NCBI RefSeq assembly: GCF_004010195.1
Contig: NC_057718.1
Location: forward strand, 68,639,223-68,703,222
Reading direction: 5' to 3'
From: Chiloscyllium plagiosum
Taxonomy: Eukaryota
Length of the DNA stretch: 64,000 nucleotides
Both the position numbers and the translations under genes were made by a program. This document shows positions 1 through 64,000 of this stretch, piece by piece; the first letter of the stretch is position 1, and the number at the start of each line of letters is the position of its first letter. Below the pieces are notes generated by a model. That model did not search any database. It was not told the DNA's origin and saw nothing but the letters and a program-made list of their open reading frames with translations.

Positions 1-137
1 GCCTGTATTTCTGATGAAGGACTTTTGCCCAAAACGTCGATTTTACTGCTTCTCGGATGCTGCCTGAACTGCTGTGCTTTTCCAGCACCACTCTAATCTA
101 GACTCTGGTTTCCAGCATCTGCAGTCATTATTTTTAC
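1..137 (+). mobile_element. Solo family A hammerhead/Penelope terminal repeat (mutated core)
   Basis: ctgatgaaggacttttgcccaaaacgtcg...ggatgctgcctgaactgctgtgcttttccagcaccact; same sequence family as 16117 and 35184. Confidence 0.8.
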
Positions 138-139
138 CA

Positions 140-380
140 CACTAACGCTCTGACCCACCCAGACCCATTCCCCTACATTTACCCTGAACACTTATGGACA
201 ATTTAGCACGTCCAATTCACCTGGCCTGACACTCTTCTGATTGTGGGAGGAAACCGGAATACCCAGAGGAAACCCACACAGACACTGGGAGAATGTGTGC
301 AAACTCCACACAGACAGTCACCCGAGGCAGGAATCGAACCCGGGGTTCCTACTGCTGTGCTAGCCACTGTGCCACCCCAT
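140..380 (-). mobile_element. HE1-type tRNA-derived V-SINE
   Basis: Reverse complement of ggttcgattcc B-box, tgtgtggagtttgcac...gggtttcctc V-SINE core and ctaaattg region. Confidence 0.85.
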
Positions 381-1829
381 GGTGGCTCAGTGAGTTTCTC
401 CACTGTAGAGTAGGGGGAAGACCTTGTTGACTTGAGTTTCTCCAGCAATTGCTGTAGTTTCAAATTTTCAGCATTATAGCATTTCTTTGTTTTATTTAAG
501 TCAGGGTTGAAGTGGCTGAGGCTAAATTCTGTGACAGACCTCACTTCTCCATCATTTTTCTTTGTGTTTCTTAATGGAGTTCTGTTTGAATACAGATTTT
601 AACTGATACTTTTGTTTCTTTAGAATTTTAGTGGCTTAATAAAATCTGCATTTCTGGTTTTGAAGCATGACTGTTGCTGCTACGTTCCATTTTATTTCTG
701 GTGGACCCATCCTGATTTGGTTAGGTATCAGAGGCCAGCCATGTGTTGATCTTTTAGACCCTACATTGTCATATGCCATTCATGATGTCAGCTTGGTGTG
801 ACTACTTCTCTGCTTATCCTTCCTGTAGGGCTTGCTACATTCTGTACATTTCTGCTTGGATCAACAGGTGCCAAGATGTGCCTCAGGATCACAATTTGTC
901 AAATTCTGTGTTTTGTGCTACTGAAAACTTTTAACGTAGGTGCAAAGTCTAAATACTTGATCAATGGTGCCTTGCAAATGTTGCAAAGATAATGTTACTA
1001 AGTATCAAAAGGTGGCTCTGTTACATTGGAGGCTAATAAACTGAAGACTGTGCCTTTTAAATTTAAGTTGAGATAAAATGCAAATGACCTAGAGGTCTAC
1101 AGTGTAAGAAAAGGCCACTTGATTCATCATGTGATCTATTTTGAAACCTGCCTGACAGCAAGCTGGAGAGGTTTGATTGGTCTAGATTAAAGACCGATAG
1201 TTTTGTTTTTGTTTGTTTGTTTGTTTTACTGGGAAGAATGTGTAAGGTATTCACCCTTTGGAGGAATTGGGAATAGCCCATATGATTAGACCATAAGTCT
1301 CCAGAGTCATAGAGATGTATACAGCATGGAAACAGACCTTTCGGTCCAACCTGTCCATGCAGACCCTGGGAAAGTGTTTAGAATGCCAAGTTGTAAACTT
1401 CGCGTTTACCTCCAAGAGGAGAGATTTGGAAAGTCCTGGCTAGCTAATCAGCATCTTTATCTGGATACAAGGCCTACGTGTTCATGTTACCATGATGATG
1501 GACTTTGAGATGGGAGGGGTACAGAGGAAGTCATTATGGTATCATCATATAGGATTTCCCAAAATATCACCGAATATCACAGGTTCTCAGAGTCTGAAAG
1601 TGAGTGAAGCTAGAGCTGGAAAGTCTATATCGTTTAATGAGCTGGACTGCAATAGAGTCCTAGTCATACAGCATAAAAACAGGCCCTTCAGCTCACTAGT
1701 CTATGCTGACCAACACTAATCCCATTTACCTGCACTTGATCCATTGTCTGCTGTGCTCTGGTGTTTTAAGTGCTTGTCAAGATTCTGCTTAAATGTTGAG
1801 AGAATACCTGCCTGCATCAGTCAATAGAT

Positions 1830-2480
1830 GTGAGGCTGGAAAAGCACAAAACGTCAGACAGCATCCGAGGAGCAGGAAAGTCAATGTTTTGTCGAGACTG
1901 GGGGGTGGGAGGTGGCAATGGTGATAGGTGATTAGTCACTGGCAAGGATGGAGTGGATAGAGGAGTCGGAAGATGGACAGAGATAAAGTCAGGTTAGGGA
2001 GGCAAGGAGGAGGGGTAGCGCTAGATATGGGATAAGGCTGGAGGTGACGGATTTTGGAGGTGGTGAAATCAATATTGAGGCCATTGATCTGTTAACTCCT
2101 CCCCAGGCAAAATATCAGACAGTGTTCCTCCAGTTTCCATCCAGCGCACTTGATAGTGGAGCAGGCCAAGGATGGACATGTTGCTGTCAGAGGTGGAATT
2201 AAAATAGATGGCAATCATAAAGTTGAGGGCGGGGGGGGGGGGCGGGGAGAGGGGAGGGAACGGTGGCTGATGAATGCAGGGTGCAGATACTCCCCGAGTC
2301 TGCGTTTGGCCTCAGATTTAGAGGAGACTACATCTGGAGCAACAGGTACAACAGATCAGGTTGGAAAGAGTGGAGGTGAAATTCTGCATCTAGAAGGATC
2401 GTTCTGGGTCTTGGACGGAGGTGAGAGGGGAAATGCGGAGGTGTAGGGACAGGTGTTACGCCTCTTGTGGTTGAAGAGAA
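1830..2480 (-). mobile_element. Decayed Penelope-like (Neptune-type) 3' fragment
   Basis: Family A repeat remnant (ctggaaaagcac...gcatccgaggagcagg) followed by purine-rich tract and sequence similar to 20660-21580. Confidence 0.65.
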
Positions 2481-2773
2481 ATCTATATTTTCCAAATATA
2501 GATACCTAAAATCTGCACGATGCTTAACCTTTTCCATAACAACTTTGAAACTTAGAGTTCTAATCAGCATTCCCAAAATGCTCACCTACTGACACTTTAA
2601 CCACTTGACTTCATTCCCTAGGATTAGGTCCAGCACTGCCCCATCTTGAATAGGACTGCCTACATACTTGTACAGAAAAATTTCCTGGATGCATTTCAAA
2701 AATTCCACTCCATCTAATCCTTTCACACTACAGCGATATCAGTTAATGTTAGCAAATTTGAAATCTCCTACTA

Positions 2774-2992
2774 CAGGTAGTTCTTCGATAATGCGATGAT
2801 TGTGTTCTTGTGAAACCCCATGTTACAGAAAAATTGCACTTTATAAACAGCGCTTAATGTGTTGGTAATGTAATCGCATTACATCCAACACATGTTTTAA
2901 TAGTATGCGCTTTTGAAACAGCATCCTCCAATTCATCAATCATGTTATAGTGAATTTGCATTAATGAAATGCACTTATAGCAGAATAACCTG
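2774..2992. mobile_element. Tc1/mariner (pogo/Tigger-like) MITE
   Basis: TA flanks both sides; imperfect TIRs caggtagttcttcgataa / ttatagcagaataacctg; 219 bp noncoding. Confidence 0.7.
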
Positions 2993-3107
2993 TACTATAA
3001 CCCTATTAAAATCTAAAGGCCTCACCCCTACATCATCCCTTTAGTAGCAGTTCATTTGACCCATCTTGCTATTCTAATAGTAGCACATGGCACTGGAAGT
3101 ATTCAGG

Positions 3108-3298
3108 AAGTTAAAAATCAAAACACCAGGTTATAGTCCAACAGGTTTAATTGCAAGCACACTAGCTTTCGGAGCGCCGCTCATTCATCAGGTGGTTGTG
3201 GAGGACACAACTGTAAGACATAGCAAATATATATTTGCTATAAATTCTATAACTTGGTGTTGTATGATTTTTAACTTTGTACACCCGAGTCCAACCAC
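3108..3298. mobile_element. Family B hammerhead-containing fold-back element (partial right arm)
   Basis: gttaaaaatca...ctagctttcggagcgccgctcattcatcaggtg plus inverted ggtgttgtatgatttttaactttgtacaccc; same family as 14297-14511. Confidence 0.8.
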
Positions 3299-3529
3299 GC
3301 TGCCACAAACTTGACTGTTACTGCTTTCTACTGAGAGGCCATCCCCCTCAACATCATCCAACATGGCATATCTGTTGAGAGGTGAATGGCCACCGGAGAC
3401 TCCTTCAATTCCTGTTTTCACCTACTCATCTTCCTTGTGGTCACCCAGTGCTTTTCTGCCTTTGAAGCCCTTACCTGTGGCGTAACCACCTCGCTAAAAA
3501 ATAATTTCCACTATGCTCCTCAGCATTAC

Positions 3530-4345
3530 GGATGCATTATGGATGTTATTTATCTGGACTTCAAGAAGACCTTTGACAAGGTGCTGCACAGGAGGCAGAT
3601 AAGGGCCCATGGTGTTAGGTCAAGGTGCTAGCATGGATAAAGCCTGGCTATCTGGCAGAAAGCAGAGAGTGGGGATAAAAGGGTCTTTCTCAACATGGCA
3701 GCCGGTGACGAGTGGTGTTCAGCAAGGCTCAGTGTTGGGACCACAACTTCTCACTTTATGAATTAACGATCTAGATGAAGGAACTAAGTTTGCAGACAAT
3801 ACGAAGATAAGTAGAGGGACAGGTAGCATTTGAAGAGGTGGAGAGGCTGGAATTGGATTTGGACAGTTTAGAAGAGTGGAGTATAACGTGAGAAAGTATG
3901 AGTCATAAACTTTGGTAGGAACAATGAAGGCATTGACTGTTTCCTGAATTTTCTCCCCATTTAGAAGTCTGAAGTGCAATGAGACTTGGGAGTTCTAGTC
4001 CAGGATTCTCTCAAGGTAAATGTGTGGGTTGAGTCATAGTTAAGAAGGCAAATGCAATGATGACATTTATTTTAAGAGTACTTGAATATAAAGCGGCATA
4101 GTGGCTCGGTGATTAGCACTGCTGCCTCACAGCGCCAGGGACCCAGATTTCATTCGTTGCCACAGAAGGCTGTGGAGGCCAGGTCATTAAGTATGTTTAA
4201 GACTGAGATAGGTAGGTTTTTAATTGTCAAGGAGATCGAGGGTCACTGGGAGAATGGGATTGAGAAACTTATCACATTTGAATGGTGGAGCAGACTTGAT
4301 GGTTTGAATAGTCTAATTTCTGCTCCTATGTCTTATGGTCTATTG
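3530..4345 (+). mobile_element. Decayed CR1 LINE RT 3' fragment
   Basis: MDVIYLDFKKTFDKVLH, QGSVLGP, KFAD motifs with frameshifts; tcctatgtcttatg tail. Confidence 0.85.
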
Positions 4346-4349
4346 TGAG

Positions 4350-4612
4350 TCCCACCCAAACCCATTCCCATACACTTATCCCTGACTCATGCACCTAATC
4401 TATACATCCCTGAATACTCTGGGTAATTTTAGCATGACCAATTCACCTAACCTGTACATCTTTGGACTGTGGGAGGAAACCAGAGCACCTGGAGGAAACA
4501 CACACAGACATGGAAAGAGTGTGCAAACTCCACATAGACAATCGCCCAAGGGTGGAATTGAACCCAAGACCCTTGTGCTTTGAGGTAACAGTTCTAACCA
4601 CTGAGCCACCAT
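4350..4612 (-). mobile_element. HE1-type V-SINE
   Basis: Same core as 140-380 and 58529-58830. Confidence 0.85.
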
Positions 4613-4619
4613 TCTGTCA

Positions 4620-6420
4620 TTTATTTCCCTACTGCATTATTCTCACTTCTGCCTGGAATAAACTCTACCTGCCATTTCTCTACCCACATCTCCAGCTCTA
4701 TATCCTGTATCTTCTGGCAATCCTCCTCCCTAAATTACATATATTACAAGCAACAGGCGTCCCAGCACTGATCCCTGCGGAACAACATTGGTTACAGATC
4801 TCCAGTCAGAAAAGCACCTTTTGCGCTATTACTCTCTATCTTCTGTGACCAAGCCATTTTGTCTCCATCTCCGCAGCTCACTGCAAATCCCATAAGACTT
4901 CACCTTTTGTATGAGCCTGTCTTGAGGGACCTTGTCAAAGACCTTGCTAAAGTCCACACAGGCAAGATCTACTGCCCTGCCCTCATGAATATCATTGCCA
5001 CTTCCTCAAACAATTAAACATTTTGAGACAACCTCCCTGCACATTTCTTAAGTCTGTATTTTTCAAAATATAAGAATCTTCTCCAATAATTTCCCACCAG
5101 TGGCATAAGGCTTATTGGCCTGTAATTTGTAGAATGTTCAAGGTTGCCCTCTTTAAACAAAGGAACTGTGTAGGTTATTCTCCAGTCTTGGGTTTCTCCT
5201 GTGACTAAAGTATGAAATCATGTATCCACAAGGCCCAGAAATTTCCTGAGGACTTGTCTACCTTAATGCCTTTTAAAACACTCACCACTCGTTTTATGTT
5301 GACATGCCCCAGAATATCAACATACTCCTCTGGAGACTCACTATCCACCATGTCCTTTTCCTTTTGTGAATACTGAAACAAAGTATTCATTCAGGCCCTC
5401 ACCAATTTCCTCCAGTTCCATGCTTAAATTCCTCCCATTGTCCTTGAATGGACCTACCCTTTCCCAAGCTATCCTCTTGCTTCTTATATATGCATAAAGC
5501 ACCTTGGGGATTTTTCAAAACCTGTTTGCCAAAGACATTTCTTGGCCTCTTTTAGCCCTCCTAATTCGTGCTATCTTGTTATATAAGGGCTTGTCTGCCT
5601 TCAGTTTCCTAAACTATACATATGTCTCCTTTTTCTTTTTGACTAAGCTCTCAATTTGGAGTCCTGATAAAAGGTTTGTGCCCAAAACGTCAATTCTCCT
5701 GCTCTACAGATGCTGCCTGACCTGCTGTGCTATTCCAGCACCATGCTCTCGACTGAGCTCGCAATTTGTCTTGACATCCAAGATTCCTGAATCTTGCTGT
5801 TGTTATCCTTCATTTTCAAAGGGATATGCTAATGCTTAACTTAAATCTACTGGCCTTTTAAAAGATTCCTACATGCTCGATGTGGATTTACCCTCGAACA
5901 GCTACCGGTTCACATTTTCCAATACCATTATGGTAGTTAGTCTTTCCTCGGTTTAGTACTTTAACCTGAGGGCTACTCTTATCTATACGTTATTTAAAGC
6001 TTACAGAATTATGGTAGCTTCCTGAAATACTACCCCACTGAAACTTCAAACCCTTAGCTGAGCTCGTTCTGTAATACCAGGCGACTTCCCTAGTTGAAGT
6101 ATTTACAAATTTGTTCACAAAACTGTTCTGGACAGTGACAAATTCTCCCTCATCCATGTCGCTGGCAGTAAGTGTATTGTAGTCAATATAGGGGAAACTA
6201 AAATCATCTACTGCAACAGATTGTTGTTTTCAGATTTTTCCATAATCTATCAAAATATCTGTTCCTCTATCACCTGATGTCTTTTGGGAGGCTAGAGTAT
6301 AATCCCATCAAAGTGATTATACTCTTCCTATTCTTGAGCTCTACTCATATAGCCTTGCTTGATGAGCTCTCCAAAATTTTCTCCCTTATCAGTTAAGCAA
6401 CTCCCCCACCTCTTTTACAT
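4620..6420 (-). mobile_element. Old CR1 LINE fragment(s)
   Basis: Minus-strand KVDKS.G, VDFSKVFDKV motifs; heavily decayed. Confidence 0.65.
5659..5750 (+). mobile_element. Solo family A repeat inserted in CR1
   Basis: Mutated hammerhead core; flanking 18-bp direct repeat gactaagctctcaatttg (5641) / gactgagctcgcaatttg (5751). Confidence 0.8.
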
Positions 6421-7639
6421 CTTTCCCTATTACACTGGAAACATCTAAAGCCCAGATTTAAACTGCCAGTCTTTCCCCCTCGTAAATATTATTCCAAGCT
6501 CAAAGTTTGCCTCCCTTACCTGTCATACTTCTCTCAATAAAACAAATACACTTCAGTCCTGCCATGTTCAGTAATCTTTCCCTGTCTGCACTTCATCTTA
6601 GTCTTACTGGCCTTAGTGTCAGACTCCTCTTTGGTCATTTTTACTTGATGCTCTTGTTCTCCACCTCCCCCCAACCACCACCGCCATTCAGGTTTAGTGT
6701 ATGTTACTCTTTTTTTAATAAAGACACTCCTTAAAACCAACTTTTTAATCACAGTAATTAGACTGTGGAGAGAGTAGCTGTAGAGATGATAAATAGTGAA
6801 AAGATGGTGGTCATCTTCCTAAATTCTATATATTCTGGAATTATCCCTGTTCATAAAATGGCATACATATCCTCGCTATTTTGAGAGAGAAGACTGGGAA
6901 GTACAGTCTGAGCAACAAACTGTACACATAAAGATGTCTTGGTTTCTGCCAAACCATCATCTTTGATTCAAAATTACCTTCATATTTTTACCTTTAGGCA
7001 TCCAAGATTTATTTAAAACAGAAGATTGCAGTTGGAGTTTTTTTTAAAAGAGTGTCTGAAACCAAGTATCCCCACCATGTTGCGAAGGTGAACCTTGCTT
7101 TCAATGGAAAAATGAAGTTGATATGTGAACTTGAGTTGTGTGTTTGCCGATGTAAGAGCAAGGTTTGACCTTGGTACTGTCACTTCCTACTAGAAGCGAG
7201 TTCAAATGTAAAGTACTGTGGGATCAAAAAGCTCAACACTTGGACAGGAAAGGTTAGATATTCTCATAAAGTTTGTGATTGAAATAGATAAGATGACATT
7301 TAAATGCAAGTGGGGCATGGTCAAAGTTGATAAATTTAAAATACATAGGGATATTTCTATAGAATAAAGTAATGGAATTTAACAAGGTATATGTGAGATT
7401 GCAAAATTTCGACTTGATGACTCCTAATTCAGTATTTGCCTTTAAATTGTTAGACTGGACAGACTGCTCATGTTAAATAGATTTAAATTTTCAAAATGCA
7501 TTTCAGGAGCAGACTTTAGATTCCTGGGAAAGTATTCATTTGCAGAAACATTCATGACTGAAATGGGACATTTGCACAAATTCAATTGTAGGGCAATGTC
7601 AATCTGTCCAGGTACAAGCCAAAAGTGCAAAATGAAAGA

Positions 7640-8990
7640 TGATTCATAATTAAAAAGAGTGAGGATAGAGATACCTCTGGTAATTTATCACAGATGCCAG
7701 GAATTGGAGAACAGTAAGAGAAGAAATTTCTCTCCATCTCTGTTCTAAATGACTCATTTGTACACTTGGAGGGCGGCACGGTGGCCCAGTGGTTAGCACT
7801 GCTGCCTCACAGCGCCTGTAGACCCGGCCAGGAATTGGAGAACAGTAAGAGAAGAAATTTCTCTCCATCTCTGTTCTAAATGACTCATTTGTACACTTAG
7901 ACTGTGACCGCTGATCTGGACTCGCCAGTTATCAGGCACGTCCTTCTTATGTGTATACCATCTAATCCTATTAGAATTCTGTAGGCTTCTATAAGATTAC
8001 AGCTCTCTCTCCTCCCCCCTCCCCATTCTTCTAAATTCCAAAAAGTATTGTCCTTACTGATCTAGTCCCTCTTCATATGTCAGTCATGTCATCCAGGAAT
8101 CCATCTGATGAACCTTTGTGTTACAGTCCCTCCATAGCCTAAACATCCTTCAGATAAGAGCAATTCTGCTCCCAATCCTCCAGGTTGTCCTTAGCAAGTC
8201 CCTGTGCAATTTTGGCAAGTAATCCCTTATCTTGTATTTGAATCCTCTTACTATGAAGCCCAACATACCATTGGTCGCCTTCACTGATCGCTTGCACCTA
8301 CATACTAACTTTCAGTGACTGCTGTACAAGGACACCCAGTTCTTAGTAGAAGTGCAATCTGTCGCCATTCAGATAATCTGCTTCAAAGTGTATCAAATTC
8401 ACATTTAGCTACATTATACTTCATCTGTCATGCATTTGTCCGTTCATTCAATTTGTTTAAATCACAGTGAAGCATCTCTTCATCCTTCTCACAGTTTACC
8501 CTCCCTCTCAGTTCTGTATTGTCTACAGACTTGGAGATCTTACATTTAGTTCTCTCAACTAAATCATTAATATATATTCTGAATAATTGAGGTTCAAGCA
8601 CTGATCTCCTTGCAGTATCCCGCTGCCAGCCATTCTGAAAAAGACACATGTATTCTGACTGTTGTCAATCTATTCTCTGTCAATGTCAGTACGCTACCCC
8701 AATCCCATGTGCTTTAGTTTTACATGCTAATCTCTTATGTGGAACATTTTTTTGAAAGCCTTCTGAAAGTCAGTTAAACCAAATCCATTGGCTGTCTTAA
8801 GAATTCTACTGGTTACATGTTCAAAATTCCAGTAGATTTCATTGGGTATGATTTCCCTTTCATAAATCCATGTTGACTCTGTCTGATCCTGTCACTGTTT
8901 TCGAGGTGGTTTGCTATTCAATCTTTTACAATTGACTATAACATTTTCCCTACTACTGATGTGAAGTTAACTGGTCTATAATTCCCTGTC
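7640..8990 (-). mobile_element. Old CR1 LINE fragment
   Basis: Minus ORF RSVLEPQLFRIYINDL...ISKSVDNTELRG is degenerate CR1 RT. Confidence 0.75.
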
Positions 8991-9774
8991 TGGGCCATAT
9001 GTCATAAAGACTTGCAGATTGTATCAACAACAATTTCTAGCTGCGTTTGCAAGTGTAATGAATTGGCTCATGCTTGTGGGATGCTGTTCGGAGAGTTGGT
9101 GCGAACTTCATGGTTTGAATGGCCTGCTTCCTCACTTTAGGGATTCTATGATATTAATAACAGGACCTTATTCTTTACAGGCCAAAAGAAGATAAATAGA
9201 CACTGCATGTGTTCCAACTTATCTCCATAGATGACAGCTATTCTCTGGTTCATTGATTATTTAAGCTATTGCCCTGAGAAGAGTCAACTTGTCTGGTTAA
9301 AAATTTACACAACTCTGGTGGTTAACTGTCGATTATCATAAATTGCATTCCATTTAATTTGTCTGCCAATTAGAGTACACTGCCAAACACTCAGCATTCT
9401 GTCTCATGCAGTACAAATGTTGTTTTCTCTTTACATTGGTATTTCTTGCAACTTTTTTGTGAATGCAAGACAAAAAGCTTCTGCAAAATATCTTTCTTTT
9501 AGCAGTACTCCAGATCTTTATTATGAAATAACATTTTCATAAGAGCATGGAATATCAGTTTTTTTGTATGAATGAATTGATGACTATTTGCTTCAAGAAA
9601 GAAGGATTAATGTGGAAGGTTGCGGGGTGGGGCGGTTGGTGGGGGTTGGAGTGGAGTGGAGTGCCGGGGGAGAAAGGATGTTGATGGATCAGATTAAGTG
9701 ATTGGAATATGAGAATGACAGAACAATGATGTGCCTAACTGCCAGAATGGAACTACAAGAGCACATAGACAGGG

Positions 9775-11120
9775 GGCTGGAAGAGTACAGCAAGCCAGGC
9801 AGCATCAGGAGGTGGAGAAGACTGATGTTTCGGGAATAACTCATCTTCAGGAATAGGGGTGGGGTCGGAATGGGACTATTTGGCGTTGCCCTTTTGGCAC
9901 CGATCATTTGGCCCTGCCATTTTGGCTCTAAACTGTTTTGGCGCTCATTACTTTGGTGCTGAGCTATTTTGGCACCAATTCAGAATAAAAAGAAGTCTTG
10001 TAGAGCCCGTAAGAAATTAGTTTTATTGCATTGTAAGAAATAAATCTAATTATTTTTTATTCATTATTTTTAACCTATTCATTACAAAAACGAATTTCTA
10101 CATTTTGCTACATTTATCAAACACCTATAGATAACCATCGTGTGAAAATTTTGGTTTGTCTCTCTTGCTTAGAATATTTTTAGACATATCTGGTATGGGC
10201 TCTACAACAAAATAGAAAGAAAATTGTATTACAGCTTTCCAATGTGAAGACAGAAGGGCTTAAGTATCATCAAGGCAGTAGATGACTATTAACAATTGTT
10301 AAATGAGAAAATGATTACAAACTGAGATCATTACAGCTTTGACTATCAATTCTTGCTAGTTGAGAAAATTACATCGGGTCGTTGGTCATCCCTTCTTTAA
10401 CCAAACAAGACTTTTTAAAATTCTGAATTGGTGCCAAGGTAATGAGCACCAAAACAGTTTAGAGCCAAAATGGCGGGGCCAAAAGGGCGGTGCCAAAAAG
10501 TACCTGATCCGTGGGGATAGGGGGAGTTGCAGATAGAGAGGGAGGGGAAGAGCTTTGGTTGGGGAGAGGAGTGAAGTGGTGAGGTAGGTATGCCCTGGTC
10601 GGTCAATAGGAGGGACAAATCTTGTTGGTAACTGGAAGGACTGGTCGGTCAGAGGGATGGAAGGGAAGAGGCAGGGCTGGAAAAGGATTTGAGGAATGGG
10701 TGGGAAGGTTAGTTGAAATTGGAGAACTCAATATTGAGTCCTGCGGGCTGTAAGCTGCCTAGCTGGAAGATGAGGTGGTGTTCCTCTAATTTGCTGTCTG
10801 ATTCACTGTGGCAATAGAGGAGACGGAGGATGGACATGTTGGAGAGAGAGTGGGAGGGGGAATTGAAATAGGCGGTGACTGGGAGGTCAGGTCAGCCCTT
10901 GCGGGCCTGGCTGAGATGCTTGTAAAACATGGCCTTAGTTTACGTTTGGTTTCACCAATGTAGAGAAGACCACAAAGGGAGCATTGGATACAGTAAACTA
11001 GGTTGGAAGAGAGGCAGATCAACCTCTGTCTCACCTGGAAGGACTGTTTAGGGCTCTGCGTGGAGGTGAGGGAGGTGGTTTGCCAGCAGGAACAGACTGG
11101 CCCACTGGGTCGGGGGTGGG
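9775..11120 (-). mobile_element. Penelope-like element (Neptune-type) 3' end with GIY-YIG endonuclease, interrupted by a fold-back transposon
   Basis: SSNLVYCIQCSLCGLLYIGETKRKL GIY-YIG motif (10786-11148 ORF); degenerate hammerhead repeat at about 9775-9853. Confidence 0.85.
9866..10511. mobile_element. Non-autonomous fold-back/MITE DNA transposon
   Basis: About 100-bp inverted arms built from ttttggc repeat units (9866-9985 vs 10418-10511) around an AT-rich core; splits the Penelope element. Confidence 0.75.
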
Positions 11121-12746
11121 GGAGAGAGAGTGACAAAGACTGTAACAAGCAAAGCTAAAAGAAAGGGAAGGAATGGGTTCACAATTTTGAGGGTGTTGAA
11201 CTCTAATATTAAAGTTTAGAAGGTTGTCAAGTGTAAACTCGGCTGCCAATTGGATATGTTGTTTAATAGGGTTTTTTAGCTGTTGGGATTTACGGCATAT
11301 TTAGCTGATATCACACTGTTGTTGAAAACTGCGTTCCCATGACAACGGCTTGACAAATCAGAATCTACCTATTTGGTCAGAGAACTGAGTCTGTCGATTA
11401 ACTGTCCATTAATTCTGTTTAAGAAGTATGTACTTTGAAAAGTTTTATTAATCAATTCTTATTTTTCTTTAGATATAACAAGTAGTTAATCAGGTGATTT
11501 AACTGGGTAGATATGAAGTTATGGCATACTGGCACTACATACAAGATTCAGGTTCAAGTCCCTTCTGCTCCAAATGTATATCATGACGTGTCTTATCAGG
11601 TTGATTTAAAAGTACCTCTACATAGACATGAAGAGGGAGCAGGTAGAAGAAACTGTAAGATTATATAGCTTGATAGGGTGTTGAAACCATCATTATTTAT
11701 TTTTCTAATTTTTGTTTGGTTTCGAACTGAACATTTGAGAATTGCAAGTTGAACTTGTTATTTAATAAAAGGGAAGAACAAAAACCAGATGATTGTGAGC
11801 TAGCTTGGAAGGAAATGCATATAAATTAATGCTCTGGCACTGAGATCTTATGCTCGAGGATTGGCAACTGGTTGGACGTTGAATTGCTCAATCAAAGGAG
11901 GACCAGTGCCGGCCAGCCAACCACTGAGAACATTGAAAAAGAAAACTAAGGGTAAACTGTCCCAGACTGGGTTTGGGGTAGGAGACAATTTTACATTAGA
12001 AACTGCCAGACTGGGAAGCTGGCTTTGGTTTTGTTTCTCTCTCTAGTTATCTCTAGATAGTGACTCGTTGAAAGTTCTGAGGAAAGAATTCTTGTCTTAA
12101 GAAATAAGTAAAAGTTTCAAGCGATCTATGGAAGCTTTGTCAGTGTGAGGAGTGGTTTCTGATCGAAAAGGATTGGGTATAGATTGTAGATATTAGTTAG
12201 ATTATCTGTATTCTGCTTAACAATACATTCTCAATATTTATTTAGGTTATAAACTTGATGTTCAAGATTAGTTATTTCTGACGTCTGGTTATAAACGCTT
12301 GAGTGATTTTGAGGGTCATTGAATATTTTATTTTCATGGTGTTGCAAATCCAGTGACAGGTGGATTTGGTTTGGTTTACTATCCCTGTGGTATAATGAAG
12401 GGTATTATGGTCTGCGGTCAGGTTCCCACCTTTGGGTGAGAAGGCCCAGGTTCATGTCCCACCTGGTCCAGAGGTATGTCATAACCTGTTCAGACACATT
12501 GATTTTAAAAACAAAAATGTATAGCATAACTGATAAACTTACACTCAAAAGTGTGCTGTTTTCTGTCTCACTGTCTGCTTGGATCCAAATTGTTATTGCT
12601 GTTGCTGTTCTATGTATAACACCAATTTGATCAAGGTACAAATAATCATCTCTGCCTTTATCTATGCCTTGTAGCTGTTTTACATCTCATAAATGATAGG
12701 TTATGACTACTTTAAATACTGAATAACTTGGGTAGCATTTAGTTAA

Positions 12747-13106
<360 letters not shown>

Positions 13107-14349
13107 TAAGAAGTAGTAGTGAGAATTCTGATGTTTTGTAACCAAGTCAGTGGATTGTTAATACCAGTGCAAAGAATGGTTAGAATTTCAATCAAGTATA
13201 ATGAATTGGCAATCCTTTTGCATTTATAAAAGACCAAAAAATACTATTACTTGATACTTGGACTGCTGGACAAGCACATAGATGGCAGTAAGTTGAGAGG
13301 TGTGTAGGTAAGGTTGATCTTAGATTAAGATAACTGTTCAGCAAAACATCATGGACCAAAGGGCCTGTACTATGCTGTACTGTTCTATGTTCTATTTGGG
13401 AACAGTGTCCCAATGAGTCATTCAATTACATGATGGTTAATCTGTAGTTTGTTTTTAAATCAACTTATGACATTCTGTGACATAACTCCAATGCAAGTGG
13501 GACTTGAACCTTGGTCTTCTGGCTCAGAGGGAAGGACATTACCATTACACCACAAGACCCCAAACCTTTTAATTTCAGTGCAGTGGAATTTGAAACCCTA
13601 AGCCTTATATTGAGTCCAGTGACTTTGCCACTGTCACCACATGCCTAATCTATTTCTCATTTCTATCTACTGGACTTGCTTTCCTACTTCTTGATATATA
13701 ATTACCTAACAATAATACCAGAATATCCTAGAAGTACTCAACACGTCAGCGAGCATTGTGGAAAGAGATAAACCGGGTTAAACTTCAAGTGATTTGGAGG
13801 GGATATATGCTTCAGAATGCAGAAATTAGAGGGTGGAAGGTGATGTTTTTGTTAATGACCTGCTGAATGGGTGGAAATAGCAGAGCGTTATGTTCTGAAT
13901 AAAATTGCAAAGATAACAGAACCATCCTGGATTTATGTAGCATGACTGTAGTGCTGGGCCACAATGGAAAAGTTGGGGAAGGGAAGGTTGGCACTCAGTA
14001 AGAGGAGCAAACTTTATCCCTACAACTAAACTAGACTTTTAAGTACTTGGAACAGTCTGGCCTTGTATAAGCCACTTGATGGACCTCAACTGGAGTGTTG
14101 TGTTCAGTGCTGGATGCCTCATTATAGGAAAGATGTGAATGCATTGGAAAGGCTGCAGTAGTGTTTTACGAGAATTGTTCTAGGGATAAAAAACTTCAGC
14201 TATGAGGATAGATTGAAGAAGTTGGGATCCTTCTCCTTAGAGACAAGAAGGCTAAGAAGAGATCTGAGAGAGGTTTTCAAAATCATGAGTGGACTTAGTT
14301 AAAAATCACACAACACCAGGTTATAGTCCAACAGGTTTAATTGGAAGCA

Positions 14350-14384
14350 CACTAGCTTTCGGAGCGACGCTCCTTCATCAGGTG
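14350..14384 (-). ncRNA. Minimal type I hammerhead ribozyme, family B (inverted partner)
   Basis: Minus strand CAC-CTGATGA-A-GGAGC-GTC-GCTCC-GAAA-GC-TA-GTG. Confidence 0.8.
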
Positions 14385-14395
14385 ATCAGAACAAT

Positions 14396-14430
14396 CACCT
14401 GATGAAGGAGCGTTGCTCCGAAAGCTAGTG
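14396..14430 (+). ncRNA. Minimal type I hammerhead ribozyme, family B
   Basis: CAC-CTGATGA-A-GGAGC-GTT-GCTCC-GAAA-GC-TA-GTG; CAC/GTG stem I, AGCT palindrome, predicted CUA cleavage after 14427. Confidence 0.8.
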
Positions 14431-16021
14431 TGCTTATTAAACCTGCTGGACTATAACCTGGTGTTGTGTGATTTTTAACTTTGTACACCCCAGTCCCATA
14501 CCGGCATATCCAAATCATGAGTGGACTTGACAGAGTGGAGAGAAAGAGACTATTCCTGCTTAGCAAAGGATGAAGAACCAGAGATTTAGAGGTTTGCAAA
14601 AGGAACAAATGTGACACAAGAAAAGAACATTTTAATAGTGAGTGTTTAGGTGAGGAATGTACTGTCTCAAGTGTGATGGAGGCAGGTTCAATTGAGGCAT
14701 TCAAAGGGTGTTGGGATGATCATTTAGAGAGAAATAATGTGCAGAGGTATGGGAGAAAATGCTGGAAGTTGGCAGTAGGTAGTGATCATTTGAAGAACGG
14801 GTGCAGACATGGGCCGATTGGTCTCATTGTGCAAATTTAATGGAAATAAAGCTAAACTTATCATATTAATATTTTGGTAAAGCTAAGCTTATTTAGCATT
14901 ACGATTGTGTACTATTTAATGTTATGAGTGCAGTTTAATGTTTTGAAAGGACTGAGTTTGGGCTAATTTCAACTATGTTTGCATATGATCTCCAGAAGAC
15001 TTTAACAGCAAGTTGGTAGAGTGCAAGATTTTGATTTAGTATACCTGGGCTGTTGATTTGGATAAAAAAGGTAAATTTCTGCTCATGCCAAACTCAGCAA
15101 TTTCTCTCTCTCTCTCCTGCCTTCCTTATCTGCACGTGCCCTTCTGCTCCCTTGTTATATTCTGCCATCTTCCACACTCTTGCGCATGACAAGAAAGGCA
15201 CAAGCTAAATTGAATTTGGAGGTGGCAACAATGTAGTTAGGAGTAATGTTGTAAGTGTAAGTATTATTGGTATTTGATCTCTTCTGAGATTCGGGTCAGA
15301 GAAGCAATTGAATTCTTAAGTTAATGAAAGGCTAAGCTATTTAGCAGAAGAGGAACAAAACTGTTTTAAGGATTTTCTTTTTATATGACTGACTCTCTAG
15401 CTTCTACTTGCTGCTACTCCAAATTAGGCTTGTGCAAACTGGGAACTCAGCAATATGGACAGAATCTGTATCATCACGGAGTCATGTACTGTAGCTTAGA
15501 TTTGTGAAACATCATTTTTCAGCAGTGGAGGCAGTTGTCTTATCGGGAACTGAACTGATGATATGTCAAAGTTTTATGTAAGTATGTTCTGTAAAACACT
15601 GCTGGATCAAGATGCTGAGATCTAATAGTCATTTAGTTTGTGAAGGGAAATTTGCAGATCGATATAGAAATGCTGAGGCAAATTGTTCCTGTTTTCCATA
15701 AGCACAGACAAAAGATCACTTTTGGGATTTTACTCCTCTACCTATTTTTCTAAGCAATCTGTTCAGAAATATTATTACATACCTCTGAAGCAGGTGAGAC
15801 TTGAACCCGGACCTCTTGACCTGTGAGTAGGGACATTACCTCTGTGCCGCAAGAGTCTCTAAATAAGCAGCACGTATCTTTGAATTTAAATTAATGTATT
15901 TTTCCCAATTGACCTGTTCAAAATGTAACTACACACCGCTGGAGCAAGTGGGACTTGAACCTGGGCTCTCAGTAAGGGTTAGGGACACTGCCACTGCCCC
16001 ACAAGAGCCCTAAATGAGAAT

Positions 16022-17525
16022 TAGAACATAGAACATAGAAGAATACAGCGCAGTACAGGCCCTTCGGCCCTCGATGTTGCGCCGATCCAAGCCCACCTAA
16101 CTTACACTAGCCCACTTCCTGATGAAGGGCTTTTGCCCGAAACGTCGATTTTGCCTGTCCTCGGATGCTGCCTGAACTGCTGTGCTCTTCCAGCACCACT
16201 GATCCACTATCCTCCATATGCCTATCCAATGCCCGCTTAAATGCCCATAATGAGGGAGAGACCACCACTGCTACTGGCAGGGCATTCCATGAACTCACGA
16301 CTCGCTGAGTAAAGAACCTACCCCTAACATCTGTCCTATACCTAACCCCCCTTAATTTAAAGCTTTGCCCCCTTGTAATAGCTGACTCCATACATGGAAA
16401 AAGGTTCTCACGGTCAACCCTATCTAAACCCCTAATCATCTTATACACCTCTATCAAGTCAAATCCCCCTACCAATAAACGCCAACACACCATATGCCTT
16501 CTTAACAGCCCAGCCAACCTGGGTTGCAACTTTCAGGGGTTTATGCACTTGGACATCAAATTTTCTCTGCTCATCTACACTGCCAAGAAGTTTACCATGA
16601 GCCTAGTACTCTGCATTCCTGTTACTTCTTCTGAAGTGGACTACCTCACACTTTTACACATTAAACTCAATTTGCCACTTCTCAGCCCAGCTCTGCCTCT
16701 TATCTATTATCTGTGACCCACAACAGCGGTCGGCACTATCCACAACTCTGCCTACCTTAGTGTCATCTGCAAATTTACTAACCCATCCTTCTATACCCAC
16801 ATCCAGATCATCTATAAAAATGAAAAACACCAGTGGCCCCAAAACAGATCCTTGTGGCACACCACTGGTAACTGAGCTCCAGGATGAATATTTCCCATCA
16901 ACTACCACACTCTGTCTTCTTTCAGTTAGCCAATTTGTGATCCAAATGGCTAAATCATCTTCAATCCCGAAACTCCATATTTTGTGCAATAGCCTACATT
17001 GTGGTACCTTACCAAACGCCTTACTGAAGTCCAAACATACCACATCAACCAATTTACCTTCAACCACCTGTTTTGTCACTTTGTCAAAGAACTCAATAGT
17101 GTCAGTGAGGCACGACCCACCCTTCACAAAACTGTGTTGACTATTCCTAATAAAATTATTCCTTTCCAGATTATTATAAATACTATCTCTTTTCCAACAT
17201 TTTCCAATACTTTACCCTGAAGTAAGGCTCACTGGCCTATAATTTCTAGGGTTGACCCGACTCCCCTTCTAAAACGAGAGAACAACATTTGTGACAACGA
17301 GGACATAAAAATCAAGGTCAATGGCTCTGCAATCTCCTCCCTTGCTTCCCGGAGAATCCTAGGATAAATGCCATCAGGCCCAGGGGACTTATCTATTTTC
17401 ACCCTTTCCAGAATTTCCAACACCTCTTCTCTACATACCTCAAAGCCATCCATTCTACTTAATTGTGACTCAGTATTCACATCGACAACAATGTCCTGTT
17501 CCTGAGTGAATACTGACGAAAACTG
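16022..17525 (-). mobile_element. HER1/CR1 LINE, 5'-truncated
   Basis: RT motifs [39 protein letters not shown]; (tagaaca)n reversed tail at 16022. Confidence 0.92.
16117..16150 (+). ncRNA. Minimal type I hammerhead ribozyme, family A (intact core)
   Basis: CTGATGA(16119-16125)-A-GGGC-TTTT-GCCC-GAAA-C-GTC; predicted cleavage after 16146. Confidence 0.8.
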
Positions 17526-17572
17526 CATATTATTTGAATCAACGTGTTCAGATATGATACTGTGCACATCGT

Positions 17573-18775
17573 CACAGAGTTATAGAGATGTAAGACATGG
17601 AAACAGATCCTTTGGTCCAACTTGTCCATGCTGACCAGATATCCTAAATTAATCTAGTCTCATTTGCAAGCACCTGGCCCATATCCCTCTAAACCCTTCC
17701 TATTCATTAACCCATCCAGGTGCCTTTTTAAGTATTGTAGTTTTATCAGCCTCCTCCACCACCTCTGGCAGCTCATTCCATTCATGCACCACACTCTGCA
17801 TCAACTAGTTGCCTCTTGAGTCCCTTTCAAAACTTTCCCCTCTCAACTTAAACCTATGCCCTCTAGTTCTGGACACCCTCATCCCATGCAAAAGATCCTT
17901 ATAAGCCTCTATAAGGTTACCCCTCAGCCTACGACGCTCCAAGGAAAGCAGCTCAAACCTGTTCAGCCTCCCTATAGCTCAAACCCTCTAACCCTGGCAA
18001 CATCCTTGTAAATCTTTGTGAAACCTGAAAGGGTTCAGAAATTTCTTTCCAATAGGAAGAAAACCAGAATTACATGCAATAAGTAGCCAAACCAATGTCC
18101 TGTATAACTGCAACACGACCTCCCAACTCCTACACTCAGTGCTCTGTCCAATAAAGGAAAGCATACTAAATGCTGCCTTCACTATCCTCTATGTCTGCGA
18201 CTCCACTTTCAAGGGACTATGAACCTGCACTCCAACGTCCTTTTGTTCAGTAACACTCCCAAGGACTGTTAGAATTAAGTGGATAAGTCCTGCTCTGATT
18301 TGATTTTCTAAAATGCAGCACGTGGGATTTATCTAGATTAAAATCCATCTGCCACTCCTCAGTCCATTGTCCCATCTAATCATGAACTAATCTTCGCTGT
18401 TCACTACACCTCCAATTTTGATGTTGTCTGCAAGCTTACTATACTTCCTATGTTCCCATCCAAATCATTTATATAAATGATGAATAGCAGTGGACCCAGC
18501 ACTGATCCTTGTGGCACACTATTGGTCACAGGCCTCCTGTCTGAAATGCAGCCCTGCACCACCACCCTCTGTCTTCTACCTTTTGAGTCAGTTCTGTATC
18601 CAAATGGTTAGTTCTCTCTGTATTGCATGTGATCTAACTTTGCTAACCAGTTTACCATGAGGAACCTTGTTGAACGTCTTACTGAAATCCATACAGATCA
18701 CGTCTACCACTCTGTCCTCGTTACTACTTGAAAAAAGGCAATCAAATTAGCGAGACATGATTTCCCATGTACAAA
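17573..18775 (-). mobile_element. HER1/CR1 LINE fragment
   Basis: AFSMLSFIGQSTECRSWEVVLQLYRTLV; reversed ctctatgactc-type tail. Confidence 0.88.
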
Positions 18776-20570
18776 GTCATAGAGTCATAGAAACAGACCC
18801 TTCGGTCCAACCTATCCATGCCAACCAGATATCCCATCCCAATCTAGTCCCATCTGCCAGCACCCGGCCCATATTCCTTCAAACGCTTCCTCTTCATATA
18901 CCCATCCAAATGCCTCTTAAATGTTGCAATTGTACCAGCCTCCACCACATCCGCTGGCAGCTCGTGCCATCGACGTACCACCCTCTGCGTGAAAATGTTG
19001 CCCCTTAGGTCTCTTTTTATATCTTTGTCCTCTCACCCTAAACCTATACCCTCTAGTTCTGGACTCCCTGACCCCAGGGAAAAGACTTTGGCTATTTATC
19101 CTATCTATGCCCTCATAATTTTGTAAACCTCTATAAGGTCACCCCTCAGCCTCTGACGCTCCAGGGAAAACAGCCCCAGCCTGTTCATCCTCTCCCTGTA
19201 GCTCAAATCCTCCAACCCTGGCAACATCCTTGTAAATCTTTTCTGAACCCTTTCAAGATTCACAACATCTTTCCGATAGGAAGGAGACCAGAATTGCACA
19301 TAATATTCCAACAGTGGCCTAACCAATGTCCTCCCAACTCCTGTGCTCAATACTCTAACCGATAAAGGAAAGCATACCAAACTCCGCCTTCACTAACCTA
19401 TCTACCTGTGACTCTTTTCAATGAGCTATGAACTTGCACTCCAAGGTCTCTTTGTTCAGCAACACTGCCTAGGACCTTACCATTAAGTGTATACGTCCTG
19501 CTAAGATTTGCTTTCCCAAAATGCAGCACCTTGCATTTATCTGAATTAAACTCCATCTGCCACGTCTCAGCCCATTGGCACATCTGGTCCTGATCCTGTT
19601 GTAATCGGAGGTAACCCTCTTTGCTGTCCACTACACCTCCCAATTTTGGTGTAATCTGCAAACTTACTAACTGTACCTCTTATGCTCGCATCCAAATCAT
19701 TCATATAAATGACAAAAGGTAGAGGGCCTAGCACCGATCCTTGTGGCACTCCACTGGTCACAGGCCTCCAGTCTGAAAAACAACCATCCACCACCACCCT
19801 CTGTCTTCTACCTTTGAGCCAGTTCTGTATCTAAATGGCTAGTTCTCCTTGTATTCCAAGAGATCTAACCTTGCTAATCAGTCTCCCATGGGGAACATTG
19901 TCAAACGCTTTACTGAAGTCCATATAGATCACATCTACTGCTCTGCCCTCATCAATCATCTTTGTTACTTCTTCAAAGTCATGTTAATTATCCCTAATCA
20001 GTCCTTGCCTTTCCAAGTACATGGTGGGAATCCTGGGACAGGATTTACAAGAACCTTCCCACCACGGATGTCAGACTCACCGGTCTGTAGTTCCCTGGCT
20101 TTTCCTTATTACCTTTCTTAAATAGTGGCACCATATTAGCCAACCTCCAGTCTTCAGGCATCTGAGCTATGATCATTAATCGAAATATCTCTGCAAGGGC
20201 CCCAGCAATCACTTCCCTAGCTTCCCACAGAGTTTTAGGGTATACCTAAATAGGTCTAGGGAATTTGTCGACCTTTGTATTTTAAAACAACCAGCACCAC
20301 TATTGCTATAGTGTGGCAAAAGTGAGGACTGCAGATGCTAGAAACCAAAGTTTAGATTAGAGTGGTGCTGGTAAAGCACAGCAGGTCAGGCAGCATCCGA
20401 GGAGCAGGAAAATCGTTGTTTTGGGCAAAATCCCTTCATCAGGAATAGTCTATTTTCCCCACATTCTATATCTTCTACGTCCTCCTTCACAGTAAACAAT
20501 TGATGCGAAATACTTGTTTAGTACCTCCCCCTTGCAAATCTTTGAGGGGTCCTATTCTTTCCTTAGTTAC
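18775..20570 (-). mobile_element. HER1/CR1 LINE fragment (relatively young)
   Basis: [35 protein letters not shown] motifs with frameshifts. Confidence 0.92.
20315..20447 (-). mobile_element. Solo family A repeat inserted in CR1
   Basis: Reverse complement of cctgatgaagggattttgcccaaaacaacg...tccagcatctgcagtcctcacttttgcc; core mutated. Confidence 0.8.
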
Positions 20571-20576
20571 CCTTAG

Positions 20577-21583
20577 TTGAAAAGTGTGTTGCTGCAGGTC
20601 AGGCAGTATCCAAGGAGCAGGATAATCGACATTTCGGGCATAAGCCCTTCTTCAGGAATGAGGAAGGTGTGCCAAGCAGGCTAAGATAAAAGGTAGGGAG
20701 GAGAGAATTGGAGGGGTGTTGGGAATTTGATAGGTGGAAGGAGGTTAAGGTGAGGGTGATAGGCCAGAGAGGGGGTGGGAGCGGAGAGGTCGGGAAGAAG
20801 ATTGCAGGTCAACAAGATTAGATTAGATTACTTACAGTGTGGAAACAGGCCCTTCGGCCCAACAAGTCCACACCACCCGCCGAAGCGCAACCCACCCTTA
20901 CCCCTACAGAAGGCGGTGCTGAGTCTGTGGGTTGGGGCTGAGATAAGGTGGGGGGAGGGGAAATGAGGAAGCTGGAGAAATCTGCATCCCTCCCTTGTGA
21001 TTGGAGGGTTCCTAGGCGGAAGATGAGGTGCTCTTCCTCCAGGTGTCGTGTTGCCATGGTCTGGCGATGGAGGAGGCCAAGGACCTGCATGTCCTTGGCG
21101 GAATGGGAGGGGGAGTTAGTGTTCAGCCATAGGGCAGTTGGGTTCGTTGGTGCGGGTGTCCCAGAGGTGTTCTCTGAAACATTCCGCAAGTAGGCGGTCT
21201 GCCTCCCTAATGTAGAGGAGGCCACAGCGGATGCAGTAAATGATTTGTGTGGAGGTGCAGGTGAATTAGTGAGGGATATGGAAGGATCCCTTGGGGCCTT
21301 GGAGGGGAGTGAGGGGGTAGGGTGGGCGCAAGTTTTGCATTTCTTGCGATTGCAGGGGAAGGTGCCGGGAGTGGAGGTTGGGTTGGTGGGGGGTGTGGAC
21401 CTGAAGAGGGAGTTGCGGAGGGAGTGGTCTTTCCGGAATGCTGATAGGGGAGGGAAATATTTCCCTGGTGGTGGGGTCTGTTTGGAGGTGACGGACATGA
21501 CGAAGGATGATACGATGTATCTGGAGGTTGGTGGGGTTCTGTCCTGGTGGCGATTGGAGGGCGGGGTTCAAGGGCGGAGGTGT
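20577..21583 (-). mobile_element. Penelope-like element (Neptune-type) 3' portion
   Basis: PLSAFRKDHSLRNSL, Cys-rich linker GTFPCNRKKCKTCAH, HLEEEHLIFRLGTLQ; hammerhead repeat at 3' end; HE1 3' fragment inserted at about 20816-20907. Confidence 0.88.
20624..20659 (-). ncRNA. Hammerhead ribozyme motif, family A, in the terminal repeat of a Penelope-like element
   Basis: Minus strand CTGAAGA-A-GGGC-TTAT-GCCC-GAAA-T-GTC (CpG-type change in stem III), directly 3' of the GIY-YIG region. Confidence 0.7.
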
Positions 21584-21692
21584 CTGTAGTACAATTCCAA
21601 TTTCTTATTCTCAGTTCCACCCAGTAAGTGAGACATATTCCCAGGAATATTGTTCCTAAGTACAGTTGTCATGTTATCTCTTATCAAAAATA

Positions 21693-22026
21693 TTAGATTA
21701 GGTTAGGTTAGATTCCCTACAGTATGGAAACAGGCTCTTTGGCCCAACATGTCCACACTGACCCTCCGAAGATTAGCCCACCCAGAACCATTCCCCTACC
21801 CTATACTTACTCCTGACTAATGCACTGAACGCTGGGCAATTTAGCATGGCCAATTCACCTGCTCTGCACATCTTTGGTTTGTAGGAGGAGACCAGAGCAC
21901 CCAAAGGAAACCCATGCAGACGCTGTGCGAATGTGCAAACTCCACAGAGACAGACAGTCACCCAAGGCGTGAATCAAACCCGGGTTCTTGGTGCTGTGAG
22001 GCAGCAGTGCTAACCACTGTACCGCC
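21693..22026 (-). mobile_element. HE1-type V-SINE, near full length
   Basis: tRNA head (cagtggttagcactgctgcctcac), V core, CR1-derived 3' end with (taatc)-like tail. Confidence 0.9.
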
Positions 22027-22029
22027 CCT

Positions 22030-23830
22030 CTTACTTCCCCACCGCCTTTCTATCCTTCCCATAGCATTTCTATCCTAGAACATGAAGCTACCAGTCCTGT
22101 CCATCTCTGAACCACATCTGATATCCCACTCCCAAGTTCTTAACCATGCCCTGATTTCATCTGTCTTCCCTGTTAGGCCTCTTGCATTAAAGTTAAACTG
22201 CATTTATCAGTACGACCTCATTCTCTGCTTTGTTCCTGCCTGTTTGTTTGACTTGCTGCTTTTCCCCAACTGTACCCCCCTCAGATCCATCTCTTTCCTC
22301 ACTATCTCCTTGGGTCCCACTCCCTACACCTTACTGGTTTAAATCCTCCAAGCAGCTCTAGCAAATCTCTCCACAATTAGTTCCCGTCCCATTCAGGTGT
22401 AATCTATCCTCCTTGTACAGGTCAGTTCTATCTCAGAAGACATTCCAATGATCCAAAAATGTGAACTCTTCTCTCCTGCACCAGCTCCTCAGCCCCCCCA
22501 TTCATCTGTACTACCCTCCTATTCCTACCCTCACTATCTTGTAACACCGGGAGTAATCCAGATATTACTACCTTGAGGACCTCCTTTTTAAATTCCTGCT
22601 GTTGTGGCCTAGGCCAGACCACTCAAAACATTAAGCAGGCAGCCGAGACCATAACTCTGCAGTTTGTTTCGGTAAACGTACAGTGGAAATTACCCACAGT
22701 GAGTTAGTTAGATTGACTACCAGGTTTTAAAACAGACAAAAATTTATTCACAAAATTACAATGAAATACAAAGAACAGAATATAAAATACCCACAGAACT
22801 CAGACTATCCCCAACTCTACCTAATTATGCTGTTCTGAATATACACAGTCCCAATAAACAAACTCCTTAAGCACAGTAAAAATGAAACCAAGGTTTACAG
22901 GTTGATGTTAGGAGGGAGTTTAGCGGCCTGTTTCTACATAACTCATTGCTGAACTCCCTAACTGGTTCTGGACTGAACTGCTCAGCTAGAGAGCTGGCCA
23001 CGCCCCCTTGGCTTATACAGGATACTTCAAAAAAGTAAAAGCTTTGGCCTAAAGACTCATCTGTTTATGTTTAAACAAAATGGCCTTCCATCTCTGTACC
23101 AAACCCAGACATTTTGGAGCTGTCCTGTTTACAACCCCTCTGAAAAAAATCAAGGACACAGTATTCTTGAAAAAAGGAACAACTATTAGGAAAAAAAGGA
23201 CTAGCTTTGTGATACTGCCTAACTTCCTATATTCTCCCTTCAGAATCTAATCTACCCTTTCTCTGTTGTTAGTTCCAATGTGAATAGTAACTTCCTGCTG
23301 GTTCCTCTCCCCTTTGAGAATATTCTGCACTCTGAGATATTCTTGATTCTGTAGCAGGGAGGCAACACAGTTCTGATTTCTTGATGTCGGCTGCAGAACT
23401 ATCTCTGTGCCTCTGACTAGAGAGTCCCGTATCACAATCGATCACTTGGAACCTGATGTACCCCTTGTTATATTATAGCCAGTCTTGGTACCAGAAACTT
23501 TGCTGTTCATGCTACGATCCCCTGACAGTCCATCACTCCCTACATTTTCCAAAACAGCATACTTGCTTGAGGTGAGAATAGCTATTGGAGACAGCTGCAC
23601 TACTTGCCTCCTTCTCCTACCTTTTCTGGTGGTGACCCATCTACCTGACTGTATCTGCAGTTTTCTCCTTTTGTATAACTGCCATCTGTCACACTCCCTA
23701 GCTCTTGTAAATTCCTCATTGCCTCTACTGCCACTCCAATCTATTCATGCAATCTGATAGAATTTGCAACCAAAGACACTTACTGCAGACATAATCATCC
23801 GCAACATGGAAACTCTTCCCTAATCCCCCA
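22030..23830 (-). mobile_element. CR1 LINE 5' region (ORF1 esterase-like and start of ORF2), interrupted by a solo LTR
   Basis: IRDSLVRGTE (GDS motif), VTIHIGTNN, KVVISGLLPV typical of CR1 ORF1 SGNH domain. Confidence 0.75.
22600..23214. mobile_element. Probable solo LTR
   Basis: TGTTGTG...GTGATA ends, 4-bp TSD ctgc (22596-22599, 23215-23218); cleanly splits CR1 ORF1. Confidence 0.7.
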
Positions 23831-24384
23831 CATCCAACAGGAAGAGGACATCACTCTACTAAAGGCCATCTTTGCACCTTATCAGTTTACAGACTCAGAA
23901 AATAGCACAGTTTTACTGCACTAAAAAACACTGCTCCAGGCTAACTTTGTACCTATGTTTTATATTTTTAAAACTTAATTGAGACAGATTTCAAAAAAGA
24001 ACCCACTCTACTCACTATTGTACATTTACAAAAATAAAGAACAGCAAGGTCACACCTAAACTATGTACTGAGCTATTCCTGTGCTGTAAGCTGTCCCACA
24101 CAAGTTCCTCCAAGGTCAGCTGTGAATTTTGCAGTTTGTTTAACTTTTCTTGAATGCACTCCGCTGTCCAGAGATACTTGAACATAAATAGCAAAGGCAG
24201 TAGCTGTGCAGATTCATTGCTGTGTGATAGCAGTGCAGGTTTCTTTCTCATTTGATTCACTGACCATGTAGTCCCTGCCTTTGTGTCTCTTCCTCATTTT
24301 AAAATTGCTGTTGTTTTGATTTTATTTCCCCAAAGTTACAAAACAATGCAACAACTTAAAACAGTAATTACGGTTCTGGGAATA

Positions 24385-25225
24385 TTCTTGAATTTATTGT
24401 CACATGTACGGAGGCACAGTGAAAAGCTTTGTTTTGCGAGCAATACAGGCAGATCACATAGTTAAGTAGAATAGATAAGTAAATAATAGATAAACAGCAA
24501 AAGCAAAAACACAGGTAAAGGCAAATGCTAAGAGTTTGAGTCTATTCAGTATTCTAACAACAGTAGGGTAGAAACTGTTTCGAAACCGGCTGGTGCATGT
24601 GTTCAGGCTTCTGTACTTTCTCCCCGATGGTAGAGATTGTAGAAAAACATTGCCAGGTTGGGATGGCGGCCTTGACAGCGGGCCTGGTAGATTGATTCTA
24701 TAGATGGGAGGTTGGCCTTTGTGATTATCCGGGCCGAGTTCACCACTCTCTGTAACAGTCTCCGATCTTGAATGGTATAGTTGCCATACCAGGTAGTGAT
24801 ATATCCAGGCAGAATGCTCTCTATAAAAGTTGGCAAGGGTATTTGTTGTCATGCCATATTTCCTCAGCTGCCTGAGGAAGAAGAGACTTTGTTGGACGCA
24901 CTGGTTACAAAGGCCCAACAAAGTTTATTGTGGATGACCACTCCCAGGAGCTTGACACTCTACACTCATTCCACCTCTGTACTGTTAATATATAGAGGGG
25001 GCAAGAATAACATCCTTCCGAAATTAAAAAATGAGTTCCTTGGTTTTGCCGGCATTGAGAGCTAGATTGTTCTCGGTGCATCATTTTTCCAGGTCTTCCA
25101 CTCCCATCTGTAGTCTGTTTCGTCGCCATCTGAGATTCGATCAACTATGGTGGTGTTATCAGTGAACGTGTAAATGGCATTAGTCTTGTATTTAGCAACA
25201 CAGTCATGGGTATACAGTGAGTACA
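24385..25225 (-). mobile_element. Rex1/Babar-like LINE 3' fragment
   Basis: QQSLFFLRQLRKYGM..LANFY, IESIL.GYITTWYG...LQRVVNSARII motifs typical of the Rex1/Babar RT C-terminus. Confidence 0.75.
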
Positions 25226-25549
25226 TTAATTTAAGTTTCAATGGAGATGTGTTGTAAAGTAATGGTTAACGGCTGTTTGGAGACCAATTAGGAAATGCAC
25301 ATGCTGTGGAATGTACTCTCCCAACAATTTAACTTTTAACAGGTCCACACGCTCCAAGAAATAGAAAAAAAAAAGTAAAAATTAAAATGTAAGCTGCATC
25401 TTCTCTTCCACGCATAGGCTACTTTTAGGAACATTTTAAAACTGAGGAAAAGATTAGAAACTTTGTAAAAGCTTAAATTTCTATTGCATCAAGTCTCACT
25501 TTCTAGTCTTACATTTAGCCAGTTGAGGCATGAGTAAACAAGACTTGTG

Positions 25550-25639
25550 TTGAAACTTTATTGCTGGAACAGCACAGCAGGTCAGGCAGCATCCAGGGAA
25601 CAGGAGATTCGACGTTTCGGGCACAGGCCCTTCTTCAGG
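25550..25639 (-). mobile_element. Solo family A hammerhead repeat
   Basis: Exact 13-bp TSD aacaagacttgtg at 25537-25549 and 25640-25652. Confidence 0.9.
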
Positions 25640-25641
25640 AA
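25608..25641 (-). ncRNA. Minimal type I hammerhead ribozyme, family A (intact core)
   Basis: Minus strand reads TTC-CTGAAGA-A-GGGC-CTGT-GCCC-GAAA-C-GTC-GAA; TTC/GAA can form stem I. Confidence 0.8.
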
Positions 25642-25691
25642 CAAGACTTGTGCACTTCTTAAAAACTATGAAATGTTTGCTTCGATTTCAG

Positions 25692-25766
25692 GATGTCGGT
25701 GGAGGATGGTGTGAAGCATCAAATGCTTTAGGAATGACTGGACTTGTTCCAACTGACTACGTGGAG
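25692..25766 (+). CDS. SNX9: Sorting nexin 9, probable exon 3 (SH3 C-half: [25 protein letters not shown])
   Basis: 75-nt phase 0/0 exon, tttcag acceptor and gtgagt donor; GGGW..G.VP.DYVE SH3 signature, matches recalled human [25 protein letters not shown]. Confidence 0.95.
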
Positions 25767-25969
25767 GTGAGTAGTTACTTCTTTGTAATAAATATCATAT
25801 TGTTAACTTTCATATTTCATATGTTACCTTTTTTATTTCACCTGAATAGTTGATAGACCCAAAATACTACATATTGGTCATTCATCCTCTGCAAATGTGA
25901 GAGAAATGTTATTTGATAGTACAGAACTTGAATATTACACATTCTGTTCAAAGCTTTACATCCTGTACT

Positions 25970-26595
25970 CGTAGAGTCATAGTTGTACAGCATAGAAACC
26001 GACCCTTTTGGTCCAACCAGTCCATGCCAACCATGATCCCAAACTGAACTCGTCCCACCTGTGGCGCTTATTCCCTTAAAATCATTCTGATTCATGTACT
26101 TATCTGAATGTCTTCTAAATGTTGTAACTAAAACCGCATCCGCCATTTCCTCTGGATGTTGATTCCACACATTATCCACTCTGTGTCAAAATAAATTGCC
26201 CTATATGTATTTTTTTAAATCTCTTCTCTCGCCTTAAAATTGTGCCCTCTAGTCTTGAAATCTCCCACATTAGGGAAAAGACACCTGCCATTCACCTCAT
26301 CTATACTCCTCTATTTTCTAAACCTCTCTAAGGTCATCTCTCAACCTCCTATGCTCCAGTGGAAAACATCCCAGCCTATCCAGCCTCTCTTTATAACTCA
26401 AATCCTCCATTCCCAGCAACATATTGGTAAATCTTTTCTGAACCCTCTGCAGTTTTATAATATCCTTCCAATAACAGGGCGACCAGAACTGGACGCAGTA
26501 CCTCAGAAGAGGCCTCACCAAGGTCCTGTACAATCTCAATGTAACATCCCAACTCCTACATTCAAAGATCCGAACAAAGAAGGCAAGCATGCTTC
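25970..26595 (-). mobile_element. CR1 LINE 3' fragment
   Basis: LYRTLVRPLLRYCVQFWSP...RFTNMLLGM. Confidence 0.88.
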
Positions 26596-26904
26596 ATGAG
26601 AGGAACGTGCCACTTGGCTAGCAAATTGACTCTTTTAAAGGCTTTACCTTAGGGAATACTGATAGTTGATAGTCAAGCTTTGTTCAAATTTTAAATCAGG
26701 CAGGTTGGGTCTTGTCATGGCATTGCCCTAAGAAATGAACTGGCATTTGGTTGTCATTCATTTGGTAGAGTTGAAATAGCACAGTATGTTTAAATGTTCT
26801 GTCTGCAAAGAGCAAGGCCAAGTGTGTTAACAAATGTAGCTTCAAGTGCACCACAGAGTGAGCCTGACTGACAACAATCTTAAATTGAGTAGTGTAATTC
26901 TTCA

Positions 26905-27815
26905 CACTACGAGCAACAGAAGAAAAATACCGTCCAGTCTATTCAAGATGAATGGGTACCCAATAAGTACAGCCTGCCGATTCTTAAACCACAAACCCAA
27001 ACAAGTAGGCACAACACGCCCAGAAACTCTAGTCTCATTACCATATATCAAAGACATCTCTGAAATGACTACCAGTCTACTCCAACCCCTTCACACGGGA
27101 CTAAGCAACACCTCCATTCCGGTTAGATTCACACATGTATTGGGACATAATTTTTAACCGTTTCACCACAATATCAAAGACATCTCTGAAATGACTACCA
27201 GTCTACTCCAACCCCTTGGCACTAGGGTAGCCCACAAACGACCAACACACTTAAACAGCAGCTGATGAATCTAAAGGACTCTATACAAACAACAAGCGAA
27301 GTGAATGTCATTTACAAAATACCATTCAAGGACTGTAACAAACACTACATTGGACAGACAGGCAGAAAACTAGCTACCAGGATACACTAACACCAACTAG
27401 CCACCAAAAGACATGACCCACTATCACTGATATCCTTACGTACAGATGAAGAAGGACACCACTTCAACTGGGACAACACATCCATCCTAGGACAGGCCAA
27501 ACAGAGACACACAAGGGAATTTCTATGGGCCTGGCATTCAAACCAGAACTCCATCAATAAACACGCCGATATGGACCCCATTTACCAACCTCTGAGGAAA
27601 AAGAACCGGAAATGATATCACCCACCTTAAGAGACCAAGACACATACATAGAAAGCAGGACAGAACACCAGTGCTTCACCAGAGGCTTACTGATGATGTT
27701 ACTTAGCATGGTGGTGAAATGTCAGAAAAGAAATCTTCCAGCTCAGCGAGCAAACTTATAACCTGAACCTCAACCTGAGCTATAAATCTGCTCAAAAAAA
27801 TCACACTCAAATTTA
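26905..27815 (+). mobile_element. Penelope-like element (Poseidon-type) 3' portion
   Basis: FKMNGYP, LPYIKDISE, NVIYKIPFKDCNKHYIGQTGRKL GIY-YIG motif; hammerhead-like motif at 27690. Confidence 0.85.
27686..27726 (+). ncRNA. Degenerate hammerhead ribozyme, family C, in the 3' repeat of a Poseidon-like Penelope element
   Basis: CTGATGA(27690-27696)-T-GTTAC-loop-GTGGT-GAAA-T-GTC; stem II imperfect. Confidence 0.55.
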
Positions 27816-27904
27816 GCTTTGAAATGGAGCAGTGAAGTGAGGTTCCTTTTCTCGATATCCTGGTTGAAGAATCTGCCAAGTTCTCTGCTACTCTTAACTG
27901 CAGT

Positions 27905-28335
27905 AGACAGCCAGGAGATTGGAAGAATACAGCAAGCCAGGCAGTATCAGGAGGTGGAGAAGTCAATATTTCTGGTGTAACCCTTCTTCAGGACTGGGGG
28001 TGGGTGTCTGGGGAGCTGCAAATAAAGAGGGTCATGGGGGCAGGGTGGTGAAATGGGGGATAGGTGAAGACAGGTAAAAGGTACAACCTGATTGGTCAAT
28101 GAGAGAAATGAATCCGGTTGGTGATAGGGGGCAGTGGAAGGGATGGGTGGGGCTGGGAATGGGGTCTGGGGGTAGGAAGGGAAGTTATTTGAAATTGGAG
28201 AACTGAGTTGAGTCCTATGGGCTGTAGGCTGCCCAGGTGGAAAATGAGATGTTATTCCTCCAATTTGGCAATGGAGGAGGCCAAGGATGGTCATGTCGGA
28301 AAGGGAATGGTTAGGAGAATTGAAATGGGTGGTGA
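27905..28335 (-). mobile_element. Penelope-like (Neptune-type) 3' fragment
   Basis: Similar to 9775-10900 and 53920-54450; degenerate hammerhead ctgaagaagggttacaccagaaa on minus strand. Confidence 0.8.
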
Positions 28336-28408
28336 TTTACTATCAATATAGGATTTCTATAGTTCCATGTGCTATAAGATTACCCTTTATTGGCAACCTT
28401 GTAAATCA

Positions 28409-28652
28409 GAGCTGAAAATGTGTTGCTGGAAAAGCGCAGCAGGTCAGGCAGCATCCAAGGAGCAGGAGAATCGACGTTTCGGGCATGAGCCCTTCTTCAG
28501 GAAGGGCTTCTTTGGGCCCTTCTTCGGGCTCATGCCCGAAACGTCGATTCTCCTGCTCTTTGGATGCTGCCTGACCTGCTGCGCTTTTCCAGCAACACAT
28601 TTTCAGCTCTGATCTCCAGCATCTGCAGTCTTCACTTTCTCCTCGAAGACTT
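28409..28652. mobile_element. Family A fold-back insertion
   Basis: 88-bp inverted arms (28405-28492 / 28526-28613, one mismatch seen), exact 15-bp TSD caaccttgtaaatca (28394-28408, 28653-28667). Confidence 0.92.
28469..28503 (-). ncRNA. Minimal type I hammerhead ribozyme, family A (intact core)
   Basis: Minus strand reads TTC-CTGAAGA-A-GGGC-TCAT-GCCC-GAAA-C-GTC-GATT. Confidence 0.78.
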
Positions 28653-29371
28653 CAACCTTGTAAATCAAGCCATTTGATGAAGTTGCAAGCTTAAAACTGA
28701 AATGGTGGATCAGAACCATTCTGTGGGTTAATGGCTACCCAGACCAGGTCCCTCCTTGCTATATATTGCACAACCTGTCACTTTTGGACCCAAAAGTAAC
28801 ACACTGTACCTCTGATTACCTTGGAAAGGTAAGGTAGCTCAAAAGTCTGAGGAACAGGTGAAGTCAATTATTTCACATTGCTGCTGTATAGTAGCAGCAT
28901 ACATGGTGTTTTTGCATGTATTCTACAAACAAGTCAATTCCTCCTCATCCCTTTTCAGCTTTGACATGCTATACTGTTAATAGTAGCCTCAATTTTCATG
29001 ACAGAAATGCTTGTTTTTCTTTCTGATACCTTAGTACTGAGTGCAATTGATCAAACAGGTGTAATTGACTGTCACAAAGTTGAGCTGGAATTTAAGACCT
29101 GCCCACTGAAGCCTTCACACAGAAAAGGATTGCATAAATTGGTGTAGGAATTTCCATTAGATATTGATGACACATCAAAATAGCAATCACCCACACCCAC
29201 ACCCACACTGGCAGTTTAGTTTTATATTGTGTAGAAATCATTAGCTGTTGGAGGGATTTTGAAGGCTTTAAAGCTCGAAGCAAATAATATCTTTGGTACA
29301 TCTTTGGCTTTTGTAATTTGCACATAGAAAAGACCTGGTATCCCACGTGCTTCTATTAAATTGTAAACCTG

Positions 29372-29494
29372 GAAAAGCACATTGGATCAGGCAGCATCTG
29401 ATGAACAGGAGGATGCTGCCTGACCTGCTGTGCTTTTCCAGCACCACTCGAATCTAGACTCTGATCTCCAGCATCTGCAGTCCTCACTTTCGCC
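29372..29494. mobile_element. Family A short fold-back insertion lacking the core
   Basis: About 30-bp inverted arms; TSD taaattgtaaacctg / taaattgttaatctg (29357, 29495). Confidence 0.8.
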
Positions 29495-29999
29495 TAAATT
29501 GTTAATCTGTCCTGTCACCTTCTGAAATTTGGGTACCCACAAACCCAGGTCACTTGCTGCTCTCCCTTAAAAAGTTATGCAACTTGGCTTGTGTTGCTCC
29601 TCATTCTTTCCACCAAAAGATATCGCATAACATGTTTTTGCATTGAAATTTTCAATGTGCGTACCTTGTTTCATCAGCCTGTCTTTGTCCTCTTGATCCT
29701 TTTCACTGTTAACTAGACTTCCAAATTTTGTATCACTTGCAGATTTTAAAATAGCCCTCTTCCTCTTCAAACACTAAACCCAAATATTTTAATGTAAATC
29801 AGAAACAGCAGTGGGCTGAAAACTGAATGCTTTAGAGCTTCACTATATACTTCCTCCAGATCAGTAATAAAAATCCTGAACGAGAGATTTGTGTTTACTA
29901 TCCTAAGCCAATTTATGCATTGCATTTTTGTTTCATAGCCTCAGTTTTGCTAACCAGTTCAGCCTGGTAGTATTTTATCAAATGTGTTTTTTTTTTGAA

Positions 30000-30378
30000 G
30001 GACTGTTTTCACTGAACTGTAGGCCGTTGAGAGATAACCTGATAGGAGTTTATAAAATAATGAAAGGTATAGATAATTAATGGTAGTTGGGGAGTTTTAA
30101 GACTGTGGGTACATTTTTAAGGTGAGAGGACAGGGATTTTAAAAAAAGGCAGGAGACACATTTTTTACACAGAAGGTGGTTCGCGTGTGGAATGAACTTC
30201 CTGAGTAAATGGTGATGTGGGTACAATTACAATGTTTAAAAGACATTTGGATGGATACATGAATAGGAAAAGTTTGGAGGGATACGGGCAAGGAGCAGGC
30301 AGGTGGAACTACTTTAGTTTAGGATTATGGTCGGCATGGACTGGTTGGACAGAAGGGACTGCTTTCGTGCTGTGTGAC
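30000..30378 (+). mobile_element. CR1 LINE 3' end
   Basis: DNLIGVYKIMKGID and the shared 3' UTR (ggcatggactggttggac...). Confidence 0.8.
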
Positions 30379-31283
30379 TGACTGCACAGCATCAACTGTA
30401 CACCCCTCATTATAAAACTTGGCCAAGTTAGGGAAACATGATTTGCTGTCAACAAATTATTCTCTTCTCTAAGAACAAGGGTGTAACATTTTCAATCCTT
30501 CAGTTTTTCTTCAAGGAGGAATGTATGATTGTATGATCGCTAACTCTTCTAGAATGCAACCCATCTGGATGGAGTGATGTAAACAATGAAAGACTCATGA
30601 GGCCTTCAGAATGACCAATGAAACCCTAATTAGAACTGAGCTGATCAGCGGTGAAGTTGCATTCATGTGAACGATGACAGTGTGTATAGCTCTCCCTAAA
30701 ATGCTTTCAAGGCTTTTTCTATCAGAGATTTAAAATTTTAAATTTGATCGTTTTTGTTTATATTTTGTTTATATTATTTTTGTTTATATGGAACCCAGAG
30801 TGGGTAAATTAGATTAACCTAGGATCTAATTGCATTACAGAGTTGTCTTGAGGGCTTGTTCTTGCAGTGTACAGCAGACAATTACTTCGCCTTTTGTGAC
30901 TTTCTGACTACTTTTTAAGTGTGAATGTGAATTTCCTTCCAGTTTTCATACTACGTACCACTTGAGGAGTGAAATATTCTTTACCCAGACCTCATCCCAT
31001 GCTCCTTACTGCAAATTGTGACAAAACATTGAAGTATTGCAAACCTGCTTTTTTTCTCTTTTGCCAAAACAGCCTCACTGCATTTTCCGATCCCATGGAA
31101 TATAGAGTTTGCCTGAAGTCTACGTGAATATGAATACCCTTTTTAATGAAGTATTTTAAAAGTACTGATATTAAGATTTTAATTTTCAAAAAGTCTACGT
31201 TAAGTTAGCTTTAGTAATGGTGCTGCTTGTGTTTTTTGCTGGCTCTGAGGTAACTTCAAATTTGAACAGGTTTTTTTAAATAT

Positions 31284-31954
31284 TGTTACGACATGGGGTA
31301 AACCCTTATACTAATTTGAACCTACAGAAAAGCTCACCTCCCCTCGTAATCCGTTAAAGTATGAGTGACCAAGAACTACGAAAATCCTTCAACAACTATC
31401 TACATGGTAATTCTCCTTTGTCTGATCAATTTATCTACCTCCCACTCCAACAATGTACTGATCCGATAAAACCCATCGGTTAAGTTTAACAAAAAAAATC
31501 AAGTTTCAAAACCAGGCAGTTGTCATTGTTCCCTTGGTATCTTCATTTGTAATTTCCTGGGTCTTCAGTCTTCTGCTTCACACATTTCATATGGAAAAAG
31601 TACCTATCAGAGAGAGGCTGTGCAGGCAGTATCTTCATTCGTACTCTTTGCCATTCTAGCTAACTGTTCAAAATGGCTGATTTTATATACCCCAAAACAT
31701 TGGACAGTTTCATTGGTTTGATGTTATCCAGACATTAAAATTCAAATTTGATTGCATTTTGCGTCTTGGGGCATAATTTAAATTAATTGGCCAAATTCAA
31801 ATTTGTTGTATACCATGGCAATGCAGCTTCAGATATTTGTTTCACAATCAACTGTTTCATTTTTAAATTTTTCAGCACAGTCTTTGCCTCTCTAGGTCTG
31901 TGTCAGCTTCCACTCTCTCTCAAAGGTACAGTACACACCTACACCTTCATAACA
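31284..31954. mobile_element. Probable solo LTR (Gypsy/ERV-type)
   Basis: TGTTA...TAACA inverted termini with 4-bp TSD atat (31280-31283, 31955-31958); 671 bp. Confidence 0.75.
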
Positions 31955-33054
31955 ATATTCCTTGCATTGATGTTGTTAGCAAAGGCATTTCCTGCCCATT
32001 CCTCATTGTCCTTGAGAAGTTCATGAACTGAAATGTTGGAAAAGTTGTTATGCAATGCCATGGCCCTTTTGCTTTGTCCCAATGTAAATAATTCATTAAA
32101 ACCATATTTTGTTATTAGTAAGTCCTTGATCCTGTATTATATGGACAAATGCTGAAACACTGAGGTCACTTTGATTTTGTATAAATACATTAGTCTGCAG
32201 TCTTGATAGAAATAGGCAGTAAACAAAGGGAAAACCAACATTTCTAACTACTTGAAATGGACACACACTTGTGTGTCCATTAGTCTTGCATTCCAAATCA
32301 TAAAATGCTCCATAATTCCTTGTCACAAAACATTTTCGGTCTTTTACTTTGCTTGCTGGACAGCAAGAGTAGCCAGTGTCAACAATTATTTGAAACGCTA
32401 CAAAGACACAAAAATAATGGTCCAGATGATTTAATATTCTTTTCACTTACTTTGAATAGCATTCGGAGCGGGCAAAGCTACTACTAATCAGCTCATCGAG
32501 CCTGTGCCACGAAAGTTAGATCATAATGAATCATCTACTTCAGTGCCACTTTCTGGCATCAGCTTGATGTAATTAGTCTTCAGCAATCTTATTTACTTGA
32601 ATATGCTCATGAATTACGTTTTCACAGCCCTTTGCGAAAAAGAATTCCAAAGATTCATCACCCTCCAAATGAACAAATTTCTTTTCTTCTCGGGGAAAGG
32701 GCATGTCATTTAGGACTGAGAGCTAGTTCTAGAGTTGTCAATCGACCCTGTCACACCCTTTAAGAATTTTTGTAAGTTTCAGTTAAGTCACGCTTCATTC
32801 TACAAAACTAGGGAATGCAGAATCCATCTCTTCAGTCTTTCCCCGTAAGACAACCAAGATATTCCAGGGACTAAACTGGCAATTATATTTTAGACTCCAT
32901 TTGTAGTAAGTATATTTCCTCCCTTAGAAAAGGAGGAGAAAACTGTACACAATTTGCTAGGTTCGGTTTCAACAAAGTTTTATATATTTGCAGCAAGATG
33001 TTACTCCTGCACTCAATTCCCCTTGCAATAGATGCCTAATTGCTTGCTGAATCT

Positions 33055-33690
33055 ATAGAACATAGAAGAATACAGAGCAGTAAAGGCCCTTTGGCCCTCG
33101 ATGTTGCGCCGATCCAAGCCCACCTAACCTATACTAACCCACTATCCTCAATATACCTATCCAATGCCCGCTTAAATGCCCATAAAGAGGGAGAGTCCAC
33201 CACTGCTACTGGCAGGGCATTCCATGAACTTACAACTCGCTGAGTGAAGAACCTACCCCAACTTCAGTCCTATATCTACCCCCCCCACCTTAATTTATAG
33301 CTATGCCCTCTTGTAATACCCGACTCCATACGCGGGAAAAGGTTCACACTGTCAACCCTATCTAACCCCCTAATCATCTTGTACACCTCAATCAAGTCAC
33401 CCCTAAACCTTCTTTTCTCTAATGAAAACAGCCCCAAGTGTCTCAGTCTTTCCTCATACGATCTTCCTTCCATACCAGGCAACATCCTGGTAAACCTCCT
33501 CTGCACCCGTTCTAGTGCCTCCACATCCTTCCTATAGTATGGTGACCAAAACTGCACACAATATTCCAGATGCGGCCGCACCAGAGTCTTATACAACTGC
33601 ATCATGACCTCAGGACTCCGGAACTCAATTCCTCTACCAATAAAAGCCAGTACGCCGTATGCCTTCCTCACCGCACTATTTATCTGCATG
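33055..33690 (-). mobile_element. Young CR1 LINE 3' fragment nested in an older CR1
   Basis: Intact frame KAYGVLAFIGRGIEFRS...LEYCVQFWSPYYRKDV...RGHSYKL. Confidence 0.92.
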
Positions 33691-34588
33691 CTAGCTTTCC
33701 GTAACTCATGAACAAGGACACCCAATTCATTCAGGAACTTGCACTTCCCAACAAATCGCCATTTAAAAAAATTCTGCCTTTCCGGTTTTGCCACAAAAGT
33801 GAATAACTTCACGCTTTGTTTGCATGATATTCCACTTGTCATGTTCTCGTGCATTCACTTAGCCTGCCTAAGTCATCTTGAAGTCGCCATTTCATTTCCA
33901 TATAGTTTGGTGTCATCAGCAGATTTGGAAATATTACATTGATCCCCATATCTAAATCATCTAAATAGATTGTGAACAACTGGACCTAGCACTGATCCTT
34001 GCAATACCTGACTTGTAACAACCTGCTTTTCTAAGAATGAGTTCTGATTACCCTGTAGCCACGTCTCCATAATGACATTTCAATCATAATTTACTGCAAT
34101 GTATTAAACAAAGAACTGAGGATGCTGGTGATCTAAAACAAACAAATTTCTGGCAAAACCTCAGCAGGTCTGGCAGCATTTGTGGGAAGAAAGCAGAGAT
34201 AATTTTTAAGAGTTCAATGACTCTTCTTCAGGGCTGTTTTTGTTTGCAAATCATTTACCACATCTTCTGCATTCAAATTGTCATTCTTCTTGCAAGTGCT
34301 ATGGTTATTCCTATAGAATGCCTTTTAATTATGCTTTTTAAACATTATTCTCTATTCTGATCCTACTTGATACTTTCTAGTTTTCCACCTTTTCTAGTTT
34401 TCTACTTGTTCCAGTTCTGCTTCCCTCAAATTTAAATTCCGTTTCTGGTAAGGAGATGGGAGTCTGTGTAGTTTAAACCATCCTAAAAGCACAACCAAAA
34501 CTTCCTGAGAGGATCTGCGACCCATTCCTGCTCTGGTGTTTCACTTACTGTGGAGAAAGAGAAAAAAACTTTTATTTTTACTTCTTAG

Positions 34589-34747
34589 ATGATTTCAGAA
34601 AGTGGCGGTAGCATTTTACCCTTTGGACCCGGTGGAAAAGCACCGAGCACAGGAGGGAATCTGGCAGCTTTTGATCCCTTCTCATCAAGTCAAGCTGGTT
34701 ATAGTGGAAGTCCAGTGTTCGGAAGTTCATTCCCCCCAAACAATCAG
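34589..34747 (+). CDS. SNX9: Sorting nexin 9, probable exon 4 (low-complexity linker MISESGG...FDPF...PPNNQ)
   Basis: 159-nt open phase 0/0 exon with T-rich tract + ttag acceptor and CAG/gtactg donor; position and phase fit between exons 3 and 5; sequence diverged from mammals. Confidence 0.8.
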
Positions 34748-35183
34748 GTACTGCACATCGTCAATGCATTTCTTGCCAATACTCATTTCACAAGGTTAAC
34801 ATTCTGTATGGTTTACTCCAGTATAAAGTAGATGATGAATAAACAGAGAGAGACTTTGTAGAAAGGCTGTTCTGAATTTAATTTTTGTGTGAGTGCTTTG
34901 TCGTAGTCTAAATAGAGACCTAGTATTTGAGTGTAGAAATAAACTTGTTAAGAATTACTTAGTTGGCTTCAATAAAAGAAGTGCAGGGTCATGTTTTCAT
35001 GGGTTAGTCAGGAACGCTGGCACATTTGGTACTTTTCTTATTCTGAAGATACAGCCAATAGCAGATTCCTAATTTTGCCTCTATTTGTTGAACAACTGCA
35101 TAAAAATACAGACCCTGCAGGCCCTATTTACAGCTGCAATATGAGGGATGTAGAAATATATCGTATGACATTGTCTGTTCATA

Positions 35184-35277
35184 CTGTATTCCTGATGAAG
35201 GGTTTTTACCCGAAACGTCGATTTTACTGCTCCTTGGATGCTGCCTGAACTGCTGTGCTCTTCCAGCACCACTAATC
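35184..35277 (+). mobile_element. Solo family A hammerhead repeat
   Basis: Exact 15-bp TSD cattgtctgttcata at 35169-35183 and 35278-35292. Confidence 0.92.
35188..35223 (+). ncRNA. Minimal type I hammerhead ribozyme, family A (intact core)
   Basis: CTGATGA(35192-35198)-A-GGGT-TTTT-ACCC-GAAA-C-GTC; predicted cleavage after 35219. Confidence 0.8.
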
Positions 35278-36149
35278 CATTGTCTGTTCATAGTCAAGAA
35301 ACGTGATGCTCACTGTCCTTAGATTACGGATATTATCCTGCAAAACAATCATTATTTGTACATGAAGGATGTATCGTGTGGAATGATGCTCTATATTCTG
35401 CAGTTTGGTGGGAGAGATGTGACTGTCATAATATACTGTTCACAATTTCTAATCAGTAACAGTTTTAATAAGTTAAGGAGCTTTTGATTTGTTTAAGAAA
35501 CCCTAATAAACATAATTATTCAAAATTTCTGTTCTCAGTGGTATTTTGGATTTTATAGCTTTAGTCTCCCCTTCCTTTCCCAAGGAGACATTAACTGAAC
35601 TTGAAACTTTTATAATTCTGTTTCTAATGTATATCCATTTTGTTTTCTATTATTTTAAATGTACTAGGTGACATATAATTAAAAGATGTTCATTGGTTTT
35701 CTGTATTTACTTACAAAGCAAAATGAAGTCAGAGGTAACTGTCAACAGCAGCTTACGAAAGCAGTCTTATGTATCTGTGGCAAGAAGTCCGATGAGTTTG
35801 TATTTCTACTGTTTTCTTGGAACTGGTGCTGGAGTATGGTTGTACAAATTGTTGGTATTCATTTTCCACATGATATGAGCCAGTACATTTTAGTAGGCTA
35901 TTTGGATACAGCTGTCAGAACACCAAGCCAATCCTGTCCTAGCCTGATAATGTGCATGTCCGTTTCACTGGTATTTGCTAGGTATTGGATAGGCAAAGGA
36001 ACAATGGATGAATGCATGTGTGAATGATAAACAAAGTCCAAACTTGAATATTTTCCTATTTTGAGGAATAAAAGAGCAGAGGTAACCTTGAGGTTATTTG
36101 CCACCATAATGGAGCCACCAGCTATAGGAAAGAAAGCATGGTGACATCA

Positions 36150-37058
36150 TGAAAAATGTCCATATTACAGAGGAGGAAGAAATGGATGTCTTGAAAAGCA
36201 AAAAGGTGGATAAATCCCCAGGACCTGACCAGGTGTACCTAGAACTCTGTGGAAAGCTAGGGAAGTGATTGCTGGGCCTCTTGATGAGATATTTGTTTCA
36301 TCGATAGTCACAGGTGAGGTGCCAGAAGACTGTAGGTTGGCTAACGTGGTGTGACTATTTCAGAAAGGTGGTAAGGACAAGCCAGGGAACTATGGACTGG
36401 TGAGCCTGACATCGATGGTGAGCAAGTTGTTGGAGGGAATCCTGAGGGACAGGATGTACATGTATTTGGAAAGGTAAGGACGATTAGAGATAGTCAGCGT
36501 GGCTTTGTGCATGGGAAATCATGTCTCACAAACTTGATTGAGTTTTTTGAAGAAGTAACAAAGAGGACTGATGAGGGCAGAGCAGTGGATGAGATCTATA
36601 TGGACTTCAGTAAGGCGTTCAACAATGTTCCCCATGGGAGACTGGTTATCAAGGTTAGTTTTCATGGAATACAGGGAGAACTAGCCATTAGGATACAGAA
36701 CTGGCTCAAAAGTAGAATACAGAGGGTGGTGGCGGAGGGTTGTTTTTCAGACTGGAGGCCTGTGACCAGTGGAGTGCCACAAGGATCGGTGCTGGGTCCA
36801 CTACTTTTTGTCATTTACATAAATGATTTGAATGTGATCATAAGAGGTATAGTTAGTAAGTTTGCAGATTATACCAAAATTGGAGGTGTAGTGGATAGCG
36901 AAGAAGGTTACCTCCGATTACAACAGGATCTTGATCAGATGGGCCAATGGGCTGAGAAGTGGCAGATGGAGTTTAATTCAGATAAATGCAAATTTTGGGA
37001 AAGCAAATCTTAGCAGGACTTATACACTTAATGGTAAGGTCCTAGGGAGTGTTGTTGA
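36150..37058 (+). mobile_element. HER1/CR1 LINE RT fragment ending at gap
   Basis: GKSCLTNLIEFFEEV...[10 protein letters not shown]...KFADYTK. Confidence 0.92.
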
Positions 37059-37558
37059 NNNNNNNNNNNNNNNNNNNNNNNNNNNNNNNNNNNNNNNNNN
37101 NNNNNNNNNNNNNNNNNNNNNNNNNNNNNNNNNNNNNNNNNNNNNNNNNNNNNNNNNNNNNNNNNNNNNNNNNNNNNNNNNNNNNNNNNNNNNNNNNNNN
37201 NNNNNNNNNNNNNNNNNNNNNNNNNNNNNNNNNNNNNNNNNNNNNNNNNNNNNNNNNNNNNNNNNNNNNNNNNNNNNNNNNNNNNNNNNNNNNNNNNNNN
37301 NNNNNNNNNNNNNNNNNNNNNNNNNNNNNNNNNNNNNNNNNNNNNNNNNNNNNNNNNNNNNNNNNNNNNNNNNNNNNNNNNNNNNNNNNNNNNNNNNNNN
37401 NNNNNNNNNNNNNNNNNNNNNNNNNNNNNNNNNNNNNNNNNNNNNNNNNNNNNNNNNNNNNNNNNNNNNNNNNNNNNNNNNNNNNNNNNNNNNNNNNNNN
37501 NNNNNNNNNNNNNNNNNNNNNNNNNNNNNNNNNNNNNNNNNNNNNNNNNNNNNNNNNN
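37059..37558. other. Assembly gap (500 N)
   Basis: Run of N. Confidence 1.
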
Positions 37559-39650
37559 AGGGTGCTTGAGAGTTACATGTTAGTCAGGAAAGACCTATAG
37601 AGAGAGAGCTAAGAAGAGCCAGGAGGGGACATGAGAAGTCATTGGCAGATCAAGAAAAAAACCTGAAGTTTTCTATAGGTATATAAGGAATAAGAAAATG
37701 ATTAAAGAAAGATTGGGACCAATCAAGAATAGTAGTGAGAAGTTGCACATGGAGACTGAGGAGATAGGGAAGCACTAAATGAATATTTTTGGTCAGTTTT
37801 CACACTGGAAAAAGACAACGTTGTTGAGGAAAATACTGAGATACAGGCTACTAGACTGGATGGGATTTTGGTTGACAAGGAAGTGGTGTCAGCAATTCTG
37901 GAAAGTGTGAAAATCAATAAGTCCCCTGGGCCAGATGGTATTTATCCTCGGATTCTATGGAAAGCCAGGGAGGAGATTGCAGAGCCTTTGGCTTTGATCT
38001 TTATGTTGTCATTGTCTACAGGAATAGTGCCAGAAGACTGCAAGGATTGCAATGTTGTCCCTTTGTTCAATAAGGGAAGTAAAGACAACCCTGGTAATTA
38101 TAGACCAGTGAGCCTCACTTCGGTTGAGTAAAATGTTAGAAAAGGGTATAAGACATAGCATTCTTCATCATCTAGAGAGGAGTAAATTGATTAGGGATAG
38201 TCAAAGTGGTTTTGTGAAGTGCAAGTTATGCTTCAAAAAACTTATTGACTTCTTTGAGATGATGACCAAACAGGTGGATGAGTGTAACGTGGTGGATGTG
38301 GATTTCAGTAACGTATTTTGTGCAAAAGTCTCCCCACAATAGGCTATTGCACTAAATACGGAGGCATGGGACTGAGGGTAATTTAGCAGTTTGGATCAGA
38401 AGTTGGCTAGCTGAAAATACAACAAAGGGTGGTAGCTGATGAGAAATGTTCTTCCTGGAATTCAGTTACTAGTGGTGTACTGCAAGGATCTGTTTTGGGG
38501 CCAACTGCTGTTTGTCATTTTTATAAAATGACCAGACAAGGGCGTAGAAGGATTAGTAAACCTGTGGATGACAGTAGGATTGGTAGAGTTGTGGATAGTG
38601 CTGAAGGATGTTGCAGGTTACAGAAGGACAGGTTATAGATAAGCTGCAGACCTGGGCTGAGAGGTGGCAAATGGAGGTTCATGCGGAAAAGTGTGAGGTG
38701 ATTCACTTTGGAAGGAGCAACAGGAATGCAGAGTACTGCGGGCTAATGAAAGGATTCTTGACACTGTAGATAATCAGAAAGATCTGTGTCCACGTAGACA
38801 GATCCCTGAAAGTTGTCACCCAGGTTGATAGGTTTGTTAAGATGACATCAGGTGTGTTAGCTTTTATTGGTAGAGAGAATGAGTTTTGGAGCCATCAGGT
38901 CATGCTGCAGCTGTACAAAACTCTGGTGTGACCACACTTGGAGTACTGCATATAGTTCTGGTCACTGCATTATAGGAAGGATGAGGAAGGTTTGGGAAGG
39001 GATCAGAGGAGATTCACTAGGATGTTGCCTGGTGTGGAGGGAAAGTCTTACAAGGAAAGTCTGAGGGACTTGAGGCTGTTTTCACAAGAGAGAAGGTTGA
39101 GGGGTGCATTAATTGAGACATACAAGATAATCCGAGGGTTAGATAGGGTGGACAGTGAGAGCCTTTTTCCTCGAATGGTGATGGCTAGCACGAGGGGACA
39201 TAGCTTTAAGCTGAGCGGTGATAGATATAGGATGGATTTCAGAGGTAGTTTCCTTACTCAGTATTAGTAGTGTGAAATGCACGGCCTGCAACAGTAGTAG
39301 ACTGTAGATTAGAGTAGTGCTGGAAAAGCACAGCAGATTAGGCAGCCATTCATCAGGAAGGGCTTTTGCCACAAACGTCGATTTTCCTGCTCCTCGGATG
39401 CTGCCTGACCTGCTGTGCTTTACCAGCACCACTCTAATCTAGATTCTGATTTCCAGCATCTGCAGTCCTCACTTTTGCACACAGACGTAGACTCGTCAAC
39501 TTTAAGGGCATTTAAAATGGTCATTGGATAAATATATATGGATGAAAATGGAATAGTGTAGAATAGATGGGTTTCAGACTGGTTCCACATGTCAATGCAA
39601 CATTGAGGGCCAAAGGACCTGTACTGCCCTGTAATGTTTTATGTTCTATG
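37559..39650 (+). mobile_element. HER1/CR1 LINE, decayed ORF2 to 3' tail
   Basis: KSPGPDGIYPRIL, PGNYRPVSLTS, RRFTRMLPG motifs; atgttctatg tail. Confidence 0.92.
39304..39486. mobile_element. Family A fold-back insertion inside CR1
   Basis: Inverted arms tagattagagtagtgctggaaaagcacagcag / ctgctgtgctttaccagcaccactctaatcta; 7-bp direct repeat gtagact (39297, 39487). Confidence 0.82.
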
Positions 39651-41899
39651 ACTACTTTTGAAGTCCTGCTTTCTACTTTTCTATATTATTTCCTAAATTC
39701 TGACTGCAGCACTACATTTCCCTTCCACCTTACGTTGCTGGTACTAACAGGGAGTACAACAACTGGATGATCATAATGGAAATGTACTGGAAAATTATGC
39801 CTTTCTTTACACTGCTAATATTGTAATGTGCTGGAGGGTGGTGCTGGTGATGGTGGTTGGAGGAGCAGATGCAGAGAACAAAAGACAAAGGAAGCGCGAA
39901 TTGTGGTAAGGGAGATCTAGGGATGTAAATAGGTGTAAATTATAGGCTTGAAAATGAATCCAATACATTGAAAGCAAAACCAATGGAACAGAAGGAAGTT
40001 AGAGGGGTTGGAAAAAAAGAATGTGATTAAAATGGAGCACGGTAGTTCTGATGTTCATGCAAACTCTAGGAGGGAAATAGTAAGCAATTAAGATGAATAA
40101 GCCAAAAATGTAAAATGTAAATCTTAGAGAGAAGAGGAGAAATTCTTTACAAGAGGCATACTGAGAAAATAGGTGTTATGGAAATTAAGAAATTCAATCC
40201 CAACTGTTTTACCATTTGAGAAAGAAGTATATTGCACCATGACACTTGTCTTTGAAATATAAAGTAGACTTGGGATTTATTCTGCAATCATTAGATATTA
40301 CAAAGCATCTTACAGCAACTGAAGGACTTCTGAAGTCTCGTCAACTTTGTAATACAAGGAATGTAATGCGTTATATTTGATTCGAAACTCCCACAATAAT
40401 AATGGCCGGATAATCTGTTGAGGTATTTACATTGGCAATGGTCACATGGCTACAGCATGACAGCCAGTAAACTGAAGGTGCAATTGCATTCTCTATGCAC
40501 TATTTACAAGTTTTGTGAACCAGCACAGTCACAAAGAAAATTATCGCTCATTCACAATTGAATTGTTTCACCTCTCAGTGTCTGTACAAGCATTGCATAC
40601 ATAATCTTAGAATAACTCAGGTTTCCATTGAGGTGAGAACTCTTTTGCACAGGTGGCCTGACTTTTGTTCAGAACACAATGTTTGCATTCTGACTGACTT
40701 TCCAATACTCAGTCTGGCAATGACATAGTAGCATTACTGAAATGAAATCTGGCTGTCTGTCATTTCAGTTTGATTTTGTCCCTCAGGCCTGTTACTACTT
40801 CTGGCTTCAATAGTTTTTTCGTTATTGGCAGTGCAGCTTGGATGAGATGTGACATTGGTCCTTAGATAGCACTACAGTATTTCAGTACATATATTTCTCA
40901 ACTCAAAGATAGTTTGTGCTGAATTTGATTTCTTTATAAAATCTTTGATTTTCACTGCTCTTTCAGCCTTTCCATTTGTTTGTGGTAGAGGAGGAAATTA
41001 TTTCCACTGGTGAATTTCACAATCCTTTATACAACACCTGAATAATTCATTCATGAATTGTAGATGGTTGGTGCTCATCACAATGTCTAGAATATCATAA
41101 CAACTGAAGCATTAATGAAAAGTTAATTTAAAAGTTGCTGTATTAGCAACCTGGGTGCAAATGCAACAAGCTGTTTTTGCTGCAAAAGAGTTGCTCCAAA
41201 ACCTCAGAGTAGCATAACACTTCAAGGAGACTTCTTCATTCACGTTCCAGTACCTCAACATTGGCAATGCTGATTCAAATCAAAGCTGCTTCTTGTTTTG
41301 AACCCCAGTGAACCTGCGTAAAAAAGGTTCACACTCTGAAGACAAATTAAGCAAGAAATCTGCAAAATACTTCACGACTCAAACAAATTGTTGCACTGCT
41401 CTCATCTACTGGTCGCTGCATTATTCTTACAGCTTTGACCTTGTCAGGATCCAAGCAAAGTCCTGTTACTATCAGCACATGATCCACGTACAATCGCATG
41501 TTTTTCCTTCTTCAGCTCAGTTTCTGGTGAACTAGCAGAGTTCCAACTCATGTGGAGTTTATTTTATTCTGTTGCTATTTCATAACTTTACCACTAAGTA
41601 CAAAATATTCCAATTCTCTCTCTTTCATGAATACAACAGCCATTTTGACATACCAAGCTGTGGCTTTTTAAGAAGATTTCTTTCTTGCTGTTTCCTTCAG
41701 TAATTTCTATTCTAATTGGCTCTCTTACAGTCTTGAAAATTCACATATTCGCTCTGACACCACATTTCAAACGATATGCATTTTATGGCTTCCACAGAAT
41801 GCACACAAAGGCACTTAAAGCAAGGTTACATGGCTACAGCAAGCCAAGCAGTACACTAAGGGTACAACTGCATTTCTCCAAGCAATCTGTTTCTTGTCA

Positions 41900-42095
41900 T
41901 GTTGTTGAGGGTTAATGTCAGCCATGTACATGGGATGTCTACCTACTACTCTTCAACATAGCACCAGGGGATCTTTTCTATTCACCTGAAGAGGCAAATG
42001 GAATTGCATTTTAGCATCTCAGCTGATAAACCCAAAACTGCAATATTATGTCAGTACTGTATTGGAATGTCAGTTCTGAATTTTGCATTGAATTC
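41900..42095 (+). mobile_element. Ancient DeuSINE-like (Deu domain) remnant
   Basis: ctactcttc...gggatctttt...cacctga...tttagcatctca...tcagtactgtattggaatgtcag resembles the recalled AmnSINE1/SacSINE1 Deu core. Confidence 0.55.
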
Positions 42096-42139
42096 CCATG
42101 TTATAAAATAAAATTACAAGCCACATAAACAAGATGACT

Positions 42140-42888
42140 GAAAGGTTGAATTTGAATGGAGATTACAGGGTTAAAGGCAAGATTCTTGGTAGTGTAGAGG
42201 AACAGAGGGATCTTGGGGTCCACAGCCATAGATCCCTCAAATTTGCCACCAAGTTGATAGGGTTGTTAAGAAGGCGCATGGTATGTTGGCTTTCATTAGC
42301 AGGGGGATTGACTTTAAGAGCTTCAAGGTTATGCTACAGCTCTATAAAGCCTGGTTAGAGCACACTTGGAATATTGCGTTCAGTTCTGGTCGCCTCATTA
42401 TAGGAAGGATGTGGAAGCTTTAGAGAGGGTGTAGAAGAGATTTACCAGGACGCTGCCTGGACTGGAGGGCATGTCTTATGAAGAAAGGCTTTTCTCATTG
42501 GAACGAAGAACGGGAGGTGACTTGATAGAGGTGTACAAGATGATGAGAAGCATGGATGGAGTGGATAGCCAGAGACTTCTTCCCAGTGCGGAAATGACTA
42601 TCAGAAGGGGGCATCATTTTAAGGTGATTGGAGGAAGGTTTTGGGGAGATGTCAGAAGTAGGTTCTTTACAGAGGGTGGTGGGTGCATGGAACGCACTGC
42701 CAGCAGTGGCAGTAGAGTCAGATGCATTAGGGATACACTTAAGCGACTGTTGGATAGGCCCATGGATAATAGTTAAATAAATGTGTAAGTTAGTTTGATC
42801 TTAGAGTAGGATAAAAGGTCAGCACAACATCGAAGGACAAAGGGCCTGTACTTTGTTGTACCATTCCATGTTCTATGTTTTATGTTCA
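42140..42888 (+). mobile_element. CR1 LINE 3' fragment
   Basis: GSVEEQRDLGV, GDLIEVYKMM; atgttctatg tail. Confidence 0.88.
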
Positions 42889-44227
42889 AAGAGGGAAATT
42901 CTTGAGGAGCCCGATAGGCAAGACTTCACAAAGGGGAAGAGGTAAAGAAAATTCACAATCAAAGGGACATTCTGAAGGGTGATGCCAAGAAGGATAGTGA
43001 GGAAGAATCCACTGAAAGACCAGCAGTATGGGATGGACAGGGTAGCTCGCACAAAATTAGTTTCCATCAAGTTTTGTTTTCCTCTATTCAGTCACAGAAT
43101 AAGGGCATCACTGGCTAGGCCAGCATTTATTGCCCATCCCTAAATGCCTAGAGGGCAGTTAAGTGTCAACTACATTGCTATGGGTCTGAAGTCGCATGTA
43201 GGCCAGACCAGGTAAGGGTAGCAGGTTCTTAAAGGACATCAGTAAACCAGATGGGTTTTTCCTGACAATCAACATCATTAGACTCTTAATTCCAGAAGTT
43301 AATCACCAGAACATAACGTGGCTCTCCGGAATAATAGTCTGGCGATAATACCATTAGGCCATCGCCTGCCCCATATATCGACCAGGAGTGTCAAAGAGAA
43401 TGGCAGGGAACAATTCAGGCTGATGTCTGTAATGAGTAAGCAGATTGCCTCAACATGTTTTGCAGAGAATAACAAATGAGGCACTGAAGAATGCCACAGG
43501 TTTATTGAGGAAGATGTCAAGTCGGAGTTAGGGTTGGAAAATTGAGGAGGACTGAACTGTGATGATAGAGAATTGAGTCATCAGGGGATAAAGAAAGGAA
43601 TAACGACAATAGAAGAGGAGAATTTAGGAGAGGTAAAAAGAAAATTAAAAAACAAAATTAAAATAGAGCAACATTCAAATTTATAGCAGCAATCAAAATG
43701 AACACATGACTGTACTAGGGGCAAGTTCAAGTTGCCTAGTCCCAGTTTCATTAACCTTAGGATATATAAAAACTACATAGGAAATAATAGGAGGGAGTCC
43801 CAAATTAAAATCTAAGCCAGAGGTACTTTGGTGAAGGAAGGATGACTTAGGATACGTGCAGTCAGCATGAAGCATAGATGAACTTCGTCTGAATTTAGAG
43901 ACAGACAGTGAGTAAAGTCCAGCAACGGAGGGTAGAATATTGGTAAATCAACTGATCTAGCTTGGCAGGAATTAGAATGTGGGAGGTAGGGTGAAGTCAG
44001 CTACAGTATTAGGATGATGATGACAAAGTTCAAGAATACTGTAAAATTCAGAAACAGATTTCCACTTCAGGCCAGCTGAGTAATTTTCTGAGCAGGAACA
44101 GATCAAAGACATAAAACAAAAAAACATAGTCAATTCTTGGGCTCAGCCGGAGACAAAGGTCTCAGTCACAGGAGTAGTGGAGAAAGTACTACAAATTGAT
44201 TTTAAAAATTACTTCAAAATGCTGTTA

Positions 44228-44660
44228 ACATAGAACATAGAACAATACAGCATAGAACAGGCCCTTCGGCCCACGATGTTGTGCCGAACTTCTAACCTAG
44301 ATTAAGTACCCATCCATGTACCTATCCAAATGCCGCTTAAAGGTCACCAATGATTCCGACTCTACCACTCCCATAGGCAGCGCATTCCATGCCCCCACCA
44401 CTCTCTGGGTAAAGAACCCACCCCTGACATCTCCCCTATACCTTCCACCCTTCACCTTAAATTTATGTCCCCTTGTAACACTCTGTTGTACCCGGGGAAA
44501 AAGTTTCTGACTGTCTACTCTATCTATTCCTCTGATCATCTTATAAACCCCTATCAAGTCACCCCTCATCCTTCGCCGTTCCAACGAGAAAAGGCCGAGA
44601 ACTCTCAACCTAGCCTCGTACGACTTCCTCTCCATTCCAGGCAACATCCTGGTAAATCTT
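44228..44660 (-). mobile_element. Young CR1 LINE 3' end
   Basis: Open frame RFTRMLPGM...FFTQRVVGAWNALP; (tagaaca)n reversed tail. Confidence 0.92.
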
Positions 44661-47499
44661 ATTAATTCAGCAGCTCTTACTTTGAGAGCAAGCAAGTAAT
44701 CATGACACCGAGTGCTCATTAACAGGCTGACATGATGCTGGAAGAATACAAAATGATGGCAGTGACATTGGAATACAAAACTGGTCCAACAACTAGCAAT
44801 TTTGTGCAGGAGAGCTACAGTGCTTCGAAGCCACCCCATGATTGAATCGCTGGAAACCTTACAGACAATGATGTCCTTCAAACTATGGTACAGTGGCTTT
44901 ACTACTGAACTGAAGCTATGCACTTGAAACTTCTTGTTTGTTTATGCAAATAAAACAGTCATAAAAGCCCAAGGAGACATTGAAATAAAAGGCATTGTAA
45001 TCTGATCAAGTTGTTCAAATTCCAAATAAAATTCATCCCCAGACGTTATCGCTCCAATCTCCAGTTAGTAAATGATTAAGTGCATAACTTGAAGTAACAT
45101 ACACAAGTCATATTCAACAATTCCACCCAATCTCAGTTTAGATTTGAACCAGCTTACAACCGCCTCTGAGCCAAGAGACCAGGTTGAGAAGTGTGTCATA
45201 CCACAACTGAACAGGTTAATTAAAAATAAATGAAAGAAGTGAGTGCAGAGAATCATAGCACCTTTGTGTTGCTGAGGTGTTTATCACCTCATTGGAAGGT
45301 TAAACAACCCTGTGCCATATTGAAGCCAGACCCACAAAGCCTTAGCATTCATATCTGAACGCATGTGCAATAATATACAACTACTGCGATGTGCTTTCTG
45401 CTCTGACAGAGAGAGCCGACATTGGAGACTGAGCTTCCCTCCTAGGTCACAGCACTGTGAAATGTCCACACTTGCTCCACTGTTTCCGGGGGACTTGTCT
45501 ATCCTCAAGTTGTTCAAAATGTCCAACACATCTTCCTTCCTAACAGGTATCTGGTTCTTTGATTATCTAGAGATAGAGTTTTGGTCTTATGGTGTAACCA
45601 GCAGGGTCCAAAATGAAAACATTTTAGTGACAGAAACGATCTGCAAGTTTGAAGTCAGGTCCAAGAGAAGATCCAGATTTTACCATCTCTTTTCCAGAGT
45701 TCACAGGACTAAAAGCAGCAGGGTAAATAGAAGCAGGGTATAATGCAGGAATGTGATCTTCACATCCACAGAGGTTCATGAGCTTGAAGTCAAGTTTGAG
45801 AGAAAATCTATGCCCCGTTTGAGGAAATAACAACATTATGGTAATATCATAGGTCTAATAACCCAGAAACGTATGTCTATGCTCTGAGACACTGCTTCAA
45901 ATCCTACCACAGCAGATAGCAGAACTTCAATTCAATTAGCTGAAGAATTTTGCTCATAAATCTGGCTTTGAAAGGTAGTTCCAGTAAATGGTGACCAAGA
46001 ACCTATTGACTTCTGTAAAAACCCACTTTAAAAGGAAGAAACTTCTCTATCCTCAGTGACCCACAACAATATAGTTGACTCAACTGCCCTGTGAAATGGT
46101 CTATGAAACCACTACAGAAAAATGTCAAACCAATTTGGCTGCTGCAGTTCACAAAAATAGTGTACTACCACTTCAGAGGGCAATTACAAATGAGCAACAA
46201 ATGCTTCAATGCCCAAACCACATGAAAGGATAAAAACAATTTTCCAGATCTTTATTAGGCATCAAAGCAAGGTCAGTTTTGTTTCGACTAACAGAGTTTG
46301 AACTAAAATGCACTATTAGATTTCAGCAAACTTAGTACAGGATACCAGTTAAGAGAAGAAAACGCCAAAGATAAATCTGCATAACAAAGCATTCCCAAGA
46401 GTGGATTGCCCAGAAACCATCTTGCTAACAGTCTAAAACTTGCTGCAGTCATGCACTACATATTCCTAAAATCACCTGAATCAAACTGGGGTTTGTTCAT
46501 TTGCTGATCCTCCACAAGCTTTGCTACAACAATAAGATGCCAATAGGCTTGCTTTTGGAAGCTATCCAAGGGTATAAAATTGGGAAACCAGCCCAGTAAC
46601 CATACCAGAAAAATTCAATTCACTTCTAAGTACATTCTTAACTCCACTTGAAGTCTTAATTACTGAAAAATAACCATACCAGCATTGACATTAACGTGCA
46701 CAGGTAGATTTTAATTCTTTTTGGAGGAAACAATTAAATAATTGGCACTCGCTCTTTCACTATTTCAATTTCAACCCCTGATTCAACATTGAAAACATTC
46801 TAACTGGCATTGCTTGGTACAGACCCTGCACTGCTCATAATAATTCTTCATTCAGACTACTTATGGTGATACACAATTGCTTCCTCTTTTTACACAGATC
46901 TCAGGACCCGGATAGAGGGCACCATGCAAAGCAGTTCTCTAAAATTCAATAGAAAGTCCATGGGCAATTATAAATATAATGAATATCTGGTGCCATTTAT
47001 TCATCATGTATAAAACTCAGGCCATTAAATTTAAAAATAGAAAAATAAAACTGCATTCATTGTAAGAAGCAAACATTAAAGTTCGAAACTGCTATCTACA
47101 AGGAAGGTGGAATGTTAACAAGATCCTGGCACCATGAAGGCTGAGCTTGTATGAACAATGATGCTTTTGAAATTCTAATTAATAACTGAAAAAAGTACAG
47201 CTGCTGGATGTTCAGCATGCTAGCTGCTGCTCTGTTAAAAACCAAAAGAGAAATGCACATTTACAGGCATTTAATATCAAGTATTAACTCAAACTATCCT
47301 AAATTGACCCACTAATTTTCTGTAATTTCAGATGGAGAAAGTTTCAATGTGATATTGCTATGATTTTATTTAAATATCAATTACAGAAAGAAAGAGAAAC
47401 AGGAGTTCTTTTATCTTTCCATGGGTAATGTAAACAAGTACTGACAAAATCCATAGAATTCATCCATTATAGGTTACTGTTTTCAAGAAAGGAGATAGC

Positions 47500-49355
47500 A
47501 ACACAGGAACAGGAGTAGAATATTCAGCCCCTGGAGTTTGTTCTGCCATGCAGTGAGACCATGGCTGATCTGCAGCCAAACTCTATATAGCTGCCTTTGG
47601 TCCGTATCCCTCAATACCTGTGCTTAACAAAATTTTATCCATCCCAGTTTCAAAAACATTAATTGATCCAGCATCCAATGCCACTTGTGGAAGAGAATTC
47701 CAAACATCTACCATACTTTTTGTGTGAAAGTGCTTCTTAATATCTCTCCTGAACGGTCTGGCCTGAATTCTCAGACTATGACCCCCTGGTTCTGGGATTT
47801 TCAAGCAGTGGAAAAAGTTTATTGGTATATACTGTCTTTTCATGTAGATATCAATTAGATCACTTTTTAACCTTCTAAGTGCTAGAGTCAACAGGTCTAA
47901 TTTCGATAAACTCTTCTCAAACAACTCCTGAAGTCTAATATTACGCTCATAAACCTACAATTTATTCCCTCCAAGGTCAATACATCCTTCCTAAGATGTG
48001 GTGCCTGAATCTGCTCACAGTACTTCAGGGTTTGTATAACTGCAGCATAACTTCTACATCCGTATACTCCAGACCTCCATTAGCTTTTTAGACCATTTTC
48101 TGTACCTGTTCATAGCATTTTTAAATATCTATGCATCTGAACCTTTGGACATACACTGTATTCAACTTAATACAATCAAGAGGGTCATGGATAGGGTAAA
48201 TAGTCAAAGTCTTTTCCCTGGGGTGGGGTAGAACTAGAGGGCATTGGTTTCAGGTGAGTGGGGCAAGATTTAAAAAGAGACCTAAGGGGCAACTTTTTCG
48301 TGCTCGCAGTGGGGAGTGTATGGAATGAGCTGCCAGAGGAAGTGGAGGAGACTGGTACAATTCCAACATTTAAAAAGCATCTGGATGGGTTTACGAATAG
48401 GAAGGGTTTAGAGGGATATGGGCCAAGTGCTGGCAAATGGGAATAGATTAATTCAGGATATCTGGTCAGCATGGACAACTTGATTTATCCTTTTCAGTCC
48501 AAAATGGATAACCTTTGCTTACATGGAACTCCAACTACCACAGTTTCACCCATTCACCTAATCTATCAAATGTCCCTTTATAATTTTATACTATTTATAC
48601 TGTCTACAATGCCAACTAACTTTGTGTTGTCAGCAAACCTAGATATACGATCTTCTATGCCATTATTCAAGTTGTTCATAAATAACGTGAATAATTGAGG
48701 CCCTAAGACAGGTTCATGTAGGACAGCAATGGTCACAATGGGTGCCCATCTACTATTCCTACTTTCACCTGCCGCTCAATTTCCCAGCAATGCCTTCAAT
48801 TTTCCCTCAATTCACAATTAAGAGTTTCTTACATGGTACTTTATCAAATGCCTTCTGGAAGTTCATATAAACAACATCCAAACAGTCCCCTGTCCACCAC
48901 TCAGTCACCTCTTCAAAACAATTCAATGAGGTTTGTCAGGCAAACTCTTGTCATGAATCCATTCTAGATTTCTCTAATTCATTGAAAATTGTAAGGTGCT
49001 TAGTTACCCCATCCTTCATTGTACACTCCAACAATTTTGCCACCACAGATGTTAAACTAACTGGTCTGTTATTGCCTGGTTTTCCTCTTCCACCCTTTTT
49101 AATAAGCAGAGTGACACATGCAACCTTCAGATCCAGAGGGACAACTCCTAGGAATTTCTGAAAAGAGTACAGTTATGGTGTCTACAATGTGCTTCCTTAC
49201 TTCAAATCCTGGAGATTTGTCACTCTTTAGTTTTGTTAAATAAGACATTGACAATGAGGAAATTATGTTAATTTTATTCAGTCCCTGTCCCCTATCAACA
49301 TTCTCAACTTCTGGCAAGCTTTCTTCCTTTTCTACTGAGGCAAAATAATTATCCA
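47500..49355 (-). mobile_element. Old CR1 LINE with a + strand CR1 3' end nested at about 48180-48480
   Basis: RRLKSDLIDIY, LKSDKSPG motifs on minus; RDLRGNFF...WNELPEEV on plus. Confidence 0.75.
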
Positions 49356-49356
49356 A

Positions 49357-51425
49357 CATAGAACATCGAATAATACAACACCGGAACAGGTCCTTCAGCC
49401 CACCACGTTGTGCCGAACATGCTAAATTAAAACTAATCCCTACTGCCGGCCCTTAGTCCATATCCCTCCATTCCTTGCATATTCATATGCTTATATAAAA
49501 GTCCCTTAAACACCCTTATTGGACATGTTGCACCCTCACCCTTGACAGAGTGTTCCAGACTCCTACCACTCTGTGTAGAAACGTCCTCTTCACATCTCCT
49601 TTGATCTTTTCCCCTCTCACCTTAAATGCATGCCCCATAGTTTTAGACATTTCAAATCTGGGAGGAAGACTCTGACCCTCAAGTCCAAAGTACTCGATAA
49701 AATTGAGATACAATCAAGTCTCCGCCGCAGCTTCTGCTGCTCCAGAGAAAACAAACTGGGTTTTTCTAGCCCCTCCTTATAGCTCATACCCTCTAGTCCA
49801 GGCAGCATCCTGGTAAACCTTTACTGCACTCTCTCCAAAGCCTCCACATCCTTCCTGTAAAGTGGTAACCAGAAGTGAACACAATACTGTGTGTGGCCTA
49901 ACCAAAGTCTTAGAAAGCTGCAACATGACATCCTGACTCTTGTACTTAATTCCCCGACCAATAAAGGCAAGATTAGATTAGATTAGATTAGATTAGATTA
50001 GATTAGATTACTTACAGTGTGGAAACAGGCCCTTTGGCGTCTCTGGCGCTGTGAGGCAGCAGTGCTAACCACTGTGGCACCGTGCCGCCCCATGACTTCT
50101 TTACGACCTATCTACTTGCACGGCCACTTTTAGATAGCTATGAACTTGTACCCCAAGATACTTGGATTAAAGTCCATCTTCTGTTTCTCGGTGTGGACTT
50201 GTTGGGCCAAAGGGCCTGTTTCCACACTGTAAGTAATCTAATCTAATCTAATCTAATCTAATCTTGCCTTTATTGGTCGGGGAATTAAGTACAAGAGTCA
50301 GGATGTCATGTTGCAGCTTTCTAAGACTTTGGTTAGGCCACACACAGAGTATTGTGTCCATCATATCTGCAACTGATCTATATCCCACTGTATCTTTTGA
50401 CAGCCTTCTATTCTATTCAAAACTCCACCAATCTTTGTATTGCCAGCAAACTTACTAACTCACCCATCAACATTTTCCCAGTACAGATTCGAGCCCATAT
50501 AGAGATCCCTGAGGAAGACCAATAGTCACAGACCTCCAGCCTGAAAAACACCCTTCCACCACCATCCTCTGCCTTCTGTGGACAAGCCAATTCTGAATCC
50601 ACACTACCAAGTCAGTGTGCATTCCATGCAGCTTAATCTTCTGGATGAGCCTACCATAAGGGACCTTTTGAAAACCTCACTAAATTCCACAGAGAACACC
50701 CACTGCTCCACCCTCATCGATCACCATTGTCTTCTCCTCGAAAAATTCAATCAAGTTAGTAAGACATGACCTGCTCTGCACAAAGGCATGCTGACAGTCC
50801 CTAATTCAGCCATGCTTTTCCAAATGCTTGTAAATCCTATCCAATAGCTTCCCAACAACCAATGCAAGACTTATCAGTCTATAGTTTCCTGGATATTACC
50901 TATTTCCCACCATGAACTGAGCAATAACATTAACTACTCGCCAGTCCTCTGGGACCTCGCCAGTGGCTAGCGAGGATACAAAGATCTTGGTCAAGGCCCC
51001 AGCAATCTCCTCTCTTGCCTGTCTCAATAACCTGGGATAGATACCATTAGGCCCTGGGGACTTGACCACCTTAATGCTCAAGATTTCCAATACCACTTCT
51101 CTCGATCTCAAAATGCTATAGCATATTAGCATGCTTCACACAGATCTCTCTATCCTCCCTAACCCTCTCTTAGGTGAATACCGATGTAAAACATATTTAG
51201 GATCTCACCCACGTCCTCTGCTTCCAACCACAAGTTACTTTTTCAAGCGGTCCTACCTTCTCCCTAGTTATCCTCTTGTTTTCAATGTATAGAATACTTT
51301 GGGATTCTCTTCAATCCTACTTGCCAAGGTAATTTCATTGCTTCTTCTTGAGCTCCTAATTCTCTGCTCGAGTTCTTTCTTGCTTTTATATTCCTCACAG
51401 GCCCTGTTCAATTTTACCTTCCGAA
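49357..51425 (-). mobile_element. CR1 LINE fragment with internal HE1 pieces and inverted duplication
   Basis: KSPGPNGIYPRLLRQAREEIAGAL, MLPGLEGMSY motifs. Confidence 0.85.
49970..50010. repeat. (GATTA)n microsatellite, HE1/HER1 3' tail
   Basis: About 8 tandem gatta units followed by cttacagtgtggaaacaggccc. Confidence 0.9.
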
Positions 51426-53913
51426 AGCAGACTTCATAAACATCAGCCATTTCTCCACATCTCTGACAATGTGGGCCAACATCGTCCCTGACCACTCACT
51501 TCCCCTTTACGTAACTACAAAATTTCTTATTGATTTCAATGTCCCTTGCAAGGTTCCTTTCATTATCCCTTTCAGTACCTCTTTTGAACTTCTTTGTGGC
51601 CCTTTGCCAGGCTTTGTATCTTTCCCATTCAGCTGGATCTGTCCTGCTTTTTGCATTTTTATAAAGCACTTTCTTTTAATCTTTCATTGTCCACGGTTGT
51701 TTTTTCTTTGAAGTTGCTTTTCCTTCTCAGGAAATGTGTTCAATGTTTCATTAAACATCCTCCACTGTTGTTCTTTGTTTAACCCATTAACAGATTTTCC
51801 CAGTTTACTGTGGACAGTCGGCATTCCATCTCATTAAAGTCAGCCTTACTTAAATCTAAAACTCTGATAAGGTGATTCATGCTTTTCGCTTTCAAATGTT
51901 ACACTGAACGCTATTATCTTGTGATCACGATTTGTTAGATGTTTACACACAATTACTAATTAAGTTCAGCTTAGTGCTCATTACTAAATCCAACATCGCT
52001 TGTCCTCTTGTTGCTGCAGGAAATCCCAGACACTCTCCAGAATTTTACTATCTTTCTGGCAAGTCCTTGTCTACCTCTCCCAATTTACATTCAAGTTAAA
52101 ATGTCCCTTATAATACTAAACTGACTCTGTTACATACTTGCCTAATATCTGCATTTATACAATCTAGCATCTCAGAGCTGCTACCAGTGGGTCTATACAC
52201 AACCCCTATTACACTTTTCCATCCTTTACTGTTTCTCAATTCCACACGTAAAAGGTCTCCATTAATGCTTTCCCCTCATTGTAGCCTCCTTCACCGCTGA
52301 AGTGATTTTGTTTCTAATTAGTAAGGTTAATTCACCTCCTCTGCCATTTTCCTATCCATCCCATAAACCTTAAGCTGGTATATTTAGTTTCTAGCCCTGA
52401 TCATCTTGCAGCCAAGTCTCACTAACAGCTACTACATCATAACCTCCAATTTGAATTTGTGCTTGCAGCTTATTTATTTTATTCCTTATACTCCATGCAT
52501 GTCCATATTGAACTCTGATTTGGGCCAGACACTAACTTGTTACTCAGTACTTATGCTTTATTCACCTGTGTATTATTTCCCTCTTCTGGTTTAATCAATG
52601 CACCTCCCTCCCTAATCAATGAGTTCAGAGATGTTGTTACACTGCACTGGAGCAGGTAGGACTTGAAGCTGTGGCTCCTGGCTCAGAGGTAAGAATATTA
52701 CCACTGCTGGTGGCAATAGCTCTGTGGGAGATACCCAAGTAAAGTACTGCATTTCTATGTCAAATACTTTCCTGGTGCCATGTCCCTCGATCAGTAACTG
52801 AGTGCCTTTAGAAAGAGGGAATAAAATGACCAGAGATTTACATTCCTGAATTGCTGTTTGGTGACTCCTTAACTTTAGATATTGCACCTCACTGGGCAAT
52901 GCACTGGAAATCAAGCCTTGCTATTTCAAGAGTTTTCACAAACTTTTGTAAAACTGCACATTTCCCAATTTGCTAGTCTTTTAGACCCAGGTTGACACAA
53001 AGCACCGTTCAGGTTTCTGTACTTTAGAATTACTATTTATCACAATTAAATAGTCTCTAGCCGCAGGTAAACAATTATGGAGCACTAACTCCAATAGTGA
53101 AAACTCTATATATATACACACACACACACACAAATGGTTTTATGAATGCAGGGAAAGAGTGGGAAGTCAATTCAAATGGTCCTTACCACAGGGTTCACCA
53201 AGATAATTCTTTCAGTTTGTTAGGACTTGCTATTCCTTGATCATCTTTCTCCAGGTACTCTGCCCTTTTTCAGAAAGCACAGATCGACTGGTTCATACAT
53301 TTAATGTCTCTGAATTACTGGCTAAAAGCCCTTATAAAAGGCTTTGATTCATTATTTAAAGTCATAGCTTACAGAAACTGAAGAAAAAATAAATTGGTTT
53401 TCTTCATGCTCAAAAGGAGTTTTTACTGCAGAACAGCTTCTGATTTGGTAGATCTGATGGCATTACCCAATCATGCTCACAGCTCTACTTAAGAGCCAAT
53501 CACATAGTTATTAACAAAAAGGCCTTTGTCATTGGCAACTGGTCATGAGGTCACAGACCCATCAGTTATTTGCTGCTAGCTGAATCCCAATTTGTATAGA
53601 GCCTTTGATTCCAAACCATGAACCATGAACAGTACTTACAACTGATGCTTTACAAAAAAAAGTCAGTAGTCCATCAAAAATCCTTAATTTTAAGACAGTT
53701 CCTTTTTCCATTCTAGTTCCATAATCAAAAATACAGAAAAATAAAAAGATATGGTCTTTACAAGATGTGAGAAGAGTGAGCTAATTGCTGTCAGGTAAAA
53801 ACATGATTAGATTTGCTGAATATCCTTATAGAATTCATCACCACACAAGAAGTAATGGCTATTTCAACAAAGTATGAATAAGGCATCAACATCAATGACT
53901 ACCTTCAAGAAAA

Positions 53914-55547
53914 TAAAGTAAACAAACAGAAGGCTGGAAGAACGCAGCAAGCCAGGCAGTAGCAGGAGGTAGAGAAGTCAACATTTTAGATATTTACCCT
54001 TCTTCAGGATTAGATATAGGGGTAAGGGAAGCTACAGATAAAAGGGTGGGGTGTGGTTGGGTGGGGAGAGTAGCAAAATGGTGTGGTGGTGATGATAGGT
54101 GGACAAAGGTAGCAAGTATGACCTGGTTGGTCGATGGGAGAGATAAATTCAATTAGTAGCTATAAGGAAGGGTCAGTGGGTGTAATAGAAGGGAGGAGGT
54201 GGGGCTGAAAGGTTATTTGAAATTAGAGAACTCAGTGTTAAGTCTTCTGGGCTATAGGCTGTCCAGGCAGAAGATAAGATGTTGTTTCTCCAATTCGCAG
54301 TCTGATTCACTGTGGCAATGGAGGCCGCCAAGGAGGTCAGTCTGGTCATTTTGGGCTAGGTGAAGATGCTCTGTGAAATGGTCACCTGGTCTACGTTTGG
54401 TCTCACCAATGCAGAGAAGACCACATCAGTAGCACCAGTAGACTAGGTTGGATGACATTTACTATAAAAACTCTCAATCCCATGGCTACCTGGAATACAC
54501 CTCCTTCCACCTCGTATCTAGCAAATATTTCACCTCCATCACATCTGCTGACTAGGAGACATTCCACTCCCAAGTATCTCAGATGTCCTATTTCAAACAA
54601 CATTTTCTCCCCCTCTTCTGACATCCAGACAGCCCTTCACCTTTCCAGCTCTAAACTCCCTTCCACAAACATAACAATGGTAAAGCCCCTCCTTGTCCTC
54701 ACTTTCTACTCCACTGGCCTTCGCATCCAATGTATCATCCTCAAACACTTCCGCCAACTTCAATTAGACCCTACCACCCAGAATATCATCTCCTCCCCAC
54801 CTCTCTGTATTTTACGAGGAACCATTCCTTGGCTCACACTATATTCCCCTTCCAATTCCCCCCAGTATCTTTCCCTGTAACCAAAAAAGGTGCAACACCT
54901 GCCTATACACAACCTCCCTCACCTCCATCCAGGGGCCCCAAACAGTCCTTCCAGGTGAGATTGAGGTTCACCTGCATCTCCTCCAAACTAGTTTACCACA
55001 TCTGGTGCTCTCAATATGGTCTTCACAACATTCGCTGAGCATCTTAGCCAGGCCCAAAACAGTCAACCTGACCTCCTGGTCACCGCCTATTTCAATTCCC
55101 CCTCCCACTCCGACACATCTATCTTTAGCCTCCTCCATTGCCACAGTGAATCAGACCACAAATTGGAGGATCAACACCTCATCTTCTGTCTGTGAAGTCT
55201 AAAGCCCAGAGGACTTAACATTGAGTCCCCTAATTTCAACTAACCTTCCCACCTATCTAGACTCCTTTCCCAGTTCCCTGCCTCCTCCTTTCCATTCATC
55301 CTATTGACCTTTCTTTCCAGCTATCAACCAGATTCCCCTCTCTCCCATCGATCAACCATGTCTACCTCACCATTCAGCTACTCTCCGTTCCCCCCTTCTC
55401 TTTAACTGTAGCTCCCCTTATGCCCACATCTTGTCCTGAAGGGTTAATACCCGAAAGCATTGACTTCTCCGCATCCTGATGCTGCCTGGCTTGCTGTGTT
55501 CTTCCAGCCTCTAGTTTGTCTTCTTTGGATTCCAGCATCTATCTCTA
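53914..55547. mobile_element. Penelope-like (Neptune-type) insertion with inverted 3'-end duplication
   Basis: Minus-strand 3' end 53920-54450 and plus-strand body 54450-55540 (KQSFQVRLRFTCISSKLVYHIWCSQYG); degenerate hammerheads at both ends; candidate 10-bp TSD ttcaagaaaa (53904, 55548). Confidence 0.8.
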
Positions 55548-55739
55548 TTCAAGAAAAAGGAATGAAATAGAAGAAAGCAAGCTGAAACAAACCATTTTTT
55601 GCAACTCACTGTTTTGTATGATTTTATTTCTGAAAATTAAGTGTCAACATCAGCAAAACGTAGATTCTTTAAATAATATTGCAAAGTGGATAATAAAATG
55701 CCAATGGCAATGTAGGACCCCAGTGATAAATTCATTTGA

Positions 55740-56115
55740 TTGTCATAGAGCCATCGAGATATACAGCATGGAAATAGACCCTTCGGTCCATCCTGTCTAT
55801 GGTGATCAAATATCCCAACCCAATCTAGTCCCACCTGCCAGCACTTGGCCCATATCCTTCTAAACTCTTCCTATGCATATACCCATCCAAATGCCTTTTA
55901 AATGTTGCAATTGTACTAACCTCCACCACTTCCTCTGGCAGCTCATTTCATACACGTACCACCCTCTGCATGAAAACGTTGCTCCGTAGGTCTCTTTTAC
56001 ATCTTTCCCCTCACCTGAAACCTGTGCCCTCTAGTTCTGGACTCCCCCACCCCAGGGAAAAGACTGTCTATTGATCCTATCCATGCCCTTCAATTTTGAA
56101 AACCTCTATAAAGTA
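55740..56115 (-). mobile_element. HER1/CR1 3' end
   Basis: Closely similar to 18775-19140. Confidence 0.88.
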
Positions 56116-56213
56116 ACATTTAATTATAGAATCTAGATTGAAAATGTATTCAGGATGTTCTCAGCAGTCTGTTAAAAATGAATTTTGTAAATAAATTGCT
56201 TGTTCGTGAGCGA

Positions 56214-56713
56214 NNNNNNNNNNNNNNNNNNNNNNNNNNNNNNNNNNNNNNNNNNNNNNNNNNNNNNNNNNNNNNNNNNNNNNNNNNNNNNNNNNNNNNN
56301 NNNNNNNNNNNNNNNNNNNNNNNNNNNNNNNNNNNNNNNNNNNNNNNNNNNNNNNNNNNNNNNNNNNNNNNNNNNNNNNNNNNNNNNNNNNNNNNNNNNN
56401 NNNNNNNNNNNNNNNNNNNNNNNNNNNNNNNNNNNNNNNNNNNNNNNNNNNNNNNNNNNNNNNNNNNNNNNNNNNNNNNNNNNNNNNNNNNNNNNNNNNN
56501 NNNNNNNNNNNNNNNNNNNNNNNNNNNNNNNNNNNNNNNNNNNNNNNNNNNNNNNNNNNNNNNNNNNNNNNNNNNNNNNNNNNNNNNNNNNNNNNNNNNN
56601 NNNNNNNNNNNNNNNNNNNNNNNNNNNNNNNNNNNNNNNNNNNNNNNNNNNNNNNNNNNNNNNNNNNNNNNNNNNNNNNNNNNNNNNNNNNNNNNNNNNN
56701 NNNNNNNNNNNNN
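56214..56713. other. Assembly gap (500 N)
   Basis: Run of N. Confidence 1.
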
Positions 56714-56989
56714 CTTTTTTTTTGGTTAGAGGAGGAGGTTGGGCCTGAGATACTACCCTAAGTAGTGTTTTGGGTAATGCAACTGCCCAAGTATATTACT
56801 TCATTTACTCAGCAGTTCTGTGTCCGCTCCTGCTCAGCGTGTGCTCTGCCTATTCACAAGATAAGTTTTTAAATTAGTGATTCACCTTCCTGTCAGCCTG
56901 CTGGTTGACGCTCCCACTCTTTCTGCTGCTGAAACAAAAAATACTGGATTACTCCCAGTGCTACACTGGAGTACAGGTATAAAAGAATT

Positions 56990-59330
56990 AGACAGAGGCA
57001 TTTGATAAGTCCTATATAAGAAATGACAGTTAACTAAGGTAGAAGTTCATGAAATTGAAAACAAATTAATGATATGGCTGGCCAGTTGGTTGCGTGGTTG
57101 GGGACAGAAAATAGGGATTATGGTTTGGTACTCAAATTGGCAGGATGTAACAAAAGGCCCACAAGGATCTGTATTAGGGCCTCAATTATTCACATTCTTT
57201 ATTAATGGCTTGGATAATGGCATAGAAAGTCATATATCCAACTTTGCTGATCTTGCAAAATTAAGAGGCATTGCAGACAATGTAGATGTTAGCCTATCAA
57301 TATCACTTAGTAATTTTGTACTAGGTGAATGGGCAATACTGTGACAATGGAGTTCCACACAAACTGGTGTGAGACTATCCATTTTGGATTGAAAAAGGAT
57401 AGATCAAGGACAGAAATCAATTCAGCTACAGTTAAGGAACAAAAAAGATGTAGCAACATTTCTATGCCATTTATAAGCTACCAATGGCTGGAAGAATGTA
57501 AGGATCAAATCTGCAAGGGAACTAGGGGTGCAAATATTACAGTAATTATAGTGGGGGATTTTAATTAACCAAATATAGACCAGAATAATGATCGAAGGAC
57601 AGATAGCAGGAAATGTTCCCAAATTTTTTTTAGGAGTACCTTGTACAGCAATATGTGTCCAGTCCAATGAGAAGGAGGCTATGCTAGACCTGGTTTTTGA
57701 GGATGAGATGGGCTAAATGTCAGTTTGGGATGATGCTGGTAGAGAATAACAAACAATCTAGAGTAAGAATAACTAACTGCAGAAGAGTCAACTTTGGGGC
57801 AAGAGTAGAACCAGGCTGGTTAGACTGGAGCCAAATGTTACAGGAAAATTATATAGCTGGCCAATGGGTTACCTTCAAAGAAGAAATGGTTCAGGCATAG
57901 TCCAAAGTGGAAGAGAAAGGAGATAGAAATTAAGATTATGAAGAAGAGGTGTGCTTATGACGTGTGTTGAGTTAAAAAATGCAGTTGAGTCAGATTAAGT
58001 ATGGATAGTTCAGAAAGGAGGTGAGAAAGCAAATAAGAAAAGCAATACTGGATTGTGAAAAGAGACTGGCAGCAGGTAATTTTGTCTTTTATAAGCATTC
58101 AAATAGTACACTGATGATTAAAGGAGGAGTAGAGCCAATTGATTTCTGTGAAAGTCGACAATGATTTCACGGTTGTCATTAGACATTTTAATTCCAGATT
58201 TTATTGAATTCCGATTCCACCAACTGCATATTGTGATTCCAATCTTACCTGAGACCTCTGGATCATTACCATTAACCTAGTGACATTACGACCAGGCAAT
58301 TGCCTCACCATTCAATTTCAAAGTTTAGTAATAATACAAAACTTGGAAGTATTGTAAACTGCAAGGGGTTCAGTGTAGAACTTCAAAAAGTGATTGACAA
58401 ATTGGTGGAATAGGTGAACAAGTAGCAGATGAAATCAATGCAGAAAATTGAGAGATGGTGTACTTTGGTATAAAGAACATGAGAAGACTTTTTAAAAATT
58501 GGGTATTATTCTAAATGGTATTATTCTAGTGGGCACAGTGGTTAGCACTGCTGCCTCATAGCACCAGAGACCCTGGTTCAGTTCCCGCCTCAGGCGACTG
58601 ACTGTGTGGAGTTTGCATGTTCTCCCTGTGTCTGCGTGGGTTTCCTCCGGGTGCTCCGGTTTCCTCCCACAGTCCAATGATGTGCAGGTCAGGTGAATTG
58701 GCCATGCTAAATTGCCCGTAGTGTTAGGTAAGGGGTACATGTAGGGGTATGGGTGGGTTGCGCTTTGGCGGGGCGGTGTGGACTTGTTGGGCCGAAGGGC
58801 CTGTTTCCACACTGTAAGTAACCTAATCTAAAAAAGTCTAAATGGTGTGCAGGAGCAAGAGAGACCTGGATCTGTACACCCAAGTCTTTAAAGGTGGCAG
58901 TACCTGTAGACAGCTGTTAAAATGCATTCATTATCCTAGGCTTCATTAATAAGGGAATAGAGTACAAGAGCAAGGAAATTCTCCTGTTCCTTGGATGCTG
59001 CCTGACCAGATGCTACTTAATCCTATACTAAAAAAAATGTAGAAATGTGAATGTTGCTCTTCAGAAAGATGTGAATGCATTGGAGAGTGTAGAAGAGGTT
59101 TACAAGAATGATTGGAGATTAATCACTTCATTTCTGAGAGTAGGTTGAAGAAGTTAGGACTGTTTGATTTGAGGGGAGGAGACTAAGAGACAATCTGATA
59201 GAAGTTTTCAAAATGTTGAAAGACCTGGAAAGCGTGGACAGAGAGAAACTGTTCCCACTCCTAAAATGATTAGAATGAGAGGGCACAGATTTGAACAAGC
59301 TCTCCAAAAGAGGCAAATGCAAATGAGTGT
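56990..59330 (+). mobile_element. Cluster of old CR1 LINE fragments
   Basis: [23 protein letters not shown] (endonuclease), RDNLIEVFKML motifs. Confidence 0.7.
58529..58830 (+). mobile_element. HE1-type V-SINE (young)
   Basis: tRNA-like head, V core, CR1-derived tail ctgtaagtaacctaatct; direct repeat tctaaatggt at 58510 and 58837. Confidence 0.92.
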
Positions 59331-59846
59331 AAGCCTTTTCAACCATGAATGTTTAAGGTCTAGAGTGCACTTCCTGCTGCTGCTTGAACTTTTGGTGATA
59401 TCGGTATTTATTTATTTTAAAAATACCATTTTACTACATGCTGTAGCTGGCTATTTGATATATCCATGGCAATTCTGTTCTCCCTCTTGTTTACACAAGT
59501 GCATTGCTCCAAGTGGTGCTGATTGGTCTGTTTGGGGAAGAAAGAGCAGTTTAGAAACATGAAGGGTAATTGTAGTATCTTGTTTATAATTATTGTTATA
59601 ATTTAACTTAGTGAAGCTTGGGATTTGAGTTCAAGTTTTCTTTCTGTTGGTAATTCAGTATTGTACCATAGTGTGTTTTCCCAGTGACTCATTTTGGAAT
59701 TCTTTAGACTTGTTATGAGCAGAGCAACTCTGTCCTGTTTTTCCTTGAGTTTGAGAGATACTTACCACAGTTACTTTATTACTGTGAAATTTAGCCTAAT
59801 AATTATATTCAGTTGCAGTAATTTGTGCTCTTTATTAATTTCATAG

Positions 59847-60051
59847 GCAAACAATGCAGATGATCCCTGGTTGAATTGGAATACTACTTCAGCTGGGACC
59901 TGGAGCACTAATAATGCAGGTAACAGTGGAAATCCCTGGAGTGCGGTAAACTGGCCAACAAACACAGACAGTTCAAATGCACAGAAAAATAATACTGCAG
60001 ACAATTGGGACATGACTGGCTATGGTCATCCACAGGCCTACCAGGGCCCAG
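59847..60051 (+). CDS. SNX9: Sorting nexin 9, probable exon 5 (ANNADDPW...NWDMTGYGHPQAYQGP)
   Basis: 205-nt phase 0/1 exon, ttcatag acceptor, CAG/gtcagt donor; DPW motif and GHPQAYQGP end match SNX9; multi-exon SH3 organisation favours SNX9 over SNX18/SNX33. Confidence 0.93.
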
Positions 60052-62519
60052 GTCAGTGGCAGTAAACTTACAGTACAGTTCTCTAATGTTCAGACATGCA
60101 TCTGTTTTTCAGTGATATTTTTGAGGACTCTGCTGCTTGTTCTGTGTGTCTGTTTGTTATTATTTTACATTTGTGCTTAAGACTACTGATAACTTCAACA
60201 GAATGAATGCGTATGAGCATTGCCCGTATATAACAACCTGCAAGATAATTGGATGGAAAATGAATGAAGGTTGTGTATATTGCCTTTTTCATATTTCTAT
60301 CATAACATTTCCATCAACAGAGAAGCACATTTGCAAGAATAAAACTCGGCTGTTTGAAAACTTATGAATTACTTGCATAATGAGAATGGAGATGGCTGTT
60401 TAATAATAATTAGAGCTTTAAACAAAAGTACTGAATTGGTAACGTCTAGACATGTTTGACTGTTGTATCATATTAAAAACAAGTAGACAAGTACTCACTG
60501 TGTTGCATTTTATTCACCGCATGAGAGGCCAGTAGAATGTTAACCAGCTTTACTGACATCTAACTTGCATTTGTTTGAACATGTTTTAATTCAGCACATC
60601 TGCATGTACTTTAGAAAATTTCTCTGAAAAATAGAGAATTGAACTGTTGTAAAAAATAACTTTCCTGTGAATTGATGCACCTTTGTGCATTGTCTGGTGT
60701 TACAATCAAATCAGTACACACTTGTTTCTGTCTGTTTGCTTTCTTTACAGGACTAAGACTTTTTTTTGTTTTTCTATGTCTTTTGATTAGTTCTGAGTAT
60801 TGAATAATAGATTCACAACTGTTTTTCAAGCTTAGGATATAAAAATATTTGATTTTTAATATTTTATTTAAAACTGTGAATGTCTTTTGACAAATAGTCT
60901 TGGGAAATGATGAACTTGTGACCTCAATGTGTGGTCGTTGGAATATGTAGTAGTTAAATATTAAAGATATTATTCCACTTGGGCATCTCAGTTAAATATA
61001 CAAAATCCTGAAGTGGCTTAACGGGGTAAAAACTGAGTGGGTTGACCCTGGATGGAGAACTTCGAGCGTAAAGGCACAGACTCAAGCTAAAGGGTTGATG
61101 GTTTAGGACTGTGGTGTGGAGTTTCTTTTATGTGAAGAGTTGAGAACTTTTGGAATTCTCTCCTGGAGGGTTATGGATACTCTAATGTCAAATATATATT
61201 CAGAACTGAAGTTGGCAATTTTGTTGGTTTCTCACGGAATCAAGGCATATGGAAGTTGAGCAGGCAAGTAGAATTCAGACAAAAGTCACCTGGGATCATA
61301 GTGAATGAAGGGGTGTAGTATGTTCCTGCTCTTATTTCTTATGATCTTAGTTTTTTGGAAGGGCGTGTTAAAAATGAGCAATTAAGTAACCCGGCTTTGA
61401 ATGCATATTTTGAGTGCTGATGAAATGTGCTTTGGGGATGAGGGAGTAGCTTGTAGCACCCATTTCTTGGCATTTGTGGCACACATGCACAATTGTATAA
61501 GGCGGTATCTTAATGGTTTTCACAGGTATCTAATATCTATCAGCAACATGTTAAGTAGGCAATTTTTACTATTGATCAAAGTACAACACTAATTTAACAC
61601 CATTGGTGCCATTTTGGAGCTCCATTCTCCAGCCTATCATTCTACTTAACCTGGCACAGCTGAATGCAATATTAAATGGATTAATGAATGCTGTCCAAGA
61701 GGGCTTTTCTGGTGTGATGGTAGTGTGATAACTCTGAACCAAGAAACCTAAATTTCACTTACTCCAGAATTGTAATATCTCTAAGCACGTTGATTTAGAA
61801 AATATAATTAAAAGGAAGTCTACCAAACCTATTTGAAAGGGTCTTGAACTATCTGCAGGCTACTTCTTCTGACTGTTACTTTAATTCCATGCATTTTGAA
61901 TGGTTTCCATCATTGCTTAAAGCTTCACCAGGTGACAGGAAGTTGTGGGACAGCTGCTGAATTACTCTGTGGCTGATTTAAAAACTTCTGCACAGAGAAG
62001 TTGCTCCCAGGCATTGGTTGATTTGTTGGCCTTTCCCCTAGCATTAAGCATGACTAGGGAATTAACAGAGGACATGCAATGCAGGACAAACTCCTGTGAG
62101 AGGTAAAAGTGAAAAATGCCCTTGGCAGAAGGTTGTATCAGCACTGGCAGTTTAAGGAACAACTCTTCTGCCTGTGCTTCAATGATCACAAATGATTGAG
62201 ACGATCTTGCTTCACTAGACTGTTCATCATTAAAATTTGCTGCCTGGAATAGTTGCCACCCCAATCTCAGAGCAGAACAGCAAATGATGCAGATCAGTAC
62301 CTGGCATCCTGGCAACAGTTGGAAGTAGCCACTCTGTAGCAATCTTCTGTCACCTGCACTTCAACGATGACAGAAAACTAAAGAGTGGCTACTGGACAAT
62401 TGGAGGCTCTCAATGATTGTATTGCTCATGGTTCCACATGCATGACAGACATGTTGAGAAGTCCTGGTACTGTAAGAAATCTCTTGGAACAGAATGTGAA
62501 ATAGGCAAAAAAAAAATTC

Positions 62520-64000
62520 TTGGCTCACGGCAAAGCCAAATTCCAATGAAGAATGGTATCAACCAACATTGGGTAACCTAAAGAAGTTAAGGATGGCATC
62601 AGTGTGGCAAAGATTAATGGTAAGCCAAAGGATTGGGAAGAATAATTTAAACCAACAAAAGGTGACCAGAAAAAGTAATGGAGGGAGAAAATAAATTTAG
62701 AGGGTAAACTTGCAAGTAATATCAAGCCGGGCAGCAATTGCTGGTTTAAAATAAAAATGAGAGAAAAGCCCCTTCTCTCCTAAGAGACCCAAAGGTCCCT
62801 TAGAGAATGAGGCTAGGGAAATAAAGATGGGCACCAGGATATGGCAGCGGAGTTGAATAAATACTTTGCATCAGTCTTTATAGTATAAAACACTAATAAC
62901 ATTCCAAAATTATTAAATATTCAAGGGGCAACAGCGAGGAGAGGAAATACATGCTATTAAATACAAATAAATACCCTAGAGATAAAGTGATAGGGAAACT
63001 AATGAAGTTAAAGGCTGCTAAGTACACTAGACTTGATGGACACGTCCTAGGATATTAAAGAAAAATATTACAGATGGATGATTATTACCAGTTCATCCTC
63101 TAAGAATCCTTGGATTCTGGAAAAGTTCCAGGAGATTGGAAGGAGTCAAAAAAACAGTTAACAATAGGTCAGTTAGTTTAATGTGTTATTGGGAAAATGT
63201 TAGTCTATATGAAAGAATGCAGTAGCAGAACATTTCAAAATGCATAATTTGATCAAGCAGAGGCAATGTAACTTTGTGAAGGGGAAATCATGTCTGGCAA
63301 GATTACTAGAATTCTTTGAGGAGGTAATAGGCAGAATAGAGATAAAAGGAAAGCATTAGATATAGTATATTTGGAATTTCAGAAGGCATTTGATGATGTA
63401 CCATGCAGAAGGCTACTTAATGAAGCAAGTGTAGGAGGTAGTATATTAACACAGAGAATTGGCCAACTAATAGAAGAAAGAGAATTGGGGAATAAGGGTG
63501 TATTTTCAGGATGAACATCTTTAACTAATAGTGTGCCACAGTGATCAGTCCTGTGGCCACAATTATTTACAATAGATATTAATGACTTGGATGAGGAAAG
63601 TGAATGTACTATAGCCAAGTTTGTTGATGACACAAGTAGGTGGGAAGGCAAATGAGGAGGATGATAGAGTCTGCAGAGGTATATAGACAGGTTATTTGTA
63701 TGCACTAAAACTTGATAGTTAGAATATACTGTGAGGAAGTGTGAGGTTTTGCATGTTGGCACTGAAGCTGAATATTTTTTAAATGGAGAAAGACTGCAGA
63801 AAGTTACAGAACTGAGGGATTTGGGAATCCTCATCCATTGATCACAAAAAGCTAGCATTCAAGTTCATTAGGTAATAGGGAGGACAATAGAATGTTGCAC
63901 TTTATTTCAAAGGGAACGGTGTAAAGAACTTAGGAGGTTTTGCTAAAATTTTACAAGGCACTAATCAGACCACAACTGAAATACTGTAAACAGTTTTGGG
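62520..64000 (+). mobile_element. Old CR1 LINE ORF2 fragment
   Basis: LNKYFASVF, GKSCLARLLEFFEEV, YLEFQKAFDDV, AKFVDDT motifs with stops. Confidence 0.85.

Follow-up and report, generated by a model that had tools for sequence, protein, structure and literature searches.

Short, abundant repeats of the shark Chiloscyllium plagiosum as probable hammerhead-bearing terminal repeats of Penelope-like retrotransposons

In 2014 Cervera and de la Pena (PMC4209133) described, as a class, the minimal hammerhead ribozymes that metazoan Penelope-like elements (PLEs) carry in their terminal repeats (pLTRs); no shark is named in the main text or two supplement files of that paper. The repeats that we describe share with that class the core, the bulge before helix II, the G10.1-C11.1 pair, a palindromic 15.2-16.2 pair, and a short helix I, as well as the prevalence of solo truncated copies, the opposite-strand pairs, and a U3-A8 core variant (there in Schistosoma), although helix II, at 4 to 6 bp, is shorter than the 7 to 8 bp in Schistosoma. 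They also have the inverted head-to-head arm, one-end tail, target-site duplications, and heavy 5' truncation of canonical EN+ PLE units (PMC3846280, PMC8557442), but the unit here is usually the pLTR alone (90 to 250 bp). The Poseidon element PAc of Anolis (Frangieh et al. 2024, PMC11167929) likewise has two internal reverse transcription starts that give the tail, priming of both target strands, uncut RNA as the template, and RNA-seq without ends at the cut site; it differs in clade, families A and B here being putatively Neptune-type, and in that its open reading frame (ORF) starts in stem II, whereas the family A ORF starts ~170 nt past the core. Non-LTR retrozymes, reported in one chondrichthyan genome, also carry a type I hammerhead derived from PLE pLTRs, but form tandem arrays (bioRxiv 10.64898/2026.07.22.740005), in contrast to the dispersed monomers or inverted pairs seen here. 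The kind is already known, and the identification in itself is therefore ordinary.

The window, the whole stretch of 64,000 nucleotides analyzed, had been credited in a preliminary description with about 18 copies or remnants in three families (A, B, and C). A motif or remnant is present at all 17 coordinates listed there, and BLAST with natural copies as references finds 24 copies or remnants, of which 19 belong to A, 4 to B, and 1 to C, over the 63 kb that are not N (26 hits less 2 that started beyond +60 and matched reference flanks). For minus-strand copies the first listed numbers fall within the motif, with C3 of CUGA at 9850, 20442, 20655, 25638, 27991, 28500, 54007, 3191, and 14381. 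We put at roughly 85% the probability that these repeats are the pLTRs, with their hammerheads, of Penelope-like retrotransposons and that they have spread through the genome as hundreds of thousands of short stubs, likely inert.

The families have a common minimal type I layout, with CUGANGA, one bulged base, G10.1-C11.1, GAAA, and NUH, and a 4-nt palindrome (15.1-16.1; ACGU in families A and C, AGCU in family B) replaces helix III. Helix I, of 3 to 4 bp, closes the motif and shows three pair types at each of positions 1 to 3 across lineages. At the predicted cleavage sites the triplet is GUC or CUA, which bears out the original proposal. The core CUGANGA...GAAA...UH is complete in 7 of the 17 listed copies and in every lineage representative (in one as U3-A8); core, helix II, and NUH together are also retained in 7 of 17. 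Motifs that are complete in having the 15.2-16.2 self-pair and a helix I of at least 3 bp as well number 5 of 17 (14381, 14399, 20655, 25638, and 35192), two of them being the arms of a single inverted pair whose fold is a hairpin of -164.6 kcal/mol. A loose descriptor hits 46 times in an unbiased 576 kb of the genome, compared with 0 to 4 hits for each of five Markov controls and a single one for the reversed sequence, and the motif is thus not a chance occurrence. No Rfam hammerhead model matched at E values up to 1; the scan returned only weak miRNA-hairpin matches to inverted pairs, which we rejected as artifacts of those pairs.

Helix II, with its bulged base and G10.1-C11.1, has a predicted pairing probability of ~1.0 in four of five folded copies; in the fifth, the decayed member of family C, the value is 0.01. 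For helix I, folding of monomers predicts little pairing (probability, 0 to 0.12), and the most numerous A subfamilies are mismatched within it (U.U). Over six lineages 57 of 60 cells are paired, against a shuffle mean of 38, with none of 5,000 shuffles reaching 57; among 12 picked copies the count is 112 of 120. The descriptor that selected the set made helix II and the 3-8 pair mandatory, which biases their columns; it placed no such demand on helix I or 15.2-16.2. Pairs were counted by anchors with a script because the MAFFT alignment displaced family B by one base. The U3-A8 subfamily has 736 exact matches, and among the first 100 listed, 99 are U3-A8 and one is C3-A8. The core had been expected to be better conserved than its flanks, and at the level of master elements it is either invariant or compensated, with stems that covary across lineages. 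Because the helices covary in six lineages and one core is compensated, the fold has very probably been preserved by selection on master elements, and cutting would occur only in a dimer or with the protein of the element.

Coding remnants tie the repeats to PLEs: in the window a GIY-YIG remnant precedes A-type copies in five cases and the C copy in one, and the Penelope-type identity first proposed is supported by these endonuclease-coding remnants directly upstream of both families. On the minus strand, putative Neptune-type 3' ends lie at 9767 to 11091 (GIY-YIG remnant at 10715 to 11091, decayed A2 hammerhead at 9850, and a 3' untranslated region [UTR] split by an unrelated inverted-repeat insert at 9872 to 10504), at 20594 to 21561 (CX4CXXC linker and GIY-YIG remnant at 20908 to 21561, 3' UTR, and the near-complete hammerhead at 20655 that we count among the five), and at 27907 to 28336 (endonuclease C terminus, UTR, and a decayed A2 hammerhead at 27991). 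A family A remnant that has lost its core (1828 to 2428, minus strand) is downstream of a GIY-YIG C-terminal remnant (2055 to 2428). In a long head-to-head insertion, putatively Neptune-type (53914 to 55547, with a 10-bp duplication), both arms carry GIY-YIG remnants, and the A2 hammerheads at 54007 (minus) and 55436 (plus) are decayed. The single family C locus is a plus-strand 3' end, putatively Poseidon-type (26876 to 27801), with a GIY-YIG coding remnant that has no zinc linker, a decayed hammerhead at 27690, and a tail.

Pfam searches of seven broken window frames gave no GIY-YIG hit, and natural relatives were therefore used instead. Such relatives code for a YIDD reverse transcriptase (RT) and GIY-YIG, with Pfam E values of 8e-4, 2e-4, 0.02, and 0.0035, all below the curated cut-offs in standing, and no hit in one of the five. 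There are 19 full-length RT-GIY-YIG homologues (best, 3e-94), and the genome carries an uninterrupted 893-aa frame. A single ORF with RT and C-terminal GIY-YIG is found upstream of the pLTR for family A, the endonuclease part for C, and endonuclease fragments only for B; of seven family B pairs whose spacers were read, two (L120 and L122) have a piece of endonuclease with WYIG between the arms, and two others (L121 and L034) an endonuclease C terminus. The zinc linker CX2-5CXXC ahead of the endonuclease is CNRKKCKTC in A, decayed in B (L122), and absent in C (L019). Clade names here follow this linker criterion (PMC8557442) and not a tree: by its linker sequence family A is putatively Neptune-type, family B is probably so, and the absence of the linker suggests that family C is Poseidon-type. 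Neptune is favored over Nematis because only Neptune and Poseidon are reported in vertebrates (bioRxiv 10.64898/2026.07.22.740005).

Most window copies lack coding sequence. Plus-strand family A mini-copies are at 1 to 138 (with a tail, G12 mutated), 5662 to 5743 (core broken at G8 and G12), 16116 to 16206 (intact core and helix II, with a helix I of 2 bp only), and 35184 to 35279 (a solo copy with a complete hammerhead, 3 of 4 bp in helix I, and a 15-bp target-site duplication), with a 30-nt fragment at 58978 to 59007. On the minus strand are a tailed copy that starts at -4 and has a broken core (20315 to 20446), an A1c mini-copy with a complete hammerhead, 4-bp helix I, and 13-bp duplication (25550 to 25641), and a possible old A3-type remnant with a weak match (34154 to 34232; E value, 0.046). 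Head-to-head insertions of family A are at 28405 to 28652 (arms 28405 to 28503, minus, and 28526 to 28643, plus, with the tail; 15-bp duplication), 29365 to 29496 (no hammerhead, 8-bp duplication), and 39304 to 39486, in which the core is scrambled at the junction. The family B pair at 14280 to 14528 has two complete hammerheads, a tailless minus arm (14289 to 14386), a tailed plus arm (14391 to 14520), and a 17-bp duplication; in the other (3108 to 3295), the minus arm (3108 to 3220) has a mutated G10.1 and the plus arm is a fragment (3247 to 3295). Target-site duplications were sought but not found at 16119, 20442, 20655, and the 3.2-kb B pair.

The large genome-wide number that had been projected from the window is borne out, with at least 66,000 exact-match intact motifs; for coelacanth and X. 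tropicalis the numbers are ~4,000 and ~9,000, respectively (PMC4209133), as counted by other search methods. The exact-match patterns read backwards give no hits. An unbiased genome sample contains 220 copies in 949.5 kb (233 hits, of which 13 that started beyond +60 were dropped as matches to reference flanks or to tails only), or ~230 per Mb, an estimated ~0.8 million copies genome-wide; the window is ~1.6-fold denser. These copies, with tens of thousands of complete motifs, constitute a natural mutational library that includes a compensated catalytic pair.

The ends of these insertions bear on the open question of what the hammerhead does for a PLE, as they point to the copied RNA not being the cleaved product. 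Most copies are 90 to 130 nt long. Starts fall at -10 to +11 in 93 of 151 copies for family A and in 24 of 49 for family B, whereas those around the cut site (+26 to +33) number 7 A and 2 B, no excess over neighboring positions; family C shows no 5' pile-up (4 of 20). Subfamily mismatch as the source of the pile-up explains none of 98 A and 32 B copies starting at -12 to +20, the A copies being 64 inverted, 32 unique, and 2 at an edge. The 3' ends are bimodal in all three families, and the same two ends reappear as loose-end peaks in public reads and contigs. Since copies start at the 5' edge of the ribozyme and not at the cut site, and end at two fixed points, uncut RNA is the likely template, in agreement with in vitro work on the Anolis element (PMC11167929).

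Arms of head-to-head pairs make up 110 of the 220 sampled copies and fold into long hairpins; the tail is on exactly one arm in 48 of 53 pairs and on both in none. Target-site duplications are 8 to 17 bp, and the pLTR overlaps the 5' end of the next unit, with an optional tail of 30 to 40 bp and an inverted 5' arm, as in EN+ PLE units. Solo-LTR recombination was rejected as the origin of the stubs because the duplications flank the whole unit and the 5' ends vary. At three loci (L141, L243, and L244) the ORF start is joined to a second pLTR that begins at -8 to -4, and the first pLTR begins at -4 in L243 and +1 in L141. On balance we lean toward a model in which the element RNA would begin ~4 nt ahead of the core, carry a pLTR at both ends, and be copied uncut. 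Reverse transcription would initiate inside the pLTR at +85 or +127, cDNAs initiated in the 5' pLTR would run off the RNA end to give stubs of 90 to 130 nt, and priming of both target strands would yield head-to-head pairs with one arm tailed.

The pile-up could instead reflect RT stalling at a protein-bound hammerhead, or endonuclease nicking at ATT, a reading that we regard as unlikely but worth serious weight. The Anolis Poseidon protein has a preference for 5'-ATT-3', binds close to its hammerhead, and assists the ribozyme; the consulted parts of that account contain no description of a 5' pile-up for PAc (PMC11167929). Family A has ATT at -4 to -2, and starts spread from -10 to +20 rather than falling on one base; yet one B subfamily that has no ATT at the start still piles up. 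A pyrimidine-tract YAG 17 to 35 nt upstream in A subfamilies hints at an intron and a start further upstream, as in D. virilis (PMC2377424), but ORF-proximal pLTRs have no upstream UTR at five of five distinct loci (L141, L243, L244, L052, and L009), a small sample.

It is rather improbable that the short copies are an independent nonautonomous family, SINE-like or retrozyme-like, that is self-transcribed and borrows the Penelope protein. Most copies have no coding sequence and start at one point, with subfamilies 7 to 10% from the majority line, and an initiator-like YYANWYY overlaps the start in four A subfamilies. Animal retrozymes do derive from pLTRs (bioRxiv 10.64898/2026.07.22.740005), but the tandem arrays that define non-LTR retrozymes are rare here: the 171 sampled copies that bear a core include 12 same-strand pairs no more than 1 kb apart, 5 of them cross-family. 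Endonuclease-linked copies, moreover, show identical subfamily heads and the two 3' ends, and the tail is continuous with the autonomous element's 5' UTR and ORF.

We tentatively suggest that the genome may be the largest hammerhead reservoir counted in the literature searched, and that its stubs may be an in vivo fossil record of Penelope mobilization. On this view Neptune RNA would begin at the first base of helix I, with the ribozyme as its extreme 5' terminus. It would be copied uncut from two internal starts, one per target strand, and coding copies would be far outnumbered by run-offs of the 5' pLTR, some of them transcribed from their own copies as SINEs are.

The suggestion of a large load of working ribozymes is not supported: 23 of 220 copies (~10%) have a complete structure, half are in hairpins, and dimer neighbors are rare. 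That active ribozymes cut host pre-mRNAs in number, or have been co-opted for regulation, is very improbable. The tally of exact motifs, their abundance in RNA on both strands, and the full 4-bp helix I of some copies (25638) would fit such activity, but catalytic bases are being lost by CpG decay, with C11.1 kept in 81% and G12 in 80% of 135 copies, compared with ~97% at non-CpG sites. Sense depletion is also absent, with 73 sense and 60 antisense intron copies and complete motifs at 12:8 (138 intron hits over 643 kb and 8 genes, 5 dropped for starting beyond +60); a CR1 control is likewise unbiased (20:21), and a weak depletion would be missed at this scale. In one single-cell polyA library, of which ~2% was read and whose read ends are not native, 1,860 RNA reads span the cut site, read ends do not accumulate there, and 93% of the reads continue into unrelated flanks; a second run contributed no reads. 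Monomers of previously published minimal hammerheads are inactive (PMC4209133), and eight of nine Xenopus dimers failed to cleave (bioRxiv 10.64898/2026.07.22.740005). Neither CpG decay nor intron orientation over the 643 kb shows selection on inserted copies, and we think it very likely that after insertion they are unselected passengers with no appreciable cutting of host pre-mRNA. The paired copies form hairpins of ~200 bp, and to the host double-stranded RNA would presumably outweigh any ribozyme role.

An SNX9-like gene on the plus strand spans much of the window. Exon 2 (SH3; 12774 to 12860) matches sorting nexin-9 at an E value of 2e-10, and exon 3 is at 25692 to 25766, with the A1c mini-copy 50 nt ahead of it. 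The intron setting first assigned to the whole stretch therefore applies to 12861 to 64000 apart from exon 3, while 12774 to 12860 is exon 2. Exon 1 was not located, and no further exons were found inside the window; the search for exon 1 showed one CpG-rich bin ~26 kb upstream. The BAR-domain exons of the gene lie 33 to 64 kb beyond the window.

Hammerhead families A, B, and C share one layout. From 5' to 3', the 5' strand of helix I is followed by CUGANGA, a single bulged base, helix II, and GAAA; two inserted bases then create a 4-nt palindrome, and UH and the 3' strand of helix I follow. Helix II starts with a G-C pair and is 4 bp long in A, 5 bp in B, and 6 bp in C. The layout matches the feature list that Cervera and de la Pena give for minimal hammerheads of Penelope-like elements (PLEs) (PMC4209133). 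Of 60 helix cells scored over six lineages, 57 are paired (shuffle mean, 38); because helix II and the 3-8 pair were selection criteria for this set, helix I and 15.2-16.2 form its unbiased part, and helix I positions 1, 2, and 3 each show three pair types across lineages. One old A-type subfamily has U3-A8 in place of the catalytic C3-G8, in 99 of the first 100 matches listed, together with its own 4-bp helix I (e.g., L223:389-431 and L046:2783-2825 at two other genomic loci). A chance or neutral repeat would not give such covariation or compensation. The feature is real and was correctly identified as a hammerhead core in the preliminary description, with minimal type I features, covarying helices, and a compensated catalytic pair; its kind is already known.

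All 17 hammerhead sites named previously contain a motif or remnant, and BLAST finds 24 copies in the 63 kb of non-N sequence in the window (G000:C9:68639223-68703222, in a 3.56-Gb assembly). Seven window copies retain the core plus helix II, and only five (14381, 14399, 20655, 25638, and 35192) have a complete motif, with UH, the 15.2-16.2 self-pair, and at least 3 bp of helix I. A structural descriptor gives 46 matches in 576 kb of unbiased sequence versus 0 to 4 in controls. The host gene is SNX9-like and runs on the + strand; its exons 2 and 3 occupy 12774-12860 and 25692-25766, respectively, and its BAR exons lie past the window. We note that a complete antisense copy (25550-25641) ends 50 nt ahead of the exon 3 acceptor.

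The very large genomic load that had been anticipated is evident both from exact matches and by sampling. Exact patterns number 53,861 for A (56,022 for a related A pattern), 11,909 for B, 126 for C, and 736 for U3-A8, a total of 66,632, with none for the reversed patterns. One hundred 10-kb stretches of large contigs (949.5 kb non-N) contain 220 copies (151 A, 49 B, and 20 C), including 23 complete motifs. Scaled to the whole genome, this gives ∼0.8 million copies, with ∼80,000 complete motifs (Poisson range, ∼50,000 to 120,000). An HMM that is also sensitive to older subfamilies gives 126 A-type matches in 576 kb, so the total may be higher. Published counts of minimal hammerheads, made by another method, are ∼4,000 for coelacanth and ∼9,000 for X. 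tropicalis (PMC4209133); the copy number here is unusually large. Our literature searches found no publication that describes or counts PLE hammerheads in sharks; one preprint, whose supplements may hold chondrichthyan counts, reports retrozymes and PLEs in one chondrichthyan (bioRxiv 10.64898/2026.07.22.740005). The literature consulted also includes PMC6155905, PMC8557442, PMC2377424, PMC3846280, PMC8455134, and PMC6765202.

An origin in Penelope terminal repeats (pLTRs), also proposed earlier, is upheld by linked coding sequence, most clearly for A and C. GIY-YIG remnants lie directly upstream of window A-type copies 1889, 9850, 20655, 27991, 54007, and 55436, and likewise upstream of the family C copy. 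Genomic relatives of A show a YIDD-bearing reverse transcriptase (RT) together with GIY-YIG and a CX4CXXC linker, and those of C a GIY-YIG without the linker; by the linker criterion (PMC8557442), the predicted proteins place A as Neptune/Nematis-type and C as Poseidon-type. The link of B to its parent is weaker: between its pair arms lie fragments of another endonuclease that has a linker, along with a long CA-repeat 3' UTR. Full-length homologues give 19 matches, and an uninterrupted 893-aa Neptune-type frame (G000:C8:30845951-30848083, - strand) suggests that the family may be recently active. One Neptune-type copy has its 3' UTR interrupted by a ∼630-bp MITE-like insert with long terminal inverted arms (9872-10504).

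The insertion ends give a useful mechanistic trace. Each family has two 3' end positions relative to the core (A, ∼+82-95 and +126-129; B, +81-86 and +122; C, +75-79 and +108), corresponding to the PLE tail, which Frangieh et al. explain by RT starting at two internal sites (PMC11167929). Half of the sampled copies (110/220) are arms of head-to-head pairs, in which the tail is carried by one arm in 48 of 53, by neither in 5, and by both in none; target-site duplications of 8 to 17 bp flank whole units. The 5' ends cluster at the upstream ribozyme edge, with a mode of -4, in A (93/151) and B (24/49) though not in C (4/20), and they do not cluster at the cut site. Public contigs and reads give the identical three junction points, one 5' and two 3'. 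At locus L243 the order is unique flank, pLTR from -4, tail, 5' UTR, ∼130 ORF codons, and a second pLTR again from -4, with the same ORF-to-second-pLTR junction at L141 and L244. These internally deleted units (L141:5000-5900, L243:1350-2050, and L244:1450-2000), comprising pLTR, 5' UTR, the first ∼110 to 130 ORF codons, and a second pLTR from -8 to -4, are likely template jumps. In the simplest reading, we infer, element RNA would start near -4, carry a pLTR at each end, and serve as template uncut, and RT begun in the 5' pLTR would run off after 90 to 130 nt. Stalling of RT at a protein-bound ribozyme and nicking at ATT are both live alternatives for the 5' end cluster. Separately, a pyrimidine tract ending in YAG lies 17 to 35 nt upstream of A cores (L015, L009, L100, L077, and window 27991 and 55436) and is kept across A subfamilies though the rest of the upstream sequence differs; this tract is a possible splice acceptor, comparable to the one of the intron in the D. 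virilis pLTR.

CpG decay, intron orientation, RNA reads, and folding gave no sign of host function. In 135 A1 copies the CpG core sites are decayed (C11.1, 81% kept; G12, 80%; C15.2, 84%; G16.2, 81%), versus mostly 95 to 99% for non-CpG core and tail sites. Intron copies are 73 sense and 60 antisense (P = 0.30; 643 kb, 8 genes), with complete motifs 12 and 8, and the power of this test is limited, as a CR1 control is also even (20:21). One 2026 single-cell poly(A) run has 1,860 reads on a family A end, mostly continuing into unrelated flanks; at the cut site their coverage does not drop and their ends do not accumulate. A second RNA run has none. In published work, minimal hammerhead monomers are inactive and dimers weak (PMC4209133), or a protein is required (PMC11167929). 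In predicted monomer folds helix II forms and helix I hardly at all, and inverted pairs are predicted to fold as hairpins (-165 to -208 kcal/mol); half of all copies belong to such pairs. Inverted pLTR pairs at 14334-14443 and 28450-28569 give miRNA-precursor matches under gathering thresholds, and such pairs are likely to be miscalled as miRNAs.

At 49887-50347 the window also has two perfectly matched inverted arms of 114 nt that contain pentanucleotide repeats; they represent either an inverted pair of retroposons of very recent origin or an artefact of assembly. Two assembly gaps of 500 N each lie at 37059-37558 and 56214-56713. CR1-type LINE fragments lie at 16107-17211, 33276-33854, 36375-38131, and 44297-44941, with a Pfam RT match at 16657-17211 in the sole fragment so checked.
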